Assembly: GCA_002347045.1 (NCBI GenBank)
Contig: DDWV01000001.1
Coordinates: forward strand, 553,201 to 614,743
Origin: Candidatus Collierbacteria bacterium UBA2277
GTDB taxonomy: Bacteria; Patescibacteriota; Microgenomatia; UBA1400; MFAQ01
Length of the DNA: 61,543 nt
Direction of reading: 5' to 3'
The notes below the pieces were generated by a model, which worked only from the letters and a program-made list of their open reading frames with translations, searched no databases and was not told the origin of the DNA. Made by a program: the position numbers and the translations under genes. Below are positions 1 through 61,543 of this stretch, in pieces. The stretch's first letter is position 1. The number at the start of each line of letters is the position of its first letter.

Positions 1-1
1 G

Positions 2-502
2 ATTGATCCTTTGGAGTATGTGGAGAAATATGGAACTGATGCGGTTCGCTATTTTTTGACAGCCGAGTTGTCTGTGTTTGAAGACTCTGATATGACTAAG
101 GGGCGATTTGAGGAAGCTTTTCAGGCAAACTTGGCTAACGGTATTGGAAATTTATGTGCTCGCGTAGCGGCTATGTCGGAGAAAGAAAACTTAAAGGTAA
201 GCCCTGAAAAAATGAGTATTCGAAATGAAGTGGTGGAAAAACTGGTTGGATATAAATTTGATGAGGCGATGGCTTTGATATGGGAAGAAATTAGAAAAGC
301 TGACGGTTTAATTAATCAAAGACTGGTATGGAAACTAGAAGGTGATGAGAAAACAGAATCTTTGACAGAGTTAGTAAAAATCATTCGCCAAATTGGAACC
401 GATCTTGAGCCTTTTATGCCTGAAACGTCTGAGAAAATTCTAAAACAGTATGGGGTTGAGGAAATCAAAAAATCGGAAAATTTATTTCAAAGACTACCAT
501 AG
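2..502 (+). CDS. metG: methionyl-tRNA synthetase, C-terminal fragment (5' end outside the window)
   Basis: The frame is open from the window edge. DPLEYVEKYGTDAVRYFL followed by NLANGIGNLCARV matches the post-KMSKS / anticodon-binding helical region of class I MetRS. Confidence 0.75.
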   Translation: MDPLEYVEKYGTDAVRYFLTAELSVFEDSDMTKGRFEEAFQANLANGIGNLCARVAAMSEKENLKVSPEKMSIRNEVVEKLVGYKFDEAMALIWEEIRKADGLINQRLVWKLEGDEKTESLTELVKIIRQIGTDLEPFMPETSEKILKQYGVEEIKKSENLFQRLP

Positions 503-1279
503 ATGCTAATAGATACCCATTGTCACTTGAGTGACGAAAAGTTTGATGATGTAAAGAAAACGATTCGTGAGGCTGTGTCGGCTGGAGTAGAAAAAATTTT
601 TATTCCTTCGGCGGATATAGAAGACTCAAAACGTTCTGTTTTGATTGCTGAACAAGAGAATTTGTATGCGATGGTTGGGGTTCATCCTGAAAATATTGAC
701 ACCATCAACGACACAGACGAAATGATCTATAAATTGGAGGAGATAATCGGAAAATCAAGTAGAGTGATCGGAGTGGGTGAGATAGGACTGGATTTTTTTT
801 GGGACAAAGAGAGGTTGACAAAGGAAAGGCAAATCGAGATATTTAGAGCACAGATGGAGTTGACGGTGAGACAAAAATTTCCAGTAGTAATTCATATGAG
901 AGAAGCTGAGGAAGAGATGTTGCAGGTATTGAAGGGTTTGACCTCGGTACCAAGAGGACAGTTTCATTGTTTTGCCGGGAGCGAGAGTTTTTTGGAGTAT
1001 ATTTTGGGGCTTGGATTTTATATTAGCTTTGCGGGAAATATCACCTATAAATCGGCACAAAATTTGAGAGATATGATCAAAAAAGTACCTTTGTCTCGAC
1101 TATTGTTAGAAACTGATAGCCCATATCTTTCACCTGAACCTGTACGGGGAAGGGTAAATAGCCCAGCTAATGTTAAAATAATAGCTACGGCAATTGCTCG
1201 TGAACTAAATTTAGAAACTGAAGAGCTGATTGAACAAACCGCAAAAAACACATTATGTTTGTATTCCTTAGATATTTAA
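503..1279 (+). CDS. tatD: TatD-family metal-dependent DNase/hydrolase
   Basis: N-terminal IDTHCHL, GEIGLDF, HMREA and ETDSPYL motifs are typical of TatD/YabD hydrolases. Its position directly after metG is the common arrangement. Confidence 0.9.
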   Translation: MLIDTHCHLSDEKFDDVKKTIREAVSAGVEKIFIPSADIEDSKRSVLIAEQENLYAMVGVHPENIDTINDTDEMIYKLEEIIGKSSRVIGVGEIGLDFFWDKERLTKERQIEIFRAQMELTVRQKFPVVIHMREAEEEMLQVLKGLTSVPRGQFHCFAGSESFLEYILGLGFYISFAGNITYKSAQNLRDMIKKVPLSRLLLETDSPYLSPEPVRGRVNSPANVKIIATAIARELNLETEELIEQTAKNTLCLYSLDI

Positions 1280-2760
1280 TCAATAAATATCCTCATAGAA
1301 GCCAACGAGTTTTAGAAATTTTACCAGGGTTTATCAGTTGGTCTTTTATCCTTTTCCCTATTTGGGGATCTATTTTTTGGCCTGTTGGAGTGGCTTATTT
1401 TATTATTTCTTTTAATGTTTACTGGCTGTATCGATCGGTAACACTTTCTGTGGCCTCAGTAATGTCTTATTACCGAATAAAGGCAGCGGAAAAATATGAT
1501 TGGATGGGTGACGTAAGAGGTTTTGCAGACTGGAAAGAGGTGAAACACGTGATTGTTTTGCCTACATACAAAGAACCAGGAGATATTTTAGTGAGAACTT
1601 TTCGAGCATTAGAAAATCAGACTATTGGAGCAAAACAGATAATACCGGTATTGGCTATGGAAGAAAGAGCCGGTGAAGAGATAAACGAAAGTAGAGTCCA
1701 ACAGATTAAAAAAGAGTTTGGGGGAAAGTTTGCTGACATAATTTTTTCTTACCACCCAGCTAACTTAACTGGAGAAGTGGTCGGAAAATCTAGTAATGCT
1801 GCGTGGGCCGGTATGGAAATTCGCAAAGAAGTAAAGAGGCATAAGGATTGGGATATAAATAAAATGACAATTTCTTCGGTGGACTGCGACGTGGCACTAC
1901 ACCCAAATCACTTGGCTAATTTGACGTATTCGTTTTTGGATGATCCAAATAGATATCACAAAATTTGGCAGGGGGCGATTGTTTTTTACAACAACATAGA
2001 AAGAATTCCCTGGCCAATGAGAGTATTCAATCGAATTGCATCTGTGAATAATATGGCTCAGCTGTCAAGGCCAGATCGTTTGATCAACTTTTCAACTTAT
2101 TCTATGAGCTTGAAGCTAATGGACGAGATCGATTATTGGGATACCGATGTAATTCCTGAGGACTATAGAATATTCTTTAAAACTTACTTTGCCACAGCAG
2201 GAAAAGTTGAAGTAGAGCCGTTGTACATATCGGTGTTTGCAGACGCAGCGGAGGCAGAAGGTTTTTGGAGCACATATACAAATACTTATGAACAAGTAAA
2301 ACGATGGGCCTGGGGAGCAAGTGACGACGCGTATATCATCAAGAGATATTTTTTGGACACAGAAGCTCCTTTTTGGGATAAAACAATTAGAGTTTTCAAA
2401 GTGATTGAGGATCACTTTATGTGGCCAGTAAACTGGTTTATTATTACCGTAGCAGCCAACATTCCCCCTCTTCTGAACCCAACTTTTTCTCGAACCGTGA
2501 TGGGGAAGACATTACCACAAGTGTCTTCAGCCATTCTTACTCTCTCGTTGGTGAGCTTGATTGCAATGATTTTAATCGACTTAAAAGCCAGACCAAAAGT
2601 TGAAGGATTGTCTCTTTGGAGAAAAATATTCTCTCCATTTGAGTTTGTGTTGTTGCCAGTTGTTGGATTTTTCTTCTCTGCTCTTCCTGGTTTGGATGCC
2701 CACACGAGACTTATGATGGGCCGATACATGGAGTATCGAGTGACAGAAAAAAAAGCTTAA
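1255..2760 (+). CDS. membrane-embedded processive family-2 glycosyltransferase (cellulose/chitin-synthase-like)
   Basis: N- and C-terminal TM segments flank a GT-A core (VIVLPTYKEP, DCD) and a Q-x-x-R-W motif (EQVKRWAWG). Confidence 0.65.
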   Translation: MFVFLRYLINKYPHRSQRVLEILPGFISWSFILFPIWGSIFWPVGVAYFIISFNVYWLYRSVTLSVASVMSYYRIKAAEKYDWMGDVRGFADWKEVKHVIVLPTYKEPGDILVRTFRALENQTIGAKQIIPVLAMEERAGEEINESRVQQIKKEFGGKFADIIFSYHPANLTGEVVGKSSNAAWAGMEIRKEVKRHKDWDINKMTISSVDCDVALHPNHLANLTYSFLDDPNRYHKIWQGAIVFYNNIERIPWPMRVFNRIASVNNMAQLSRPDRLINFSTYSMSLKLMDEIDYWDTDVIPEDYRIFFKTYFATAGKVEVEPLYISVFADAAEAEGFWSTYTNTYEQVKRWAWGASDDAYIIKRYFLDTEAPFWDKTIRVFKVIEDHFMWPVNWFIITVAANIPPLLNPTFSRTVMGKTLPQVSSAILTLSLVSLIAMILIDLKARPKVEGLSLWRKIFSPFEFVLLPVVGFFFSALPGLDAHTRLMMGRYMEYRVTEKKA

Positions 2761-2806
2761 TTTGAGCCTTGAATGCTATACTCAAGAGGTGTCAGGAAGT
2801 AAAAAA

Positions 2807-3136
2807 ATGTCAACTACGATTGTTTTGTTTTGGACGGGAATTGTGTTTATCCTGTTGATGGCTGGGGTGTTGGCTCTTTTTTGGAATAGTTTACCTCCGC
2901 AGTTGCCATGGTTTTATTCACTTCCTTGGGGTGAAAGTCAGTTGGTTGGTAAGATATGGTTCGTTTGGATATTTTTGGGCATGATTGTAACGATGATTAT
3001 TACTAGGCTGATAGCTAACTGGGCAGGAAAGAATGACACAACCGTACAGTCTACCATTATGATAGGTGGGCTAGTTACTGTGATTTTGATGATGGCCAGC
3101 TTTAGTAGAGTGATGATGATTTTTTTGATCAGATGA
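2807..3136 (+). CDS. small 3-TM membrane protein (hypothetical)
   Basis: The ORF has three hydrophobic segments. I prefer the ATG at 2807, preceded by AGGAAG, over the TTG at 2762. The stop overlaps the next gene as ATGA. Confidence 0.5.
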   Translation: MSTTIVLFWTGIVFILLMAGVLALFWNSLPPQLPWFYSLPWGESQLVGKIWFVWIFLGMIVTMIITRLIANWAGKNDTTVQSTIMIGGLVTVILMMASFSRVMMIFLIR

Positions 3137-4206
3137 ACCCAGTACTACTCATTACTGTTTTACCTTTTGTATTAGCTTTGATCGTTAGTTTGATAGTTAC
3201 TCCTCTAACGATATTTTTTTTCCGGAAAATGGGTTGGGTTGTAGATCCAAAAAAGACTCCTCATCCAGCTCACACACACAAAGAACCTGTTCCTAAGGGG
3301 GGAGGAGTTCCGATTTTTTTTGCAGTAACAGCAACCGTTCTGATTATCTTAAGACCGGATACTCATCTCCTGGCGATAGGAGTGGCTGGGTTGATTACTT
3401 TGATTGTTGGGCTTGTGGATGACATTAAAGGTTCAAGCCCATATGCCAGACTTCCCATGAATTTTTTGGTGACAGCGATAATTGTGGCTTCAGGAATTGG
3501 AATTGCATATATCAGTAACCCTTTTGGTGGAGTAATTGATCTTTCGTGGCCGAGAGTTGGTTTTGAACTTTTGGGAGAGAGTCATGAGATTTGGATACTG
3601 GCCGATATCTTTGCTTTACTTTGGATCCCCTCGCTAATGAACGCTATCAATTGGTCTTCTGGGGTGGATGGTCAGATAAGTGGTGTTATTACTATAGCAG
3701 CGGTGGTTTTGGGATTGATATCTCTGAATTACAGCGCCGACATTACCCAGTGGCCTGTGGCTACTCTGGCATTTGCAACAGCTGGTGCTTTTGCAGGACT
3801 GACAGTGTTTCATTTTTATCCACAAAAAATTATGCCAGGGTACTCTGGAACATCTTTGGCTGGGCTTTTGTTGGGAGTGATATCGATACTGGCAACGGCG
3901 AAAGTAGGAGCCTTGATTATTGTGTTGGGTATTCCATTGATTGATTTTTCCTATATTTTAATTCGCAGAATAATGTCAGGAAAATCACCAGTGTGGGGAG
4001 ACAAGAAACATCTGCACCACAAATTGATGGCAATGGGATGGGGAAAGAGAAGGGTAGCCTTGTTTTACTGGTTTGCGGCTGTGGTTTTGGGAGTGGCGGC
4101 ACTTAGCTTTGAAGCGAGAATAAAATTATTTATTATGATAGGATTGGTAGTATTAATGACCGGATTCATTATATGGCAGTACTCATCGCGCTATTCAAGA
4201 CAGTAA
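3133..4206 (+). CDS. polyprenyl-phosphate N-acetylhexosamine-1-phosphate transferase (MraY/WecA GT4 family)
   Basis: Polytopic protein with VDDIKG and NAINWSSGVDGQ motifs characteristic of the MraY/WecA/TagO family. Confidence 0.8.
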   Translation: MNPVLLITVLPFVLALIVSLIVTPLTIFFFRKMGWVVDPKKTPHPAHTHKEPVPKGGGVPIFFAVTATVLIILRPDTHLLAIGVAGLITLIVGLVDDIKGSSPYARLPMNFLVTAIIVASGIGIAYISNPFGGVIDLSWPRVGFELLGESHEIWILADIFALLWIPSLMNAINWSSGVDGQISGVITIAAVVLGLISLNYSADITQWPVATLAFATAGAFAGLTVFHFYPQKIMPGYSGTSLAGLLLGVISILATAKVGALIIVLGIPLIDFSYILIRRIMSGKSPVWGDKKHLHHKLMAMGWGKRRVALFYWFAAVVLGVAALSFEARIKLFIMIGLVVLMTGFIIWQYSSRYSRQ

Positions 4207-5105
4207 GACCAAGACAATGGCTAAAAAACTTTGCTCTTTTTGCAGCATTGATTTTTACGGGTTTTTTGTTTCATAAAGGGGCCTTCGGACTCGTAGTTCA
4301 AGCTTTTTTAGTGTTTACGATTCTCTCTAGCATCACCTATATTTTTAATGATCTTCTTGATGTCAAAGCTGACAAACAGCATCCATACAAAAAATTTAGA
4401 CCGATTGCGTCAGGTGAGTTACCAAGCTCTTTTGCTGTTTTTGTTCTAGTAGTTGGAGCATTTGTGGGGTTGACATGGGCTTATTCCTTGAACTATTTTT
4501 TCTTTATTAGTTGTTTGGTGTACTTGGGAGTTCAGGTTTTTTATACAGGCCTTTTGAAAAAAATTGCTATCGTTGATGTGATTATGATTGCCTTTGGCTA
4601 CTTGATCCGAGTGTACGCAGGAGCTCTTGTGATATCAGCCCACATGAATGTTTGGTTTCTGTTAACGGTAATTTCTGCATCGCTTTTTTTGGCCGTTGGA
4701 AAAAGAAGGGGAGAGATGACCCTTTTGATGGCTAGAGACAAGAAATTGGCTACTAGGGAGGCTCTAAAGAGGTATACCGAGCCATTACTTGACATCTATA
4801 CAGCGATGTTTGCAACCGCTACCTGGATTACTTATTCCCTGTTTACTTTTAACCATCCAAAAATAGTTCCAGACGGCAGGGCTTTAAGGCTCATTTCTGA
4901 ATTACCAAGAACACTAGTCTCAGAGAAATGGCTTATGATTACGATTCCTTTTGTTGTTTATGGAATTATGAGGTATTTACAACTAATCTATGAAAAAAAT
5001 GAGGGTGAAAGCCCAGAGAGAGTTCTTCTTTCTGACAAACCATTGATTATCACCGTCGGAGCGTGGATTGTGATGGTGATTGGAGTTTTGTACTATGTGC
5101 CTTAG
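4173..5105 (+). CDS. UbiA-family prenyl-phosphate phosphoribosyltransferase (decaprenyl-phosphate phosphoribosyltransferase-like)
   Basis: N-terminal VRPRQWLKNF signature and NDLLDVKADKQHP (UbiA NDxxDxxxD) in a polytopic membrane protein. Confidence 0.75.
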   Translation: MAVLIALFKTVRPRQWLKNFALFAALIFTGFLFHKGAFGLVVQAFLVFTILSSITYIFNDLLDVKADKQHPYKKFRPIASGELPSSFAVFVLVVGAFVGLTWAYSLNYFFFISCLVYLGVQVFYTGLLKKIAIVDVIMIAFGYLIRVYAGALVISAHMNVWFLLTVISASLFLAVGKRRGEMTLLMARDKKLATREALKRYTEPLLDIYTAMFATATWITYSLFTFNHPKIVPDGRALRLISELPRTLVSEKWLMITIPFVVYGIMRYLQLIYEKNEGESPERVLLSDKPLIITVGAWIVMVIGVLYYVP

Positions 5106-5986
5106 TTTACTATCTTAGCGTAAGTAGAAGAAATATATCCCCATTCTCCAGTTAGATATTCAATTTGGTACCAACCGGCTGTAGCAGACTCTTTGTATGC
5201 AAATTTATCACCCGGATTTACTTTGGCTAGTTCGTTTGAGGACGTAGAAGCTGATTCACGTACTTTTAACCAACCCGTTGGTGTCGTTAGGATTTCGACA
5301 TAAGGCTTGGCCAAAACAGCTGAGGGTGATGCTTGCTTGGGAAGAGGGGTGACTGTGGTGTTGGCTGGTGTGGGAGTGAGTATGGCAGCCGAGTCTGTGG
5401 CTATTGTTGGGGTTGGTGTAGGAGTAATGTCTAAAGCAGACATGGTAAGAGAAAGAAGAAGGCGAAAACCAGGCTGGACTGTGGCATTAACAATTTTGTC
5501 TTGATAACCAGGAGCAGTGAAAGTAAAGACGTGAGCACCGGAATCGATGTCAAGACTTAGAGGAGTAAATCCTTGTGGATTTCCATCGATACTGACAGTG
5601 GCGCTGGCGGGAAGACTAACGATATTCACAGCAGCAGCTTTGGCATTGCTAAGCTTTTCAAAAGATAGAGTGTAACTGTGTGACTTGTCTTGAGTTTCTC
5701 CAAACTCACGATGAACTGTAGTAAGTGTTCCTCCTAGCAAATTGACTTTTCCTTCCCATGTTTGACCACTATCTACCGCAGTAATCTGAACAGTGTATGA
5801 ACCTGGAACTTTGTTTTCTGCATAGTATGGTGTTTTTCCAACCGACTCCCCATTAATGACAACATTTGCGTCTGGGTGAGCAGTGACTTGGACACCAGCT
5901 TTTTTAGCAAAAGGATTGAGGCTACAGCCTGCGAGAAAAACAGAAAAAAGGAGTGCAACAAATGTTCTAGTGAATTTAGCTTTCAT
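5102..5986 (-). CDS. lipoprotein with two PEGA-like domains and a C-terminal SH3b-like domain
   Basis: Signal peptide with lipobox LAGCS. PEGA-like VVINGESVGKTPY and VSIDGNPQGFTPL. A Thr/Pro linker is followed by GWLKVRESASTSS...GWYQIEY. Confidence 0.6.
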   Translation of the reverse strand: MKAKFTRTFVALLFSVFLAGCSLNPFAKKAGVQVTAHPDANVVINGESVGKTPYYAENKVPGSYTVQITAVDSGQTWEGKVNLLGGTLTTVHREFGETQDKSHSYTLSFEKLSNAKAAAVNIVSLPASATVSIDGNPQGFTPLSLDIDSGAHVFTFTAPGYQDKIVNATVQPGFRLLLSLTMSALDITPTPTPTIATDSAAILTPTPANTTVTPLPKQASPSAVLAKPYVEILTTPTGWLKVRESASTSSNELAKVNPGDKFAYKESATAGWYQIEYLTGEWGYISSTYAKIVN

Positions 5987-6264
5987 GGTGTCTACAGTTT
6001 ACCAGATTTCGTACACGACGGACACCTGTTTTGAGATTTCAATATTGCTGTTTCCATCGGCGCCCTGTGACATCTTCTTTGGGGGTATACGCCTTGGAGT
6101 TGAGGCTAAAATCGCTATTTGGATTGGTTACAATTAAGGTCGAAACAGCAATAACTACTGCTCCAATGATTGATATTATTATTCCTCCCACAAATTAACT
6201 ATAGAGTGAAAGTAAAAATATATAAAGTGGGAATGACCTGAGTGTTGTAAAATACGAAGGTATT

Positions 6265-6336
6265 GGCCGGATGGCGAAGTGGAAACGCTGAGGTCTGCAA
6301 AACCTTCATGCGAGGGTTCGATTCCCTCTCCGGCCT
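6265..6336 (+). tRNA. tRNA-Cys (anticodon GCA), CCA not encoded
   Basis: Hand-folded cloverleaf. The acceptor GGCCGGA pairs with TCCGGCC. The anticodon loop is CTGCAAA and the T-arm is GAGGG-TTCGATT-CCCTC. It has a 5-nt variable loop, the discriminator U expected for Cys, and an A13:A22-type mismatch. Confidence 0.93.
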
Positions 6337-6350
6337 CAATATTGAGTGAT

Positions 6351-7436
6351 TTAGTAGAGATCCCCAGCCTTGATTACTGCTTCTAGTAGACGATTGGCAT
6401 AGCCACATTCGTTGTCGTACCAGGCAAGAATTTTTACGAGGGTACCATCGACAACTCGAGTCATGTCAAGATCTACAATACTGGACTCAGAACGACCAAT
6501 AATGTCGGAGGAGACGAGAGGCTCATCGGTGACAGCTAAAATCCCGCGATATCGAGGATTATTTGAGGCATCTCTGAATATTTGATTGATTTCCTCTACT
6601 GAAGTTGACTGACGAGTGACAAAGGTAAAGTCGGTAATTGAACCTGTAATCACCGGTACACGGAGAGAAATACCATCAAAAAGGCCTTTGAGCTCTGGAA
6701 TGGCTTGGGTAGCGGCAACTGCAGCGCCAGTGCCAGTAGGCACTATATTTTGGGCGGCTGCGCGAGCACGTCGAAGGTCTTGGTGGGAGTTGTCTTGAAG
6801 ATTTTGATCGTCTGTGTAGCCGTGAATGGTAGTAAGCATGGCTTTGAGAATTCCAAGCTTGGTATGGAGGATGTCGGCAACCGGGGCGACGCTATTTGTA
6901 GTGCAAGAGGCATTGCTAATTACTGAAAGAGCGCCCGTGCGTTCTTTGGTGATGATATCTTGATCATTTACGCTTAAAACAGCCGTGGGAATACCTTCTC
7001 CTTTTGCTGGAGCAGAGAGAACGACGAACCTAACACCTCCTTGAATGTGAAGAATGGCCTTCTCAAGAGTTGTGAAGGCTCCTGTAGACTCAATTACTAC
7101 CTCTGACCCATATTCTATCCAGGGTAACTTGGCTGGGTCACGTTGGGCTAAAACGGGGATTTTGAGGGTCCTTGAGGGGTGTTCTATGGTGATATAACCA
7201 ATAAGAGGCTTTTCGTCGGTGGCGTCTTTGGGATCTTGAACTTCTTCTGATGATATCGAGTAGGGGAGAGTGCCGTAGGCGGTGTCGTAGTGAAGTAGAT
7301 GGGCCCAGCCAGCAACATTTAATGAACCAGAAGTATTGATGGCCACGAGATTTGCGTCTTCGAGATGGCTTTTTAGCCAGACTCTAGTAACTGAACGCCC
7401 TATTCTTCCGAAGCCGTTGATTGAAAAATTAACCAT
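6351..7436 (-). CDS. gap: type I glyceraldehyde-3-phosphate dehydrogenase
   Basis: INGFGRIGR Rossmann start and the catalytic SNASCTTNS motif. Confidence 0.93.
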   Translation of the reverse strand: MVNFSINGFGRIGRSVTRVWLKSHLEDANLVAINTSGSLNVAGWAHLLHYDTAYGTLPYSISSEEVQDPKDATDEKPLIGYITIEHPSRTLKIPVLAQRDPAKLPWIEYGSEVVIESTGAFTTLEKAILHIQGGVRFVVLSAPAKGEGIPTAVLSVNDQDIITKERTGALSVISNASCTTNSVAPVADILHTKLGILKAMLTTIHGYTDDQNLQDNSHQDLRRARAAAQNIVPTGTGAAVAATQAIPELKGLFDGISLRVPVITGSITDFTFVTRQSTSVEEINQIFRDASNNPRYRGILAVTDEPLVSSDIIGRSESSIVDLDMTRVVDGTLVKILAWYDNECGYANRLLEAVIKAGDLY

Positions 7437-7458
7437 AAAGCAGGCAAATATTAACTAC

Positions 7459-8433
7459 TTAAACTTTAGCACTTTTGAGAGTTTCCAGCAGAGGATGAGT
7501 TCCTGTAGCTAAAAATTCTAACATGGCACCTCCACCTGTACTGACAAAATTAAAGGAGGTGTATTCGAACCCCAGAGAGGGTATGGCTGCAAGAGTATCG
7601 CCGCCGCCTATGACAGAAAATACTTTTGAGTCGATGATAGCCTGAAGAACAGTCTTGGTAGCTACTCCATGGACTCCATCTTCATAGTAGCCAAGGGGCC
7701 CGTTGAGCACAATAGTACGCGACATGTTTATAGCGTCGACTATTAGACTGGTAGTTTTTTCACTTATATCAAGGCCGTCTGGAGTACGATCTTCGGGCTT
7801 GCCAAGTTTTCCACCCAGGAATACTTGATCAAAATGTGGCATGATTTTTTTGATGATATCGAGTTTGTCAAGCTTGGCACCTGAAACAATTAGTAGGCTG
7901 GGGCGGGGAGGGTCGTTAATCACCTTTTTCAGAGTGGAAACCTCTTCGTCGAACCTAAAACCGGTCAATGTCGGTATAACTTCGGGTATTTGGGTTAAAC
8001 TGGCAGAAATTCGATAATTAGCGAATGAATCATATACATAGAGGTCGGCACCAAAAACAAGTTCTTCTGCGTATCCCCTATCATTTTTTTCTTCTCTTGG
8101 ATCGAAGCGAATGTTTTCTTGTAGGAGAAGAGGACTTTCCCCTGTCCACCTCTCCCCTGGAGAGAAACCCGAAGGAATGAGCGGAATGTCCCTATTTAGC
8201 AAGATATTTAGGCTCTTTCTGATAATTTCTAGGCTCAAGGTAGGATCAGAACCGTTTGGACGACCTAAATGCCCTATTATTATCGTCTTCCTGGCGTTTT
8301 CGAGACAGAACTTAATGGTTTTGAGTGAGGCCTGAAGTCGAAATTCGTTGACTACAAGCCCATCTTTGACGGGAACATCTAAATCTAATCGAAGGAGGAC
8401 GTTCTTATTTTTGAGATGGTCTTTTGTAATCAT
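7459..8433 (-). CDS. pgk: phosphoglycerate kinase (compact form)
   Basis: LLRLDLDVP, GHLGRP, IGGGDT and STGGGAMLEFL motifs. I prefer the ATG at 8433 (MITKDHLKNKN) over the longer ORF starting at 8526. Confidence 0.88.
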   Translation of the reverse strand: MITKDHLKNKNVLLRLDLDVPVKDGLVVNEFRLQASLKTIKFCLENARKTIIIGHLGRPNGSDPTLSLEIIRKSLNILLNRDIPLIPSGFSPGERWTGESPLLLQENIRFDPREEKNDRGYAEELVFGADLYVYDSFANYRISASLTQIPEVIPTLTGFRFDEEVSTLKKVINDPPRPSLLIVSGAKLDKLDIIKKIMPHFDQVFLGGKLGKPEDRTPDGLDISEKTTSLIVDAINMSRTIVLNGPLGYYEDGVHGVATKTVLQAIIDSKVFSVIGGGDTLAAIPSLGFEYTSFNFVSTGGGAMLEFLATGTHPLLETLKSAKV

Positions 8434-8560
8434 AGATAGATTAAGGATATAACAGTTTGCCTGCCGTAGGCTTGACTTATAGAGTTTGATATGGTATGAT
8501 ACTGTCCGCTTGAGAAATTCAAGCATTTTTTGTACTTAAGGCGGGCTTTTACCCGCGTTT

Positions 8561-9157
8561 ATGATACTAAATATACTACCAAAAACTCGAACATCTAACC
8601 CTATATCAAAACTCGTTAGACCGATGTTCGAAAAGAAAACAATTAAGTCTATTTTAGGCGGGGTGATATCCGTAACATCACTAGCCTCTGGACTGGTATT
8701 TTTACCAGTAGACCAGAGTGTTGTGGCAGCCAGTATTCAAACTTTAAACACTGATATTCCTGTAGAAACACGGAAGACTTTTGCTAATGTTTTACCTGAG
8801 TACACAGGTATTTCTCAAGGCTACCATTATGGCCACTTGGCAATTGATCTTACAGCTCCTTTGGGATCTAGTGTCTACCCTGTACGCGAAGGAGTGGTTG
8901 TAAAGGTACAAACCTTGAGATGGGACTATGGTAGAGCTGTGTGGATTGACAATGGCAAAAATACCATCTCTCTTTATGCCCATTTGGGGAAAATCTTTGT
9001 AAACGAAGGTGACAAAGTGAGTGTTGATAAACCTATTGGAGAAGTAGGACTAACAGGAAAAACAACAGGACCTCATTTACATCTTGAGATTTTAAGAGAT
9101 GGTAAAAACATTAATCCTCAGCCATACCTAGCTTTGGGTGAAGTAAACAAGAGGTAA
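8561..9157 (+). CDS. M23 family metallopeptidase, membrane anchored
   Basis: HLAIDL (HxxxD) and GPHLHLEI (HxH) motifs follow an N-terminal hydrophobic anchor. Confidence 0.85.
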   Translation: MILNILPKTRTSNPISKLVRPMFEKKTIKSILGGVISVTSLASGLVFLPVDQSVVAASIQTLNTDIPVETRKTFANVLPEYTGISQGYHYGHLAIDLTAPLGSSVYPVREGVVVKVQTLRWDYGRAVWIDNGKNTISLYAHLGKIFVNEGDKVSVDKPIGEVGLTGKTTGPHLHLEILRDGKNINPQPYLALGEVNKR

Positions 9158-9211
9158 ATATTTTCAACAAGTTTTGAAGTAAATTTGATTGATTTATCAG
9201 TCATTTGTTTT

Positions 9212-10366
9212 ATGTGGAAAACAAGAGTTTTTTGTGGATATCTTGATATAGACTATAATAAGCTAGTGAAAAATAAATTTTTTAAGTCAGAAAAAAAACA
9301 GATTCCCCTACCAGTATTCTTTCCTGACGCAACGAGAGCAGTGTTGAGAACGCTGGATTCCGTGGATATTGAAAATACGAAAACTCCTGGTGTGTTGGTG
9401 AACACATACCATCTTTACTTGGAGCTAGGAAAGGATATTCTAAAGATGCATGGAGGAGTAAGGCCTTTTATGAATTGGAATGGCGGTGTTATATCTGACT
9501 CTGGCGGTTTTCAGCTTATGTCGTTGGTGAAGGCTAACGGAAATGGAAAAGTAACAGATGAAGGTATCGTCTTTCGACCAAGCAAGAAGAAAAAGATTTT
9601 GTTTACACCTGAAAAATCGGTGGACTTCCAAATGGCGATAAAACCAGACATGGTAGTTGTTTTGGATGACTTTACTGATCCTCGAGCGAACTTTGCTGAA
9701 GCAAGAGAGTCGATAGAGAGAACAATTGAATGGGCTAAGAGATCTAAGGCTGAGTTTGAAAAAATTTGCAAAGATAGAAAACTAAGCAAGACAGAAAGAC
9801 CCTATTTACTTGGCATAGTGCAAGGTGGAGAGTTTTTGGATCTTCGAGCAGAGTGTACAAAAAGACTGGTTGAAATTGGGTTTGATGGTCTGGGCTATGG
9901 AGGATGGCCGATGAAGAGTGATGGAAGTTTTAATTTTGATGTAGCTGCGGTAATGGCCGAAAACACACCTGAGGAGTATTTGCTCTACGGACTAGGTATT
10001 GGCAAGCCAGATGAAGTGGCAAAGTGTGCAAAGCTTGGTTTCTCAATTTTTGATTGTGTTCTTCCGACGCGTGATGCTCGCCACGGAAGACTGTATACCT
10101 TTACAGCCGAAACAATGGATACGATAGATGTGACTCAGGATAAGTTTTTCCGTTATTTTGAACCAGACAAAGAAAGGCATGTAAAAGATATCAATCCTGT
10201 AAGTACCGCTTGTGATTGTTTATTGTGCAAAAAATATACCAGAAGCTACCTGGCTCATCTTTTTCGAATAAAGGATGTTACGGCCTTAAGATTGGCATCG
10301 ATTCATAACTTAAGATTCTATTCCCTGTTGATGGAGAAAATTAGGGAGCAGATCTGGGATGTGTAA
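9212..10366 (+). CDS. tgt: tRNA-guanine transglycosylase family protein
   Basis: NTYHL, SDSGGFQ and GLGIGKP motifs, plus the zinc site CDCLLCKKYTRSYLAHL. The start is uncertain: TTG 9185, ATG 9212 or GTG 9266. A TTGTGG-16nt-TATAAT promoter-like element at 9232-9259 would favour 9266. Confidence 0.8.
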   Translation: MWKTRVFCGYLDIDYNKLVKNKFFKSEKKQIPLPVFFPDATRAVLRTLDSVDIENTKTPGVLVNTYHLYLELGKDILKMHGGVRPFMNWNGGVISDSGGFQLMSLVKANGNGKVTDEGIVFRPSKKKKILFTPEKSVDFQMAIKPDMVVVLDDFTDPRANFAEARESIERTIEWAKRSKAEFEKICKDRKLSKTERPYLLGIVQGGEFLDLRAECTKRLVEIGFDGLGYGGWPMKSDGSFNFDVAAVMAENTPEEYLLYGLGIGKPDEVAKCAKLGFSIFDCVLPTRDARHGRLYTFTAETMDTIDVTQDKFFRYFEPDKERHVKDINPVSTACDCLLCKKYTRSYLAHLFRIKDVTALRLASIHNLRFYSLLMEKIREQIWDV

Positions 10367-10403
10367 AAATCAAAAAGACCCCATAAGGAGTCTTTTTGAT
10401 TTT
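10366..10403. terminator. bidirectional rho-independent terminator between convergent tgt and groEL
   Basis: AAAATCAAAAAGAC ... GTCTTTTTGATTTT forms a perfect 14-bp inverted repeat around a short GC-containing loop, with A/T runs on both sides. Confidence 0.75.
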
Positions 10404-10419
10404 ACTTGCTAGATAAATC

Positions 10420-12350
<1,931 letters not shown>

Positions 12351-12395
12351 ATATTTAAGATAATTATTAACTGCTGAGAGTTGAGTATACACTAA

Positions 12396-12422
12396 ATAGC
12401 ACTCAATCCCTACGAGTGCTAT
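12396..12422 (-). promoter_or_regulatory. CIRCE (HrcA operator) inverted repeat upstream of groES
   Basis: ATAGCACTC-N9-GAGTGCTAT compared with the consensus TTAGCACTC-N9-GAGTGCTAA. Confidence 0.85.
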
Positions 12423-12423
12423 T

Positions 12424-12450
12424 TTTATACAAAAAATATGTTCTTGTCAA
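12424..12450 (-). promoter_or_regulatory. sigma-70-type promoter of groES-groEL
   Basis: The minus strand reads TTGACA-15nt-TATAAA, with a TG just upstream of the -10. It lies immediately upstream of CIRCE. Confidence 0.55.
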
Positions 12451-12456
12451 GAGGGA

Positions 12457-13176
12457 CTAAAGAGCTCCTCCTTGGAAGTTGGGGCAGTTATCTTTGTACC
12501 AAACCATCGCTTCTTCAGAACACGCCTTTTGTCTTTCGTTGTCTAAAATTGGCATGCAGTCTACCCATCCCGACTCCGGACAAGTGAATTTTGAGACTTC
12601 ATCGGTAAACTTAAGTGAAGAAAGAATAATAGACTGAGTAGCGTCTAGCTCGGTTTGCCCCGACACAATGGCAATGATGTCAATATTTTTGGATGCTTGA
12701 ACTAAGTGCAACTCTTGGTCATTATTTTTCGGACCTGGACCACCTATTTCTTGCGAACCTTTAGGGAAGTAATACTCTTGCCAGAGGTTATCCCCTAGAG
12801 TTGTAGCTCCTCTAGAAACTATTCCCTGGCGAACGGAGGCTGAAGGAGCAATGATAACTCTAAAATATAACAGGTTCCCTTCATGAGTGAACTCAATGTC
12901 TGTTAGACCTGAGTACTCGGACTGAGTGACGACAATTTCTGGAGGATATTTTAAGGAAATTAAGTGTTTGGGGTTGGAGTATGTCTCCCACGTGGCTGTT
13001 TCGTCGATGACTGGAGTTGGTGTTGAGACAGGGGTTAATGAAGGGGCTGGAGTGTCTTCTGAATTTCTTATGTGTGAGAATAAGCGAGAAACCATCACAC
13101 CAGAAAGAATACCAAAAAGAATTAGAGCTAAGATGACAAGAAATACTTTAGGTAAACTTGACTGCTTAGATGACAA
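12457..13176 (-). CDS. signal-anchored extracytoplasmic protein (hypothetical)
   Basis: One TM (VFLVILALILFGILSGVMV), then a Thr/Pro linker and a Cys-containing C-terminal domain. I prefer the TTG at 13176, which overlaps the upstream gene by 11 nt. The ATG-started versions (13407, 13476) would overlap it by 240-310 nt. Confidence 0.55.
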   Translation of the reverse strand: MSSKQSSLPKVFLVILALILFGILSGVMVSRLFSHIRNSEDTPAPSLTPVSTPTPVIDETATWETYSNPKHLISLKYPPEIVVTQSEYSGLTDIEFTHEGNLLYFRVIIAPSASVRQGIVSRGATTLGDNLWQEYYFPKGSQEIGGPGPKNNDQELHLVQASKNIDIIAIVSGQTELDATQSIILSSLKFTDEVSKFTCPESGWVDCMPILDNERQKACSEEAMVWYKDNCPNFQGGAL

Positions 13177-16100
13177 GGGTGTCTTTTCCGTGGGGGCGGG
13201 TAACGTCTTCTGGCTTGGCTGGAAGGTCTGTCTTTGTGTCGAGGATACTGACGGCTGATGTGGGTCGTTGCTCCAGTTGGCTGGTGGATGAAACTTTTGG
13301 CTTAGGGATTGGTCTACTAAGTCTTCTTGAAGGTTCTGGCTGGAAGTGTTGAGGTCCTGGTTGAGATCTTGGACCGGATCTGGGTTGATAGTTTTGTTTA
13401 GATTCATATGTGTTTTCTGGTTGATTTTTAATTTGAGTTTTTGAAGATAGAAGGTCTTGTCTTTTGAGTATTTCAAGGACTGAAGTAGTGATCCTGAGCT
13501 TACCTCCTTGCATGGAAGTTTTAATTAGATCAAGGGCTTCTTCGTAGTTCGTCCAGCGATAATTGTTGTATTCCTCACCTGAAGGGAAGGTGAGGAAGGT
13601 GCCTGTGGAAGTAGCCTTGAAGAAGTAATACTTTTTACCCTTCATAACAACTGACTTGTCTGTATCTGTTATTAGTTTTCCAATCCCATGTTTGTCTGGT
13701 GGAAACTCAATCTTGTCGGCAGCAATAATAGTGGGCTTGAAACTAGTTTGTTTTACAAAGTCGCTTCCAAGATTTTCAGTCATTTCACGCTTGAAGCCAT
13801 CGACTATGTTTTCTTTGTTTTCTATTCCCCCTTGAGGAAGTTGCCAGAGTTTATGTTCTTTTTGGTATACGAGAAGGATTTTCCCTGAGTTAAGGAAGCA
13901 ACCAACAACGCTTGGACGAAGGCCTTCTTCTCTGTCTTGGTCTAGCTCTTGAAGCGAGGGTTCGTGAAGAGAGTTTGTAGGAGGTGTGGGGTTTGTGGGT
14001 GGTGCAGAGTTTGCTGGTGATGAGGAAGATGATTGGGTGTATGACTTATCATTTCTTTGGAAACTATCTTGACGTTTTTGCTGAGTATTGCTTGGAGCGT
14101 ATATTGAAGCCTGAGACATGTCTAGAGCTTCTGTTTTACGATAGTATTTTTCTTCGCTAGCTTCAATAATTTCCTCACGATGTCCACTTTTGTTTTCTGG
14201 AAGAGGAAGGGTGGTCGCTGAAAAAGGATTTGAGATAGAAGCTCCGACTGAGATTTTTACTATTATCTGATATCTGGCCAGACCAACAAGGTCGTCTTGA
14301 GTGTAGAAGTTTCCAAGTTCATTCATAAGCCTGTTAGCATCGGCAGCTCCGACAACAAAACTGATTAGAGTTCCAGCGTTACCAAAAATAGCGTCTTGAA
14401 TCTCTATTGGAAGCTGAGCAGTGTACTGATTAGCTAGAATTAGGTTAAGGCGATATTTTCGAGCCTCAGAGAGGATTTTGATAAAAGAAGTGGTAGCAAA
14501 GTTTTGAAACTCATCAACATAGAGAAAGAAATCTTTTCTTTCTGTCTCTGCCATGTTGGCACGGTTCATGGCTGCAATCTGAATTTGTGAGATAAACATA
14601 GCACCAAGTAAGGCGGCGTTGTCTTCACCAATCTTTCCTTGAGGTAGATTTAGAATAATTATTTTGCCATTGTTCATTAGGTCTTCGAAGTCAACAGTTG
14701 AGTTTGGATGACTGATAATATCTCTAATGGTTGGTGAGGTAATAAATTGACCAACTTTGTTTAGAATTGGAGAGATGGCTTCGGACTGAAATTTTTCGGA
14801 GTATTTGTCGTATTCATCGTGCCAGAAATTGTGAAGAACCGGATCCTGAACTACAGCTAGATACTCTTCTCTAAAAGGTTTATTGGTAAGAAGACGAGGA
14901 ACGTCGAGCAATGTTGCCCCAGGTTTGGCTACTAAAGTGAGAAGGGTGTTTCTAAGTATGTACTCAAGACGAGGACCCCATGAGTTTCCATAGAGTTTAC
15001 TAAAAATTGAAACAATTCCTGAGGCGACAAGCTCTGAGTAGGCAGGGTTTTTAACATATAAAGGATTAAGATGAAAAGACTTGCCAACAACTGAAGGATC
15101 AAGGTAAGCTACATCGTCTATTCTGTTGTCCGGAATGTAATCAAGTAGATGTTCGGCGGTGTCACCGTGTGGGTCAACAAGAGCCATACCTTCACCCTGG
15201 CGGATATCATTTATAGCCATGTTGGCTAGTAAGGTTGATTTTCCTGTACCTGACTTACCAAGGATATATACATGTCTTCGACGGTCTTCTCCTTTTTTCA
15301 TACCAAAAGAGACCATTCTGTTTTTGTATTCAGTTTTGGCGAAAAAGTTGATTTCTCCCTTCTCTTCATCAGAGATATCTTCTTCTATGGGTAGATTGGC
15401 TGGTGGCTCTCCGCGTAGAGTTTTACCCCAGGCAATACCTTTTATATTTGCCAGGTTTAGCCCTGGTAAATGAAACATGGCGGCAATTTCTGAGTAATTT
15501 AAGTATTGATATTGGTTTGAGTACTTCGCTGAACGATCGGTAATCATACGACGAAGTTTGTCGTATGAGGATGACTTGATTGACTTAAGCTTAAGACTAT
15601 TTCCCTCTGAAAGAGAGTAGGTGCCAAAAGCGGCCGCAATCTGAGATATTAACTGACTGGAAGTGGCTTCGTTGGGAGTAATAGCAGCGAGACGAATATC
15701 ACAACCATATGCTTGATAAGCAAGTTTTTTTTCGATGAGAGCCTTCTGAGGATTAGGTTTGGCTGACTCGCCTTCTGAGGATGGTTTGGCTTCAAGCGAG
15801 GACCGAAGAGACTTTTGCCAGTTTTCTGGTGCAGCGAATAAACAGATCTGGATAACAGCTGACTGATTTGCGGGGACTCGAGAAAGACTTCCAAGAATTG
15901 CGGTTATTTGGTCTACTTTTTCATCTTCAGTGACATTTAGAGGGAGATGAGATGGCGATGAAAGTACTAACTGACCCATCTGAGGACGACCATGATTAAG
16001 CCAGGTTTCAAGATAGTCCTTCATGGGGGTAATGAGAGCTGTTGGATACTGTGCGGCTATTTGAGATCTAACAAGGTGTTCTAGGCGTTCTGGACAAGCA

Positions 16101-16294
16101 ATTACAAAGTATGTTGTCTGCTCCAAGTTAGCTATTTCTAGGGTGATAGTTTCAAATGAGCTGAGAAGCCTTTCAAAGAAACCAGCCTTGAGAGAAGACT
16201 TTATTGCAGCTAGAAACTCGATAAAAGCTGACTGGCTCGTAAGGGAGTCTTTGGCAGGACGAATTTGCAAGACAGAATATTTGGGCAGAGCCAT
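13166..16294 (-). CDS. TraD/TraG/VirD4-like P-loop ATPase (coupling-protein-like) with a C-terminal Nudix-like domain
   Basis: Walker A ILGKSGTGKSTLL, Walker B-like FFLYVDEFQNF, then RKYRLNLILANQYTAQL...FGNAGTLISFVVG. The C-terminal WQLPQGGIENKENIVDGFKREMTENLGS fits the Nudix box. Confidence 0.7.
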   Translation of the reverse strand: MALPKYSVLQIRPAKDSLTSQSAFIEFLAAIKSSLKAGFFERLLSSFETITLEIANLEQTTYFVIACPERLEHLVRSQIAAQYPTALITPMKDYLETWLNHGRPQMGQLVLSSPSHLPLNVTEDEKVDQITAILGSLSRVPANQSAVIQICLFAAPENWQKSLRSSLEAKPSSEGESAKPNPQKALIEKKLAYQAYGCDIRLAAITPNEATSSQLISQIAAAFGTYSLSEGNSLKLKSIKSSSYDKLRRMITDRSAKYSNQYQYLNYSEIAAMFHLPGLNLANIKGIAWGKTLRGEPPANLPIEEDISDEEKGEINFFAKTEYKNRMVSFGMKKGEDRRRHVYILGKSGTGKSTLLANMAINDIRQGEGMALVDPHGDTAEHLLDYIPDNRIDDVAYLDPSVVGKSFHLNPLYVKNPAYSELVASGIVSIFSKLYGNSWGPRLEYILRNTLLTLVAKPGATLLDVPRLLTNKPFREEYLAVVQDPVLHNFWHDEYDKYSEKFQSEAISPILNKVGQFITSPTIRDIISHPNSTVDFEDLMNNGKIIILNLPQGKIGEDNAALLGAMFISQIQIAAMNRANMAETERKDFFLYVDEFQNFATTSFIKILSEARKYRLNLILANQYTAQLPIEIQDAIFGNAGTLISFVVGAADANRLMNELGNFYTQDDLVGLARYQIIVKISVGASISNPFSATTLPLPENKSGHREEIIEASEEKYYRKTEALDMSQASIYAPSNTQQKRQDSFQRNDKSYTQSSSSSPANSAPPTNPTPPTNSLHEPSLQELDQDREEGLRPSVVGCFLNSGKILLVYQKEHKLWQLPQGGIENKENIVDGFKREMTENLGSDFVKQTSFKPTIIAADKIEFPPDKHGIGKLITDTDKSVVMKGKKYYFFKATSTGTFLTFPSGEEYNNYRWTNYEEALDLIKTSMQGGKLRITTSVLEILKRQDLLSSKTQIKNQPENTYESKQNYQPRSGPRSQPGPQHFQPEPSRRLSRPIPKPKVSSTSQLEQRPTSAVSILDTKTDLPAKPEDVTRPHGKDTLVI

Positions 16295-16313
16295 GATACT
16301 AGTATATACAAAA

Positions 16314-16925
16314 CTAAGAGGAAGCGGGGGTGGAAAGAATTGTTTGGGAAGAGCGCCTAGAACCTGAGTCCATTAGTTTTACTTCTGAGAAAAGAACGTT
16401 CTCAATAATAAGAGCCTTGTCTTCAAAAAGTTCGTTCAGTTCGTCTCTAAGCATTTTCTCAATTTGAGTTCTTTCAGTCCCAATTTCTGAGGAGTTGAAC
16501 TTGCTGAATGCCGAAGAGATGCGACTCCTTGAATAAGGCCTTACAACTTTTGAGATAAAGTTGTCGCCAATGTTTTCCCAGAGCTCTGGGGCATTGGCTT
16601 TGTCTAGCTTGAATAGAATTGAACCTTCTATTGAGATTGTTTTATTGTCTTTTGTGGAAGCAATGATAGGTTCATCTCCGAGAGCCTCCTTTTGACTTAG
16701 GTCAAAGCCATGACGGATAGTATATTCAAGAATCTGAGCGTTAAATAATTTTGCGATTTGCCAAAAAGGAAACTTAAGATGAAGGCCAGGACCCCAAACT
16801 CGTTTGAGAACACCCAGGCCTCTGTCGTAGACACAAGCTACGTGTCCAGGTGGAACAGAAATAAAAAATCCGCCGACGATTTCGTCAACGAGAAAGGATA
16901 CTACTAATTTATCAAAATCTGCCAT
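16314..16925 (-). CDS. SPFH/Band 7 (prohibitin/stomatin-like) domain protein
   Basis: VPPGHVACVYDRGLGVLKRVWGPGLHLKFPFWQ is the typical SPFH N-terminal pattern after a hydrophobic anchor. Confidence 0.75.
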   Translation of the reverse strand: MADFDKLVVSFLVDEIVGGFFISVPPGHVACVYDRGLGVLKRVWGPGLHLKFPFWQIAKLFNAQILEYTIRHGFDLSQKEALGDEPIIASTKDNKTISIEGSILFKLDKANAPELWENIGDNFISKVVRPYSRSRISSAFSKFNSSEIGTERTQIEKMLRDELNELFEDKALIIENVLFSEVKLMDSGSRRSSQTILSTPASS

Positions 16926-16966
16926 ATCTATTTGTATTATATAGTCTTTTTAGGTAAAGATGGGAA

Positions 16967-17815
16967 CTAATGATTTCTGGTGGCCTTTTGATTGTAAACT
17001 TCGCTGTTTGATAAATAATTTTGTATTGATTTTGAAAAGTCGATTTTATGGAAATACGCTGAGTGAAGATTAACCCTTTCCGATGTTTTTTTTGGATACA
17101 TATATATAAATTGGAGCGCGTAAAAAATATAATTTATAGGTGCGATAAGTTTTGAGTCTAGTGATTTCTTAGTATTATTTTGTGTCTTTTTGGACTTTGT
17201 CTTTTGATACGCATTTGCTAGATATTTTGAGCTCCATGAGTTTGCTAAAAGAAACTTCTGGTATGTCCCATGACGATCGTATATTGGTTTGATTTGAAGA
17301 ACTTCATGGGCAGTGTAGATATTTCTTCTGGACTTTGGGACAGAAAGATCTGATGTGTCTAGCCAAAGATTAGGGCAAAATGAACTTTGCTTTATTTTAT
17401 TTGGATTGTCTCCTGGATGACGACGGCTAAAAAATAGACTTAAGAACAAGAGAAAAATTGGTCTTGATATCCAAAGTTGATTTGGTTTGGTGATAATTAA
17501 GAGGTCAATATCATCGTTTGGTTTGGCATTTTTTATGGCGACTGAGCCTGTAATGGCGACCATGAGAATGCCTGGAATTAACCTTAGAATATCAACTAGT
17601 TTGTTCGAGAGTAGTTCCTTTTTGTTTGAGTTTTTTGTTAATTTTTGGCGATACTTTGCATCCTTTGAAGTGATATCTGGAATATATTTTTTTAGTTTTT
17701 GAAATGAGATTACTTGATCTGAGATCAACCAAAAATGAGTTTCCTTTGGAGTAAGAGGAAATGAAAAATATTTTGAGTAAAGAATAGTTTTGTCGATAGC
17801 TAAGCGATAGTCCAT
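16967..17815 (-). CDS. nucleotidyltransferase-fold protein (hypothetical)
   Basis: ITGSVAIKNAKPNDDIDLLIIT resembles the minimal nucleotidyltransferase G-S...D-x-D motif. Confidence 0.45.
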   Translation of the reverse strand: MDYRLAIDKTILYSKYFSFPLTPKETHFWLISDQVISFQKLKKYIPDITSKDAKYRQKLTKNSNKKELLSNKLVDILRLIPGILMVAITGSVAIKNAKPNDDIDLLIITKPNQLWISRPIFLLFLSLFFSRRHPGDNPNKIKQSSFCPNLWLDTSDLSVPKSRRNIYTAHEVLQIKPIYDRHGTYQKFLLANSWSSKYLANAYQKTKSKKTQNNTKKSLDSKLIAPINYIFYALQFIYMYPKKTSERVNLHSAYFHKIDFSKSIQNYLSNSEVYNQKATRNH

Positions 17816-17817
17816 AG

Positions 17818-19290
17818 CTATGGAGTTGTGGGAACAGTCGGAGCAGATACTAGTCCGTACTGTGACAGCACTTGAACAAAGCCATTGTTGAGAGTCTCAA
17901 GAGCTTGTGTGACATCTTGATTTCCAGCTATAGAGTTTATTGCGTCTTCTAGATATTTGATGAGCCTTGAGTTTAAAGCTGTTTTTGAGTCTCTTGTAGA
18001 ACTTGCGGTGTAAAAAGTACTGGCGGTGTCAAAACTTGTAATGAAGGGAGAGATTACGGTGTTTTTTTGAGCAATAGTGGCGACAGCTTTGTTTGCGGGA
18101 GGCTGAGGAAATTCTCTTTCTGTAGTGGCTGAGTCGTATAAAATTTGTTGAGCCTTGGCAGAAGCGAGAAAACTCAAAAACTTCCAGGCTTCTTGAGGAT
18201 GTTTGCTATTTTTTCCAACGGCTTCAAACCAGTATGATGACCAGTTTACAGTATCAGAGTCAGGGAGTTGTGGAACAGGTACTGTTTGCCATGAGAGAGA
18301 GGGATTTATTTCTTTTATCTCTGGAGCTCTCCATGTTGGAGCAATAATCATAGCAACTTTTTCATTGGCAAAGGCGACCGTGGAAGGTGGCAAGGTGTCA
18401 TCCCAGACTCGGTGTTTGTTGACAAAATCGGTGTAGTAATTAAGAGTAGCTGATACTTCTGGACCTGTTGGGTCTGATAATTTTATGCCTGCTTGAAGTA
18501 ACATAAGACTGACAATGTCAGGCCATTGGTCTACATTGGTTGTGTTTCCAAGCGCAATCCCTGCCCTGGTAAGTTTTCCGGTGAGAGGATCAACTTCTTT
18601 GAGTTCTTTTGCGGCAGACAAGACATCTTCCCAGGTTTTTGGAGCAGTGAGTGATTTTTGCTGAAACATGGCGTTGTTCATATATAAAGCAAGTCCTTCC
18701 ATTGTCATGGGAACACCGTAAACTTGAGTCCCCGCAATCAAGGTTTTAGAGACAATAGGATAAAAATTTGTTGATATTTCTGTAGAAGAGACTGTGTTTG
18801 CTGGGGCAGGAAAAAGGGATTTGGCAAATAGTGGTAACCAAGTGGAGTGCAGACGGATAATGTCTGGTGAGTTTTGACCTTCTAAGGCGGTGAGAGCACG
18901 ATCTTGATAGTCTTGTGGAGACTGCAACTGATAACTAATTTTGATACCAGGATTTTCTTTTTCAAATTCATCGATAACTGGTTTCATCACTGAACTAGGT
19001 TCCCATAAGCCATAGTATGTAAGAGTTATCGTTTCCCCTTTTTGTGCTGACTTGGTAGATGACTTTCCGCCAAATAATTTGGAAATTCCAAAAACAATAA
19101 GGGCAATGACTATTATTCCACCTAGGATTGGAAGAATTAATTTTAGAATTGAAGGTTTCACAACCGGGGCTTTTTCTGACGCTGGAGGTTCATAGCTTGG
19201 AGGAGGAGGAGTGGCCTCTTCTGGCATGGCAAGTGGAGCAGATGGCTCTGGGACATTTGAGGGACCTGGTAAAGGGAATTGGTTGTCCAT
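17818..19290 (-). CDS. ABC-transporter-type extracellular solute-binding protein, TM-anchored
   Basis: A Pro-rich N-terminus and one TM are followed by a family-1 SBP-like body (ITLTYYGLWEP..., AMIIAPTW). Confidence 0.65.
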   Translation of the reverse strand: MDNQFPLPGPSNVPEPSAPLAMPEEATPPPPSYEPPASEKAPVVKPSILKLILPILGGIIVIALIVFGISKLFGGKSSTKSAQKGETITLTYYGLWEPSSVMKPVIDEFEKENPGIKISYQLQSPQDYQDRALTALEGQNSPDIIRLHSTWLPLFAKSLFPAPANTVSSTEISTNFYPIVSKTLIAGTQVYGVPMTMEGLALYMNNAMFQQKSLTAPKTWEDVLSAAKELKEVDPLTGKLTRAGIALGNTTNVDQWPDIVSLMLLQAGIKLSDPTGPEVSATLNYYTDFVNKHRVWDDTLPPSTVAFANEKVAMIIAPTWRAPEIKEINPSLSWQTVPVPQLPDSDTVNWSSYWFEAVGKNSKHPQEAWKFLSFLASAKAQQILYDSATTEREFPQPPANKAVATIAQKNTVISPFITSFDTASTFYTASSTRDSKTALNSRLIKYLEDAINSIAGNQDVTQALETLNNGFVQVLSQYGLVSAPTVPTTP

Positions 19291-19353
19291 ATAAAATTTC
19301 AGTTAAAATATGAGTAGTTAGATTTTCTGACTCTTAGTATAAGTATACCAATA

Positions 19354-21066
19354 ATGAATAGATTTAAAAACTTGTTTTTGATTTCTTGCGGATGTTTATT
19401 AATAGGAATGGCTTCGTATGCTGGTTTTCGACTGGCATTTCGGGGCTTGATATTTCCTAAAGTAACCATTGCTGGAATAAAGGTGGGTGGAATGAATAGA
19501 GTAACGGCTCTAAAGATTATAAATAACTATTTTTCTAATAATCCAAATAGCACTATTTTGCGTACTGGAGAAGTTGAGACAGATAAGTTTAATGAGATAA
19601 AAGTGGAAAGAGATTTTGTCTGGGCTGTTGAGCAAGCGATGAGCGTTGGTAGAAATGGAAATTTCTTGACTCAAGTATCCGAACAAGCTAAAACGGTTTT
19701 TTCGTCTAGAGAAGTTTCTGTTCCTATTAGCTATGACGTGGAAGAGCTTACAGGATATATAGAAGACATAGCTACTGAGACAAACAAAAAGATTATTTGG
19801 CCAAAATTAGTAAGGAAAGAAGGAAAAGTTTCTGTAGTTCCTGGAGTTGATGGACTAGAAATACAAACAAAGTTGTTGGAAAACATGATTGCCAATGCGT
19901 GGTCTAAACCTGGACTTCAGATTGTTGATGTCCCGACAAAGGTTATTGTTGCCTCAGAAAACTTTCAACTTATAAACCAGGCAGTAGACGCTTTGAATAA
20001 GTGGGGGGATAAAAGACTCTCGATTCGATATGGTAATTTTGTGACAGTTTTAACAGAAGAAGAGATGATTGGATTGTTTGGGTTAACTGATGATGTTGTT
20101 GATCGTGATAATTTTAGAAACTTATTGGCTAGAATTCAACAAAGGGTTGAGACTGAGCCAAGAGACGCAGTGTTCTCTTTTGAAGAAGGAAGTGTTGTTG
20201 AGTTTAAGCCTGAAGTTGTTGGTGTGACAATCGACATTCCAGAGTTTAATAAACAAATTGGAAATAGTTTGTTGGCTGTAGAAGATAAAGCTCTGGAAAT
20301 CCCTGTAATATTAAGTGAACCTAAGATTAAGGCTGGCGATATAAATAATTTAGGAATTAAAGAACTGATTGGAAAAGGGAAATCCTCTTTTTCACATTCT
20401 ATTCCGGGAAGAGTCTTCAACGTTAATCTAGCCTCTACGAGAATTGATAGTACACTGATAGCTCCCGGAGAAGAGTTTTCTTTTAATAAAGCAGTGGGTG
20501 ATATATCTAGAGCGTCTGGATACCAGAGTGCGTATATTATCAGTGGAGGAAAAACAATATTGGGAGACGGGGGTGGAGTGTGTCAAGTGTCAACAACTGT
20601 TTTTAGAGCAGCACTGGACGCTGGTCTTCCGATAACAGAAAGAAAGGCTCATGCCTATCGAGTAGGATACTATGAACAGGACAGCAAGCCAGGAATAGAT
20701 GCGACTGTATATAATCCAACAGTAGACTTTAAGTTTATTAACGATACTGAGAACCATATATTAGTTCAGACCAAGGTAGATACGAGAAGAATGACAATGG
20801 AGATAGATATTTATGGAACGAATGACGGAAGGATAGTGACTTTGACAGAGCCAAGAATCTCTAGCCAAACACCTCCGCCAGCAACAGTGTATGTAGATGA
20901 TCCTACCCTTGCTACTGGCCAGATGAAACAAATTGACTGGTCGGCTTGGGGAGCAAAGGTATCTTTTGACTATAAGGTGACAAAGGGAGGTGAGACCATT
21001 TTTGAAAAGACGTTTTATAGTAACTATCAGCCTTGGCAGGCTGTTTATCTTCGTGGCACAAACTAA
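19354..21066 (+). CDS. VanW family protein
   Basis: N-terminal TM and a C-terminal VanW core (GGGVCQVSTTVFRAALDAGLPITERKAHAY). Confidence 0.8.
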   Translation: MNRFKNLFLISCGCLLIGMASYAGFRLAFRGLIFPKVTIAGIKVGGMNRVTALKIINNYFSNNPNSTILRTGEVETDKFNEIKVERDFVWAVEQAMSVGRNGNFLTQVSEQAKTVFSSREVSVPISYDVEELTGYIEDIATETNKKIIWPKLVRKEGKVSVVPGVDGLEIQTKLLENMIANAWSKPGLQIVDVPTKVIVASENFQLINQAVDALNKWGDKRLSIRYGNFVTVLTEEEMIGLFGLTDDVVDRDNFRNLLARIQQRVETEPRDAVFSFEEGSVVEFKPEVVGVTIDIPEFNKQIGNSLLAVEDKALEIPVILSEPKIKAGDINNLGIKELIGKGKSSFSHSIPGRVFNVNLASTRIDSTLIAPGEEFSFNKAVGDISRASGYQSAYIISGGKTILGDGGGVCQVSTTVFRAALDAGLPITERKAHAYRVGYYEQDSKPGIDATVYNPTVDFKFINDTENHILVQTKVDTRRMTMEIDIYGTNDGRIVTLTEPRISSQTPPPATVYVDDPTLATGQMKQIDWSAWGAKVSFDYKVTKGGETIFEKTFYSNYQPWQAVYLRGTN

Positions 21067-22091
21067 TGAAAATACTAGCCATTGAAAGCACTTGTGACGA
21101 AACTGCAGCAGCCGTAGTTGAAAACTGTGGTTCTGGAGTAAAAGTAATCAGCAACGTAATTGCTAGTTCGGTTTTGATTCATCAAAAATATGGTGGAATT
21201 GTGCCTGAAGTTGCAGCTAGAGAACAAGTACAAAGCATTATCCCGGTAATTACTGAGTCTATTTCTGGTGTAAAAGATGATGTTCAAGCAGTAGCTGTAA
21301 GTTATGGTCCTGGATTGATGGGTAGTTTGTTGGTTGGAGTGGAAACAGCAAAAGCTTTGGCATGGGCTTGGAAGAAACCTTTGTACTCAGTAAACCATAT
21401 GGCAGCACATGTTTTTGCCAACTGGATTGTAAATGATAGAAAGATGGAAGTTCCTCAATTCCCTGCTCTCGGACTAGTAGTGAGTGGTGGTCATACTGAT
21501 TTAATTTTTATGAAAAATTTGCGTGATTGGGAGTGGATAGGAGGAACAAGAGACGACGCTGTTGGAGAAGCTTTTGATAAAGTGGCTCGGCTTTTGGGCT
21601 TTGCTTATCCTGGAGGACCTGAGATTCAAAAGGCTTCTGAAAAAGTAACTGCTGACCAGAAGGAGAAATCTGTTTTTAAACTTCCTAGACCACTTTTAAG
21701 AGACTCAAGTTTAGAGATGAGTTTTTCCGGTTTAAAAGCCGCTGTATCTAGAGAGGTCTCGGAAATTGTTAATATTGACGATATCACGAAAAATATTATC
21801 GCTTGGGAGTTTTTGGAGGCAATAAGTGATATTTTGATTATGAAAACAATGATGGCTGTTGAGCGATATAAACCCAAAAGTGTACTAATTGCAGGAGGAG
21901 TAGCTGCTAATACGACGCTTCGAAAGAGGCTTGGCAAGACAGTTGAAACAGTTGCAGGCGTTAAGTTTTTTTGCCCTGAGTTGAAATATTGCGGTGACAA
22001 CGCGGCCATGGTTGGTGCTGTAGCTATTCTTGCCCCAAATGAAGTGAGTATCAAAGATTTAAAACCAGAGCCTGGTTTAGCTACTGTATAA
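21066..22091 (+). CDS. tsaD: tRNA N6-adenosine threonylcarbamoyltransferase
   Basis: MKILAIESTCDETAAAV, GPGLMGSLLVG and VSGGHT motifs. The ATG overlaps the vanW-like stop (TAATG). Confidence 0.92.
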   Translation: MKILAIESTCDETAAAVVENCGSGVKVISNVIASSVLIHQKYGGIVPEVAAREQVQSIIPVITESISGVKDDVQAVAVSYGPGLMGSLLVGVETAKALAWAWKKPLYSVNHMAAHVFANWIVNDRKMEVPQFPALGLVVSGGHTDLIFMKNLRDWEWIGGTRDDAVGEAFDKVARLLGFAYPGGPEIQKASEKVTADQKEKSVFKLPRPLLRDSSLEMSFSGLKAAVSREVSEIVNIDDITKNIIAWEFLEAISDILIMKTMMAVERYKPKSVLIAGGVAANTTLRKRLGKTVETVAGVKFFCPELKYCGDNAAMVGAVAILAPNEVSIKDLKPEPGLATV

Positions 22092-22093
22092 GG

Positions 22094-22254
22094 TGATAAA
22101 ATTGTCTGGAAACGATGATCGAGCTAGTCACTCGTGAGTTTGGGAAGAAATCTTAATAGAAAGTAGAACCCACTAAATAAGTATAATTCGAGGTGGTACC
22201 GCCTGAGATGGCCCTCGTTAGTCCCCTTTTTGGAGATTAACGAGGGTTTTATTA
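22094..22254 (+). promoter_or_regulatory. T-box riboswitch leader (Val specifier candidate) with promoter and intrinsic terminator, upstream of valS
   Basis: Extended -10 TGATAAAAT at 22094-22102. GA/K-turn-like GATGA...TGA flanks the hairpin CGAG-CTAGTCA-CTCG. T-box sequence AATTCGAGGTGGTACCGCC at 22185-22203. Terminator CCCTCGTTA...TAACGAGGG plus TTTTATT at 22212-22254. Confidence 0.8.
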
Positions 22255-22272
22255 CATATACAATTAACGCAG

Positions 22273-24324
22273 ATGGAAAAAAATTACGATCACACACAAT
22301 TTGAAGATGCTCTCTATAAAAAATGGGAAGAAAGTGGTGTGTTTACTCCCCCGACGGGAGAAGAATTAAAAAAGAGTGGACAGAAGCCCTTCACTATTAT
22401 TATGCCCCCACCTAACGCCAGTGATCCTATGCATATTGGAAATGCAATGGGAGTAGTCGTTGAAGATATATTTATTCGATATCACAGAATGAAAGGTGAG
22501 GCGGCGTTGTGGGTGCCAGGAACAGATCATGCGGGAATTGAGACACAATATGTTTTTGAGAAAAGACTTTCAAAGGAAGGAAAAAGTCGGTTTGATTTTG
22601 ATCGTGAGACTTTGTACAAAATGATTTGGGAATATGTACAAGGAAACATTAATGTTGTTTTGAGCCAGATGAAAAAAATTGGTGCAAGTGCAGACTGGAG
22701 TAGAGTTAAATTTACGCTTGATAAAGACATTGTTAAGGAAGTAATAACTGCATTCAAAAAACTTCATGAGGATGGTTTAATTTATAGAGCTGAAAAACTA
22801 GTAAACTACTGTACAAAATGCGGCACAACTTACTCAGAGCTTGAAGTGGAACATGAAGACAGGGAAGATAAACTGTATACGATTGATTATGGTTTGCTGA
22901 AAGTGGCGACAACCAGACCGGAAACTATGCTTGGAGACACTGCTGTGGCAGTGAATCCAAAGGATAAAAGATTTAGCAATTTAATTGGTAAAACGATAAT
23001 GGTTCCATTAACCAATCGAGAAATTCCAATTGTGGGTGACGAAATGGTGGATATTAAGTTTGGAACTGGGGCAGTAAAAATAACGCCAGCACATGATCCA
23101 AATGATTGGGAAGTGGGAGTCAGACATCACCTTCCCATAATTACAGTAATTGGCACCAATGGAAAAATGACAGAGGAAGCTGGAGAGTATGCTGGACTGT
23201 CTGTTAGTGCTTGCAGAGAAAAAGTAATATCTGACTTGGGAGAAAAACTGACAGATATAAAACCGTATTTACACAATGTTGGGGTTTGTTATCGCTGTCA
23301 TAGAGCAATTGAGCCTTTACCTATTAAACAGTTCTTTATAAAGGTAAAACCATTAGCCGAAAAAGCTTTGGCTGCTCTTGATTCAAAAGAGACCAAAATA
23401 TTGGGTGCGGGAAGAGATAAGATTCTGAGACATTGGTTGAACAATCTTCGTGACTGGAATATTAGTAGACAGATTGTTTGGGGTATCCGAATCCCTGTCT
23501 GGTATAAAGACGAAAGTAAAACCGATTTTATTGTTTCAGAAACTTCTCCAGGAGATGGTTATATTCAAGAAACTGATACTTTTGACACCTGGTTTTCATC
23601 TGGACAATGGCCTGTAGTGACCTTGAAAACAAATAGACCTGGTGACTTTGACGCATACTACCCAACTGATGTAATGGAAACGGGATATGATATTCTCCCC
23701 TTCTGGGTGATGAGGATGATGATGCTATCGATTTACTTAACAGGAAAGTCTCCTTTCAAGCAGGTATATCTTCATGGACTGGTAAGAGATGAAAAAGGCC
23801 AAAAAATGAGTAAGAGTAAGGGAAATGCCATAAATCCTTTGTATTTATGTGAAAAATATGGGACGGACTCACTACGAATGGCTTTAGTTATGAGTACAAC
23901 TGCCGGACAGGATAGCAATACCGGAGAAAATAAGGTTCGAGGTATGCGAAACTTTGGCAATAAGATTTGGAATGCGGGACGATTTGTTGTAGAAAAATCA
24001 AAAGAAGATGTAGTAGTTAATGGAAAAATGGATGGAGAGTTTGTATCTAAGCTTTCAGAGGTAGTTACCGAGGTTTCAAAGCTCCTTGATGATCTTAAGG
24101 TTGGGTTGGCTTCTGAGACTATCTACAGTGAGTTCTGGCACTGGTTTTGTGACGAAGCTATCGAAATGAATAAACAAAAAATGATTAGCGATGAAGTTTT
24201 GAAAAATGGTTATAAAACAATGTTGATTCTTCTTCATCCTTTCGTGCCTTTTGTTACTGAGGCAGTGTGGCATGAAATGTTTGTTGATGAAGGAATGCTC
24301 ATTTCATATCCTTGGCCAAAGTAG
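22273..24324 (+). CDS. valS: valyl-tRNA synthetase (short form without a long C-terminal coiled coil)
   Basis: PPPNASDPMHIGNA (HIGH region), TTRPETMLGDTAVAVNP, KITPAHDPNDWEVG and KMSKSKGN. Confidence 0.9.
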   Translation: MEKNYDHTQFEDALYKKWEESGVFTPPTGEELKKSGQKPFTIIMPPPNASDPMHIGNAMGVVVEDIFIRYHRMKGEAALWVPGTDHAGIETQYVFEKRLSKEGKSRFDFDRETLYKMIWEYVQGNINVVLSQMKKIGASADWSRVKFTLDKDIVKEVITAFKKLHEDGLIYRAEKLVNYCTKCGTTYSELEVEHEDREDKLYTIDYGLLKVATTRPETMLGDTAVAVNPKDKRFSNLIGKTIMVPLTNREIPIVGDEMVDIKFGTGAVKITPAHDPNDWEVGVRHHLPIITVIGTNGKMTEEAGEYAGLSVSACREKVISDLGEKLTDIKPYLHNVGVCYRCHRAIEPLPIKQFFIKVKPLAEKALAALDSKETKILGAGRDKILRHWLNNLRDWNISRQIVWGIRIPVWYKDESKTDFIVSETSPGDGYIQETDTFDTWFSSGQWPVVTLKTNRPGDFDAYYPTDVMETGYDILPFWVMRMMMLSIYLTGKSPFKQVYLHGLVRDEKGQKMSKSKGNAINPLYLCEKYGTDSLRMALVMSTTAGQDSNTGENKVRGMRNFGNKIWNAGRFVVEKSKEDVVVNGKMDGEFVSKLSEVVTEVSKLLDDLKVGLASETIYSEFWHWFCDEAIEMNKQKMISDEVLKNGYKTMLILLHPFVPFVTEAVWHEMFVDEGMLISYPWPK

Positions 24325-24331
24325 AGAATGT

Positions 24332-24362
24332 AAAAAAACCCCGCCATATAGCGGGGTTTTTT
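24332..24362. terminator. bidirectional rho-independent terminator between convergent valS and rplY
   Basis: AAAAAAACCCCGC-CATATA-GCGGGGTTTTTT. Confidence 0.85.
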
Positions 24363-24376
24363 AACTTTGGGGTGTC

Positions 24377-25060
24377 TTATTGCTGAGGAGTTTCGCCTTC
24401 AGTGGACTTTTCAGTTTCCGTGGCTTCAGCTTCAACTGGAGCTTCAGCACCTGTAGCGTCTTCTGAAACCTCCTCTTCGGTGACTAGAGGCTCTTCTTCT
24501 TTTTGTGGCTCTTGTAATGAAATGACAACTTGCTCTGAGTCTGTTTTTATTTCGACTTCTTTGGATACCTTAGCATCGGAAACTTTTAGCTGATCACCAA
24601 TTTCTTTGAGTATGGAGATATCGAAGGTGATATTTTCTGGGATATCTGTTGGAAGTGCTTCGACTTCAATTTCATATAGAGATTGAGAAATAGTTGCGAG
24701 GTTTGAGTTGACCATCTCTGACTCTCCAGTGATTTCTACTGGTACGTTTGCTAATACTTTTTCTTTTAGGTTTACTTGGTGAAAATCTACGTGAAGTTTA
24801 TCCCCCGTAACTGGATTATAGTGAATATTTTTTATGAGAGTTGGCCTGTCGATATCTTCACTTGTTACTTTTAGCCAAACTAAACTCGTTTCTCCAGCTT
24901 CTTTGAAAGCTTTGTTTAGATCTACCGATGGCACTTGAATTGATAGACTTTCGACGCCTTTTCCAAATACATTCGCGGGTATAACTCTTTGACGGCGAAG
25001 TTGTTTGACCTTACTACCAGTAAGAGTTCTTTTTTCGACTTTTAGTGTAATCTTTTCCAT
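24377..25060 (-). CDS. rplY: 50S ribosomal protein L25/Ctc form with an acidic C-terminal tail
   Basis: KVEKRTLTGSKVKQLRRQRVIPANVFGKG is the L25 N-terminal pattern. I prefer the ATG at 25060. Confidence 0.88.
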   Translation of the reverse strand: MEKITLKVEKRTLTGSKVKQLRRQRVIPANVFGKGVESLSIQVPSVDLNKAFKEAGETSLVWLKVTSEDIDRPTLIKNIHYNPVTGDKLHVDFHQVNLKEKVLANVPVEITGESEMVNSNLATISQSLYEIEVEALPTDIPENITFDISILKEIGDQLKVSDAKVSKEVEIKTDSEQVVISLQEPQKEEEPLVTEEEVSEDATGAEAPVEAEATETEKSTEGETPQQ

Positions 25061-25106
25061 GTCGGCTATTGTACCTGATTTGAGGCTTGTTCTCAACTAT
25101 TTAGCC

Positions 25107-27746
25107 TTACTGGTGGTTTTGAACTAGAGAAAAACCAAAAGAATGCTTGACCAATGGAAGAGTAAGTTTTAGTGATGATGGATTGAGACTTGTTGGCTGT
25201 GAGACTACAGATGGTCTGAGGGCTTTAGGATAGAATATTTCAAGTTCGATGCCTGGATCTGTAGTTCCTGGCTGACGGTACTCGGTGATTGAGTATGAGT
25301 ATTTGTCGAGTGACCCATATGTAAACGGTGTTTGGAAACTTAAGGATACTTCTTGGTCTTGTTTTGGGTTTAGTGTTAGAGGAATTTCGTAGTGATCAAA
25401 GAAATTGGTAGTTTTTTTTGAAATTGGCTTGGTTGAGGCAGGTAGATTGTTTAGGGTTAGTTTGTTTATGGTTGATCCCTGAGGCAAGAAAACATGATAG
25501 ATAGTGTTAATTTCCTCTACTGATGGTTCGTTTTTTTCAGGAGCGTATTGTATTTGATATTTGTGTTCTATGCTGTTTTCTTGGATATAGATTAAATGAA
25601 CAATTTTTCTACTTGTCCATGGACTTTTTCTGAACGAAGTGGTGTCTGTTTCTGCTATGTAAGTAGTTTCTGAGTGACAAGTATCTTGCGATAGACCTGA
25701 GATACATGAATGTGGCTGAATAACTCCTGAGAATGATTGAGTAGATAGTACATGCTCCATTTGAGTGTCTTTTGACCACATATATATTTGATTTTCACTG
25801 ATCATTTTTGATAGTGACCGACCAATTACTGGGAGTGTTATTTCGTGGTTAAACAGCCTGTCGAGATACTGGTTTACAAGATTTTTTTGAAAAACAGCTC
25901 CATTTGAATCTATTATATTTTCGGTGATAGAGTCTTTTGTAGGTAGTTTTTCTTCTTGAACAAATTCTTTTAGAAGAAGATCGTTAATGGCAATTATGAA
26001 ATCTGGTTTAATTTTTAAGGTATTTTCTATGAAATAGGAAATGTCTATTGACGTTTGATGAAAGTCCGGATTTGTGTTGAGATTAGCTGCCTGTGGAGCT
26101 GGTATTTCTTTTGCATTTTGTTTTGACTTTGAGGCACTTTCGGTACTTGTATATAAAGCGTCAAGCTCGAAGGGCGAGTAGAAATTTTTTGAGACTAACC
26201 TACCCTGATCTAGGGTAATTAGTAGATAGTAATCAATTACGCCTCCAGTTACTTGGTAAACCTGACTGTTTTGAAGGAGAACTAGAATATTTTGAGCTTT
26301 TTGAGTTGAGAGTATTCCAGGAATAATGTCTGAGATTTTTATGAACTGTACTATTTGATCTTCAAGCTTTTGAATATTTTGAAAAGTTGAGTTTTTTTCT
26401 AAGGTGTTTTCGACTCGTTTTGGAAGCTTGCCTTTTTTTGTAAGGAATTTTATTTGATTAATATTTTCGTATACTTGACTAAGATTTGAACGTAATGCAA
26501 GACTTAAGTCTTCGTAGCTTGTGATACTGTCTTGCGAGTTTAAGGACATAAGTAGATTTTCTGCAAGTGAGTATGTTTGTTGTAAATTTGATAGACTGCT
26601 TCTGGTGTAGTTTGTAAGCGAGTGAAGATTGTATATTTTTTCATTTAATTTTGGACTAAGTACTTCGAGAGTAGGACTAATCGTTGTGTAAAGAGAGTCC
26701 CCTATCTTTGAAAGTTTTTCTGAGGTTTTTAGTTTTTTTACAGAGATATTCATTTTGCCTTCTAGAGCATGATTGGCTGAGCTTTCTAGAGCTTTTACTG
26801 AAATTAAGGCAACTGATGCGTAGAGAGCTATTATTGAGGTATATCCTATTAAGATTATTAAGGCAATGAAGGAAAGTATTTTTTTAATTTTTGGAAGTTG
26901 TTTTTTCTGTGGTTTTGGAGTTTTCTTTTGAAAATACTCTGAGAGTAGCTGCAGATAACTTGGTTTATGACTTTCTAATTTTATAGAAGCCGGATTACTT
27001 ATGAAGTTTGAAACTATTTGTGTTAGATCTTTTTCGAATTCACTATTGGGATTCCAGTTTAGCTCGGCTTTGGCTTGATTGGAGAAGCCTAAAAGCGAGT
27101 TTACTTTCGGATTGCTGTTTTCTGTAGCATTGATTTCAAATGTTTCTATCTCATGTATTTCTAATTTTTTTTTGATTAGGTATGAGACTTCAAGATCCTT
27201 GAATGATTCTCCAAGTAACCAAAAAGTTTTTCCTGAGGTGTTTGACAAAAATAAGACTTTTATCAGAGCGGAAACAAGATCTTCTATAGAAAGGGGATAG
27301 TAGAGATTTTCTCCTTTTTTGGAGATGTTTATTGTCTTTTCGGAGACGCTTTTGAAAATTATTTTGTCAAAGTAGGTGACAGGATTCTTTGACTCTGACT
27401 GGTAAATGTCCTTGGTAAATACAAGTCTGTGAATAGGTTTTGCATTTCCCAGATCGTCAAGCATTTTCTGAAAGTAGTGATTTTTTTCTATATCAATGTT
27501 TTCTTTATGGACTATGACTATCACTAGTTTTGAGTCGTTGGTGCGACAGATATCGTAGTGATTTATAAGCTCTTGACTAGTGTTACTGAGGTCTTGGCTT
27601 AGATCGATTAGATATACGGAGTATGGAACATCCTTGTTTATTTTGTTTGTAAATTTGACGTTTGGATTGAGATTTTGACCTAGAAAAATTTTCTCGAGCG
27701 AGGAGTTATTTGAGTTTATCGAGACTAATGCTTCACGGGCTGACAT
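25107..27746 (-). CDS. large single-pass membrane protein: N-terminal degenerate epimerase-like region plus a DUF4012-like exodomain (hypothetical)
   Basis: AKAELNWNPNSEFEKDLTQIV resembles the C-terminus of NAD-dependent epimerases. There is a TM at ILSFIALIILIGYTSIIALYASVALI. VTGGVIDYYLLITLDQGRL resembles the DUF4012 core. Confidence 0.4.
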   Translation of the reverse strand: MSAREALVSINSNNSSLEKIFLGQNLNPNVKFTNKINKDVPYSVYLIDLSQDLSNTSQELINHYDICRTNDSKLVIVIVHKENIDIEKNHYFQKMLDDLGNAKPIHRLVFTKDIYQSESKNPVTYFDKIIFKSVSEKTINISKKGENLYYPLSIEDLVSALIKVLFLSNTSGKTFWLLGESFKDLEVSYLIKKKLEIHEIETFEINATENSNPKVNSLLGFSNQAKAELNWNPNSEFEKDLTQIVSNFISNPASIKLESHKPSYLQLLSEYFQKKTPKPQKKQLPKIKKILSFIALIILIGYTSIIALYASVALISVKALESSANHALEGKMNISVKKLKTSEKLSKIGDSLYTTISPTLEVLSPKLNEKIYNLHSLTNYTRSSLSNLQQTYSLAENLLMSLNSQDSITSYEDLSLALRSNLSQVYENINQIKFLTKKGKLPKRVENTLEKNSTFQNIQKLEDQIVQFIKISDIIPGILSTQKAQNILVLLQNSQVYQVTGGVIDYYLLITLDQGRLVSKNFYSPFELDALYTSTESASKSKQNAKEIPAPQAANLNTNPDFHQTSIDISYFIENTLKIKPDFIIAINDLLLKEFVQEEKLPTKDSITENIIDSNGAVFQKNLVNQYLDRLFNHEITLPVIGRSLSKMISENQIYMWSKDTQMEHVLSTQSFSGVIQPHSCISGLSQDTCHSETTYIAETDTTSFRKSPWTSRKIVHLIYIQENSIEHKYQIQYAPEKNEPSVEEINTIYHVFLPQGSTINKLTLNNLPASTKPISKKTTNFFDHYEIPLTLNPKQDQEVSLSFQTPFTYGSLDKYSYSITEYRQPGTTDPGIELEIFYPKALRPSVVSQPTSLNPSSLKLTLPLVKHSFGFSLVQNHQ

Positions 27747-27933
27747 TAGTTTAAGTATAAACGAAAGAGGAAATACTTTAAATTTGAGTATTACTTGTAT
27801 TTACGTTTTTTGCATGGAAATTTCGTGGCTGTGTATTTTTTTGGCTAGCCTTAGAATCGATAGTGTTTTGTTTATACACTTTCACACATGAAAATCTATG
27901 CGTGCTGGCTATTTTGTTTTCCACATTAGGAGA

Positions 27934-27960
27934 CAAAAGAAAAACCTCCCAAAAGGGAGG
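27934..27960 (-). terminator. rho-independent terminator after rnhA
   Basis: The minus strand reads CCTCCC-TTTT-GGGAGG followed by TTTTTCTTTT. Confidence 0.7.
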
Positions 27961-27981
27961 TGTGATGTTCTTCTGTGAAAA

Positions 27982-28413
27982 CTATTTGTCTAAGGCTTTG
28001 TTTACTAGAGAGTCGGCGCTTTTGTTTTCTTCCCGTGGAACATGAACAAATGACATTAGCTTAACAAGGCCTTTTTCTTGAAGCTCTTTAGAGAGATCGG
28101 CAACCTTGTTTTTTAGAACTTTCAAATGGGGTTGTTTTACTTTGTATTCTCCGAGAATTTGTTTGACTATCAGCTCTGAGTCGAGAATATGCTTTAGCTT
28201 GTTTGAGGCAATCTCCTTTTCTAGTAGTGTTTCTAGACTTCTAATGACAGCTGTGTATTCAGCAACGTTGTTTGTGGTCTCTCCGATTGTTTCGGAAAGA
28301 GTAAAGATCTTTTTGCCTTGAGTATGTGCATAAACTCCGATAGCTGCTGGCCCAGGGTTTCCTCTGGCTCCTCCGTCGGTGTTGATTTCTAGAAGATCAT
28401 AGATTTTAGTCAT
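27982..28413 (-). CDS. rnhA: ribonuclease HI family protein
   Basis: TDGGARGNPGPAAIG, NNVAEYTAVI, DSELIVKQ and NKSADSLVN carry the DEDD catalytic pattern. Confidence 0.88.
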   Translation of the reverse strand: MTKIYDLLEINTDGGARGNPGPAAIGVYAHTQGKKIFTLSETIGETTNNVAEYTAVIRSLETLLEKEIASNKLKHILDSELIVKQILGEYKVKQPHLKVLKNKVADLSKELQEKGLVKLMSFVHVPREENKSADSLVNKALDK

Positions 28414-28421
28414 GAGTTATT

Positions 28422-29567
28422 CTAAATCATAATTGCAAGAGCGACGACGAGAATCAGTTTATTTTGGGGTAGTGTCCAGGTGTAGTGATCAAAGGTACCT
28501 GTAAATATGACTATTGCTAGTAGATCTAAGATTCCTTTTTTTGAGAGAAGTCTTTTTATTTTTTTGCTGAGTAGTATTAGTACTAGACTTGCTAGTCCTA
28601 GTAATCCAGTTTCTGTAGCATAGAGATAAGGAAGATTGTGAATGGGTTGTAGTTTTGAGGGAGTAAGAAATGACCCAGGTAGGAAACTTCCAAGAGAAGG
28701 AATGAAGTTACCATAGCCAACTCCTGTGAATGGATTCGCTAAAAGTATTTTGTGAGTGTAAGGTATATGAAATAAACGATCGGACAAAGGCTGCCATGAT
28801 GAATGTATATATTTGGAGACAATTGGAAGTAGAGTTGTAATAAACAACGAAAGAAGAATTACATTTCCTGAATTTAGTCCAAATATTAGAAAGGATAATG
28901 AAACTATAGCTGTCTTTGAAAAAGTTAGAATGATACCAACAAAGGGAATTGTTTTTTGCCAATGATTTTTTGATTTACGTGAAAAAAGATAAAATACAAT
29001 CAACAAATATCCAGCAAGAGAGTTTGGATGAGAGAAGGTTGATGGAGGACGAAGAATTTCTCTACCAAAGAAATTTAGACGTGCTAAGCCTTGGGTGGTA
29101 GGGGAGTAACTTCTTTCTCCAAGATAGTAAAGGAGTCCACCCAGTGACGATTGTCTTAATAGTTGAAAGAGTTCGATAGATACTATTAGGACTGTTGATA
29201 GTAATAGTGGTTTTTGAATTTCTTTCCACTTGGCTTTGTTTTGTCTAATACTCAGGAAAAACAATAAATAGACAAGTAGATGTAGATACCAAAAGAAGGT
29301 GTTTGCTGGAGAGATGGAAAATACAGTGTTGAGTAGTGCTAGAGAAAATATAACGAGATATATTTTGTATTGTTTTTTTATATGATAAAAGACTTTTTTG
29401 ACTGAAAAGAGAATATATAGAAGAATGAGAAGATCTACAAGATATAAGGTTGGTGAGAGGTAATCAATTTTGATTCCGGCAACACGAGAAAAAGACGGCC
29501 AAAAATGGAGTCCTAGTTGGGTGGGCAGTAGAAAGATGATTGTTTTTAAAAGACTTTTCTTTGTCAC
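28422..29567 (-). CDS. O-antigen ligase/polymerase-like polytopic membrane protein
   Basis: About 10 TM segments, with a Wzy_C-like loop region (SKTAIVSLSFLIF...). Confidence 0.5.
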   Translation of the reverse strand: MTKKSLLKTIIFLLPTQLGLHFWPSFSRVAGIKIDYLSPTLYLVDLLILLYILFSVKKVFYHIKKQYKIYLVIFSLALLNTVFSISPANTFFWYLHLLVYLLFFLSIRQNKAKWKEIQKPLLLSTVLIVSIELFQLLRQSSLGGLLYYLGERSYSPTTQGLARLNFFGREILRPPSTFSHPNSLAGYLLIVFYLFSRKSKNHWQKTIPFVGIILTFSKTAIVSLSFLIFGLNSGNVILLSLFITTLLPIVSKYIHSSWQPLSDRLFHIPYTHKILLANPFTGVGYGNFIPSLGSFLPGSFLTPSKLQPIHNLPYLYATETGLLGLASLVLILLSKKIKRLLSKKGILDLLAIVIFTGTFDHYTWTLPQNKLILVVALAIMI

Positions 29568-30032
29568 CTAGGTGGATTGTACAGGAACGATCACCATCTG
29601 ACGAAAAGGAGCTTCTCCTCGGGACTCAGTTTTGATACCGGGGAACTCTGCGAGAAACATGTGAATAATACGTCTTTCGTATGAGCTGAGATTTGGGAGG
29701 ATGATTTCTTTTTGAAGATTAACTGATCTTTCTGCGGCATCTTGAGCTAGTTCTTTTAGGGTTTCTTCACGTCGCTCTTGGTAGTTGTTGACATTTAAGT
29801 GAAGCTTTGGCCAGATGGCGAAGCGCTGAAAAATAATAAGAGAAAAAATCATACGGAGAGCAGAAAGACCTTCACCGTGATGACCGACAAAAACACCGGC
29901 GAAGTCTTCCGGAAGAGATAGGGAAATGTTGATGTTTTCATCATCTGCCATATCTATGGTGATTTGGTCTTCTGAAAGAGCTAGTTGAGACAGAACATTG
30001 GTTAGTATTTCAGTGATTTTTGATTGATCCAT
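29568..30032 (-). CDS. jag: Jag-like KH/R3H RNA-binding protein
   Basis: R3H motif YERRIIHMFL and the conserved position downstream of yidC. Confidence 0.8.
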   Translation of the reverse strand: MDQSKITEILTNVLSQLALSEDQITIDMADDENINISLSLPEDFAGVFVGHHGEGLSALRMIFSLIIFQRFAIWPKLHLNVNNYQERREETLKELAQDAAERSVNLQKEIILPNLSSYERRIIHMFLAEFPGIKTESRGEAPFRQMVIVPVQST

Positions 30033-30062
30033 GTTTGTTGTTTTTTTAATTTATAGACAAAG

Positions 30063-30821
30063 TTATTTTGCTTTTGTTTTGGTTGAAGCAAACAGATGTA
30101 CTTTGTTGATAACGGGAATTAGTCCGCCCCAACCTGAGAAGAAGTACTGTTGAATTAGGGAGTAAAGAGTAGAAATAACCCAGTAGAGAACTAGACCTGA
30201 CTGAAAATTAAGAGAGATGATCACAGTCATGAGAGGCATCATGTACACCATTTGCTGTTGCATACTGGAAGCCATTTCGAGACTGTCTTCTTCTTTTTGT
30301 TTGTCTGCTTTTTTCTTGGGATTTTTTACTTCTGAGACGACACCTGACTGCATCATAAGAGAAAAAATGAGTTGAGATACTCCCGCAAGAATTGGTAAAA
30401 CATATGATCGATCTGGCTTTGTGAGGTCTAGATAAAGGAAGTAAGGATTAAGGGTGATTCCGTTGACAGAGGATTGTTTTAGGAAATAGATAAATACTTG
30501 ATAAAGAGAGATAAGAATTAGTATCTGAATTATCTGGGGGAGACAGCCAGCAGCCGGATTGATACCTTTTTCTTTGTAGAGAGCAATCTGAGCTTGTTGA
30601 AAGGCAGCTTTGTCTGTGTGTTTTTTCTTGAGTCTGTCTATCTCAGGTTTGAGATCTTGCATTTTTTTGGCCGACTTAAGTGAAGGAACAATGAGAGGAA
30701 GAAGAAGAGTCTTAATGATGACAGTGATTGCAATAATGGAAAGTCCAAGATTGCCTCCAAAAACACTGTAGAAAAACAAGAGTGAGTGATAGAGAGCGGG
30801 AGTAAGTAGTGGTAATTGCAT
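30063..30821 (-). CDS. yidC: YidC/Oxa1 membrane protein insertase
   Basis: INPAAGCLPQIIQILILISLYQV pattern, polytopic, within the rnpA-yidD-yidC synteny. Confidence 0.9.
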   Translation of the reverse strand: MQLPLLTPALYHSLLFFYSVFGGNLGLSIIAITVIIKTLLLPLIVPSLKSAKKMQDLKPEIDRLKKKHTDKAAFQQAQIALYKEKGINPAAGCLPQIIQILILISLYQVFIYFLKQSSVNGITLNPYFLYLDLTKPDRSYVLPILAGVSQLIFSLMMQSGVVSEVKNPKKKADKQKEEDSLEMASSMQQQMVYMMPLMTVIISLNFQSGLVLYWVISTLYSLIQQYFFSGWGGLIPVINKVHLFASTKTKAK

Positions 30822-30823
30822 AG

Positions 30824-31054
30824 TTATTTGATTTTATCAGGAACAGGGTCGTGTCCTCCTTTGAAAAAGGGGTTACACCTAAGAATTCTATTAAGTGACA
30901 GTTTTGTCCCTTGAATAATACCATATCGGGCGTATGCTTGACGGGAGTATTCGGAGCAAGTGGGTGTAAAACGACAGGCAAAGGAAGAACCAAAAATGAA
31001 ATGTCCTATCGAGTGATAGAGAGGGGAGATGTATTTTTTGTAAAACTTTAACAC
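30824..31054 (-). CDS. yidD: membrane protein insertion efficiency factor YidD
   Basis: CRFTPTCSEYSRQA motif. Confidence 0.9.
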   Translation of the reverse strand: MLKFYKKYISPLYHSIGHFIFGSSFACRFTPTCSEYSRQAYARYGIIQGTKLSLNRILRCNPFFKGGHDPVPDKIK

Positions 31055-31395
31055 TCTAATTTAATTTTCGATAATACTGCTTGGATGTCTTTTTGGAGAT
31101 CTTTGTTCACCAATTCAAGAGTTTGATGTTTGGGGATGACTAGATAGTCGTTTGGAGGAATAGTAGGGAGAATATTTTCTATAAGGGAAGATGTTATTCT
31201 TTTGATTTTATTGCGATTTACGGCTAGTCTGGCTGTTTTTTTTGATACTAGAATGGCGAATCGGGGAGATTGAGAGGGGGTTTCTTGCTTGGCAGAGATA
31301 ACTGTGAAAAACTTGCCATAGAAAGTTTTCCCAGTTGTTGAGATTCGTTCTCTTTCGAAACGGAGGGATAAACGATTTGCCCTAGGAAGAGCCAT
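31048..31395 (-). CDS. rnpA: ribonuclease P protein component
   Basis: Basic protein of 115 aa (RLSLRFERERI..., KRITSSL) between rpmH and yidD. Confidence 0.85.
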   Translation of the reverse strand: MALPRANRLSLRFERERISTTGKTFYGKFFTVISAKQETPSQSPRFAILVSKKTARLAVNRNKIKRITSSLIENILPTIPPNDYLVIPKHQTLELVNKDLQKDIQAVLSKIKLEC

Positions 31396-31398
31396 TAT

Positions 31399-31536
31399 TT
31401 AAACCGATAATTTTGTCCTACCTTTGGCGCGTCGACGTTTTATAACGTTACGACCGTCGTGGGAGGCCATTTTAATGCGGAAGCCATGAGTGCGCATACG
31501 CTTTCTTTTGTGTGGTTGGTAGACTCTTTTTGGCAT
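31399..31536 (-). CDS. rpmH: 50S ribosomal protein L34 (not in the ORF track, under 60 aa)
   Basis: Hand translation of the minus strand gives [45 protein letters not shown] followed by a stop. Confidence 0.93.
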
Positions 31537-31727
31537 AGGTTTATTTTATCATTGATAGATATCGGTGGTTATTATACCCCGAAAGGCATAAAAAAGGCAG
31601 TTGTCTGACTTTATGTACTCGAGTTATGTTTTGTCTTGCATAAAAATGATTGAAGAAGATTTTGCGGAGATTGGGCATGATGATGTGATGTGATGTGTTT
31701 TTGTTGGGTATTTTGGGGGTTGTAGAA

Positions 31728-31736
31728 TGTGGATAA
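31728..31736. promoter_or_regulatory. consensus DnaA box upstream of dnaA
   Basis: TGTGGATAA is the reverse complement of TTATCCACA. It lies 47 nt upstream of the dnaA ATG. Confidence 0.7.
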
Positions 31737-31782
31737 CATGGTAAAAATGAACTACACCTGCCCGGTTATTTAGTAATTCTTT

Positions 31783-33165
31783 ATGGAAATCGACGCCAAC
31801 AATTTATGGCAAAGTGTTTGTGGAGAACTGGGGGTATCAATGTCCCCGGCAGGATTTAACGGTTGGGTTAAACCATGTTTTATTAACTCGATTACTCCTA
31901 TAAACAACGAGAGAACTATTGTCGAGCTTGCAACTCCTTCAATGTATCACTTGAAAACAGTGGACGAGAAGTATTTCAGTGTTATAAAACAGTCTTTGGA
32001 AAAATTTACGCAGAAAAAGTGTGATCTTGCTTTAGTAGTAGTAGAAGAAAAGAAGGTAAAGAAGGAACAGAAGTCAAAAGAATCAGCAAAAGTAACGGGG
32101 TCAAAGATAGATCTATTTGCATCAGACCAACCAGACAAACAAGCTGGGAATAATCTGAATCCTCGATATGTATTTGATAATTATGTAGTAGGTAGCTCTA
32201 ACAGACTAGCGTTTGCTGCCGGAAAAGCAGTAGTGGACTTTCCTGGAACAAGACACAATCCTCTGTTTATATATGGCGGAGTAGGGGTAGGCAAAACTCA
32301 CTTGATGCATGCTGTGGGACACGAGCTAGCGAAAAATGGCGTTGGTAAGGTTGTGTATGTTACAAGCGAGCAGTTTACAAATGACTTGGTAAATTCATTG
32401 CGTTCAAAGATGACAGAGGCTTTTAAGAAAAAATATCGACAAGTAGGAGCATTGTTAATTGACGATGTGCAGTTTTTTGGAGGAAAGGACTCTACTCAAG
32501 AGGAGTTTTTTCATACTTTTAATGAGCTTACGAATAAATCGGCACAGATAGTGATGACTTCTGATAGAAAACCTCAAGACATCGAAGGACTGGAAGATAG
32601 ATTGAAGAGTAGATTTTTGGGAGGAATGGCAGTGGATATTGGTTTGCCCGACTATGAAATGAGACTGGCTATTCTAAAACAGAAAGCACAGGAAATAGTA
32701 GTTGAGGTCGAAGAAGAAGCTTATACCTTGATAGCAAATAATTTCAACACAAATGCAAGAGAACTTGAGGGCGCTTTTGTAAAATTGGCGGTTGGAGCTA
32801 GTTTGGAAGGGGGACTACTAACAAAAGAGATGGTGCAACAAACCATGGGCTTACCAGCAACTTCAATACGTGAAGTAAAAGTAAGACCAATAAAAGTGGT
32901 ATCTACCGTGGCAAAATATTTTGATTATCGAAATAAGGATTTGTTGGGAAAGAGCAGAAAGGCAGACTTGGTTGAAGCTCGACATATTGCAATGTTTTTG
33001 TTACGTGATTCTCTGAACATCCAGCTGACAAAAGTAGGTGAGATTATGGGGGGAAGAGACCATACAACAGTGATGCATGCGGTAGAAAAAATGAAAAGTG
33101 AAGTTGACAGTAATAGTGATATACGGCGTAAAGTAACGGCAATTAAACAGGCGTTATACACTTAG
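31783..33165 (+). CDS. dnaA: chromosomal replication initiator DnaA
   Basis: GGVGVGKTHL (Walker A), LLIDDVQF, and the C-terminal DNA-binding helix-turn-helix (RHIAMFLLR...DHTTVMHA). Confidence 0.96.
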   Translation: MEIDANNLWQSVCGELGVSMSPAGFNGWVKPCFINSITPINNERTIVELATPSMYHLKTVDEKYFSVIKQSLEKFTQKKCDLALVVVEEKKVKKEQKSKESAKVTGSKIDLFASDQPDKQAGNNLNPRYVFDNYVVGSSNRLAFAAGKAVVDFPGTRHNPLFIYGGVGVGKTHLMHAVGHELAKNGVGKVVYVTSEQFTNDLVNSLRSKMTEAFKKKYRQVGALLIDDVQFFGGKDSTQEEFFHTFNELTNKSAQIVMTSDRKPQDIEGLEDRLKSRFLGGMAVDIGLPDYEMRLAILKQKAQEIVVEVEEEAYTLIANNFNTNARELEGAFVKLAVGASLEGGLLTKEMVQQTMGLPATSIREVKVRPIKVVSTVAKYFDYRNKDLLGKSRKADLVEARHIAMFLLRDSLNIQLTKVGEIMGGRDHTTVMHAVEKMKSEVDSNSDIRRKVTAIKQALYT

Positions 33166-33468
33166 TAATCCACATGTTATCCACTGATGGTGGATAACTA
33201 TCTAAAAAGTGGATTAAACCGAACATAAAATAATTATTGTTGAAAAGTGGCCGAAGTTATCAAGAAAAGTATCAACACTAATAATGAGTTGTTTAAGAAA
33301 TGAAGAACTTAAAAATGTTTGAATTTGACACAAAAAGATTGATAAAGCAATCGATGATAAAGTTTCAACAATTGTTTTAAGAATGAATCATGCGTAAAAT
33401 CAACAAATCAACAGACGTTATTACTACTATTACTATTTTTAATTAATATATATTTAATAGATAGAGAT
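33166..33468. other. candidate oriC (DnaA-box cluster plus AT-rich unwinding region) between dnaA and dnaN
   Basis: Boxes TAATCCACA (33166-33174), TTATCCACT (33177-33185), GGTGGATAA (33189-33197) and AGTGGATTA (33208-33216). A very AT-rich tract lies at about 33420-33468. Confidence 0.65.
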
Positions 33469-34578
33469 ATGAAAATCATTGTAAAAACAGAAGATCTAAA
33501 AAAGAGTTTGATTATTGCGGGGAGAGGTGTAAGCGCTAGACCTCAACTTCCGATTTTGTCTGGAGTATTGCTCAAAGCAACAAATAGTGAAGTATCTTTG
33601 ATTGCAACAGATTTGGAAGTAAGTTTTTGGGTGAAGTTGCAAGCGAAGGTTGAAGAAGAGGGAGAGGTTGTAATTCCGGCGAAGTTGTTTTTGGAGCTTG
33701 TGTCTAGTTTTCCTTCGGGGAATATTACTTTGGTATCTGAAAAAAACTTGATTAAGGTGAGTGTCGATGGAATTAATTCTGAAATTGTGGGTCAGGGGGT
33801 CGATGATTTTCCAAGTATTCCAAGAGCCAACAAAGCTCAAGTGGTAATTCGAAGTGGTGATTTTCGACAGAAAGTGGATAGGGTTTGTGTAAGTGCAGCA
33901 AAAGATGACACAAGACCTGTTTTGACTGGGGTTTTATGGGAAATTGACGAAGATAAAGTTTCTTTGGTAGCTACGGATGGATATCGTTTGAGTGTTGACA
34001 AAATTAAACTGACAAAGACGGTATTGGAAAAAGAAAATCGACTAATATTACCGGCACGTTCTTTACAAGAAATTTCGAAGATGTTAGGGGAAACAGGCGT
34101 AGATGAGTTTTCTTTGGAGTTTGATAAAAAGAATCAACAAGTAATTTTTCGAGTGGGTGATGTTGAGGTGGCTTCTCGATTGATTGCAGGCGAGTTTCCT
34201 CCTTATCAACAGATAATGCCCAATACTTACTCAACAAGAGCAGTGTTTGGCAGAGAAGAGACATTAGAGGCTGTTAAAAGGGCAAGTTTGTTTGCTAGGG
34301 ACAATGCAAATATCATCAAGATGATGATTGAGAAAGACAAAGTAACAGTAATGGCTGAAAGTACACAGATAGGGACAAGCGTAACTTCTTTTGAAGCAAA
34401 GACTGAAGGAGAAGACATAACAGTGGCTTTTAATGCTAGATATTTGTTGGATTATTTGGGAACTTGTACTTCCGAAAAAGTTGCTTGGGAAACTGAGGGT
34501 GAGTTGAAACCAAGTACATTTAGAAGTGAAGAAGATGAAACTTGGATACAAGTAATTATGCCTGTTCGAGTTCAGTAG
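33469..34578 (+). CDS. dnaN: DNA polymerase III beta sliding clamp
   Basis: 369 aa with the three-domain clamp pattern (ILSGVLL, ATDGYRL, FNARYLLD), directly after dnaA. Confidence 0.93.
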   Translation: MKIIVKTEDLKKSLIIAGRGVSARPQLPILSGVLLKATNSEVSLIATDLEVSFWVKLQAKVEEEGEVVIPAKLFLELVSSFPSGNITLVSEKNLIKVSVDGINSEIVGQGVDDFPSIPRANKAQVVIRSGDFRQKVDRVCVSAAKDDTRPVLTGVLWEIDEDKVSLVATDGYRLSVDKIKLTKTVLEKENRLILPARSLQEISKMLGETGVDEFSLEFDKKNQQVIFRVGDVEVASRLIAGEFPPYQQIMPNTYSTRAVFGREETLEAVKRASLFARDNANIIKMMIEKDKVTVMAESTQIGTSVTSFEAKTEGEDITVAFNARYLLDYLGTCTSEKVAWETEGELKPSTFRSEEDETWIQVIMPVRVQ

Positions 34579-35552
34579 TTCATGGGTGCAACATAATAGA
34601 CATTTTCACTGAAAGGAGTGAGATCGTCTATCTTGATGTTTCCAGAGATTAAATAAACGGGAGAGAGAGAATTGTTTATTTGGATATAAGCTGGTTCGAC
34701 TTTTTTGACGGTAAACAAAACAACAGACCCTAAGTCGAAAATACCTTGTTTATCTACCTTGAGAGGAGTGATTTTTATAAAGAAATCAAGAGATAAATTT
34801 TTGAGCTCTTCGAGATTGAATTGTTGAGAGTTTTGACTTATGTTGGACTCTAGGTAACCATTAATGATAGTGAGTGTTTTAACACTGAGATCTCTGTATA
34901 GATAGAGAATTATGGTGTGTGGTTGAGTTAGGTTTGAAGGGACTACCGGGTATCCATTGACTAATTGATCCAGATAAACTTGAGCTATTTCACCTGCTTC
35001 GGCGGAAGTTGGGTTTGAATAGAGATTGTCTTTAAAATAAGTGATTGAGGCTACTCTAAAAGTTTGTTTTGGAAGAATTTGCTCTACTATAGCAAGGGCT
35101 TTTTCACCAACTTCTGATGATTGAAATATATTGCCTGTTTGTGGTTTTTTTAGGTTTTCGTAGTTTAGAGTTTGTTCTTTTGGAGCATAAAGAAGTATTT
35201 GTTCTGAGGTTTTCCAAATTAAAACATTTTGATTTAGTGTTTGTTTGTTTTGTGAAGTGAGACCTAATTTTCCGGCAACGTCCTCAGCAAGTTTGTCACT
35301 GAGAAGGAATGAAGAAATATATAAAGGGTATTTGTCGTCTGGATTTATAGTGCTTACTTGTGACCAATCTATCATCAGTGTGGGTTGTTTGTAGGTTCCC
35401 TTTGAGTGAGGTGTAGGAAATTGTGATTTAACAGAAGGTAAAATTGGTGTGGTAGTTGTTTTTTTTGTGACCTGAGGAAGAAATATATAAAGAACAATGG
35501 TGATGATGGCTAAAGCTCCGAGAAGGTAATATAGACTATTTTTTTTATTCAT
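34572..35552 (-). CDS. bitopic membrane protein, last gene of the VirB4 operon (hypothetical; VirB8-position candidate)
   Basis: A single N-terminal TM (LYYLLGALAIITIVLYIFL) and an exodomain of about 290 aa. The gene is 17 nt downstream of the M23 gene. Confidence 0.45.
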   Translation of the reverse strand: MNKKNSLYYLLGALAIITIVLYIFLPQVTKKTTTTPILPSVKSQFPTPHSKGTYKQPTLMIDWSQVSTINPDDKYPLYISSFLLSDKLAEDVAGKLGLTSQNKQTLNQNVLIWKTSEQILLYAPKEQTLNYENLKKPQTGNIFQSSEVGEKALAIVEQILPKQTFRVASITYFKDNLYSNPTSAEAGEIAQVYLDQLVNGYPVVPSNLTQPHTIILYLYRDLSVKTLTIINGYLESNISQNSQQFNLEELKNLSLDFFIKITPLKVDKQGIFDLGSVVLFTVKKVEPAYIQINNSLSPVYLISGNIKIDDLTPFSENVYYVAPMNY

Positions 35553-35569
35553 TTTCTTTGTTTATCTTA

Positions 35570-38155
35570 CTATGGCTGATTACAGTTAAATGTTTCGCCA
35601 TTACAGCAGCCTTCATCGATTTGGAAACCTCCGGCTGGACAAGAGTTGTATGGCACATTTCCAATGTAACCAAGATGAAGATGTGGTCCTGTGCTGTTCC
35701 CTGTGTTACCAGAAAGTCCTATTACTTGACCGGCAGTGACTGATTCACCTGTTCCGACAGAAAGACTTACAAAATGACCATATATTATTTTGAAAGTTTC
35801 ACCTGAATCAGTTTGAGCTTCGATAATAACATGGTTTCCGTAACCGGAATCACTGTTTATAGCGAGAATTACAGTGCCGTCTGTCATACTTTTTATAGGA
35901 GTACCTGTGACCATAGAGAAGTCAGCTGATTCACTGATTCCACCATGGTGAGTGCAAATAGCGACGTTTGGACCTTGAGTAACGGTGTGAATGCCGTCGA
36001 ATGGCCAAGGCATGTTGGCACAGTTGATGGGCATGGAAGTGACTGTTTGGGATTGTAACTGGACAAGAGTAGATATAAGGGGAGCGACAACTATAGATGT
36101 GATGTAAAAGAAGAAACCAATTAGTGTACCAAGGAGAATAGTAACAGTGGCTGATTTGGCGGCAACATAGGTGGCAGAAATGAGAATTCCGAACCAAGCA
36201 ATTGTTCCTCCAATAGCAGTGGTTGCTCCTGCTACTGGAACTGCGAGTAAGTCTCTGAATTTTATTTTTTCTCCATACACGGAAGTGGCAGTTTCTTGAA
36301 CTGCCTTGTAAGCAGCGCCAATAGTTTTTTCGGCGACAAATAAAACTGTTTGAACTACGACGTCGAGTAATAAACCTACTCCAGGAGCTAGACCATTGAC
36401 TGATTCAAGGGCAATACTAATTCCCAATTTTGTAGATGCCCAGGTGGCTGCTTTGACAGCCATTTTGGAAAGAGCTTCTTTGGAAAGAGTAGCGATACCT
36501 CCCTTGAGTCCTTCGGAAAGAAGGGTATTGGCGGCATTTTTGATGACTTCGTTACCAATTTTTTCTACTAGACGGGTGGCTATTTGTTCGCCGGCTTTTT
36601 TGCCTACCCAGCTTTTGAAGGTTCCCCAAGGATTGGATATAGCTCTAAAAGTGCCCTTGAAACCGCCTGGGAGTTTGTCTGAGATGCCGTTGAAAAAACG
36701 AGAGACAGAGTTAAATCCTCCTTTGGCTCCCGATAGTCCTTTGGAGATGTCTTTCCCTAGTTTGGACTCGGAGATTTTTCGAATCTGAACGCCGGCAGAA
36801 GTAAAAAGATCTTTGCGTTTATTGTAGAGAATACCTAAGGAAGACTCGGGATTTTTTTTGGCAAAGCTTCTTACGTCGGCAAGAAGTTTGGGTGTTAGGT
36901 CTCTGCCATAGAGGAGAATTGCTTGTGGTGAAAAGCTTGGGTCTTGAATTTGGGATTTGCCGATAATGGCGGCAGCTTGTTCTGCTTCGTAGCCAGAGTA
37001 AGCACGAAGCGCTCCTGGCATGTCGTTTCTTATGGCATCTTCTAAAAGTTTGGCGTCATCCATGGGAGAAAAAACACGAGGTTGGATACCATTTGACTGA
37101 AGGTTGTTGTGGATTCTGGAAACTTCTTTGTTTGCATCGTCGATGAGATCTTTAAGATCAGGATCCATTGAGAGTCTGGTTTCTCGACTCTTTTCAAAGT
37201 CTTTGAAAGATTCTGTTTGTTTGGCTACTTGATTTATTAGACGATTTGCTTGGTTTTCATTGAAGGCGGCAAGATGTTGATTTTCTTCGATTAGCTCTTG
37301 AATTTGTTCTGTTTTTTGTTGCCTTCTTAGCTCTTGAATTTGTTCTTCATTGTCAAAAATTTTTTCGTTGTTTTCTTGTGTGATTTTTTCTGAGGATTGA
37401 ATTTCGTGGAAAACACTGGAGACAAAACCTCCAGGAATGGTAGCTAAATTATTTTTATCTGAGTCAGATAGGGTGGAGAAGTCTATAAGGAGAGTGGATG
37501 ATTGAATTGCGGTGTCTATGTCAATTATGCCTATGGTGTTTAGCTCTACCGCAGAAGTGATGATTTGATTTTGAACTTGAGGAGAAAGCTTCGTAAAACC
37601 TTTGTAGGTAAAGGCTACTTCTTTGACTGCAGAGTATGACTTAGACAGAGCTTGGGTTTTGGAACTTGACTTGGGAGAGCCTAGTGAGACAAATACATCA
37701 TCAGTATTTTTGAATCTTTCTCTATTAGATCTCCTCTTTTCTTTGTTTTGTAGAGCTTGTTCTTTTATCTTGGAGTGAGCAATGGCTATTTTTACCTGTT
37801 CGGCTACTGACCTTTGGCTATTGGATTTAATTTCTTTTTCAGCTAGTGTTGCCTGGTTTTGACGGTACTCTTCAACCATGGATTCTAGTTCTGGAGGAAT
37901 TGATGAACCTTCCTTAACTTGTTCAGAAGACTTCTGTTGAAGATTATTTATTTGGTCTTCTACAGCTGATACCGGCAGCTTTTTTAGGAAAAGAGAGTAA
38001 CTTTTGGAAAAGAAGTATTTTTTACCAAAATATGCATCAGCTATAGAAAAAGTTTCCCAGTCTTTTTTTGTGAGTGAGTCTTCTTTTTTTTGAGCAACGA
38101 TTAGATCAATTACTTGATTTAGTTGTTGAATTAGTTCTGCATTTTCTGATTCCAT
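35570..38155 (-). CDS. T4SS-associated cell-wall hydrolase: long coiled-coil N-terminal region, TM bundle and C-terminal M23 peptidase domain
   Basis: C-terminal THHGGISESAD (HxnD), YGNHVIIE and GPHLHLGY (HxH). Hydrophobic segments lie about 140 aa upstream of these. The N-terminal half is rich in K/E/Q. Confidence 0.7.
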   Translation of the reverse strand: MESENAELIQQLNQVIDLIVAQKKEDSLTKKDWETFSIADAYFGKKYFFSKSYSLFLKKLPVSAVEDQINNLQQKSSEQVKEGSSIPPELESMVEEYRQNQATLAEKEIKSNSQRSVAEQVKIAIAHSKIKEQALQNKEKRRSNRERFKNTDDVFVSLGSPKSSSKTQALSKSYSAVKEVAFTYKGFTKLSPQVQNQIITSAVELNTIGIIDIDTAIQSSTLLIDFSTLSDSDKNNLATIPGGFVSSVFHEIQSSEKITQENNEKIFDNEEQIQELRRQQKTEQIQELIEENQHLAAFNENQANRLINQVAKQTESFKDFEKSRETRLSMDPDLKDLIDDANKEVSRIHNNLQSNGIQPRVFSPMDDAKLLEDAIRNDMPGALRAYSGYEAEQAAAIIGKSQIQDPSFSPQAILLYGRDLTPKLLADVRSFAKKNPESSLGILYNKRKDLFTSAGVQIRKISESKLGKDISKGLSGAKGGFNSVSRFFNGISDKLPGGFKGTFRAISNPWGTFKSWVGKKAGEQIATRLVEKIGNEVIKNAANTLLSEGLKGGIATLSKEALSKMAVKAATWASTKLGISIALESVNGLAPGVGLLLDVVVQTVLFVAEKTIGAAYKAVQETATSVYGEKIKFRDLLAVPVAGATTAIGGTIAWFGILISATYVAAKSATVTILLGTLIGFFFYITSIVVAPLISTLVQLQSQTVTSMPINCANMPWPFDGIHTVTQGPNVAICTHHGGISESADFSMVTGTPIKSMTDGTVILAINSDSGYGNHVIIEAQTDSGETFKIIYGHFVSLSVGTGESVTAGQVIGLSGNTGNSTGPHLHLGYIGNVPYNSCPAGGFQIDEGCCNGETFNCNQP

Positions 38156-38163
38156 GGAGAAAA

Positions 38164-40020
38164 CTAGACTGTTTGTTGTTTATTACGAGCCTCGAGAATC
38201 TCTGAAGGTTTACTTGTAGCAAGAGCGTGCTCATCAGGAGATGATATCACTCTTATGGCAACATGATTTTGACCGGCAAAGAAAATCCCTTCACCAACAC
38301 CGGCTGAAAGAAGAAGTTGTTTTTCTCCTTGTGAAAGGAAGAATACTTCTGATATTTGATTGATTGCAGCTGATGATTGTTTGAGAAGAATTTTTAGTGC
38401 TGAGTTAGTAATTATTGCTTTACCGTAAGGAGAAGCTAAAAAATCATCAACGTTTTGAGAAATAACAGTGACTCCAAGATAGTATTTTCGAGCCCTTTTG
38501 ACAAAGCCTTGAAGTATTTTGGCTGAGTCTTCGTAGCGCATGAGATACCAAGCCTCGTCGACGATAAGCATACGTTTGCGTAGATCTTTTCTAGTTTGAG
38601 TCCAGACGAAGTCTAGAATCATAAACATAACAATGGGTCGAATTTCATCGGCAAGATCTCGAAGTGAAAAAACAGTAACAGGAGCATCGATGTTTATATT
38701 TGATTGTTGGTCAAAGATGCCTTTAATAGCACCCATGACGAAACGCTCAAGTCTGGCTGAAAGTACTTTGGCTGTTGGATCTTCCATACCAATAAGGGCT
38801 CTATATAGATCTTCCATGCGAGGAGGTTCTTGGATGTGAGTTGTGGGATCTTCAGTGATGTTTTTTTGACGATAAGTAAGAACAAGAGCGCGGTTCATCG
38901 TGGCTGCTTCCATAGGACCCATTTCGCCAATCATGATCTTGAGAAGAGACATGAGGAAGAGATATTTGTATCCCATTTCATCTTCGGTACTTTCTTGGGG
39001 TCTGGCAATTTGAAATGGATTTATTTTGTTTGGAGATGTTACTGAAAATGAAATATAGTTTCCTCCAACTGCTTTTGTAACCATTTCATATTCATTTTCT
39101 GGGTCGAGAATAATTATTTGAGTGTCGAACATAAGAGAACGAAGAATCTCAAGCTTGATGGCATAAGATTTTCCTGCTCCAGAAGTGGCTAAAACTAGCA
39201 TATTGGCGTTTTCTAGCGAGAAACGATCGAAAATAACTAATGAGTCGTTGTGGGCATTGATGCCGTAGAGAATACCTTGGTTGTCTGAGAGTTCTGAAGA
39301 AGTAAAAGGGAATGTTGTAGAGAGAGCTGTCGTGTCCATGTTTCTGGTAATCATTAGTTTGTCTTTACAGTAAGGAAGAGTGGTTTTGAAGGCATCTTCC
39401 ATTGAAAGAGAAGCTATTTTACTAATGATTAGAAGAGAGGCAAGCATGCTTTGAACTTGGGCTGTGACGGTGTTGAGCTCTTTTTCGGACTCTGCAGAGA
39501 TACTGATATAAAGAGAGAATTGAAAGAATCTTTCGGCACCTTTTACAAGTTGAGCTTGAAGGGTTTTTGCATCTTCGAGAGCTGCTTCTGTGGCAGCTTG
39601 GGGAATACGACCCCTTTCGATGTCGGTGTTTATTTCGGCTTCCATTTCTGCTAGACGACGTCTTAGACTGTCGAGAGTGTCTTTTGAGTCACTGGGATAA
39701 ACGTACATGGAGATATCAAGAGAGTGATTGAAGTTTATGAGTGGAGCAAGCCAGTTGGCTGAGACATAGCGAGGGTAACCAGTGACAAACAGAGTGCGGA
39801 CATAGTTATCATCGATTTTAACGTGAGAGAAATCTACTTCAATAGCTGATGGAGCAATGACATCTTGAATTGAAGTGGCTGTAGCAGTGTCCTTTATGGC
39901 TGAAAGAGGAGCTCGGGGTTTTTCTTGTGGTGTGTAGGTAGCATTTGAAGAATTCTCTTTTGTTGGGGCTGGGTTTGGATCCTTGGCCTTTTTGCCAAGT
40001 GAAAATAGATTGAGGGCCAT
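38164..40020 (-). CDS. virB4: VirB4/TrbE/PrgJ-type type IV secretion ATPase
   Basis: Walker A VLATSGAGKSYAIK and Walker B MLIVDEAWYLM. The N-terminal domain pattern is IAPSAIEVDFSHVKIDDNYVRTLFVTGYP. It lies adjacent to the PrgI-like gene. Confidence 0.85.
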   Translation of the reverse strand: MALNLFSLGKKAKDPNPAPTKENSSNATYTPQEKPRAPLSAIKDTATATSIQDVIAPSAIEVDFSHVKIDDNYVRTLFVTGYPRYVSANWLAPLINFNHSLDISMYVYPSDSKDTLDSLRRRLAEMEAEINTDIERGRIPQAATEAALEDAKTLQAQLVKGAERFFQFSLYISISAESEKELNTVTAQVQSMLASLLIISKIASLSMEDAFKTTLPYCKDKLMITRNMDTTALSTTFPFTSSELSDNQGILYGINAHNDSLVIFDRFSLENANMLVLATSGAGKSYAIKLEILRSLMFDTQIIILDPENEYEMVTKAVGGNYISFSVTSPNKINPFQIARPQESTEDEMGYKYLFLMSLLKIMIGEMGPMEAATMNRALVLTYRQKNITEDPTTHIQEPPRMEDLYRALIGMEDPTAKVLSARLERFVMGAIKGIFDQQSNINIDAPVTVFSLRDLADEIRPIVMFMILDFVWTQTRKDLRKRMLIVDEAWYLMRYEDSAKILQGFVKRARKYYLGVTVISQNVDDFLASPYGKAIITNSALKILLKQSSAAINQISEVFFLSQGEKQLLLSAGVGEGIFFAGQNHVAIRVISSPDEHALATSKPSEILEARNKQQTV

Positions 40021-40049
40021 AGTTTAAGTATAACCGAAGTAAGATGTTT

Positions 40050-40703
40050 TTAGGAATTTATCCCAGGATTGATCTGAGCTGGTGCGACGGTGCTTGAGCC
40101 TTGATTGTAGATAAGATAAAAAAGAGTAACCAGTTCACTGGTTGTGAGTTGAGATGCTTTGAGCCCGATACGAGCAAACTGGCGAATAATATGATCTCTT
40201 CGAGGATAGAGCGCAGAGGCAGCTTTTTCTTCGATGTAGACGAGATCAAATGGAGGTTTTTGGGGAGCTTTTGCAAAAGGATTGAAGGACGCTTTGGAGA
40301 GTCCTAATTCAATGTAGGAAAAAGGAATGATAATGTAGAACTTCTTTTCTAGAACACGATTGTCTTTGACAAGGGATTTAACAAATTGACGGTAAGTAAG
40401 AAGCTGTTCCTTGATTTTTTGAGAATGAATTGTCTGGATTCGAGTGTCGATAAGATTGAGGTAGTCTGAGATATTTTTCCTCTGTGAACGAATGAGAATT
40501 TGTACAGAAAAGGAAAGTGAGTTGAGTAAGCCAGCATATGCGTAGATTGTGGCATCTTGTTCTTCTTCGGAAAGGAGGTTGAAGTTTATAGCTGTGGTTT
40601 TTAGAACTAGAGCAGCTGAACCATCTTTTAGAAAGACGAGGTGATCTTTGATGGCGTAGATATCGAGATGTTCTTGTGTGGAGGCTTTGACGTTGTTTGA
40701 CAT
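40050..40703 (-). CDS. soluble 217-aa protein resembling the N-terminal (pre-ATPase) domain of VirB4-type proteins (hypothetical)
   Basis: LDIYAIKDHLVFLKDGSAALVLKTTAINFNLLSEEEQDATIYAYAGLLNSLSFSVQILIRS follows the layout seen at the start of Gram-positive VirB4 homologues. There is no P-loop. Confidence 0.4.
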   Translation of the reverse strand: MSNNVKASTQEHLDIYAIKDHLVFLKDGSAALVLKTTAINFNLLSEEEQDATIYAYAGLLNSLSFSVQILIRSQRKNISDYLNLIDTRIQTIHSQKIKEQLLTYRQFVKSLVKDNRVLEKKFYIIIPFSYIELGLSKASFNPFAKAPQKPPFDLVYIEEKAASALYPRRDHIIRQFARIGLKASQLTTSELVTLFYLIYNQGSSTVAPAQINPGINS

Positions 40704-41573
40704 TTAATGAGCTTGAATTTTTAAAGGTTTGACAATGTCTCCGGTAAGTTCGAGTGAGTAAGGAGTGAAAGTGAAACCATCTTTTTCGGCAAGAATTTGA
40801 TAGAGACCAGAGTCTAGGGGGCGAGCAAACATAAATTGACCGAGTTTGTTGCTTTTGGTGGCACGAAGAGTGAGATTGTTTTTCTTTATTTCTACTAGGA
40901 CTCCATCAAGAATGTGGGAGGTTGGGGTAAGAGTAAGGCCGACTAAGGTGTTTGGAGTAGTAGGTGTAAAAGGAATGGGGAGATTTGTGGTTGGGGTTGT
41001 TGGAGCGGGAGTGGAAGGTGCTTCTGCTATGGAGGTAGAAGCCTCTTTTGGATAAGAATCTTCTTTAGGTGTAGGAATTTCGGGAGTTTTTACTTCTGGA
41101 GAGTCTTCTTTTACTGTAATAGGTTCTTGGTTTTGGTGAATAACAGGAGTGTTTTTGGGTGGAGTGATGGAGATGGGTGATGCTTGAGTAATTTGAATAG
41201 AAGCATTGGAGACTGGTTGGGTAACTGCTTGATTGCTTTCTTTTGAAGGGACGGCTGTTTCTTGATTTGAAACAGTAGCCACAGTGCGTTTCCAGATGTA
41301 CTGTGTGGGTGAATAGATGGACTTAATGAAGGCTATCATCCAGATATCAAGAGATCTGCCTTGAATAGGAACAAAAGCCATACCGATACCGAGCAAAACA
41401 AAAGCTAGAACAAGGGGATATTTGAAAAAGAAAGGTATTGGAAGGCTGTAGACGATAATGGCAAAAATAACACAGATACCTAAAGAAGCAAACTGTTTGA
41501 TAGTCATGTCGCCAATGAGCCTGAAGCGATAGCTACTGATGTCTTGGGGAAGTGGGTGCTGTTGAATGGCCAT
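40704..41573 (-). CDS. PrgI/VirB3-like membrane protein with a Pro/Thr linker and a C-terminal carboxypeptidase-regulatory-like beta-sandwich
   Basis: PQDISSYRFRLIGDMTIKQFASLG plus two TM segments is the PrgI-family pattern. The C-terminus LDGVLVEIKK...SNKLGQFMFARPLDSGLYQILAEKDGFTF is CarboxypepD_reg-like. Confidence 0.6.
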   Translation of the reverse strand: MAIQQHPLPQDISSYRFRLIGDMTIKQFASLGICVIFAIIVYSLPIPFFFKYPLVLAFVLLGIGMAFVPIQGRSLDIWMIAFIKSIYSPTQYIWKRTVATVSNQETAVPSKESNQAVTQPVSNASIQITQASPISITPPKNTPVIHQNQEPITVKEDSPEVKTPEIPTPKEDSYPKEASTSIAEAPSTPAPTTPTTNLPIPFTPTTPNTLVGLTLTPTSHILDGVLVEIKKNNLTLRATKSNKLGQFMFARPLDSGLYQILAEKDGFTFTPYSLELTGDIVKPLKIQAH

Positions 41574-41599
41574 AGTGTCTGTGTACTAGTATAGCGAAT

Positions 41600-41630
41600 T
41601 TGTGGAATAAAGGGAGATTGATGATATAAT
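41600..41630 (+). promoter_or_regulatory. candidate promoter of the 731-aa gene
   Basis: Extended -10 TGATATAAT (TATAAT at 41625-41630), with a weak -35-like TTGTGG 19 nt upstream. Confidence 0.35.
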
Positions 41631-41671
41631 TTGGACAGTTATAGGATTGAATTAATTTAATTTAAAGACAT

Positions 41672-43867
41672 ATGCCAGAAAACGAACAACGAGGAAATTT
41701 CCAATATAGTGAAAGAATACAGAGAATGATTGACAAGAATAATGGAATTATTCCTGGAGTAGGTCAGGTGGAAGTATCTCAAACTGAAATTAACACAGAA
41801 GAAATCCAAAGAAAAAAACAAATTGGTGAAGACTTGAAATTTGTATTGGAAAAAGTAAAAAAAGAGGTGAGAAATAATCCTGATTTGAATGATAAATATA
41901 GAAAAGATCTTAATGAATCAAAGTCAAGATTAAAGGGAGAAGACATTGATGTGGATGCTTATATAAGAGAAGGATATAATGTTTCGAGAGAAGGGAATGA
42001 AGAGCTAGGAAGAAGAAAGGGAGTTTTGATGGGTATAATTGAGAAAATGAAAGATGGAGGTGAGTTGAGTGAAGGTGAAAAAGTAATTATCGATAAAATT
42101 GGTTTGAAAAATGAGGATATTTTGGTGAAGCAAGAAGAACCAAAAGCAGCTGCTACAGTAGATGTTGAGATTGAAGAAGAAAAAACAACTACTCAAAAAA
42201 GTGAAAGAGAACCTTTAGCTGTTGCAAATGAAACTAGGAAATCTATAGAAACAGTGTTTTCAGAAGAAGAAGAAGCAAAAATAATTCAACAGTGTTTGAA
42301 TTTGATATTTATTCAATCTGTAGAAAGCGAACAAAAGTTGAGAAAATCTCTTTTGGAAGACTATATTCAAGAAGAACTTAGACCAGGTGAAGATGTTCAT
42401 TATAGTAGAAGATTGATAGAGAAAATGGACAAACTTAAACTTTCAAATTGGATAGATATGAGAAATACGGTTAGTTATTGGGGTGAGTTTAAAAATACTG
42501 AAGATATAGTTCCATCTACAATCACAAAAAAGTTGTTTTTAGATCCTACTACTGAGAATTTTTTTGCAATTGGTGTCTGTGAAATTCCTTTTAAAAATGG
42601 AAACTCTGTGAAATTACGAAGGGTTGACATGGGGAAAGAGATAGGCAGTGCGATGAGGAAGTTGCATTCTTTTTTTGAAAGTGGTCCAGATTATTGGCTG
42701 TATGTAAACAGTGAGAGTTCCGAGAGAGCTAAGTTATATGAGGAACAAGGTATAGATAGTAAGTATGTTGGTGAAGCTGCTTTTTCTTTGTTGTTAACTT
42801 ATCAAATGCTTACTAAGTATAGTAAAGAAGATTATCTTGGAATGATGGTAAGTCAATCTCCAGGGAGAATTAGAAGATATACGAAATCTGGAGATGATGC
42901 TTTTGTAAGAATGTTGGTACAGGATGATTTGGCTAACCGAGGAGATTTGTTTAAAAGTTCAGACACAGATAAAAGGGATTCTGATATTGAGAGAACGAAA
43001 ATAATGCTTAGAAATCTTTTGTCAGATCAACTTATACCTACAGGATTATCTAATGGTGGTGAAGAAGCTTTGGAAAATGGAACATGGCCTGTGTGGAGAA
43101 ATGAAAAATATTATCCAGCAAGTCAAATAGGGATTGATAGGGCTGCTGGTAAAGAAGCAAAGAAAGCAAATGATCAAGAAACTAGAATCGCAATGATGAA
43201 ATCTGCCTTGAATATATTACAAGGAATTAAAGATTTGCAGAAACCTGATACCAATGTTTCACAGTTAGGTTTATTGGTTGGAAAATTATATGCACATGTA
43301 AATGGAAGTTTGCGAGATGCTAATTGGCTTGATAAAGCTGATCCAAACAATCCAGAGAGTGAATTATTATTACCAGCAGAGATGTGTTTTTCAGATCCAA
43401 ACAATCCAGAAAGAATGAAAGCGTGTACACCAAAAGATTGGGTGTCAAGAAATATGTTGGCTGTATGTGAAATGGTTGTTTACTCGCACAGTATTGTAGA
43501 CCATATGAATCCAAAACCATGGAGTTCTTTTGATTTTGTGAATAATGTTGAACAGATGTTTTCAATTGATGCTCAGTCTGATAAACCTTTTTTTATAGGA
43601 ATGGATAGTGAAACGCGAAAGAGGTATAGAATGGATTTATTGAACTATGCGGATAAAATTTGGAGTTATTCGTACGAAATAGCTGAAAAGGTTAGAAAGA
43701 GTGGTAATAATCCAAATGGTTTCTTTAATAAATTTCCTTCTTGGTGGTCAAACAAGGTAAGTGTGAACGCTGATGTTTACAAAGTAGCTGCAAATTTTAG
43801 AGAAGCCGGTGGAAAATGGTTGTCTGTTTCAGACAGAATCAAAAAAAATATCAAGAAAGGTTACTAA
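41672..43867 (+). CDS. 731-aa soluble orphan protein (hypothetical)
   Basis: Long ORF with no TM segments and no motif I recognise, with a K/E-rich N-terminal third. It is the only plus-strand gene inside the T4SS-like block. Confidence 0.6.
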   Translation: MPENEQRGNFQYSERIQRMIDKNNGIIPGVGQVEVSQTEINTEEIQRKKQIGEDLKFVLEKVKKEVRNNPDLNDKYRKDLNESKSRLKGEDIDVDAYIREGYNVSREGNEELGRRKGVLMGIIEKMKDGGELSEGEKVIIDKIGLKNEDILVKQEEPKAAATVDVEIEEEKTTTQKSEREPLAVANETRKSIETVFSEEEEAKIIQQCLNLIFIQSVESEQKLRKSLLEDYIQEELRPGEDVHYSRRLIEKMDKLKLSNWIDMRNTVSYWGEFKNTEDIVPSTITKKLFLDPTTENFFAIGVCEIPFKNGNSVKLRRVDMGKEIGSAMRKLHSFFESGPDYWLYVNSESSERAKLYEEQGIDSKYVGEAAFSLLLTYQMLTKYSKEDYLGMMVSQSPGRIRRYTKSGDDAFVRMLVQDDLANRGDLFKSSDTDKRDSDIERTKIMLRNLLSDQLIPTGLSNGGEEALENGTWPVWRNEKYYPASQIGIDRAAGKEAKKANDQETRIAMMKSALNILQGIKDLQKPDTNVSQLGLLVGKLYAHVNGSLRDANWLDKADPNNPESELLLPAEMCFSDPNNPERMKACTPKDWVSRNMLAVCEMVVYSHSIVDHMNPKPWSSFDFVNNVEQMFSIDAQSDKPFFIGMDSETRKRYRMDLLNYADKIWSYSYEIAEKVRKSGNNPNGFFNKFPSWWSNKVSVNADVYKVAANFREAGGKWLSVSDRIKKNIKKGY

Positions 43868-45708
43868 GGGTTTGTTACCTGAGTAGCCTTTTCCATAGCT
43901 TTTGGTATGCTTGTTCCTCCTGGTCTGCCAAATAGAGTGGGGTCCTCACCTGGGGAACTTGAATGATAGGCTTGTCGAGCTTGATTTCCAAAGAATCCTC
44001 TTGGTAGCTTACCTGCATAGTCATTTTTTGCCCAAATATCATTAATATTTGCTCCATACTTAAGGGCTTCGCCTATGGCTGTACCATACTTGAATGGAGG
44101 TACTTTTAGGGCGTCTTTGACCATATCGACATATTTGGCGGACATAAGGAGAAGACCAATTCCCATGAGAGCAAAAAGACCACGAGCGTTGAAGCCTCCG
44201 ATCAATCCTGGTGCTATGTTGAGTGGTGTTGGAGCAAGAATTGGAATGCCTCCCATATTTGCTTCGCCTATGTTTACTAGACTTTTTACACCAAAAATAA
44301 CTTCGCAGGCAGTGAAACTATCTGCACCTTGCGGATTTCCAAAAAAATTTCGTACTATATCACCACCTGTTTCACATATGCTTAGAACTGGCTGGACCAT
44401 AAGCATGTATGAAAAAAGTAAAAGTATCATAGTAACAGGGAAAACTGAGAGGTTTGCAACGATTCCTCTAATCCAAGTGCCAATGGCTGTGGAGCCTGGG
44501 AAGGCATTACCAAGTAAAACAAGTGGTCCAGTAATGAGAGATATTACGACAGAAATAAATGAACTGACTAGTTTGAAAAGAAGTTTTACGTAAGAAATAC
44601 CTACGGCAATTAATATAATAATATTAATAAGAGTACTGATGCCTACAAAATAACCTGCGACCAATCCTACTGAAGCTCCAACTCCTCCGAAAATAAGATT
44701 TAGAACTCCAAAAATTGCTGCTGGTCCAGAGTATATGGCATTGAGAACAAAGGATCCCATTATGCCACTTATAGCATTTCCTGAGGCTATGTATGCTGGT
44801 CTCCACACAGAACTTAAAAAAGTGGTTCGGTAGGCAATTAGGTGTTGAGAACCAAGATAGCTAAAAATAAAATAGATAGCGACCCACATAAAGTCGTATA
44901 TAAGACCGACAATAGCGTAGGAGAATGTAATAATAAGCAAAGTAATAATAAGTTTAGGAATGGCTAGCTGAATTGAAATAACTGTTTTTTGGCCTAGATT
45001 GACTCTAAACATCATCATAAAACCATAAACGATAAAGAAAATTACTAAAATTAGGTAAGCCATGTTGCGGAAAGCAATCCATATTTGAAGGAAAGGACTA
45101 AAAGTGTCAAAACCGATTCCTGTAGAGGTAGCGGTGGGTTTTGCTGCATAGGAATCTGGAATGATTTTGTGTTTTTGTAAGTTTGAATTAACATGGGCAA
45201 GGTATGACACCGTAGAGGCTGGTCTGGTTTGAAGTATTGATCCGATGAGATTACCTGTTTGGCCGACAAGACCGCTGTGTTGATTGGAAAAAAGTTCTTG
45301 TCTAGCACTGTTAATGGCAATGGTTTCTTCTTCTTTAGTCGAGTAACTTTGAGACTTAAGATTTTCCAAAACTTTTATAAGAGTGCCTGAGAAAGTAGTG
45401 CCAGGTTTTTTTACACCAGCAAGTCTTTCTCCTAGATCTAAGAAAACGATATCGGAAAAACCAACTGCGTCACCGCTAAAAGTATCGTCGGCACATTTGC
45501 CTGAGTACCAGGTTTCTAGATTCATTTGGTTTCCTGTGCGTTTCTCACAGAAGTCTTGGAGACTTTTTTCTAGAGTGCCGTCGGCATTCATTGCATTATC
45601 TAGTTCTTCAAGGGGATTAAGGTCGATTGCAAGAGTTTGAGGTGCAAAAAAGAGAGGAAGAAAGAGGATAGAAATAGTGACAAATAGTGGTGAAAGTCGA
45701 CGTAGCAT
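43864..45708 (-). CDS. VirB6/TrbL-like polytopic membrane protein with an N-terminal secreted domain
   Basis: Signal peptide (LFFAPQTLA/IDL), an exodomain of about 190 aa, then at least 8 hydrophobic segments. It is the last gene of the pilin operon. Confidence 0.55.
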   Translation of the reverse strand: MLRRLSPLFVTISILFLPLFFAPQTLAIDLNPLEELDNAMNADGTLEKSLQDFCEKRTGNQMNLETWYSGKCADDTFSGDAVGFSDIVFLDLGERLAGVKKPGTTFSGTLIKVLENLKSQSYSTKEEETIAINSARQELFSNQHSGLVGQTGNLIGSILQTRPASTVSYLAHVNSNLQKHKIIPDSYAAKPTATSTGIGFDTFSPFLQIWIAFRNMAYLILVIFFIVYGFMMMFRVNLGQKTVISIQLAIPKLIITLLIITFSYAIVGLIYDFMWVAIYFIFSYLGSQHLIAYRTTFLSSVWRPAYIASGNAISGIMGSFVLNAIYSGPAAIFGVLNLIFGGVGASVGLVAGYFVGISTLINIIILIAVGISYVKLLFKLVSSFISVVISLITGPLVLLGNAFPGSTAIGTWIRGIVANLSVFPVTMILLLFSYMLMVQPVLSICETGGDIVRNFFGNPQGADSFTACEVIFGVKSLVNIGEANMGGIPILAPTPLNIAPGLIGGFNARGLFALMGIGLLLMSAKYVDMVKDALKVPPFKYGTAIGEALKYGANINDIWAKNDYAGKLPRGFFGNQARQAYHSSSPGEDPTLFGRPGGTSIPKAMEKATQVTNP

Positions 45709-45763
45709 ATCAGAAATGATTATACATGAATGAGAGGGGTAAGGGCGAAAAGATTTGATGTAT

Positions 45764-48019
45764 TTAGAAGCATTTTAGAGCGTTGAAACGAGTAATGGCT
45801 CTGGTGATAAAAGGAGCATTGTCGACGAAGTAAGACTCTATAGAGTGTTTCCCTGGCTCAGGACAGTAGCCTGCATAACCTACACGACTTTGGGCGGCAT
45901 CGTCGTTGGTCCATTGACTGCATGATGATGGAGAGGTGTTGTCTAGGGTGTAACAAGCTCCTCCTTGACAGCAGGTATTGTCCCCTGTTGCCTTGAAGTA
46001 TTTTTCGAAGTCGGGTGATCTAGCTGAGGTCCACATTTTTAGGGCCTTGGCTGTAGCAAAGACGCCGTCGGCAAAGTTGCAAGGAGAGGTGTTGTTTTTT
46101 TCGCGCGTAGGGTCGATGGCTCTAATAGCACTCCAAAGACCGTTTGTTCCTTCGCCTGCATAGAACCAGTAAGGAATCCAACCAAAAGGTGTCTGAGCGA
46201 CACTTGTTTGGGTGTCATCACAGTTGGGCATTTTACCCCCACACTTACTCCATTCTCTAATGTTTGCATCTGTGTATTGATAGCGTCCCCCAGAGAAAGC
46301 ACCTTCGTTATACATGGTGCCAAAGATAAATGCGGCAGGGACATTGTATGATTCTCCCGCCTTTTGGAGTATTTTGAGAAAGAGATCTGGAACACCTTCG
46401 GGAAAAGCAGAACTCATGGGGTCGTCGATAAGGCCAGGGATTTTTTCTATATTACAGATACCACAGTCTGGATCACTAACGACAACATCGGTAAAGTCAC
46501 CACACGAAGCAGTTTTGTCTTTTGGACAAATAGGTGAGGTTTGTTGAGATTGGGGTACAAGCCAGCAGTTTTGAAGCTGAGCCATAGAGTCTTGAGCAAG
46601 ATTACTCTCACGATAGATGGGTTGGTTAGGATTGCCTATGGTTGCGTTTCCATTTTGGGAAATGGTGTCTGAGATGGGGGCGTTTACTAATGCTTTTGTG
46701 GGTATAGGAACAAAGTCTGGTAGCAGCATTTTGAAAAAAGGTGGATTTTCTTTTGGGTCTCCATTGGCTATGAAGTTATCGAGTATTCTTGCGTAGGGGT
46801 TGTTGAATACAGCGAGAGTTTTTCCGACAGCAGTACCTTTGATTTCATAGATGTTCTCTCCTGGATAGTAGATACAGCCATAAAAAGAACAGTTGTAGTA
46901 ACCTGGGGTTGACTCGACGAACTCACTAACAACAGGAACTCTCACTATTTGTGGGAGAAGAGGGTTTTCTGGGTATGTCCTGGGGGAGTTGAGGTTTGTA
47001 CTAGGTTCCAGACTTGGACAAGAAACTGAAGCTGCGGCATTGATTAAAGCGGTACTGAGAGTAAGTTCATTTGTAGTTGTTGGTAGATTGTCAATTTTTC
47101 TAATCATCCAACTGGTAGTGTAAAAGTTAAGGAGTCCGAGATCTCCTTTTAGGCCTCTAATGAGAGCTGAGAGATATGGAACATTTTCTTTTGTGATGGT
47201 ATCGTTTAGAACAATATAGCTTCGAAGACTGTTAAAGTCGAAAGGAAGGAGGGTGTCATATTGTGCTTTGAGGTCGCTGTCGAGTTCTTTGTATTTAGCG
47301 TAGTAATCTTCACAAACAGGAGATTTCCTAAGACAGTTTGGAAGGTTTGAGTATAGTTTTTTAGTGTCGGTCTCTTTGGTTTTGGAGTTTTCGTCTAGGT
47401 AGTAGTAACTAACTTTGGTTGTATTTGAGTCGGTGTTGGATAGATATAGAGCTTTTATGTTGGCCTGAGTACGACTGTTTAACATTCTCCAGAAAGTGCG
47501 AAATGACTCTCTAGGTATTTCGTCATTGGAGTAAGCCGGTCTATCGAGGAGAGCATTGAATAGATATTTTTGAGCTACTTGATCCGGGTTTATAGATCCG
47601 TAAGTTCCGACATCTGGTCCAAGGAATCCAAGCGTGGCATCGGAAACATTTGTTTGAACTGGAACAGGAATAATGGTTGGGGGTGGAGGTGACATGGCAT
47701 TGACTTTTTCACTGTAAATTACTACGGGTGGGGGGATACAAGTAAGAGGGTATTTTTCTACTTGAGACTCGATCTTTTTTGGGGTAGAGTAGCACTCTCC
47801 GTTTGGAGGATAGACGTTGTTTTTGTCTAGATCTCCACAAGGAAGATTTGAAGGGGTGATGACGGGGGTGAGAGGTTCTGATGAGGTAGAAGTTGAAGTT
47901 GATGTTGTTCCAATAAGGGGATCTGTGGGGTCGATATATGCTGATGAGGAGGTGGCAAAAAGGTTAAAGAATAAGAGAGTTGAGATAAGGCTGGTAAGAA
48001 ATAATTTGGTTTTTACCAC
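45764..48019 (-). CDS. large secreted Cys-rich protein (hypothetical)
   Basis: A GTG start at 48019 gives the signal peptide VKTKLFLTSLISTLLFFNLFATSSSA. A Thr/Ser-rich stretch follows. The C-terminal third is rich in Cys/Trp/Gly. The upstream 92 codons of the ORF-track entry are an out-of-frame read over the preceding pilin gene. Confidence 0.6.
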   Translation of the reverse strand: MVKTKLFLTSLISTLLFFNLFATSSSAYIDPTDPLIGTTSTSTSTSSEPLTPVITPSNLPCGDLDKNNVYPPNGECYSTPKKIESQVEKYPLTCIPPPVVIYSEKVNAMSPPPPTIIPVPVQTNVSDATLGFLGPDVGTYGSINPDQVAQKYLFNALLDRPAYSNDEIPRESFRTFWRMLNSRTQANIKALYLSNTDSNTTKVSYYYLDENSKTKETDTKKLYSNLPNCLRKSPVCEDYYAKYKELDSDLKAQYDTLLPFDFNSLRSYIVLNDTITKENVPYLSALIRGLKGDLGLLNFYTTSWMIRKIDNLPTTTNELTLSTALINAAASVSCPSLEPSTNLNSPRTYPENPLLPQIVRVPVVSEFVESTPGYYNCSFYGCIYYPGENIYEIKGTAVGKTLAVFNNPYARILDNFIANGDPKENPPFFKMLLPDFVPIPTKALVNAPISDTISQNGNATIGNPNQPIYRESNLAQDSMAQLQNCWLVPQSQQTSPICPKDKTASCGDFTDVVVSDPDCGICNIEKIPGLIDDPMSSAFPEGVPDLFLKILQKAGESYNVPAAFIFGTMYNEGAFSGGRYQYTDANIREWSKCGGKMPNCDDTQTSVAQTPFGWIPYWFYAGEGTNGLWSAIRAIDPTREKNNTSPCNFADGVFATAKALKMWTSARSPDFEKYFKATGDNTCCQGGACYTLDNTSPSSCSQWTNDDAAQSRVGYAGYCPEPGKHSIESYFVDNAPFITRAITRFNALKCF

Positions 48020-48048
48020 AAAACAATTATAAACGGAGAAGTAGTTTA

Positions 48049-48399
48049 TTACGAAGGAACTGTGAAAGTGGTGATGTCTGCTCCGGTGAAGTTTTTGATC
48101 AGTATAATGACGAGCCAGGCGACTGAGAGGAGAATGACTCCGATGATGGCCCAGGTAAAAGTTTTCCAGGCAGCGTCGTAGGCTTTGGGGTCGGCACCTG
48201 CCATCATCAAACGGACTCCGGCGATGATGAGCATGCCAACTGCAACAAGGGCGATGAGGCCTGGTGCAGGTTTGATTAAATTTTGGAATAAACATTCAAT
48301 CCCTCGGATCGTGGCGACGCCTTCTGGGGAAACACATTGTGAATTAATGGTGGTCCAGTCTGCAGCATACACTTGGGGTATTAGAGAAAAAGTCATCAT
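48049..48399 (-). CDS. VirB2/TrbC-like T4SS pilin paralog P1 (divergent loop)
   Basis: Leader MMTFSLIPQVYAA, a Cys pair, then TM - MMAGADPKAYDAAWK - TM. I prefer the ATG at 48399. Confidence 0.65.
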   Translation of the reverse strand: MMTFSLIPQVYAADWTTINSQCVSPEGVATIRGIECLFQNLIKPAPGLIALVAVGMLIIAGVRLMMAGADPKAYDAAWKTFTWAIIGVILLSVAWLVIILIKNFTGADITTFTVPS

Positions 48400-48413
48400 G
48401 GAGTAATTATATC

Positions 48414-48439
48414 GCACAAAAAACCCCGGATGTCCGGGG
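48414..48439 (-). terminator. rho-independent terminator between pilin genes P2 and P1
   Basis: CCCCGG-ATGT-CCGGGG stem-loop, with TTTTTTTG following it on the minus strand. Confidence 0.65.
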
Positions 48440-48463
48440 CTTTTGATTTTTAACACTAAATAC

Positions 48464-48805
48464 TTAGTAAGGTTTTGGGATAGTGAAGTTTCCACCGAAG
48501 ACGTCAACTCCAAAGAAGTAGGAGATGAGCTGCATAAGTGCCCAAGAAGCTGCGATGATGGCAAGACCAACTAGAGCGGCAGTGATACGATTTCTGGCAT
48601 TTTCTGTTTTGCCTTTGTCTCCACCTGAGGTGAGCCATTCGATACCACCCATGACTAAAAAGGCGAAAGTGAGGATACCAGCAACCATGAAGGCTACTGA
48701 GATAGCACTTGAGATTAATTTACCGATATCAGTAATTTTCATACCAACTGGCTGGTTTACACCGATGGTAGAAGTGGCTGCGTATGCTTGAGGAATTAGG
48801 GACAT
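48464..48805 (-). CDS. VirB2/TrbC-like T4SS pilin paralog P2
   Basis: Leader MSLIPQAYAA, then TM - GGIEWLTSGGDKGKTENARNRI - TM. Confidence 0.75.
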   Translation of the reverse strand: MSLIPQAYAATSTIGVNQPVGMKITDIGKLISSAISVAFMVAGILTFAFLVMGGIEWLTSGGDKGKTENARNRITAALVGLAIIAASWALMQLISYFFGVDVFGGNFTIPKPY

Positions 48806-48864
48806 ATTTTTTCTTTTTTATTAATTTAAGACTAGGCTTATTATTATTGTTATTTGCTTTCTTG

Positions 48865-49194
48865 TCAACTGCCGAGGGGATTGTCGGTGCAGAGAGCACT
48901 GAGGTCGATACCGAAGAAATAGAGAACTAGGGTGAATACGGCATAGCTGGCGGCAATAATGGTGAGACCAATTAGGGCATTGCTAATTCTTTTTTGAGCT
49001 ATCTCAACGCGGCCTTTATCTCCTGAAGACGTTAGCCACTCCATACCTCCTAGAACAAGAAAGATAAAGAAAACAATGGCGGCGAGGATATAGGCAATAC
49101 TGATGGCATTACTGACTAAGTTCCAGATACAAGTGAAACCAAAAAATCCTCCTTTGGTGACTTCTTTTCCGATGTCGACTACTTGTTGGTTCAT
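48865..49194 (-). CDS. VirB2/TrbC-like T4SS pilin paralog P3
   Basis: TM - GGMEWLTSSGDKGRVEIAQKRI - TM. Confidence 0.72.
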   Translation of the reverse strand: MNQQVVDIGKEVTKGGFFGFTCIWNLVSNAISIAYILAAIVFFIFLVLGGMEWLTSSGDKGRVEIAQKRISNALIGLTIIAASYAVFTLVLYFFGIDLSALCTDNPLGS

Positions 49195-49586
49195 AAGTTG
49201 TTGGGGAAAATAGGTTGAAGAATATTAATTTTGAAAGCGTTTTCGATAAAAAGGGCAATTGCATAAGAACCGACGAGGATGGCGAGGCCAATAAAAGCAT
49301 TGCTAATCATCTTTTGGGCTGTTTCAACACGGCCTTTGTCTCCGCCTGCAGTGAGCCATTCGATACCGCCCCAGATTAGAAAAATTATGAAGGCTACTCC
49401 GCCTAGAGTGACTACGGCACGCCAAAGTATAGCAATATAGAAAGCTAGCCCTTCACCTGGAGTTTTGTTGGCAATTTCGAGAGGTAAGGCTGCGTTTTTT
49501 ATCTCGTTGGACATTCTTACTCCAACACCATCTGCTCCTCCTGAGTCTGCTGCGGCTAAGTATTTTAGATTATCAGTTGAGATCAT
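49191..49586 (-). CDS. VirB2/TrbC-like T4SS pilin paralog P4
   Basis: TM - GGIEWLTAGGDKGRVETAQKMI - TM, with a 4-nt overlap with P3. Confidence 0.72.
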   Translation of the reverse strand: MISTDNLKYLAAADSGGADGVGVRMSNEIKNAALPLEIANKTPGEGLAFYIAILWRAVVTLGGVAFIIFLIWGGIEWLTAGGDKGRVETAQKMISNAFIGLAILVGSYAIALFIENAFKINILQPIFPNNL

Positions 49587-49981
49587 GGTATGGATGAGTT
49601 GTTAAATAAAGTGTTGAATGGGTTGAGAATGTCTATGCCTAAGACTCCGCCGACTACTCCTGTAACAAAAAGGCCAGCGACAATGGCAACTAAACCAATA
49701 ACACCTTGAGTCATCTGAGTTTTGGCCTCTTCAACTTTACTTTTGTCTCCGCCTGCAGTGGCCCATTTTAGACCTCCGAGAGTAAAGTAGATGACGAAAG
49801 CTAGACCTCCGACAACAGTAAGGGTGGTGACAACGGAGGAAAGAATGTTGCTAAACTGAGCCTTGGTGGTAGCTTCACTGACATCTTTGGTTTCGAAACC
49901 AATTGGCCCTATACCTTTGATACCTCCGACATCAATTGGTGCGGCATGAACGGACTTTATGATTGATTTTAATAATGACAT
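49583..49981 (-). CDS. VirB2/TrbC-like T4SS pilin paralog P5
   Basis: TM - GGLKWATAGGDKSKVEEAKTQM - TM, with a 4-nt overlap with P4. Confidence 0.72.
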   Translation of the reverse strand: MSLLKSIIKSVHAAPIDVGGIKGIGPIGFETKDVSEATTKAQFSNILSSVVTTLTVVGGLAFVIYFTLGGLKWATAGGDKSKVEEAKTQMTQGVIGLVAIVAGLFVTGVVGGVLGIDILNPFNTLFNNSSIP

Positions 49982-49982
49982 T

Positions 49983-50354
49983 TTATGGTGTAACGCTTGA
50001 AAATTTTGGTATTAAAATGGCGGTGAAGTCTCCGAAAAGGATCTTACTAAAGATGGCGATGATAACAAAACTAGCAGCCATGATAACAAGACCAACTAGA
50101 CTCATCATTATTTGTTGATTTGCCTCTTGAATTTTACCCTTGTCTCCGTTGGACGTGATAAATTTTAGTCCTCCGCTAAGGAACTGCCACAAAGTGAAAA
50201 GACCTCCGATAATGATAATAAAACGAATGATGGCGGTGATGTAGTCTCCAGTTTGGGCTACTTTTGAGGGGATTCCTGCGGGAAGATTTATAGTACCTAT
50301 AACATCGGCGGCAAAAACGGGAGAAATGATTTGATTGAGTAAGCTGCTAATCAT
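49983..50354 (-). CDS. VirB2/TrbC-like T4SS pilin paralog P6
   Basis: Leader ...SPVFAAD, then TM - GGLKFITSNGDKGKIQEANQQI - TM. Confidence 0.72.
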   Translation of the reverse strand: MISSLLNQIISPVFAADVIGTINLPAGIPSKVAQTGDYITAIIRFIIIIGGLFTLWQFLSGGLKFITSNGDKGKIQEANQQIMMSLVGLVIMAASFVIIAIFSKILFGDFTAILIPKFSSVTP

Positions 50355-50359
50355 ATTTA

Positions 50360-50674
50360 TTAAAAGAATTTAAAGCCTAGTATAGAGCCTAGAAGTCTGG
50401 TGATCATAAAGGCTGCTACGACGAGAACTAATCCAATTATGCCATAGTTTAGCATGTGTTGTGCTTGAGTTGTTTTACCCTTGTCTCCGGCTGCTGTAAT
50501 ATAGGTAAAACCAGAGATAATAATAGTAATGAAAGCAACTATTCCAGAGATAATTAAGACGTTGTAAATAATGGGATTAACTAGGGTGTCAAGCTTGGCA
50601 TCTTGACCTCCAAGGGCTTCAGCTGGTTTATAAATAGTATCTAAATTGAGAGCGAGAACTTGTTTGACTAACAT
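50360..50674 (-). CDS. VirB2/TrbC-like T4SS pilin paralog P7 (first gene of the array)
   Basis: TM - SGFTYITAAGDKGKTTQAQHML - TM. Confidence 0.72.
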   Translation of the reverse strand: MLVKQVLALNLDTIYKPAEALGGQDAKLDTLVNPIIYNVLIISGIVAFITIIISGFTYITAAGDKGKTTQAQHMLNYGIIGLVLVVAAFMITRLLGSILGFKFF

Positions 50675-50704
50675 TGAGTATTATTTTACAGTAAAATCTG
50701 GAAC

Positions 50705-51787
50705 ATGGCAGATAATACTTTAGGATTATTGGCAAAAGAAACTTTGTCTAAATTGGCTATTGAAGTGAATGAAAGACTAGAAAGATATTGGAATGAAGAA
50801 ATTGAGAAGGATTTTGGTTTTGAAAGATCGCAAGTAGAGTTGGTGAGACAGGCAATGCTTCACGCAAAAGAGCATAATTTGAGATCTGCAAAACGACTTC
50901 GAGCTTCCTTTGTTTATTATGGTTACCTGTTGGGAGGAGAAATCCCTAATGATGAAGTGTGGAAAGTGATGGAAGGAGTGGAGCTGGTTCAAACAGCTTT
51001 GTTGATGCATGATGATTTTATGGACAGAGATAAAGTGAGAAGGGGTTTGCCGACAACTCATGAGTATTTTGCCAAAGGTGACTCTCACTACGGAGACTCG
51101 ATGGCAGTAAATATTGGAGACTTGGTTTTGTGTCTTGGATATGAAAGAGTACTGGAGTGCGAATTGGATAAGAATAAAGTGCTGAGTGTGGCTCGCGTAT
51201 TGATGAGACATATTGCAGAAACTGCCTTGGGACAGATGTATGACATTACATTACCAAAGTTGGGAGAGTTAACAGAGGATAAGGTTTTGGCGGTTCATAG
51301 AACAAAGACATCTATATATACATTTCAGAACCCTCTGATAATGGGGGCTGAGTTGGCTGGATTAAGTGAGGATGTTAAGGATGTTTTGAAAGAGTATGCT
51401 CAAAAAGGTGGTGTGGCCTTTCAGCTTCAAGATGACATATTGGGAATGTATGGCGATGAGGAAAAAACGGGAAAATCGGCTAATTCTGACCTGCTTCAAG
51501 GTAAATGTACCTTGTTGATATCAAAAACGCTGGAACTTGGGAATGAACAGGAAAAGGAGAGTATTTATCGAGCATGGGGGAACAAGGAGGCCAGTGAGGA
51601 GGAAATTGAAGGGGCGTCAAAGGCAGTGAAAGAGTCGGGTGCGTATGAGTATTCGGTGAATAAAGCAAAGGAACTGGCACAAGAGGCAAAAAAAGAAGTG
51701 GAAAAGTTAGAGAAGATGGATTTGAACTCAGAGGCTGTAAATTATTTGAGTGGAATTGCAGAGTATGTTGTGAATCGTGAATTTTAA
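50705..51787 (+). CDS. polyprenyl diphosphate synthase (trans-isoprenyl, GGPP/long-chain type)
   Basis: First aspartate-rich motif LMHDDFMD and second QLQDDILG. Confidence 0.88.
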   Translation: MADNTLGLLAKETLSKLAIEVNERLERYWNEEIEKDFGFERSQVELVRQAMLHAKEHNLRSAKRLRASFVYYGYLLGGEIPNDEVWKVMEGVELVQTALLMHDDFMDRDKVRRGLPTTHEYFAKGDSHYGDSMAVNIGDLVLCLGYERVLECELDKNKVLSVARVLMRHIAETALGQMYDITLPKLGELTEDKVLAVHRTKTSIYTFQNPLIMGAELAGLSEDVKDVLKEYAQKGGVAFQLQDDILGMYGDEEKTGKSANSDLLQGKCTLLISKTLELGNEQEKESIYRAWGNKEASEEEIEGASKAVKESGAYEYSVNKAKELAQEAKKEVEKLEKMDLNSEAVNYLSGIAEYVVNREF

Positions 51788-51829
51788 AAGTTGAGAGTGT
51801 TTGAAAGAAATGACAAGTTAGGATGAGGA

Positions 51830-52123
51830 ATGGAAGTACCACACTATTGGAGAGAGATGCCAACAAGTACAAGCTTTTCCGGGAAAGCAAAAGGGGGTTC
51901 TGAAGAAGTTCCTTCTAGGTTTAAGTTTCCGGGGGGTGAAATTGGCTTGTTTGGAACTTATGAAGAGATTTATTCGAGATTTGAGGAGAGAGGCTTTAAA
52001 GCAGATGTAATTGAAGAGATTTTATTTTATCTTTTTGGAAGTGTCGCCTCCGAAACGTCGATCTCTCTTGAGAAAATCATCAATAGCCAAAACAAATTGG
52101 TTGGGAGTGAAGTCAGGAAATAG
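51830..52123 (+). CDS. 97-aa hypothetical protein (doubtful)
   Basis: ORF only. Its last 102 nt overlap the 3' end of the convergent uppS. Confidence 0.25.
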   Translation: MEVPHYWREMPTSTSFSGKAKGGSEEVPSRFKFPGGEIGLFGTYEEIYSRFEERGFKADVIEEILFYLFGSVASETSISLEKIINSQNKLVGSEVRK

Positions 52124-52732
52124 AGTTTTGGTGAAGTAGATTTCTGAGTAGACCGACTGCCAAGGCAAGTATCCAGAAAGACGTTGTTCTCCTCCTGTAC
52201 GGATAATGAGATCTGGATCTGGGATTCCAGAAGTGTCGAGATGTGAAGAAAAAAGTTCTTCGTCTATTTTTTCTACCGGGACCTTGGCGGTGACGATTTT
52301 TTTGACTGCTCTAAGAATTTCATCACGACCTCCATAGTTGAGAGCAAAAGTTACTGTAATTTTATGATTTTTGGCTGAGTTATTGATCATTTCAACAGAC
52401 TTCTGGGCAATGTCTTTGGGAAAACGATTGATGTCGCCAAGGATACGAAGTCTAGCTCCTCTTTGAATGAAACGAAGGGCAAGAGATCCTAGAGCAAAAC
52501 GAAAAACATCAAAGAGACCTTTGAGTTCTGCTTCGTCTCGTTTCCAGTTTTCGGTAGAGAAGGCCCAAAAGGTAACGTAGGGGATACCTTGTTTGACACA
52601 TTCTTCAATTAGTGGCTCAACTGCATTTTTGGCGGCGTATTCATGACCTTTGACTGAGTCTTTGCCGTGGAGCTTGGCCCAACGACGGTTTCCGTCCATA
52701 ATTATTGCCACATGTTGAATGTTGGATTGCAT
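52022..52732 (-). CDS. uppS: undecaprenyl diphosphate synthase (cis-isoprenyl transferase)
   Basis: HVAIIMDGNRRWA, TFWAFSTENWKR and RTGGEQRLS motifs, and a C-terminal RDRRFGG. Confidence 0.93.
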   Translation of the reverse strand: MQSNIQHVAIIMDGNRRWAKLHGKDSVKGHEYAAKNAVEPLIEECVKQGIPYVTFWAFSTENWKRDEAELKGLFDVFRFALGSLALRFIQRGARLRILGDINRFPKDIAQKSVEMINNSAKNHKITVTFALNYGGRDEILRAVKKIVTAKVPVEKIDEELFSSHLDTSGIPDPDLIIRTGGEQRLSGYLPWQSVYSEIYFTKTLFPDFTPNQFVLAIDDFLKRDRRFGGDTSKKIK

Positions 52733-52756
52733 TGTTTTGATTATATCAAAATGAGG

Positions 52757-53107
52757 CTAGTTTAGGTCTAGGACTGCGTCGATGCCAAGAATATTGGTTA
52801 TTAGCTTGACGATTAAAAATGAAGCGAACACCATGATTAGACCGATAAAGCCGTTTACGAGACGAGAAGATGCCCCAGCGACCTTTTTGGGGTCTCCAGA
52901 ACTGAGCATGTACTCCCAACCTGTCATGACAAGATTGGCAAAAAAACCGAGACCAACAAGGATAAATACAAAGTTTATGAGATTGAAATCTGTAACTCCG
53001 GTGAGGAGAGTACTAATAGTGCCTTGATTGCTAATTTTGCTGGCAGTTGAGTTGATACCTGAGATATTGACATCGCTTGCGGCAAGGGCTTGTTTTATTA
53101 GAGTCAT
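52757..53107 (-). CDS. VirB2/TrbC-like T4SS pilin paralog P8
   Basis: Leader MTLIKQALAAS, then TM - TGWEYMLSSGDPKKVAGASSRL - TM. Confidence 0.68.
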   Translation of the reverse strand: MTLIKQALAASDVNISGINSTASKISNQGTISTLLTGVTDFNLINFVFILVGLGFFANLVMTGWEYMLSSGDPKKVAGASSRLVNGFIGLIMVFASFLIVKLITNILGIDAVLDLN

Positions 53108-53109
53108 AT

Positions 53110-53499
53110 TTATGTAAGTCCTGGGATTCCTAATATATTGATACCTATTAAATTTACCAAGAAAACTGACAGAAGTATAAAGATGAGCCCAATGACGGCC
53201 GATGTGATGATTTCATTGCCTAGTTTTAGTTTGTCTGGGATACCTGCAGAGGTAGTGATGATAAATACTCCATATAGGATGAGAGCGAGAGCGATACCAC
53301 CTCCTAGACTAGTAGCTACTAGTAGAATGTTTCCGACAAGTTTTGTGCCGTCTCCTATTTCGATACAGCCAATGGCGGTGTTGATACTGTTCTTGCTATT
53401 ATCGCAGAAAGGGCTGGCTGATAGCGCTTTACTCGATGAGAGTAAAAAAAGTGATATTAGTAATAGTGGAATGACAAAAAAATGGCGTTTCATGAACAA
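53110..53499 (-). CDS. VirB2/TrbC-like T4SS pilin paralog P9 (classical Sec signal peptide, divergent loop)
   Basis: Signal peptide ending SKALSA, a Cys pair, then TM - ITTSAGIPDKLKLGNEII - TM. Confidence 0.55.
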   Translation of the reverse strand: MFMKRHFFVIPLLLISLFLLSSSKALSASPFCDNSKNSINTAIGCIEIGDGTKLVGNILLVATSLGGGIALALILYGVFIITTSAGIPDKLKLGNEIITSAVIGLIFILLSVFLVNLIGINILGIPGLT

Positions 53500-53539
53500 C
53501 TTAATTTTAACACGGTAGTTTGCACTTATAATGGAGTAA

Positions 53540-55258
53540 ATGAAGTGGAGATATTTGTTAGTATTGGTAGTTGTTTTTAGTTTTTGTGCTGGGTTGGTAT
53601 GGGCTGATGTGGAGTGTGGAGAGGATCTTGGTTGTTTGGAGACTCAAATTAAGGAACTTACCAAGTCATTGGACGCTAGTAAAGCAGCGACTGCTCCCTT
53701 GGAAGCAGAAGTAAGTAAATTGAGTGCAAAAATTAAGTCCATTCAAAATCAGATTAATGTAGCTTTGACTAAGCAGAAGCAAATGGAGTTTGATATCAAG
53801 ATAAGATCTGAGAAGGTTTCGACACAATATATAGTACTGTCAACAAAAGTTCGTGAAATGTACAAGAGGATGAGATCTGAGCCGATGTGGGCTAGCTTAC
53901 TGACAAGTGGAGATATGGGTGAGGTACGACGTGAGTTGGCATATAGACAGGAAAGTAATGATCAAGATAAGCAAATAATTGTCAGTTTGGTGCAGGAAAT
54001 AAGTACTCTTGAAAAAGATAAGATGACCCTGGAAGAAGAGAGGATAAAACTTACTAAACTTCAGGCGGATTTGGATAAACAGAATAGTTTTTTTGTGACA
54101 GAGGTGGCAAAGGCAAAAGATTATCAGTCAGATTTGTCCGGAAAGATAGCGGCTCTTACGGCGAAACAGCAAGCAATTGTTAGTGCTCGTTCAGGCTCTT
54201 TTATTACCGGTGTTGGTTCTGTGCCGATTGGGTCGGACTATGATGCTTCTATCGCTGGTTTTAATGCTGGGGCTCCGAGTGGATCTTTTGGGGTGTTTAG
54301 CTTTGGGGCTTATACACACCGAAAAGGGATGAGTCAGTATGGAGCGAAAGCAAGGGCTGAAAGTCAAAGTTATGAGGAAATACTGGACGCATATTATGGA
54401 AAACGACCAGTAGATAAGAATACTGACGGAAATATAAAAGTAACTGGTTATGGAGAGATAGATTTCGAAACGACCTATTTGTATGGTATTGCTGAGATGC
54501 CTTCAGATTGGCCAGAACAGGCTTTGAAAGCTCAAGCTGTAGCTGCAAGAACCTATGCGTATAGATATAAAAGAGATGGCTTGTCGATTTGCACTACCGA
54601 AGCTTGTCAGGTGTTTTCAAAAAGTAAATCTGATAATGTTCCTGAGCCTTGGAAAAAGGCGGTTAATGATACAAGAGGAAAAATTTTGGAAGATGTAGTA
54701 ACTTTTTATTCTTCGACAACTGGTGGATATTTATCTACATCAGGTTGGGATACAACAGATAAGACTGCTGGAGGAGATTGGACCAGTAAAGCTTGGGAAA
54801 GCAAAGCAGGATCACCCTGGTTTTATAAAGCTTGGTATCGTAATGGGTATAAAAACTCAGATAATTCTTGTGGAAGAAAGCCATGGTTGAGTGAAGAAGA
54901 AATGGCAGATATTCTTAATTCTTGGTTAGTATTGAAAAAGGGAGAAGGTAATGGGGTGGACACGGGTCGAATTTTGCCGACAACAATTGCAAGCTGTAGT
55001 ATTGGTGGCCAAAGTGGTGATCCATATTCTATGTCTGACCTGCGTTCAAAAATGAGTAATCCAGTAACGAGTATTAGTGGTAAACCCGTGTTAATAAATG
55101 ATGGATCTGGGAATACTACCAATGTAAAATTTTCGACGAATAGAGGAGAGTTAAACATTTCAGGTTTAGAGTTTAAAGAAGTTTTTAATACTAGAGCTCC
55201 AGGATATATTTCTATTCCTCAAAAAGGATTTGCTTTCTTTAATATTGAGAGGAAGTAG
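53540..55258 (+). CDS. SpoIID/LytB-domain protein with an N-terminal coiled coil
   Basis: Signal/anchor, a coiled coil of about 200 aa, then the SpoIID core (YLYGIAEMPSDWPEQALKAQAVAARTYA, FYSSTTGGY). Confidence 0.8.
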   Translation: MKWRYLLVLVVVFSFCAGLVWADVECGEDLGCLETQIKELTKSLDASKAATAPLEAEVSKLSAKIKSIQNQINVALTKQKQMEFDIKIRSEKVSTQYIVLSTKVREMYKRMRSEPMWASLLTSGDMGEVRRELAYRQESNDQDKQIIVSLVQEISTLEKDKMTLEEERIKLTKLQADLDKQNSFFVTEVAKAKDYQSDLSGKIAALTAKQQAIVSARSGSFITGVGSVPIGSDYDASIAGFNAGAPSGSFGVFSFGAYTHRKGMSQYGAKARAESQSYEEILDAYYGKRPVDKNTDGNIKVTGYGEIDFETTYLYGIAEMPSDWPEQALKAQAVAARTYAYRYKRDGLSICTTEACQVFSKSKSDNVPEPWKKAVNDTRGKILEDVVTFYSSTTGGYLSTSGWDTTDKTAGGDWTSKAWESKAGSPWFYKAWYRNGYKNSDNSCGRKPWLSEEEMADILNSWLVLKKGEGNGVDTGRILPTTIASCSIGGQSGDPYSMSDLRSKMSNPVTSISGKPVLINDGSGNTTNVKFSTNRGELNISGLEFKEVFNTRAPGYISIPQKGFAFFNIERK

Positions 55259-55283
55259 GATTACTTGTTTGATACAATTAGGT

Positions 55284-55943
55284 ATGGCAGAGATATTCAA
55301 TGCTAGTAAGCATGTTGATGAAATCAAAGAAGTGAATGATTTGAAAAGAGGAGGGCATTTTCGAAGCTCTTTGGGTATGTTGGTAGTGAGCCCGGAAAAA
55401 ACAAGATTTGAGTCGCAAGATGACGATGAAGAAGTAATACTTTTAGGTAGAAGACATTTTTCCACTAACTTTGGTTGGATGGCCCTGGTGTGTTTTGTGT
55501 TTTTTGTACCTCTGTTTTGGAGTGAGTTTCCGATGATTAAAGTTCTGACAGTAAATACAGCATTTGCTTTGACGATTGTTTGGTACTCTGCAGTGCTATT
55601 TTTTGTAATTCAAAATTTTCTTCTGTGGTTTTATAACATATATATTGTGACGAATGAGAGGGTTGTTGATATTGATTTTTTTGGTTTGCTTTATAAAAAC
55701 ATAAACGTAACTCAGATAAATAGAATTGAAGACGTGAACTATTCTCAGAAAGGAATAATGGCAGGAATTTTTAACTTTGGAGATGTTATTGTTCAGACAT
55801 CGTCAGAACAAAAATCTGATGACAGAAGCGATATGTCGGCCTTTTATTTTGAAGCTGCTTTGAACCCGGTATTGGTAGTTAAGATCATTTCTCAGTTGAT
55901 GGAAAAAGCAGACGATAATACTAAAAAAAATAAATTACGATGA
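55284..55943 (+). CDS. membrane protein, possibly of the bacterial PH-domain (YdbT-like) type (hypothetical)
   Basis: Two TM segments followed by a beta-rich C-terminal region. I prefer the ATG at 55284, which lies after the SpoIID stop. Confidence 0.5.
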   Translation: MAEIFNASKHVDEIKEVNDLKRGGHFRSSLGMLVVSPEKTRFESQDDDEEVILLGRRHFSTNFGWMALVCFVFFVPLFWSEFPMIKVLTVNTAFALTIVWYSAVLFFVIQNFLLWFYNIYIVTNERVVDIDFFGLLYKNINVTQINRIEDVNYSQKGIMAGIFNFGDVIVQTSSEQKSDDRSDMSAFYFEAALNPVLVVKIISQLMEKADDNTKKNKLR

Positions 55944-56170
55944 ATGATATGGACATATTGTTAAGTAGCCACATTACTGTAAGTAGCATTGTAAGTGTGA
56001 TGTCGAAGATAATGATGGTTTTGCTTTGGATTCTTTCTGCGGTTACTGTGAGACAGACTACTTTGATGGATAGGGTTGTTCGAATACCTGTTGGGACTAA
56101 CGTTAAGATGTTTATTTGGAGCTATTTTGTATTGATGACCGTTTTGACTGCTATAGTTATATTAGCGTGA
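55940..56170 (+). CDS. small 2-TM membrane protein (hypothetical)
   Basis: ATGA overlap with the upstream gene and GTGA overlap with the downstream gene suggest translational coupling. Confidence 0.4.
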   Translation: MNDMDILLSSHITVSSIVSVMSKIMMVLLWILSAVTVRQTTLMDRVVRIPVGTNVKMFIWSYFVLMTVLTAIVILA

Positions 56171-58056
56171 ACACCAGTTTAGGTATTAATTTTTTCAGGA
56201 CAGTCAACGAAGAGGGTTCAAACGGTTGGGCTCAAGTTTATGCACGAATACCCTTTGACGACTATGAACTTTCTGAAAAAGGGGCTTTGTTTGGTGTGAT
56301 TTTGGGGAAACCGGCTGACAACTGGACGGAGATAGAAGGTCAATCTATGGAGTGGGTAGATGAGTTTTTTAATAAAGAAGAAGTGGGTGGTGGAATGGCG
56401 GATTTTGTTAAGAATTTTGGTGAAAAGTATCCTGATATAGAAGGTGCATGGTTGTGGGTGACTTTGAACAAAAATGGCCAAAGAGAGATAAAGACATTTC
56501 GACAAGGTAATGCTGGGGTTGTCTTGAATAGAAATGATCAAGAGTATGATTTGACAAAAGAAGAGGGAAAAATAATAAAAGGGATTGCTGAAGAAAAAGA
56601 TATTGTGGTTATGTGGTCGGGGGAACTTGAAAAAGCTTTACCAGAAGGGGAAAGGTTAAGTGATTCAGATAAAGAAAAAATTGCTTTTTTTGGGACTAGA
56701 TTGACCGAAGCCAGAGTGGCAGGGGCAGGATTATTTTTCAATTTTGAGAAAGCTACGGTGGTAATAGCTAAAGAACCCAGGGTGACGAGTATTGATGAAG
56801 ATGGAGGATTGCCAGATAGTTTAGAAAGAAAAAATATTGTAAATGAAGGTGAAGACTTGGCGGGTGAGGGATTGGTGGGTCCACTAAATGCAAAAGGGAA
56901 AGTTATAAATTGGTTGAAAAAGAGAAAGTTTGGAAGAGTGAGTGACTTGCATATCGATAGAGAGAAAAATGACAAACGAAAAAAATGGGCAGTTCTTTTT
57001 GGAGTTTTGTTTTTGATTTTGTTGGTGGTGAGTTTGATTTCTGGGTCTATAAAGATTAAGGCAGATAGAGAGGCTAAAAAATGGAGAGATTTTTCGGAAC
57101 CAATCACGAAGAATATAGAGGATGCTCAGGATTTGGTAAGAATAAATCCTTCAGGGGCAAGAAAACTTATGGATGATGTGAGAAAAACCTTTGATGTGCA
57201 AAAAGCAGAGTTTGTCAACGGAAAGTATAAAGATGAAGTGATTGAGCTTGAAAAGAAGATTAGCAAAGCATGGACGGTAGCTTCTGGGGAGAAAGAGAGT
57301 CAGATTGATGAAGTGGTGAATATACAACTGGTAAGACCTGGTTTTGGGGGCGATAGACTGAGTTTGGTGAATGGAAGTATGGTAACGGTACTGGATATTA
57401 AATTGGGGATTGTGGTGACAGCAGAAGTGACGAGTAAGGATATAAAAGTGGTTGTCGGAAAAGGTGAAGATTTGGGTTGGATAGATGCGGTAAGCGATGG
57501 AAAAAAAGTATTTACTTTGGACGAAAAGGGAGTTTTTGTAGATGGAAAATCTAGCGGAGGAATTGTGTTTGATATGGCTGTGGGAAAACCTGTAGCAATG
57601 GGTAGGTTTGGGACAAATATATATATATTGGATAGTGGAAATAAAGAAATATATAAGTATGGCGGAATCAGCGATGGTTTTGGTGATAGAATTCGTTGGC
57701 TTCAACAGGGTCAGTCGGTGAGTATTAGTCCTGTAGATATGGCGATGGATGCTGATGTTTGGCTTGTGAGTACTAACGGTGTAGTGGAGAGGTTCCGTAG
57801 AGGATCAAGAGAACAGTTTGAGCTAAGTGGGGTGCCTGAGGGGGCCAAGGTTGTGAGAGTCGCGGTAGAACAAGAAGGGTCGAGAATAGCTCTGTTGGAC
57901 AGTGAAAAAGGAGTGGTGATAGTTTGTAGCAAAGAAACGAGTATTTGCGGAGAACAGTTAATTTCTGAGAAGCTAAAAACTGCTAGAGACATTGAGTTTG
58001 ATGGGGAAAATAATTTATTGGTGTTGTTGCCTGGGGTAATTGGAGTAATGAAGTAA
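56167..58056 (+). CDS. large single-pass membrane protein (hypothetical)
   Basis: Cytoplasmic N-terminal domain of about 280 aa, a TM (WAVLFGVLFLILLVVSLISGSI), and a beta-rich exodomain of about 330 aa. I prefer the GTG at 56167. Confidence 0.5.
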   Translation: MNTSLGINFFRTVNEEGSNGWAQVYARIPFDDYELSEKGALFGVILGKPADNWTEIEGQSMEWVDEFFNKEEVGGGMADFVKNFGEKYPDIEGAWLWVTLNKNGQREIKTFRQGNAGVVLNRNDQEYDLTKEEGKIIKGIAEEKDIVVMWSGELEKALPEGERLSDSDKEKIAFFGTRLTEARVAGAGLFFNFEKATVVIAKEPRVTSIDEDGGLPDSLERKNIVNEGEDLAGEGLVGPLNAKGKVINWLKKRKFGRVSDLHIDREKNDKRKKWAVLFGVLFLILLVVSLISGSIKIKADREAKKWRDFSEPITKNIEDAQDLVRINPSGARKLMDDVRKTFDVQKAEFVNGKYKDEVIELEKKISKAWTVASGEKESQIDEVVNIQLVRPGFGGDRLSLVNGSMVTVLDIKLGIVVTAEVTSKDIKVVVGKGEDLGWIDAVSDGKKVFTLDEKGVFVDGKSSGGIVFDMAVGKPVAMGRFGTNIYILDSGNKEIYKYGGISDGFGDRIRWLQQGQSVSISPVDMAMDADVWLVSTNGVVERFRRGSREQFELSGVPEGAKVVRVAVEQEGSRIALLDSEKGVVIVCSKETSICGEQLISEKLKTARDIEFDGENNLLVLLPGVIGVMK

Positions 58057-58092
58057 TTTTTCTTTAGAGTATTGCGAGGCTTAAGGTACAAT

Positions 58093-58539
58093 ATGGGTAT
58101 GTTGGTAGAGAACAAAAAAGCAAAGTTTGACTATGAAATTATTGAGGCATATGAGGCTGGTATTGTTTTGAGTGGAGCGGAGGTAAAAAGTGTTAGATCT
58201 GAAGGGTCATCTTTGTTGGGTTCGAGAGTGATATTTGATGAAAATGGAGCCTATTTGATAGGAATGAATATTCCAAAATATAGATTTGATAGTGCTGAAG
58301 AGTATGATGCCGGAAAGAAAAGAAAGTTGCTTCTGCACAAAAAGGAAATGTTGGATATTAAGACTAAAATGAGCTCAGCTGGTTTGACAGTTGTGCCTAT
58401 CTCGTTGTATAATAAGGGCAGTCTCGTAAAGGTAAAGGTCGCTTTGGTCCGAGGCAAGAAGAAGTTTGAAAAAAGAGAAATACTGAAAAAGCGAGAAAGT
58501 CAGTTGGGACTAGCGAGACGATTAAAACTAACTAACTGA
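58093..58539 (+). CDS. smpB: SsrA-binding protein SmpB
   Basis: ENKKAKFDYEIIEAYEAGIVLSGAEVKSVR is the SmpB N-terminal signature. The gene is adjacent to tmRNA. Confidence 0.92.
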   Translation: MGMLVENKKAKFDYEIIEAYEAGIVLSGAEVKSVRSEGSSLLGSRVIFDENGAYLIGMNIPKYRFDSAEEYDAGKKRKLLLHKKEMLDIKTKMSSAGLTVVPISLYNKGSLVKVKVALVRGKKKFEKREILKKRESQLGLARRLKLTN

Positions 58540-58548
58540 AAGGTCAAA

Positions 58549-58791
58549 ATGGATTTATTTTGGAGTAAGGTAATGCCTGCTAGTATTGAAAATTATTCAT
58601 GGAGTAAGGATTTTCCTGCGGGTCTTAGTAAGAAGAAGTGGGAAGAGGGTATTACTGCTAAGATTCAAGAAATGGATGAAGATGAATTTGACTTGTTTTT
58701 GGCTGGGGTAGTTATGGCGGCAGCCAAAGTTCAGATAATGGGAACTCTTTTAACTGAGAAAGTTGATTATTTTAGATCTCTTCGTAATTAA
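58549..58791 (+). CDS. 80-aa hypothetical protein
   Basis: ORF only, located between smpB and ssrA. Confidence 0.35.
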   Translation: MDLFWSKVMPASIENYSWSKDFPAGLSKKKWEEGITAKIQEMDEDEFDLFLAGVVMAAAKVQIMGTLLTEKVDYFRSLRN

Positions 58792-58858
58792 GTTGTTTTT
58801 TTGTAAGAAATTTGGTATACTATAGGTATTCTTTTGTGCCCAGAAGATGTTAAATATT

Positions 58859-59250
58859 GGGGACGACCGGAATCGATGGACTAGTTCTTTTACAGGTGCA
58901 AGCCTCCTTTGGTAAAAGGAGTAAAAAAGACCAAAACATAACTGTCAATAAAGAAGACAAGTTAATTGGTTTCACTTCTAGTGAAGCCAAATCTTTCGCT
59001 CCTGTTTACGCTTTTGCCTAAACTCGATCTTTAAGACGTCTTGGAGAGTATCGGATCCCGGGGTAACTTCAAGGCGAAAAAATACCGGATTGAATGCTTC
59101 AAGCTTGATTTAGGTTTGAAGACTAACTTATTCTAAATCGACCATAAAGTGTTCTTGTTTGCCTGAAGCTTTATGGAAAATCGGCAAACTAAGCTTGTAG
59201 ATACTGTAGATACGCTATTTCAGACGAGGGTTCAATTCCCTCCGTCTCCA
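58859..59250 (+). ncRNA. ssrA: tmRNA (SsrA)
   Basis: 5' GGGGACGACCGGAATCGA and 3' GACGAGGGTTCAATTCCCTCCGTCTCCA form a tRNA-Ala-like acceptor/T-arm with a G3:U70 pair. The internal tag frame ends ...SEAKSFAPVYAFA-TAA (stop at 59019-59021). Confidence 0.92.
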
Positions 59251-59263
59251 CATAGAATGAAGA

Positions 59264-59290
59264 AGTCCGCCCTTGAGGCGGATTTTTTCA
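59264..59290 (+). terminator. rho-independent terminator after ssrA
   Basis: TCCGCC-CTTGA-GGCGGA followed by TTTTTT. Confidence 0.8.
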
Positions 59291-59301
59291 TTCTAAGAGG
59301 G

Positions 59302-59433
59302 TGGAGAAATTGAAAGGCGGAAGCGCGGCTGGCGCTGAGCCGGGCCCTGAGAAATTTTCAGCAGAAAATTATCGTGGGCAATTTCCTTATGGAGAGATTT
59401 TTGTTATATAGAGCAAATGGAGAAATTGAAAGG
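59302..59433 (+). repeat. 16-nt direct repeat pair flanking a 100-nt GC-rich spacer
   Basis: TGGAGAAATTGAAAGG occurs at 59302-59317 and again at 59418-59433. The second copy supplies the GGAG and abuts the GTG start of comFC. Confidence 0.8.
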
Positions 59434-60119
59434 TGATTTACAATGAAGATGTGTTTGAATTGATAATGGATTTTTTGTTTCCTAAGTTTTGTGTGGGTTG
59501 TGGTGAGTATGGGTGTGATTTGTGTAAAAAATGTTTTGCTGAGATGCCTTATTCTGAACAGATCTGCCCAGAGTGCGGAAAAGAGTCAATGATGGGGTGG
59601 ACTCATTCGGGATGTAAGTCTAGTCGCGGAATGGATGGTCTGATAGTGATTTATGATCATCAGGATAGAGTGGTTCAAAAAGCTATTGAGGATATTAAGT
59701 TTGGATTTAATAGAGTCATGGTTAGAGAAATTTTGAAAGGTTTTTCTTTTGAAAGCGGAGAAAAGTTTGATTTGCTAGTACCGGTGCCTCTGCATTTTTA
59801 TCGAGAGAACTGGAGAGGGTTTAATCAGGCTGAAGAAATAGCCTTGGCAATTTCTGGAAAAATGAAAGTACCTGTAAAGAGAGTGCTGGTGAGAAATAAG
59901 AGAACGAAACAACAGTCGTTGCTTTCAAATAGGAAGGAGAGGGAAAAGAATGTAAAAGGGGTGTTTGAAGTAGATAAGGAATACAAAAGTATTTTGAGAG
60001 GAAAGAAGATTTTGCTTGTAGATGACGTATTTACTAGCGGAGCTGATATGAGGGAGTGTACAAAAGTGTTAAAGAGGTCAGGGGCTACAGTGGTGTGGGG
60101 GTTAGCTATGGCACATTAG
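59433..60119 (+). CDS. comFC: ComF-family phosphoribosyltransferase-fold competence protein
   Basis: N-terminal Cys clusters (CVGCG...CKKC...CPECG) and a C-terminal PRTase loop (ILLVDDVFTSGA). Confidence 0.85.
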   Translation: MIYNEDVFELIMDFLFPKFCVGCGEYGCDLCKKCFAEMPYSEQICPECGKESMMGWTHSGCKSSRGMDGLIVIYDHQDRVVQKAIEDIKFGFNRVMVREILKGFSFESGEKFDLLVPVPLHFYRENWRGFNQAEEIALAISGKMKVPVKRVLVRNKRTKQQSLLSNRKEREKNVKGVFEVDKEYKSILRGKKILLVDDVFTSGADMRECTKVLKRSGATVVWGLAMAH

Positions 60120-60949
60120 GGGCGAACACTTATTGCTTTTCGAAGCATTAAATAAATTCGTCCATGATCTCGAGAAATTACTAGAGTTGATTTGTAATCT
60201 CCATCTTTCCATTTCATTGTTCCGGTTTTTTCATCATATGAGTAATCCGGTTTGTCTTTGTATTGATTTTGGTATTCTTCTTCAAGTAGCAAAAATTCAT
60301 CGACATCGTCTTTTCCGTCATTGTTTTGGTCTCCACTATCTATCACGGTAAAGTATTTTGTGTACTCTATTTCTCCGCCATTTTGATTTAGTAAACCGAA
60401 GGATTTTTCGTGTTCTGCGAGGCTTGAATTTGTTGCTAAGATATCAGGAAAATCTGAAAAATATTTATCTAGACTTTCGTCTTTATAATTTGGAAAATGA
60501 ACTTGAATATAGGCAGTGTTATCCGATCCATAATGAGCTGCGGACACTTTGTACTGTCCGATGTTTCCCTTGACCATATCTGGACTCATGTATTCTTCGA
60601 CAATTTCACTGTCGAATAAGTTTTTGTAGTAATTTAATAGTTCTTCTTGGCTGGCGTTTGAGTAAAAGACAACATTAAAATAAGCAAAATTTTTTTCTTC
60701 GAAACCGGATAAATTTTTTGGATCAGTGTTGATAAATATTTTGTTTGAACTAACCTTGTCGAGTTTGTACAGAGGAACCTCTTTAATTGGAAAGCCATTT
60801 AATAAAAAACTTTGTTCATTATTACTTTCTATTTTTTTATCCTGGGGAAATTCTTGATTAGTTGTATTTTGTTTGTATGTTGAAAAAATTATTCCAAAAA
60901 TACCTAAAATTATTACAAAAATCAGGAGTGTCTTAAATTTTTTGTTCAT
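60116..60949 (-). CDS. signal-anchored hypothetical protein
   Basis: N-terminal TM (TLLIFVIILGIFGIIFS) followed by an acidic exodomain. Confidence 0.45.
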   Translation of the reverse strand: MNKKFKTLLIFVIILGIFGIIFSTYKQNTTNQEFPQDKKIESNNEQSFLLNGFPIKEVPLYKLDKVSSNKIFINTDPKNLSGFEEKNFAYFNVVFYSNASQEELLNYYKNLFDSEIVEEYMSPDMVKGNIGQYKVSAAHYGSDNTAYIQVHFPNYKDESLDKYFSDFPDILATNSSLAEHEKSFGLLNQNGGEIEYTKYFTVIDSGDQNNDGKDDVDEFLLLEEEYQNQYKDKPDYSYDEKTGTMKWKDGDYKSTLVISRDHGRIYLMLRKAISVRP

Positions 60950-60965
60950 TGTAGGATTATAAAAT

Positions 60966-61543
60966 TTATTTAACCTGTTTTAAACTACTTCCATCCCATT
61001 CGACGACAGGTTCGTCCCCATATTTTGCTTTAATTTCTACGGAGTGGTTTTGCCAGGTTCCATAATCGATTGTTTTGTTCTTGGGGCCTTCAAAAGGAGC
61101 TATGGCAAAGTAGACTGTAATTCTATAACTATCTTTTAACATCTCTGCCGATTGGCTATTGCTTTTTATATCTGATGGGCGGAAACCTTTTTTGAAACCT
61201 TCTCCATAACCAAAGACTTTTCCTAAAGTATAGATGCCGCCTAGATCTCTATCTTCTCTGGGGTCTGCGTCAAGGTCATCCCAACAAGTTGGGTTAAAAC
61301 AGGCATCTATCATGTAGGAATCTCCGCTGACGTTTACTATTTTAAAATTTTGAATAGAAGAAACTTCAGAATTTTTTTTGGGTTCCTCGTTAATATTTTC
61401 TTGCTTTGAGGTGCTGGTTAGATTTTCTTTCTCAACTTTTTCTTCATCTATTTGTTTTACGATTTCTTCAATTGATTGAATTGATGTTGCGACGTTGTTA
61501 TCTTTTTTCCACTCAACTAGTTCTGTCTCAGTTAGTCCACTTA
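60966..61543 (-). CDS. hypothetical protein, 5' end outside the window
   Basis: Hand translation shows the frame stays open upstream of the ATG at 61313, all the way to the window edge (...EWKKDNNVATSIQSIEEIVKQIDEEK...). Confidence 0.45.
   Translation of the reverse strand, partial: SGLTETELVEWKKDNNVATSIQSIEEIVKQIDEEKVEKENLTSTSKQENINEEPKKNSEVSSIQNFKIVNVSGDSYMIDACFNPTCWDDLDADPREDRDLGGIYTLGKVFGYGEGFKKGFRPSDIKSNSQSAEMLKDSYRITVYFAIAPFEGPKNKTIDYGTWQNHSVEIKAKYGDEPVVEWDGSSLKQVK

What the first reader, a model, noticed from the sequence alone, without database searches (positions are those of the whole stretch)
34572..50674. Hybrid type IV secretion-like locus: monoderm-type channel parts plus a multi-pilin array and several orphan giants, with no relaxase
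Two minus-strand operons flank one plus-strand orphan gene.

Operon A (41573 down to 34572) contains:
- a PrgI/VirB3-like protein
- a VirB4-N-domain-like protein
- a VirB4 ATPase
- an 861-aa TM protein with a C-terminal M23 hydrolase, in the role of VirB1/PrgK
- a bitopic protein in the position where VirB8-like parts sit

Operon B (50674 down to 43864) contains:
- seven tandem VirB2/TrbC-like pilin paralogs
- a 751-aa secreted Cys-rich protein
- a 614-aa polytopic VirB6/TrbL-like protein

Two further pilin paralogs lie at 52757-53499, and a coupling-protein-like ATPase lies at 13166-16294.

I see no VirB7/9/10 outer-membrane core, no VirB11, and no relaxase, integrase or oriT-like features. 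The machine therefore does not look like a conjugative element. Gram-positive-type T4SSs normally lack VirB2 pilins, while this locus has nine. A pilus-bearing, wall-spanning apparatus in a CPR-like, probably host-attached cell would be a candidate for cell-cell contact, effector delivery or DNA/nutrient uptake. The composition as a whole is not one I recognise as characterised.
Basis: partly seen in the sequence, partly recalled or inferred. Interest (0 to 1): 0.8.

Follow-up and report, generated by a model that had tools for sequence, protein, structure and literature searches.

The report
Patescibacterial chromosomal type IV secretion locus
This is a real, non-mobile type IV secretion gene cluster with many pilin genes in a Collierbacteria-like ultrasmall bacterium, but the same kind of system was described in 2023 and 2025, so it is a typical new example, not a discovery.

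Summary
At 34572-50674 there are two minus-strand operons. They encode PrgI/VirB3, a split-off VirB4 N-domain (TrsD-like), a VirB4 ATPase, an 861-aa membrane protein with an M23 peptidase, and a bitopic protein. They also encode seven tandem PF18895 pilins, a 751-aa secreted Cys-rich protein and a 614-aa polytopic protein. Two more pilins lie at 52757-53499. No relaxase, integrase or transposase is found anywhere in the window. The locus abuts dnaN-dnaA, among housekeeping genes.

The claim that this composition is uncharacterised does not hold. This is the Patescibacteria-clade T4SS. It was shown to be essential in Southlakia epibionticum (Wang 2023) and surveyed in 2025 (PMC12102498). That survey already reported MPF-FATA-like VirB4, TrsD, PrgI, arrays of 2-11 VirB2-like pilins, no relaxase, and proximity to dnaA.

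What I add:
- Gene order is conserved across Collierbacteria.
- Each of the seven pilins has a one-to-one orthologue (54-93% identity, against 21-58% between paralogues). This argues for non-redundant subunits.
- The 751-aa protein folds confidently with no significant structural match. Two sub-threshold hits suggest a lysozyme-like C-terminal domain.
- The plus-strand "orphan" belongs to a fast-evolving, acidic family without transmembrane segments that always sits in the same slot. It is a speculative candidate substrate.

The VirB6 and VirB8 labels remain unproven.

The parts
34572..35552 (-). 326-aa bitopic protein (N-terminal TM anchor, about 290-aa exported domain). It sits last in operon A, at the position PrgL (VirB8-like) holds in pCF10.
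   Evidence: One TM segment at residues 7-25. The family was found in 36 ORFs of the 80 Microgenomatia T4SS loci by iterative HMM search. There are no Pfam, NCBIfam or PDB sequence hits. The AlphaFold model is poor (pLDDT 53.8) and Foldseek gives nothing significant. hhalign against PrgL is negative. The protein is fast-evolving: 33% identity to its L081 orthologue, where VirB4 is 87%.
35570..38155 (-). 861-aa protein: a roughly 580-aa charged N-terminal region, three hydrophobic segments at about residues 589-682, and a C-terminal M23 metallopeptidase. It is the cell-wall hydrolase in the VirB1/PrgK role.
   Evidence: Peptidase_M23 E 6.5e-21. MepM/ShyA-type NCBIfam hits. An HLH motif is present. 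It sits directly downstream of virB4, as PrgK does in pCF10 and the peptidase SEML1_0007 does in S. epibionticum. BLASTP finds no similarity to PrgK.
38164..40020 (-). VirB4 ATPase (618 aa) lacking the usual N-terminal domain.
   Evidence: NF045971 (conju_CD1110) 368 bits against a cutoff of 325, covering model positions 168-733 of 752. P-loop_TraG E 1.5e-28. Walker A (GAGKS) and Walker B (VDEAW) motifs are present. Identity to Microgenomatia relatives is 75-92%.
40050..40703 (-). 217-aa TrsD-like protein, i.e. the VirB4 N-terminal domain encoded as a separate gene.
   Evidence: Matches the N-terminal parts of VirB4 models (Mbov_0397 positions 111-280, E 2.4e-8; CD1110 positions 25-126; VirB4_CagE positions 18-118) and matches TrsD NF041427 at E 4.9e-4, below its cutoff. 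Identity is 71-88% in Collierbacteria-type loci and it is always adjacent to virB4. hhalign against the neighbouring VirB4 is negative, as expected if the two are complementary pieces.
40704..41573 (-). PrgI/VirB3-like protein (289 aa): PrgI domain with two TM segments, a Pro/Thr-rich linker and a small C-terminal beta-rich domain.
   Evidence: PF12666 PrgI 29.7 bits against a cutoff of 27. A weak NOMO-like beta-sandwich hit at residues 222-272. TM segments at 31-49 and 55-73. It lies directly upstream of the TrsD-like gene and virB4 in almost all of the 80 loci.
41672..43867 (+). 731-aa acidic protein with no signal peptide or TM segment, divergently transcribed between the two operons. It belongs to a fast-evolving, Collierbacteria-specific family that always occupies this slot. 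It is a speculative candidate substrate or accessory factor.
   Evidence: No TM segment and net charge -11. No Pfam, NCBIfam or PADLOC hit in it or in 10 slot proteins from other loci. An opposite-strand, almost always TM-less, usually acidic ORF of 716-966 aa is present in most Collierbacteria-type loci that cover the slot. Similarity between members is mosaic, and 10 members are linked by iterative HMM search. All five genome hits lie inside a T4SS locus. The last 30 residues carry a net charge of +6, and the mean over 18 slot proteins is +3.2 against a background of 0.28 (sd 2.6).
43864..45708 (-). 614-aa polytopic membrane protein (signal peptide, about 190-aa outside domain, six further predicted TM segments). 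It is the candidate VirB6-like channel subunit.
   Evidence: Topology. It is conserved in 19 loci, with 26 invariant columns in the 18-sequence alignment. It sits on the far side of the slot gene from prgI; PrgH directly precedes prgI in pCF10, and the VirB6-like SEML1_0013 lies upstream of prgI in S. epibionticum. There is no sequence support: profile against PDB gives 0 hits, Pfam gives 0 hits on 18 members, and hhalign against PrgH gives probability 0.25.
45764..48019 (-). 751-aa secreted Cys-rich two-module protein. The N-terminal module (about residues 70-500) has a fold with no match. The C-terminal all-alpha Cys-rich module (about 520-751) has an invariant Glu572 and is possibly lysozyme-like.
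   Evidence: Signal peptide; 20 of the 28 Cys counted for the 843-aa over-extended ORF lie in the 751-aa form (sequence). phmmer against 1.84 billion representatives gives 208 relatives, and the C-module is fused to many different N-terminal regions. E572, C600, C647, N648, D651, C700 and W703 are invariant in 68 sequences. AlphaFold mean pLDDT is 84.4. Foldseek against PDB and BFVD gives no hit at E<=0.001. The only high-probability hit is the muramidase Tse3 (probability 0.87, E 0.17). The profile's top PDB sequence hit is goose-type lysozyme, at the Glu region, E 0.77.
48049..48399 (-). VirB2-like pilin 1 (116 aa).
   Evidence: PF18895 43.4 bits. Orthologues are 53-63% identical.
48464..48805 (-). 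VirB2-like pilin 2 (113 aa). It is the most conserved pilin and the candidate major subunit.
   Evidence: PF18895 33.9 bits. Orthologues are 84-93% identical. A near-consensus promoter-like site lies at 48868-48840.
48865..49194 (-). VirB2-like pilin 3 (109 aa, no leader peptide).
   Evidence: PF18895 32.8 bits. Orthologues are 61-69% identical.
49191..49586 (-). VirB2-like pilin 4 (131 aa).
   Evidence: PF18895 27.2 bits. Orthologues are 60-78% identical.
49583..49981 (-). VirB2-like pilin 5 (132 aa).
   Evidence: PF18895 40.4 bits. Orthologues are 54-75% identical.
49983..50354 (-). VirB2-like pilin 6 (123 aa).
   Evidence: PF18895 21.7 bits, below the cutoff (E 2.2e-4). It shares the GG..(W/F/Y).T(S/A).GDKGK motif. 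Orthologues are 64-75% identical.
50360..50674 (-). VirB2-like pilin 7 (104 aa).
   Evidence: PF18895 42.3 bits and a weak TrbC hit. Sub-threshold hit to the Mycoplasma ICE pilin-like family NF045849, E 1e-6. The orthologue is 69% identical.
52757..53107 (-). VirB2-like pilin 8 (116 aa), separated from the array by two isoprenoid-synthesis genes.
   Evidence: PF18895 30.9 bits.
53110..53499 (-). VirB2-like pilin 9 (129 aa, classical signal peptide).
   Evidence: PF18895 21.8 bits, below the cutoff (E 2e-4). It aligns with the other pilins.

Best explanation
This locus is the core chromosomal, non-conjugative type IV secretion system typical of Patescibacteria, here in a Collierbacteria-like member of Microgenomatia. 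It descends from monoderm (MPF-FATA-type) conjugation machinery.

Likely mechanism:
- The VirB4 ATPase works together with its separately encoded N-domain (TrsD-like). The pair is tethered to the membrane by PrgI/VirB3 and powers assembly.
- The 614-aa polytopic protein forms the membrane channel or assembly platform, in the VirB6 role.
- The membrane-anchored M23 peptidase opens the producer's peptidoglycan. The secreted 751-aa protein, through its possibly lysozyme-like C-domain, may contribute or may attack the host cell wall.
- The nine VirB2-like hairpin pilins are extracted from the membrane and polymerised into a wall-spanning pilus or conduit made of several non-redundant subunits. Pilin 48464-48805 is the probable major subunit.
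- The apparatus contacts the host bacterium on which the cell lives. It mediates an exchange that the cell needs for growth. The most likely form of that exchange is protein export to the host, but uptake of host molecules is nearly as likely.

What is shown: gene content, family membership of VirB4, TrsD-like, PrgI, M23 and the pilins, chromosomal context, absence of mobility genes in the window, and conserved synteny.

What comes from the literature: the homologous cluster is essential in S. epibionticum.

What is inferred: the VirB6 role, pilus formation, heteromeric composition, and the direction and identity of the cargo.
For: Family hits: the VirB4 passes the curated CD1110-family cutoff, and PrgI, M23 and seven of the nine PF18895 pilins score above Pfam thresholds. 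The split VirB4 N-domain is shown.

Context: rnpA-yidC-jag, dnaA and dnaN lie on one side and polyprenyl synthase and UppS on the other. Among the 57 main window ORFs scanned, none is a relaxase, integrase or transposase, and there are no att-like repeats.

Conservation: prgI, the TrsD-like gene and virB4 are adjacent in nearly all of the 80 loci from Microgenomatia-like genomes, with dnaN-dnaA alongside wherever the contig reaches them. The full order pilins-751-614-slot-prgI-trsD-virB4-M23-326-dnaN-dnaA is conserved, in whole or in the part covered, in Collierbacteria-type loci.

The layout matches the essential S. epibionticum cluster: dnaA, dnaN, small exported proteins, a lysozyme-like hydrolase, a C-terminal peptidase, VirB4, 0009, PrgI, 0011, an NTF2-like protein, a VirB6-like protein and six pilins. 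All of these are essential except the NTF2-like protein. It also matches the published survey.

The pCF10 order prgH-prgI-prgJ-prgK-prgL parallels 614...prgI-(trsD)-virB4-861-326.

Pilins: seven one-to-one colinear orthologues are 54-93% identical, against 21-58% between paralogues. Every pilin gene in the S. epibionticum array is individually essential. Both points argue for non-redundant subunits.
Against: - No pilus or secretion has been observed for any patescibacterial T4SS.
- The VirB6 and VirB8 assignments failed every sequence and profile test, and the one fold test was uninformative.
- No membrane-anchored coupling protein is present. The only T4CP-like ATPase is 18 kb away, has no TM segment and is fused to NUDIX, and its best hit is to a defence-system family. 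Recruitment of cytoplasmic substrates is therefore unexplained.
- The lysozyme-like call for the 751-aa protein rests on two sub-threshold hits.
- Only 61.5 kb was examined, so a relaxase elsewhere in the genome cannot be excluded.
Confidence: 0.85

Rival explanations
1. The apparatus is an uptake conduit. The pilus and channel import host-derived molecules (nucleotides, lipids, peptides or DNA) into the metabolically poor epibiont. It does not export effectors.
For: - There is no adjacent membrane-anchored coupling protein to feed cytoplasmic substrates.
- T4SSs without a T4CP include the ComB DNA-uptake system (established knowledge).
- The VirB4 gives weak hits to the archaeal DNA-import ATPases CedB and CedD.
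- The 2025 review explicitly raises uptake through a pilus conduit.
- Patescibacteria lack most biosynthetic pathways.
Against: - In S. epibionticum, competence depends on ComEC, and a comEC deletion is viable while the T4SS is essential. DNA uptake for nucleotides is therefore not the essential role.
- No T4SS is known to import small molecules.
- A ComFC-like gene is present separately in this window.
Confidence: 0.3
2. It is an ordinary or decaying integrative conjugative element whose relaxase, integrase and attachment sites lie just outside the stated locus.
For: The VirB4 is closest to conjugative CD1110-type and Mycoplasma ICE-type ATPases. A VirD4-superfamily ATPase exists 18 kb away. 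tRNA-Cys and tmRNA genes, which are common integration sites, are in the window.
Against: - None of the 57 main window ORFs scanned is a relaxase, integrase, transposase or excisionase.
- There are no flanking direct repeats.
- The locus is embedded between dnaN and isoprenoid-synthesis genes.
- The same genes sit in the same chromosomal place across Collierbacteria, and the core trio does so across the Microgenomatia-like loci, with VirB4 75-92% identical. This is the conservation of a vertically inherited core gene.
- GC content does not stand out.
Confidence: 0.03
3. The pilin-like proteins do not form an external pilus. They are short membrane hairpins that line or gate the channel within the envelope, as may be the case for the pilin-like protein of wall-less Mycoplasma ICEs. 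Host contact is made by type IV pili encoded elsewhere.
For: - Pilin 7, the only pilin scanned with NCBIfam, gives a sub-threshold hit (E 1e-6) to the Mycoplasma ICE 'pilin-like' family.
- Type IV pili are the demonstrated adhesion organelles in Saccharibacteria.
- Nine conserved, distinct paralogues would fit a stoichiometric multi-subunit channel.
Against: - The proteins match the VirB2/TrbC-type family PF18895, and three also hit TrbC weakly.
- They have the two-helix hairpin with a basic loop typical of polymerising conjugative pilins.
- Most have cleavable-looking leader peptides.
- The cell has a wall that must be crossed.
Confidence: 0.15

Closest known systems
T4SS of Candidatus Southlakia epibionticum ML1 (SEML1_0004-0019; Wang et al. 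2023, Cell)
   Same: - It lies next to dnaA-dnaN.
- It has VirB4, an adjacent small conserved protein (TrsD-like) and a roughly 300-aa PrgI.
- A large hydrolase with a C-terminal peptidase domain lies directly downstream of virB4.
- Small exported proteins lie between the hydrolases and dnaN.
- It has a polytopic VirB6-like protein and an array of PF18895 pilins (six there, seven plus two here).
- It has no relaxase and no adjacent coupling protein.
   Different: - It belongs to a different class (Saccharimonadia against Microgenomatia).
- Its pilins are on the opposite strand to the ATPase operon.
- It has a separate 643-aa lysozyme/CHAP protein, an NTF2-like (VirB8-fold) protein and a 998-aa same-strand protein between prgI and VirB6.
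- This window instead has the 751-aa Cys-rich protein and the divergently transcribed 731-aa acidic protein.
- Essentiality has been shown only in S. epibionticum.
Patescibacteria-clade T4SS as surveyed by Quinonero-Coronel et al. 2025 (Microb Genom, PMC12102498)
   Same: Every headline feature matches: MPF-FATA-related VirB4, TrsD, PrgI, tandem VirB2 arrays (2-11 genes, abundant in Microgenomatia, about 25% mean identity), no relaxase, T4CP homologues far from virB4, and dnaA/dnaN/rnpA nearby.
   Different: - The survey reports VirB6 as scarce and VirB8 as nearly absent in Microgenomatia, and VirB3 as mostly unlinked to virB4 there.
- In the 80 loci examined here, a PrgI homologue directly precedes the TrsD-like gene and virB4 almost everywhere.
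- Conserved candidate VirB6-position and PrgL-position genes exist but cannot be recognised by sequence.
- The survey suggests that pilin arrays serve antigenic or host-range variation. The one-to-one orthology found here favours fixed, non-redundant subunits.
pCF10 Prg/Pcf conjugative T4SS of Enterococcus faecalis (MPF-FATA prototype)
   Same: Both have a CD1110-family VirB4 and a PrgI family protein. The gene order polytopic protein - PrgI - VirB4 - roughly 870-aa wall hydrolase - small bitopic protein is shared.
   Different: - pCF10 has a relaxase, MobC, a membrane T4CP (PcfC) and the adhesins PrgB and PrgC. It has no VirB2 pilins, and its VirB4 is one piece.
- This locus has no sequence similarity to PrgH, PrgK or PrgL, has a split VirB4 and nine pilins, and is chromosomal and immobile.
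Mycoplasma ICE conjugation module (CDS15-CDS17; NCBIfam Mbov_0395 and Mbov_0397 families)
   Same: It is a monoderm system. Its VirB4 model is the second-best hit for this VirB4 and the best hit for the TrsD-like protein. Its small 'pilin-like' protein family is hit by pilin 7.
   Different: All of these hits are below the curated cutoffs. The Mycoplasma elements are mobile ICEs with a DDE transposase and a T4CP, in wall-less cells, and have no hydrolases.
VirB2 paralogue arrays of Bartonella and Anaplasma VirB T4SSs
   Same: They carry several tandem, divergent VirB2 genes in an effector-translocating, non-conjugative T4SS (cited).
   Different: Those are diderm MPF-T systems with a VirB7/9/10 core. 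Their paralogues are thought to serve antigenic variation. Here each paralogue is conserved as an orthologue across species.

Membership tests
Patescibacteria-clade chromosomal T4SS (Wang 2023; Quinonero-Coronel 2025) | VirB4 ATPase related to the MPF-FATA class | tested here: met
   NF045971 (CD1110 family) 368 bits against a cutoff of 325. P-loop_TraG E 1.5e-28.
Patescibacteria-clade chromosomal T4SS (Wang 2023; Quinonero-Coronel 2025) | TrsD-like protein and PrgI/VirB3 encoded next to virB4 | tested here: met
   PrgI PF12666 scores above its cutoff. The 217-aa protein hits VirB4 N-domain models and hits TrsD below its cutoff. The genes are adjacent in the window and in almost all of the 80 related loci.
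Patescibacteria-clade chromosomal T4SS (Wang 2023; Quinonero-Coronel 2025) | Array of PF18895 VirB2-like pilins near virB4 | tested here: met
   Seven tandem pilins plus two nearby; seven score above the Pfam cutoff. Alignment.
Patescibacteria-clade chromosomal T4SS (Wang 2023; Quinonero-Coronel 2025) | No relaxase; core chromosomal location, often by dnaA/dnaN; patescibacterial genome | tested here: met
   No mobility genes among the 57 main window ORFs scanned. dnaN abuts the locus. The closest relatives are Collierbacteria and other Microgenomates MAGs. Only the 61.5-kb window could be checked.
Patescibacteria-clade chromosomal T4SS (Wang 2023; Quinonero-Coronel 2025) | Required for host-dependent (epibiotic) growth | not testable with these tools
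   Shown only for S. epibionticum by Tn-seq.
Conjugative element (ICE or plasmid) with an MPF-FATA T4SS | Relaxase (MOB) and oriT | tested here: not met
   No relaxase family hit in any window ORF scanned. oriT was not searched for separately.
Conjugative element (ICE or plasmid) with an MPF-FATA T4SS | Membrane-anchored VirD4/TcpA-type coupling protein | tested here: not met
   The only candidate (13166-16294) has no TM segment and is fused to NUDIX. It scores 37 bits against a cutoff of 250 on the CD1115 model, and its best PADLOC hit is mad8.
Conjugative element (ICE or plasmid) with an MPF-FATA T4SS | Integrase or excisionase, att repeats, variable presence between genomes | tested here: not met
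   No integrase. No flanking repeats. The chromosomal position is conserved across Collierbacteria.
Diderm VirB/D4-type (MPF-T) T4SS | Outer-membrane core VirB7/VirB9/VirB10 and the VirB11 ATPase | tested here: not met
   No such Pfam or NCBIfam hits for any window protein scanned.
VirB6/TrbL/PrgH family (for the 614-aa protein) | Sequence or profile homology to VirB6, TrbL or PrgH | tested here: not met
   Pfam gives 0 hits for 18 family members. The profile against PDB sequences gives 0 hits. NCBIfam gives 0 hits. hhalign against PrgH gives probability 0.25.
VirB6/TrbL/PrgH family (for the 614-aa protein) | Polytopic membrane protein with five or more TM helices, encoded upstream of VirB3/VirB4 | tested here: met
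   Signal peptide plus six further predicted TM segments. The position parallels prgH and SEML1_0013.
VirB8/PrgL/TraM family (for the 326-aa protein) | Bitopic protein with an NTF2-like extracytoplasmic domain | tested here: inconclusive
   The bitopic topology is met. The model is too poor to judge (pLDDT 53.8). Foldseek finds no VirB8-like hit. The profile against PDB and against PrgL is negative.
Lysozyme-like / lytic transglycosylase superfamily (for the C-terminal module of the 751-aa protein) | Lysozyme-like alpha-rich fold with a catalytic Glu at the end of a helix | tested here: inconclusive
   Glu572 is invariant and follows helix 562-571 in a confident all-alpha module. Foldseek hits Tse3 muramidase at probability 0.87 but E 0.17. 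The profile's top PDB sequence hit is goose-type lysozyme at E 0.77. There is no Pfam hit.

The most novel reading that the evidence does not exclude
The divergently transcribed 731-aa protein (41672-43867) belongs to a fast-evolving, acidic family with no signal peptide and almost no predicted TM segments. The family has mosaic similarity and a positively charged C-terminal tail, and it is fixed in one slot inside the T4SS locus of Collierbacteria. It could be the first candidate translocated substrate (effector) of a patescibacterial T4SS. It would be delivered through a pilus built from several obligatory, non-redundant VirB2-like subunits and helped by a secreted muramidase with a new fold (the 751-aa protein).
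Probability: 0.15. Interest if true: 0.7.

Novelty: new member of a known kind. Interest (0 to 1): 0.33.

Why it matters
Patescibacteria make up a large share of bacterial diversity and live attached to host cells. Their T4SS is the only T4SS known to be essential to its bearer, and what it transports is unknown.

This locus adds nothing new in kind. It does provide a clean Microgenomatia reference layout and some testable details:
- It shows which conserved but unrecognisable genes sit at the VirB6 and PrgL positions.
- It shows that the pilin paralogues are ancient, individually conserved subunits. They do not look like a fast-varying repertoire.
- It shows that a confidently folded secreted protein without structural relatives belongs to the machine.
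- It shows that a rapidly diverging protein without export signals is locked into the locus, which makes it a candidate cargo.

Tried and rejected
1. ICE hypothesis. I scanned 57 main window ORFs with Pfam and searched for flanking direct repeats. No mobility genes or att-like repeats turned up. Rejected.

2. VirB6 homology of the 614-aa protein. All tests were negative:
- Pfam on the protein itself and on 18 orthologues.
- NCBIfam.
- A profile against all PDB sequences.
- hhalign against pCF10 PrgH.

3. VirB8 homology of the 326-aa protein.
- A profile against PDB and hhalign against PrgL were negative.
- Two database searches returned only five usable homologues because the family diverges too fast.
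- The resulting five-sequence AlphaFold model was poor, and its Foldseek result was meaningless.

4. hhalign of the TrsD-like family against the neighbouring VirB4 family found nothing. The link came instead from NCBIfam full-length VirB4 models.

5. BLASTP of the M23 protein against PrgK showed no similarity.

6. Pfam on 10 slot proteins from other loci, and PADLOC on the 731-aa protein, gave no hits.

7. Foldseek of the 751-aa model against BFVD viral structures gave nothing.

8. Promoter and terminator scans were no richer than shuffled sequence.

9. A genome-wide locus search with the full 10-member slot-family alignment was impossible, because the alignment had no conserved stretch. A four-member sub-alignment found only five loci, all inside T4SS clusters.

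Full report
**1. The observation**

Pfam assigns the following:
- 40704-41573 is a PrgI family protein (29.7 bits, cutoff 27).
- 38164-40020 hits P-loop_TraG/AAA_10, with a weak CagE_TrbE_VirB N-terminal hit.
- The C-terminus of the 861-aa protein (35570-38155) hits Peptidase_M23 (E 6.5e-21).
- All nine small ORFs hit PF18895 T4SS_pilin. Seven are above the gathering threshold and two are at E about 2e-4.

NCBIfam adds two points:
- The VirB4 passes the curated cutoff of the CD1110-family VirB4 model (368 bits against 325). That family is the MPF-FATA type that includes pCF10 PrgJ. The match covers only model positions 168-733.
- The adjacent 217-aa protein matches the missing N-terminal part of several VirB4 models (Mbov_0397 positions 111-280, E 2.4e-8; CD1110 positions 25-126). 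It also matches TrsD below its cutoff.

Simple hydropathy analysis confirms the stated topologies:
- The 326-aa protein is bitopic.
- The 614-aa protein has a signal peptide plus six further predicted TM segments.
- The 861-aa protein has a cluster of hydrophobic segments ahead of the M23 domain.
- The plus-strand 731-aa protein has no TM segment and no signal peptide.

Two corrections are needed. The mechanical 843-aa ORF is over-extended, and the 751-aa form with a signal peptide fits the orthologue alignment. The first pilin is 116 aa (48049-48399).

**2. Context and mobility**

The rest of the window is housekeeping:
- MetRS fragment, TatD, glycosyltransferases, GAPDH, PGK and TGT.
- GroES/GroEL, an SBP, VanW, TsaD, LeuRS and L25.
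- RNase H, Jag, YidC, RnpA, DnaA and DnaN.
- After the locus: polyprenyl synthase, UppS, SpoIID, SmpB, tmRNA and ComFC.

No relaxase, integrase, transposase, excisionase, VirB7/9/10 or VirB11 was detected. The only sizeable direct repeats lie inside the pilin array. The locus abuts dnaN.

VirB4 relatives at 75-92% identity come from MAGs that, where a source names them, are almost all Collierbacteria, Woesebacteria or Microgenomates. The best 80 genome loci are Microgenomatia-like MAGs, although several carry obviously wrong automatic taxon labels.

**3. Synteny**

The core genes are conserved across the 80 loci. prgI, the TrsD-like gene and virB4 are adjacent almost everywhere. dnaN-dnaA lies next to them wherever the contig reaches that far.

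In the Collierbacteria-type loci the order is conserved, in whole or in the part of it that each locus covers. It runs: pilin array, 751-aa protein, 614-aa protein, opposite-strand large gene, prgI, trsD-like, virB4, M23 protein, 326-aa protein, dnaN, dnaA.

Conservation is very uneven. Against the closest full-length relative (L081), identities are:

| Gene | Identity to L081 |
|---|---|
| Pilin 2 | 93% |
| VirB4 | 87% |
| TrsD-like | 83% |
| DnaN | 81% |
| PrgI | 65% |
| 614-aa protein | 53% |
| M23 protein | 47% |
| 731-aa protein | 36% |
| 326-aa protein | 33% |
| 751-aa protein | 29% |

The surface-exposed parts and the 731-aa protein therefore evolve much faster than the motor.

**4. What is already known**

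A literature search found that this system type is published.

Wang et al. 2023 (PMC10633639) found by Tn-seq that an "apparent T4SS" (SEML1_0006-0019 in their text; neighbouring SEML1_0004-0005 are also essential) is essential for epibiotic growth of Southlakia epibionticum. They noted that:
- it resembles Gram-positive conjugative T4SSs;
- it has an essential series of pilins;
- it lacks recognisable coupling and relaxase proteins.

Their tables show the layout: dnaA, dnaN, recF, two small exported proteins, a lysozyme/CHAP protein, a 1113-aa protein with a C-terminal peptidase fold, VirB4, 0009, PrgI, 0011, an NTF2-like protein, a VirB6-like protein and six PF18895 pilins. The parallel with this window is clear.

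- a monophyletic VirB4 clade allied to MPF-FATA;
- abundant TrsD and PrgI;
- 441 VirB2 arrays of 2-11 genes, especially in Microgenomatia and Saccharimonadia;
- almost no relaxases;
- T4CP homologues far from virB4;
- proximity to dnaA, dnaN and rnpA.

A 2025 review lists these systems as a recognised newcomer (PMC12857230).

**5. The unassigned parts**

*614-aa protein.* It has the right topology and position for VirB6. PrgH directly precedes prgI in pCF10, and SEML1_0013 lies upstream of prgI in S. epibionticum. No sequence-based test supports homology. This agrees with the published remark that VirB6 is "scarce" in Microgenomatia because of divergence.

*326-aa protein.*
- Its family is present in 36 ORFs of the 80 loci, either after the hydrolase or before prgI.
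- It occupies PrgL's position relative to pCF10.
- Its profile finds nothing in the PDB and does not match PrgL.
- Database searches yielded too few homologues, so the AlphaFold model is poor (pLDDT 53.8) and Foldseek is uninformative.

The VirB8 assignment is undecided. The protein may equally correspond to the small exported proteins SEML1_0004 and SEML1_0005.

*751-aa protein.*
- phmmer against 1.84 billion representatives finds 208 relatives. It shows two modules, and the C-terminal module (about residues 500-751) is fused to many different N-terminal regions.
- In 68 sequences, Glu572, four Cys, Asn648, Asp651 and Trp703 are invariant.
- AlphaFold with a 100-sequence alignment gives a confident model (mean pLDDT 84.4).
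- Foldseek finds no match at E<=0.001 in the PDB or BFVD.
- The only high-probability hit is the type VI muramidase effector Tse3 (probability 0.87, E 0.17). The family profile's top PDB sequence hit is goose-type lysozyme, around the invariant Glu (E 0.77).

Together with the Glu placed just after a helix in an all-alpha module, this makes a lysozyme-like muramidase domain plausible but unproven. If correct, the locus carries the same peptidase-plus-lysozyme pair as S. epibionticum.

**6. The plus-strand "orphan"**

Most Collierbacteria-type loci that cover the slot between the 614-aa gene and prgI hold an opposite-strand gene of 716-966 aa there. The product is almost always TM-less and usually acidic.
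- Pairwise similarity is low and mosaic. It involves the N-terminus with some members, the middle with others, and full length with only one.
- Iterative HMM search nevertheless links ten members into one family.
- None has a Pfam, NCBIfam or PADLOC hit.
- All five genome loci recovered with a sub-family alignment lie in this same slot.
- The proteins are acidic overall, but their last 30 residues are on average +3.2, against a background of 0.28 (sd 2.6) for other long ORFs in the loci. This recalls the basic C-terminal signals of VirB/D4 substrates. The members are related to each other, however, so the statistic is weak.

A protein without export signals that evolves as fast as the exposed parts and is locked into the locus is a reasonable candidate substrate. 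That is inference only. The lack of a bona fide coupling protein argues against it.

**7. The pilins**

The nine proteins share a two-helix hairpin with the loop motif GG..(W/F/Y).T(S/A).GDKGK. Most also have short leaders ending in Ala-Ala.
- Paralogues are 21-58% identical.
- Each of the seven arrayed pilins has a colinear one-to-one orthologue in other Collierbacteria at 54-93% identity, with the second-best hit far weaker.

The array is therefore ancient and each member is under purifying selection. In S. epibionticum every pilin gene is individually essential. Both facts favour non-redundant roles, such as a major pilin plus minor pilins or a heteromeric filament. They do not favour the antigenic-variation idea offered in the survey.

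Pilin 48464-48805 is the most conserved. A near-consensus promoter-like site precedes it.

Pilin 7 and the VirB4 pieces give sub-threshold hits to Mycoplasma ICE families. VirB2-like proteins may thus already have existed in a monoderm lineage, which weakens the "hybrid" framing. This is a lead and has not been tested.

**8. The distant ATPase**

The 1042-aa protein at 13166-16294 has Walker motifs and weak TrwB, TraG-D_C and CD1115 hits. It has no TM anchor and carries a C-terminal NUDIX domain. Its best PADLOC hit is the defence-associated mad8 family (E 4.9e-19). The survey notes that such T4CP homologues are common, usually unlinked, and non-essential in S. epibionticum. I do not count it as part of the machine.

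**9. Verdict**

The finding is real and correctly read as a non-conjugative, pilin-rich, monoderm-type T4SS. It is a typical member of an already described and genetically validated system class.

The remaining interest lies in details:
- the divergent candidates for the VirB6 and PrgL positions;
- the fixed set of seven to nine pilin orthologues;
- the structurally unmatched 751-aa protein;
- the fast-evolving slot protein.

Interest is modest (0.33), and the novelty category is "new member of a known kind".

Noticed in passing
window 1-61543; dnaA 31783-33165; DnaA-box-like 9-mers at 31728 and 33166-33197: GC skew stays positive across the whole window, on both sides of dnaA-dnaN. This is so even though a perfect DnaA box lies upstream of dnaA and three near-perfect boxes cluster in the dnaA-dnaN spacer. 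No skew sign change marks the presumed origin. That bears on the published idea that the T4SS benefits from origin-proximal gene dosage.
   Followed up: partly
window 13166-16294 (minus strand), with neighbours 16314-16925 and 16967-17815: A 1042-aa VirD4/TraG-superfamily ATPase with no TM segment is fused to a C-terminal NUDIX hydrolase domain. Its best PADLOC hit is mad8 (E 4.9e-19). It sits next to an SPFH/Band 7 protein and a nucleotidyltransferase. It may be a defence or nucleic-acid-handling module and not a T4SS coupling protein.
   Followed up: partly
window 48840-48868 (minus strand): A near-consensus sigma-70-like promoter (TTGACA-17-AATAAT, 11 of 12 matches) lies inside the pilin array, just upstream of the most conserved pilin (48464-48805). 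This suggests separate high expression of a major subunit.
   Followed up: no
window 40704-41573 (minus strand): The PrgI/VirB3-like protein is 289 aa, about three times the usual length. It has a Pro/Thr-rich linker and a C-terminal domain with a weak NOMO-like beta-sandwich hit. The S. epibionticum PrgI is similarly long (300 aa).
   Followed up: no
L001-L080, compared with PMC12102498 section 13: In the Microgenomatia-like loci fetched here, a PrgI homologue directly precedes the TrsD-like gene and virB4 almost everywhere. The 2025 survey reports only 22.6% of Microgenomatia VirB3 homologues as linked to virB4. The difference is probably a matter of detection sensitivity.
   Followed up: partly
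window 8561-9157, 53540-55258 and 59433-60119: A second, free-standing M23 peptidase. A SpoIID-like lytic transglycosylase immediately beside the two extra pilins. A ComFC-like competence protein.
   Followed up: no
window 48049-50674 and 52757-53499: Most pilins carry very short N-terminal leaders ending in Ala-Ala (for example MSLIPQAYAA). These leaders lack a typical charged n-region. One pilin (48865-49194) has no leader, and one (53110-53499) has a classical signal peptide. This hints at different processing routes.
   Followed up: no
L002, L004, L006, L008 and others (record titles): Several public MAG records carrying this Collierbacteria-type locus are labelled 'uncultured Pseudomonadales', 'Spirochaetia', 'Gammaproteobacteria', 'Methanoperedens' or 'Limisphaerales'. 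These are evidently mislabelled or contaminated bins.
   Followed up: no
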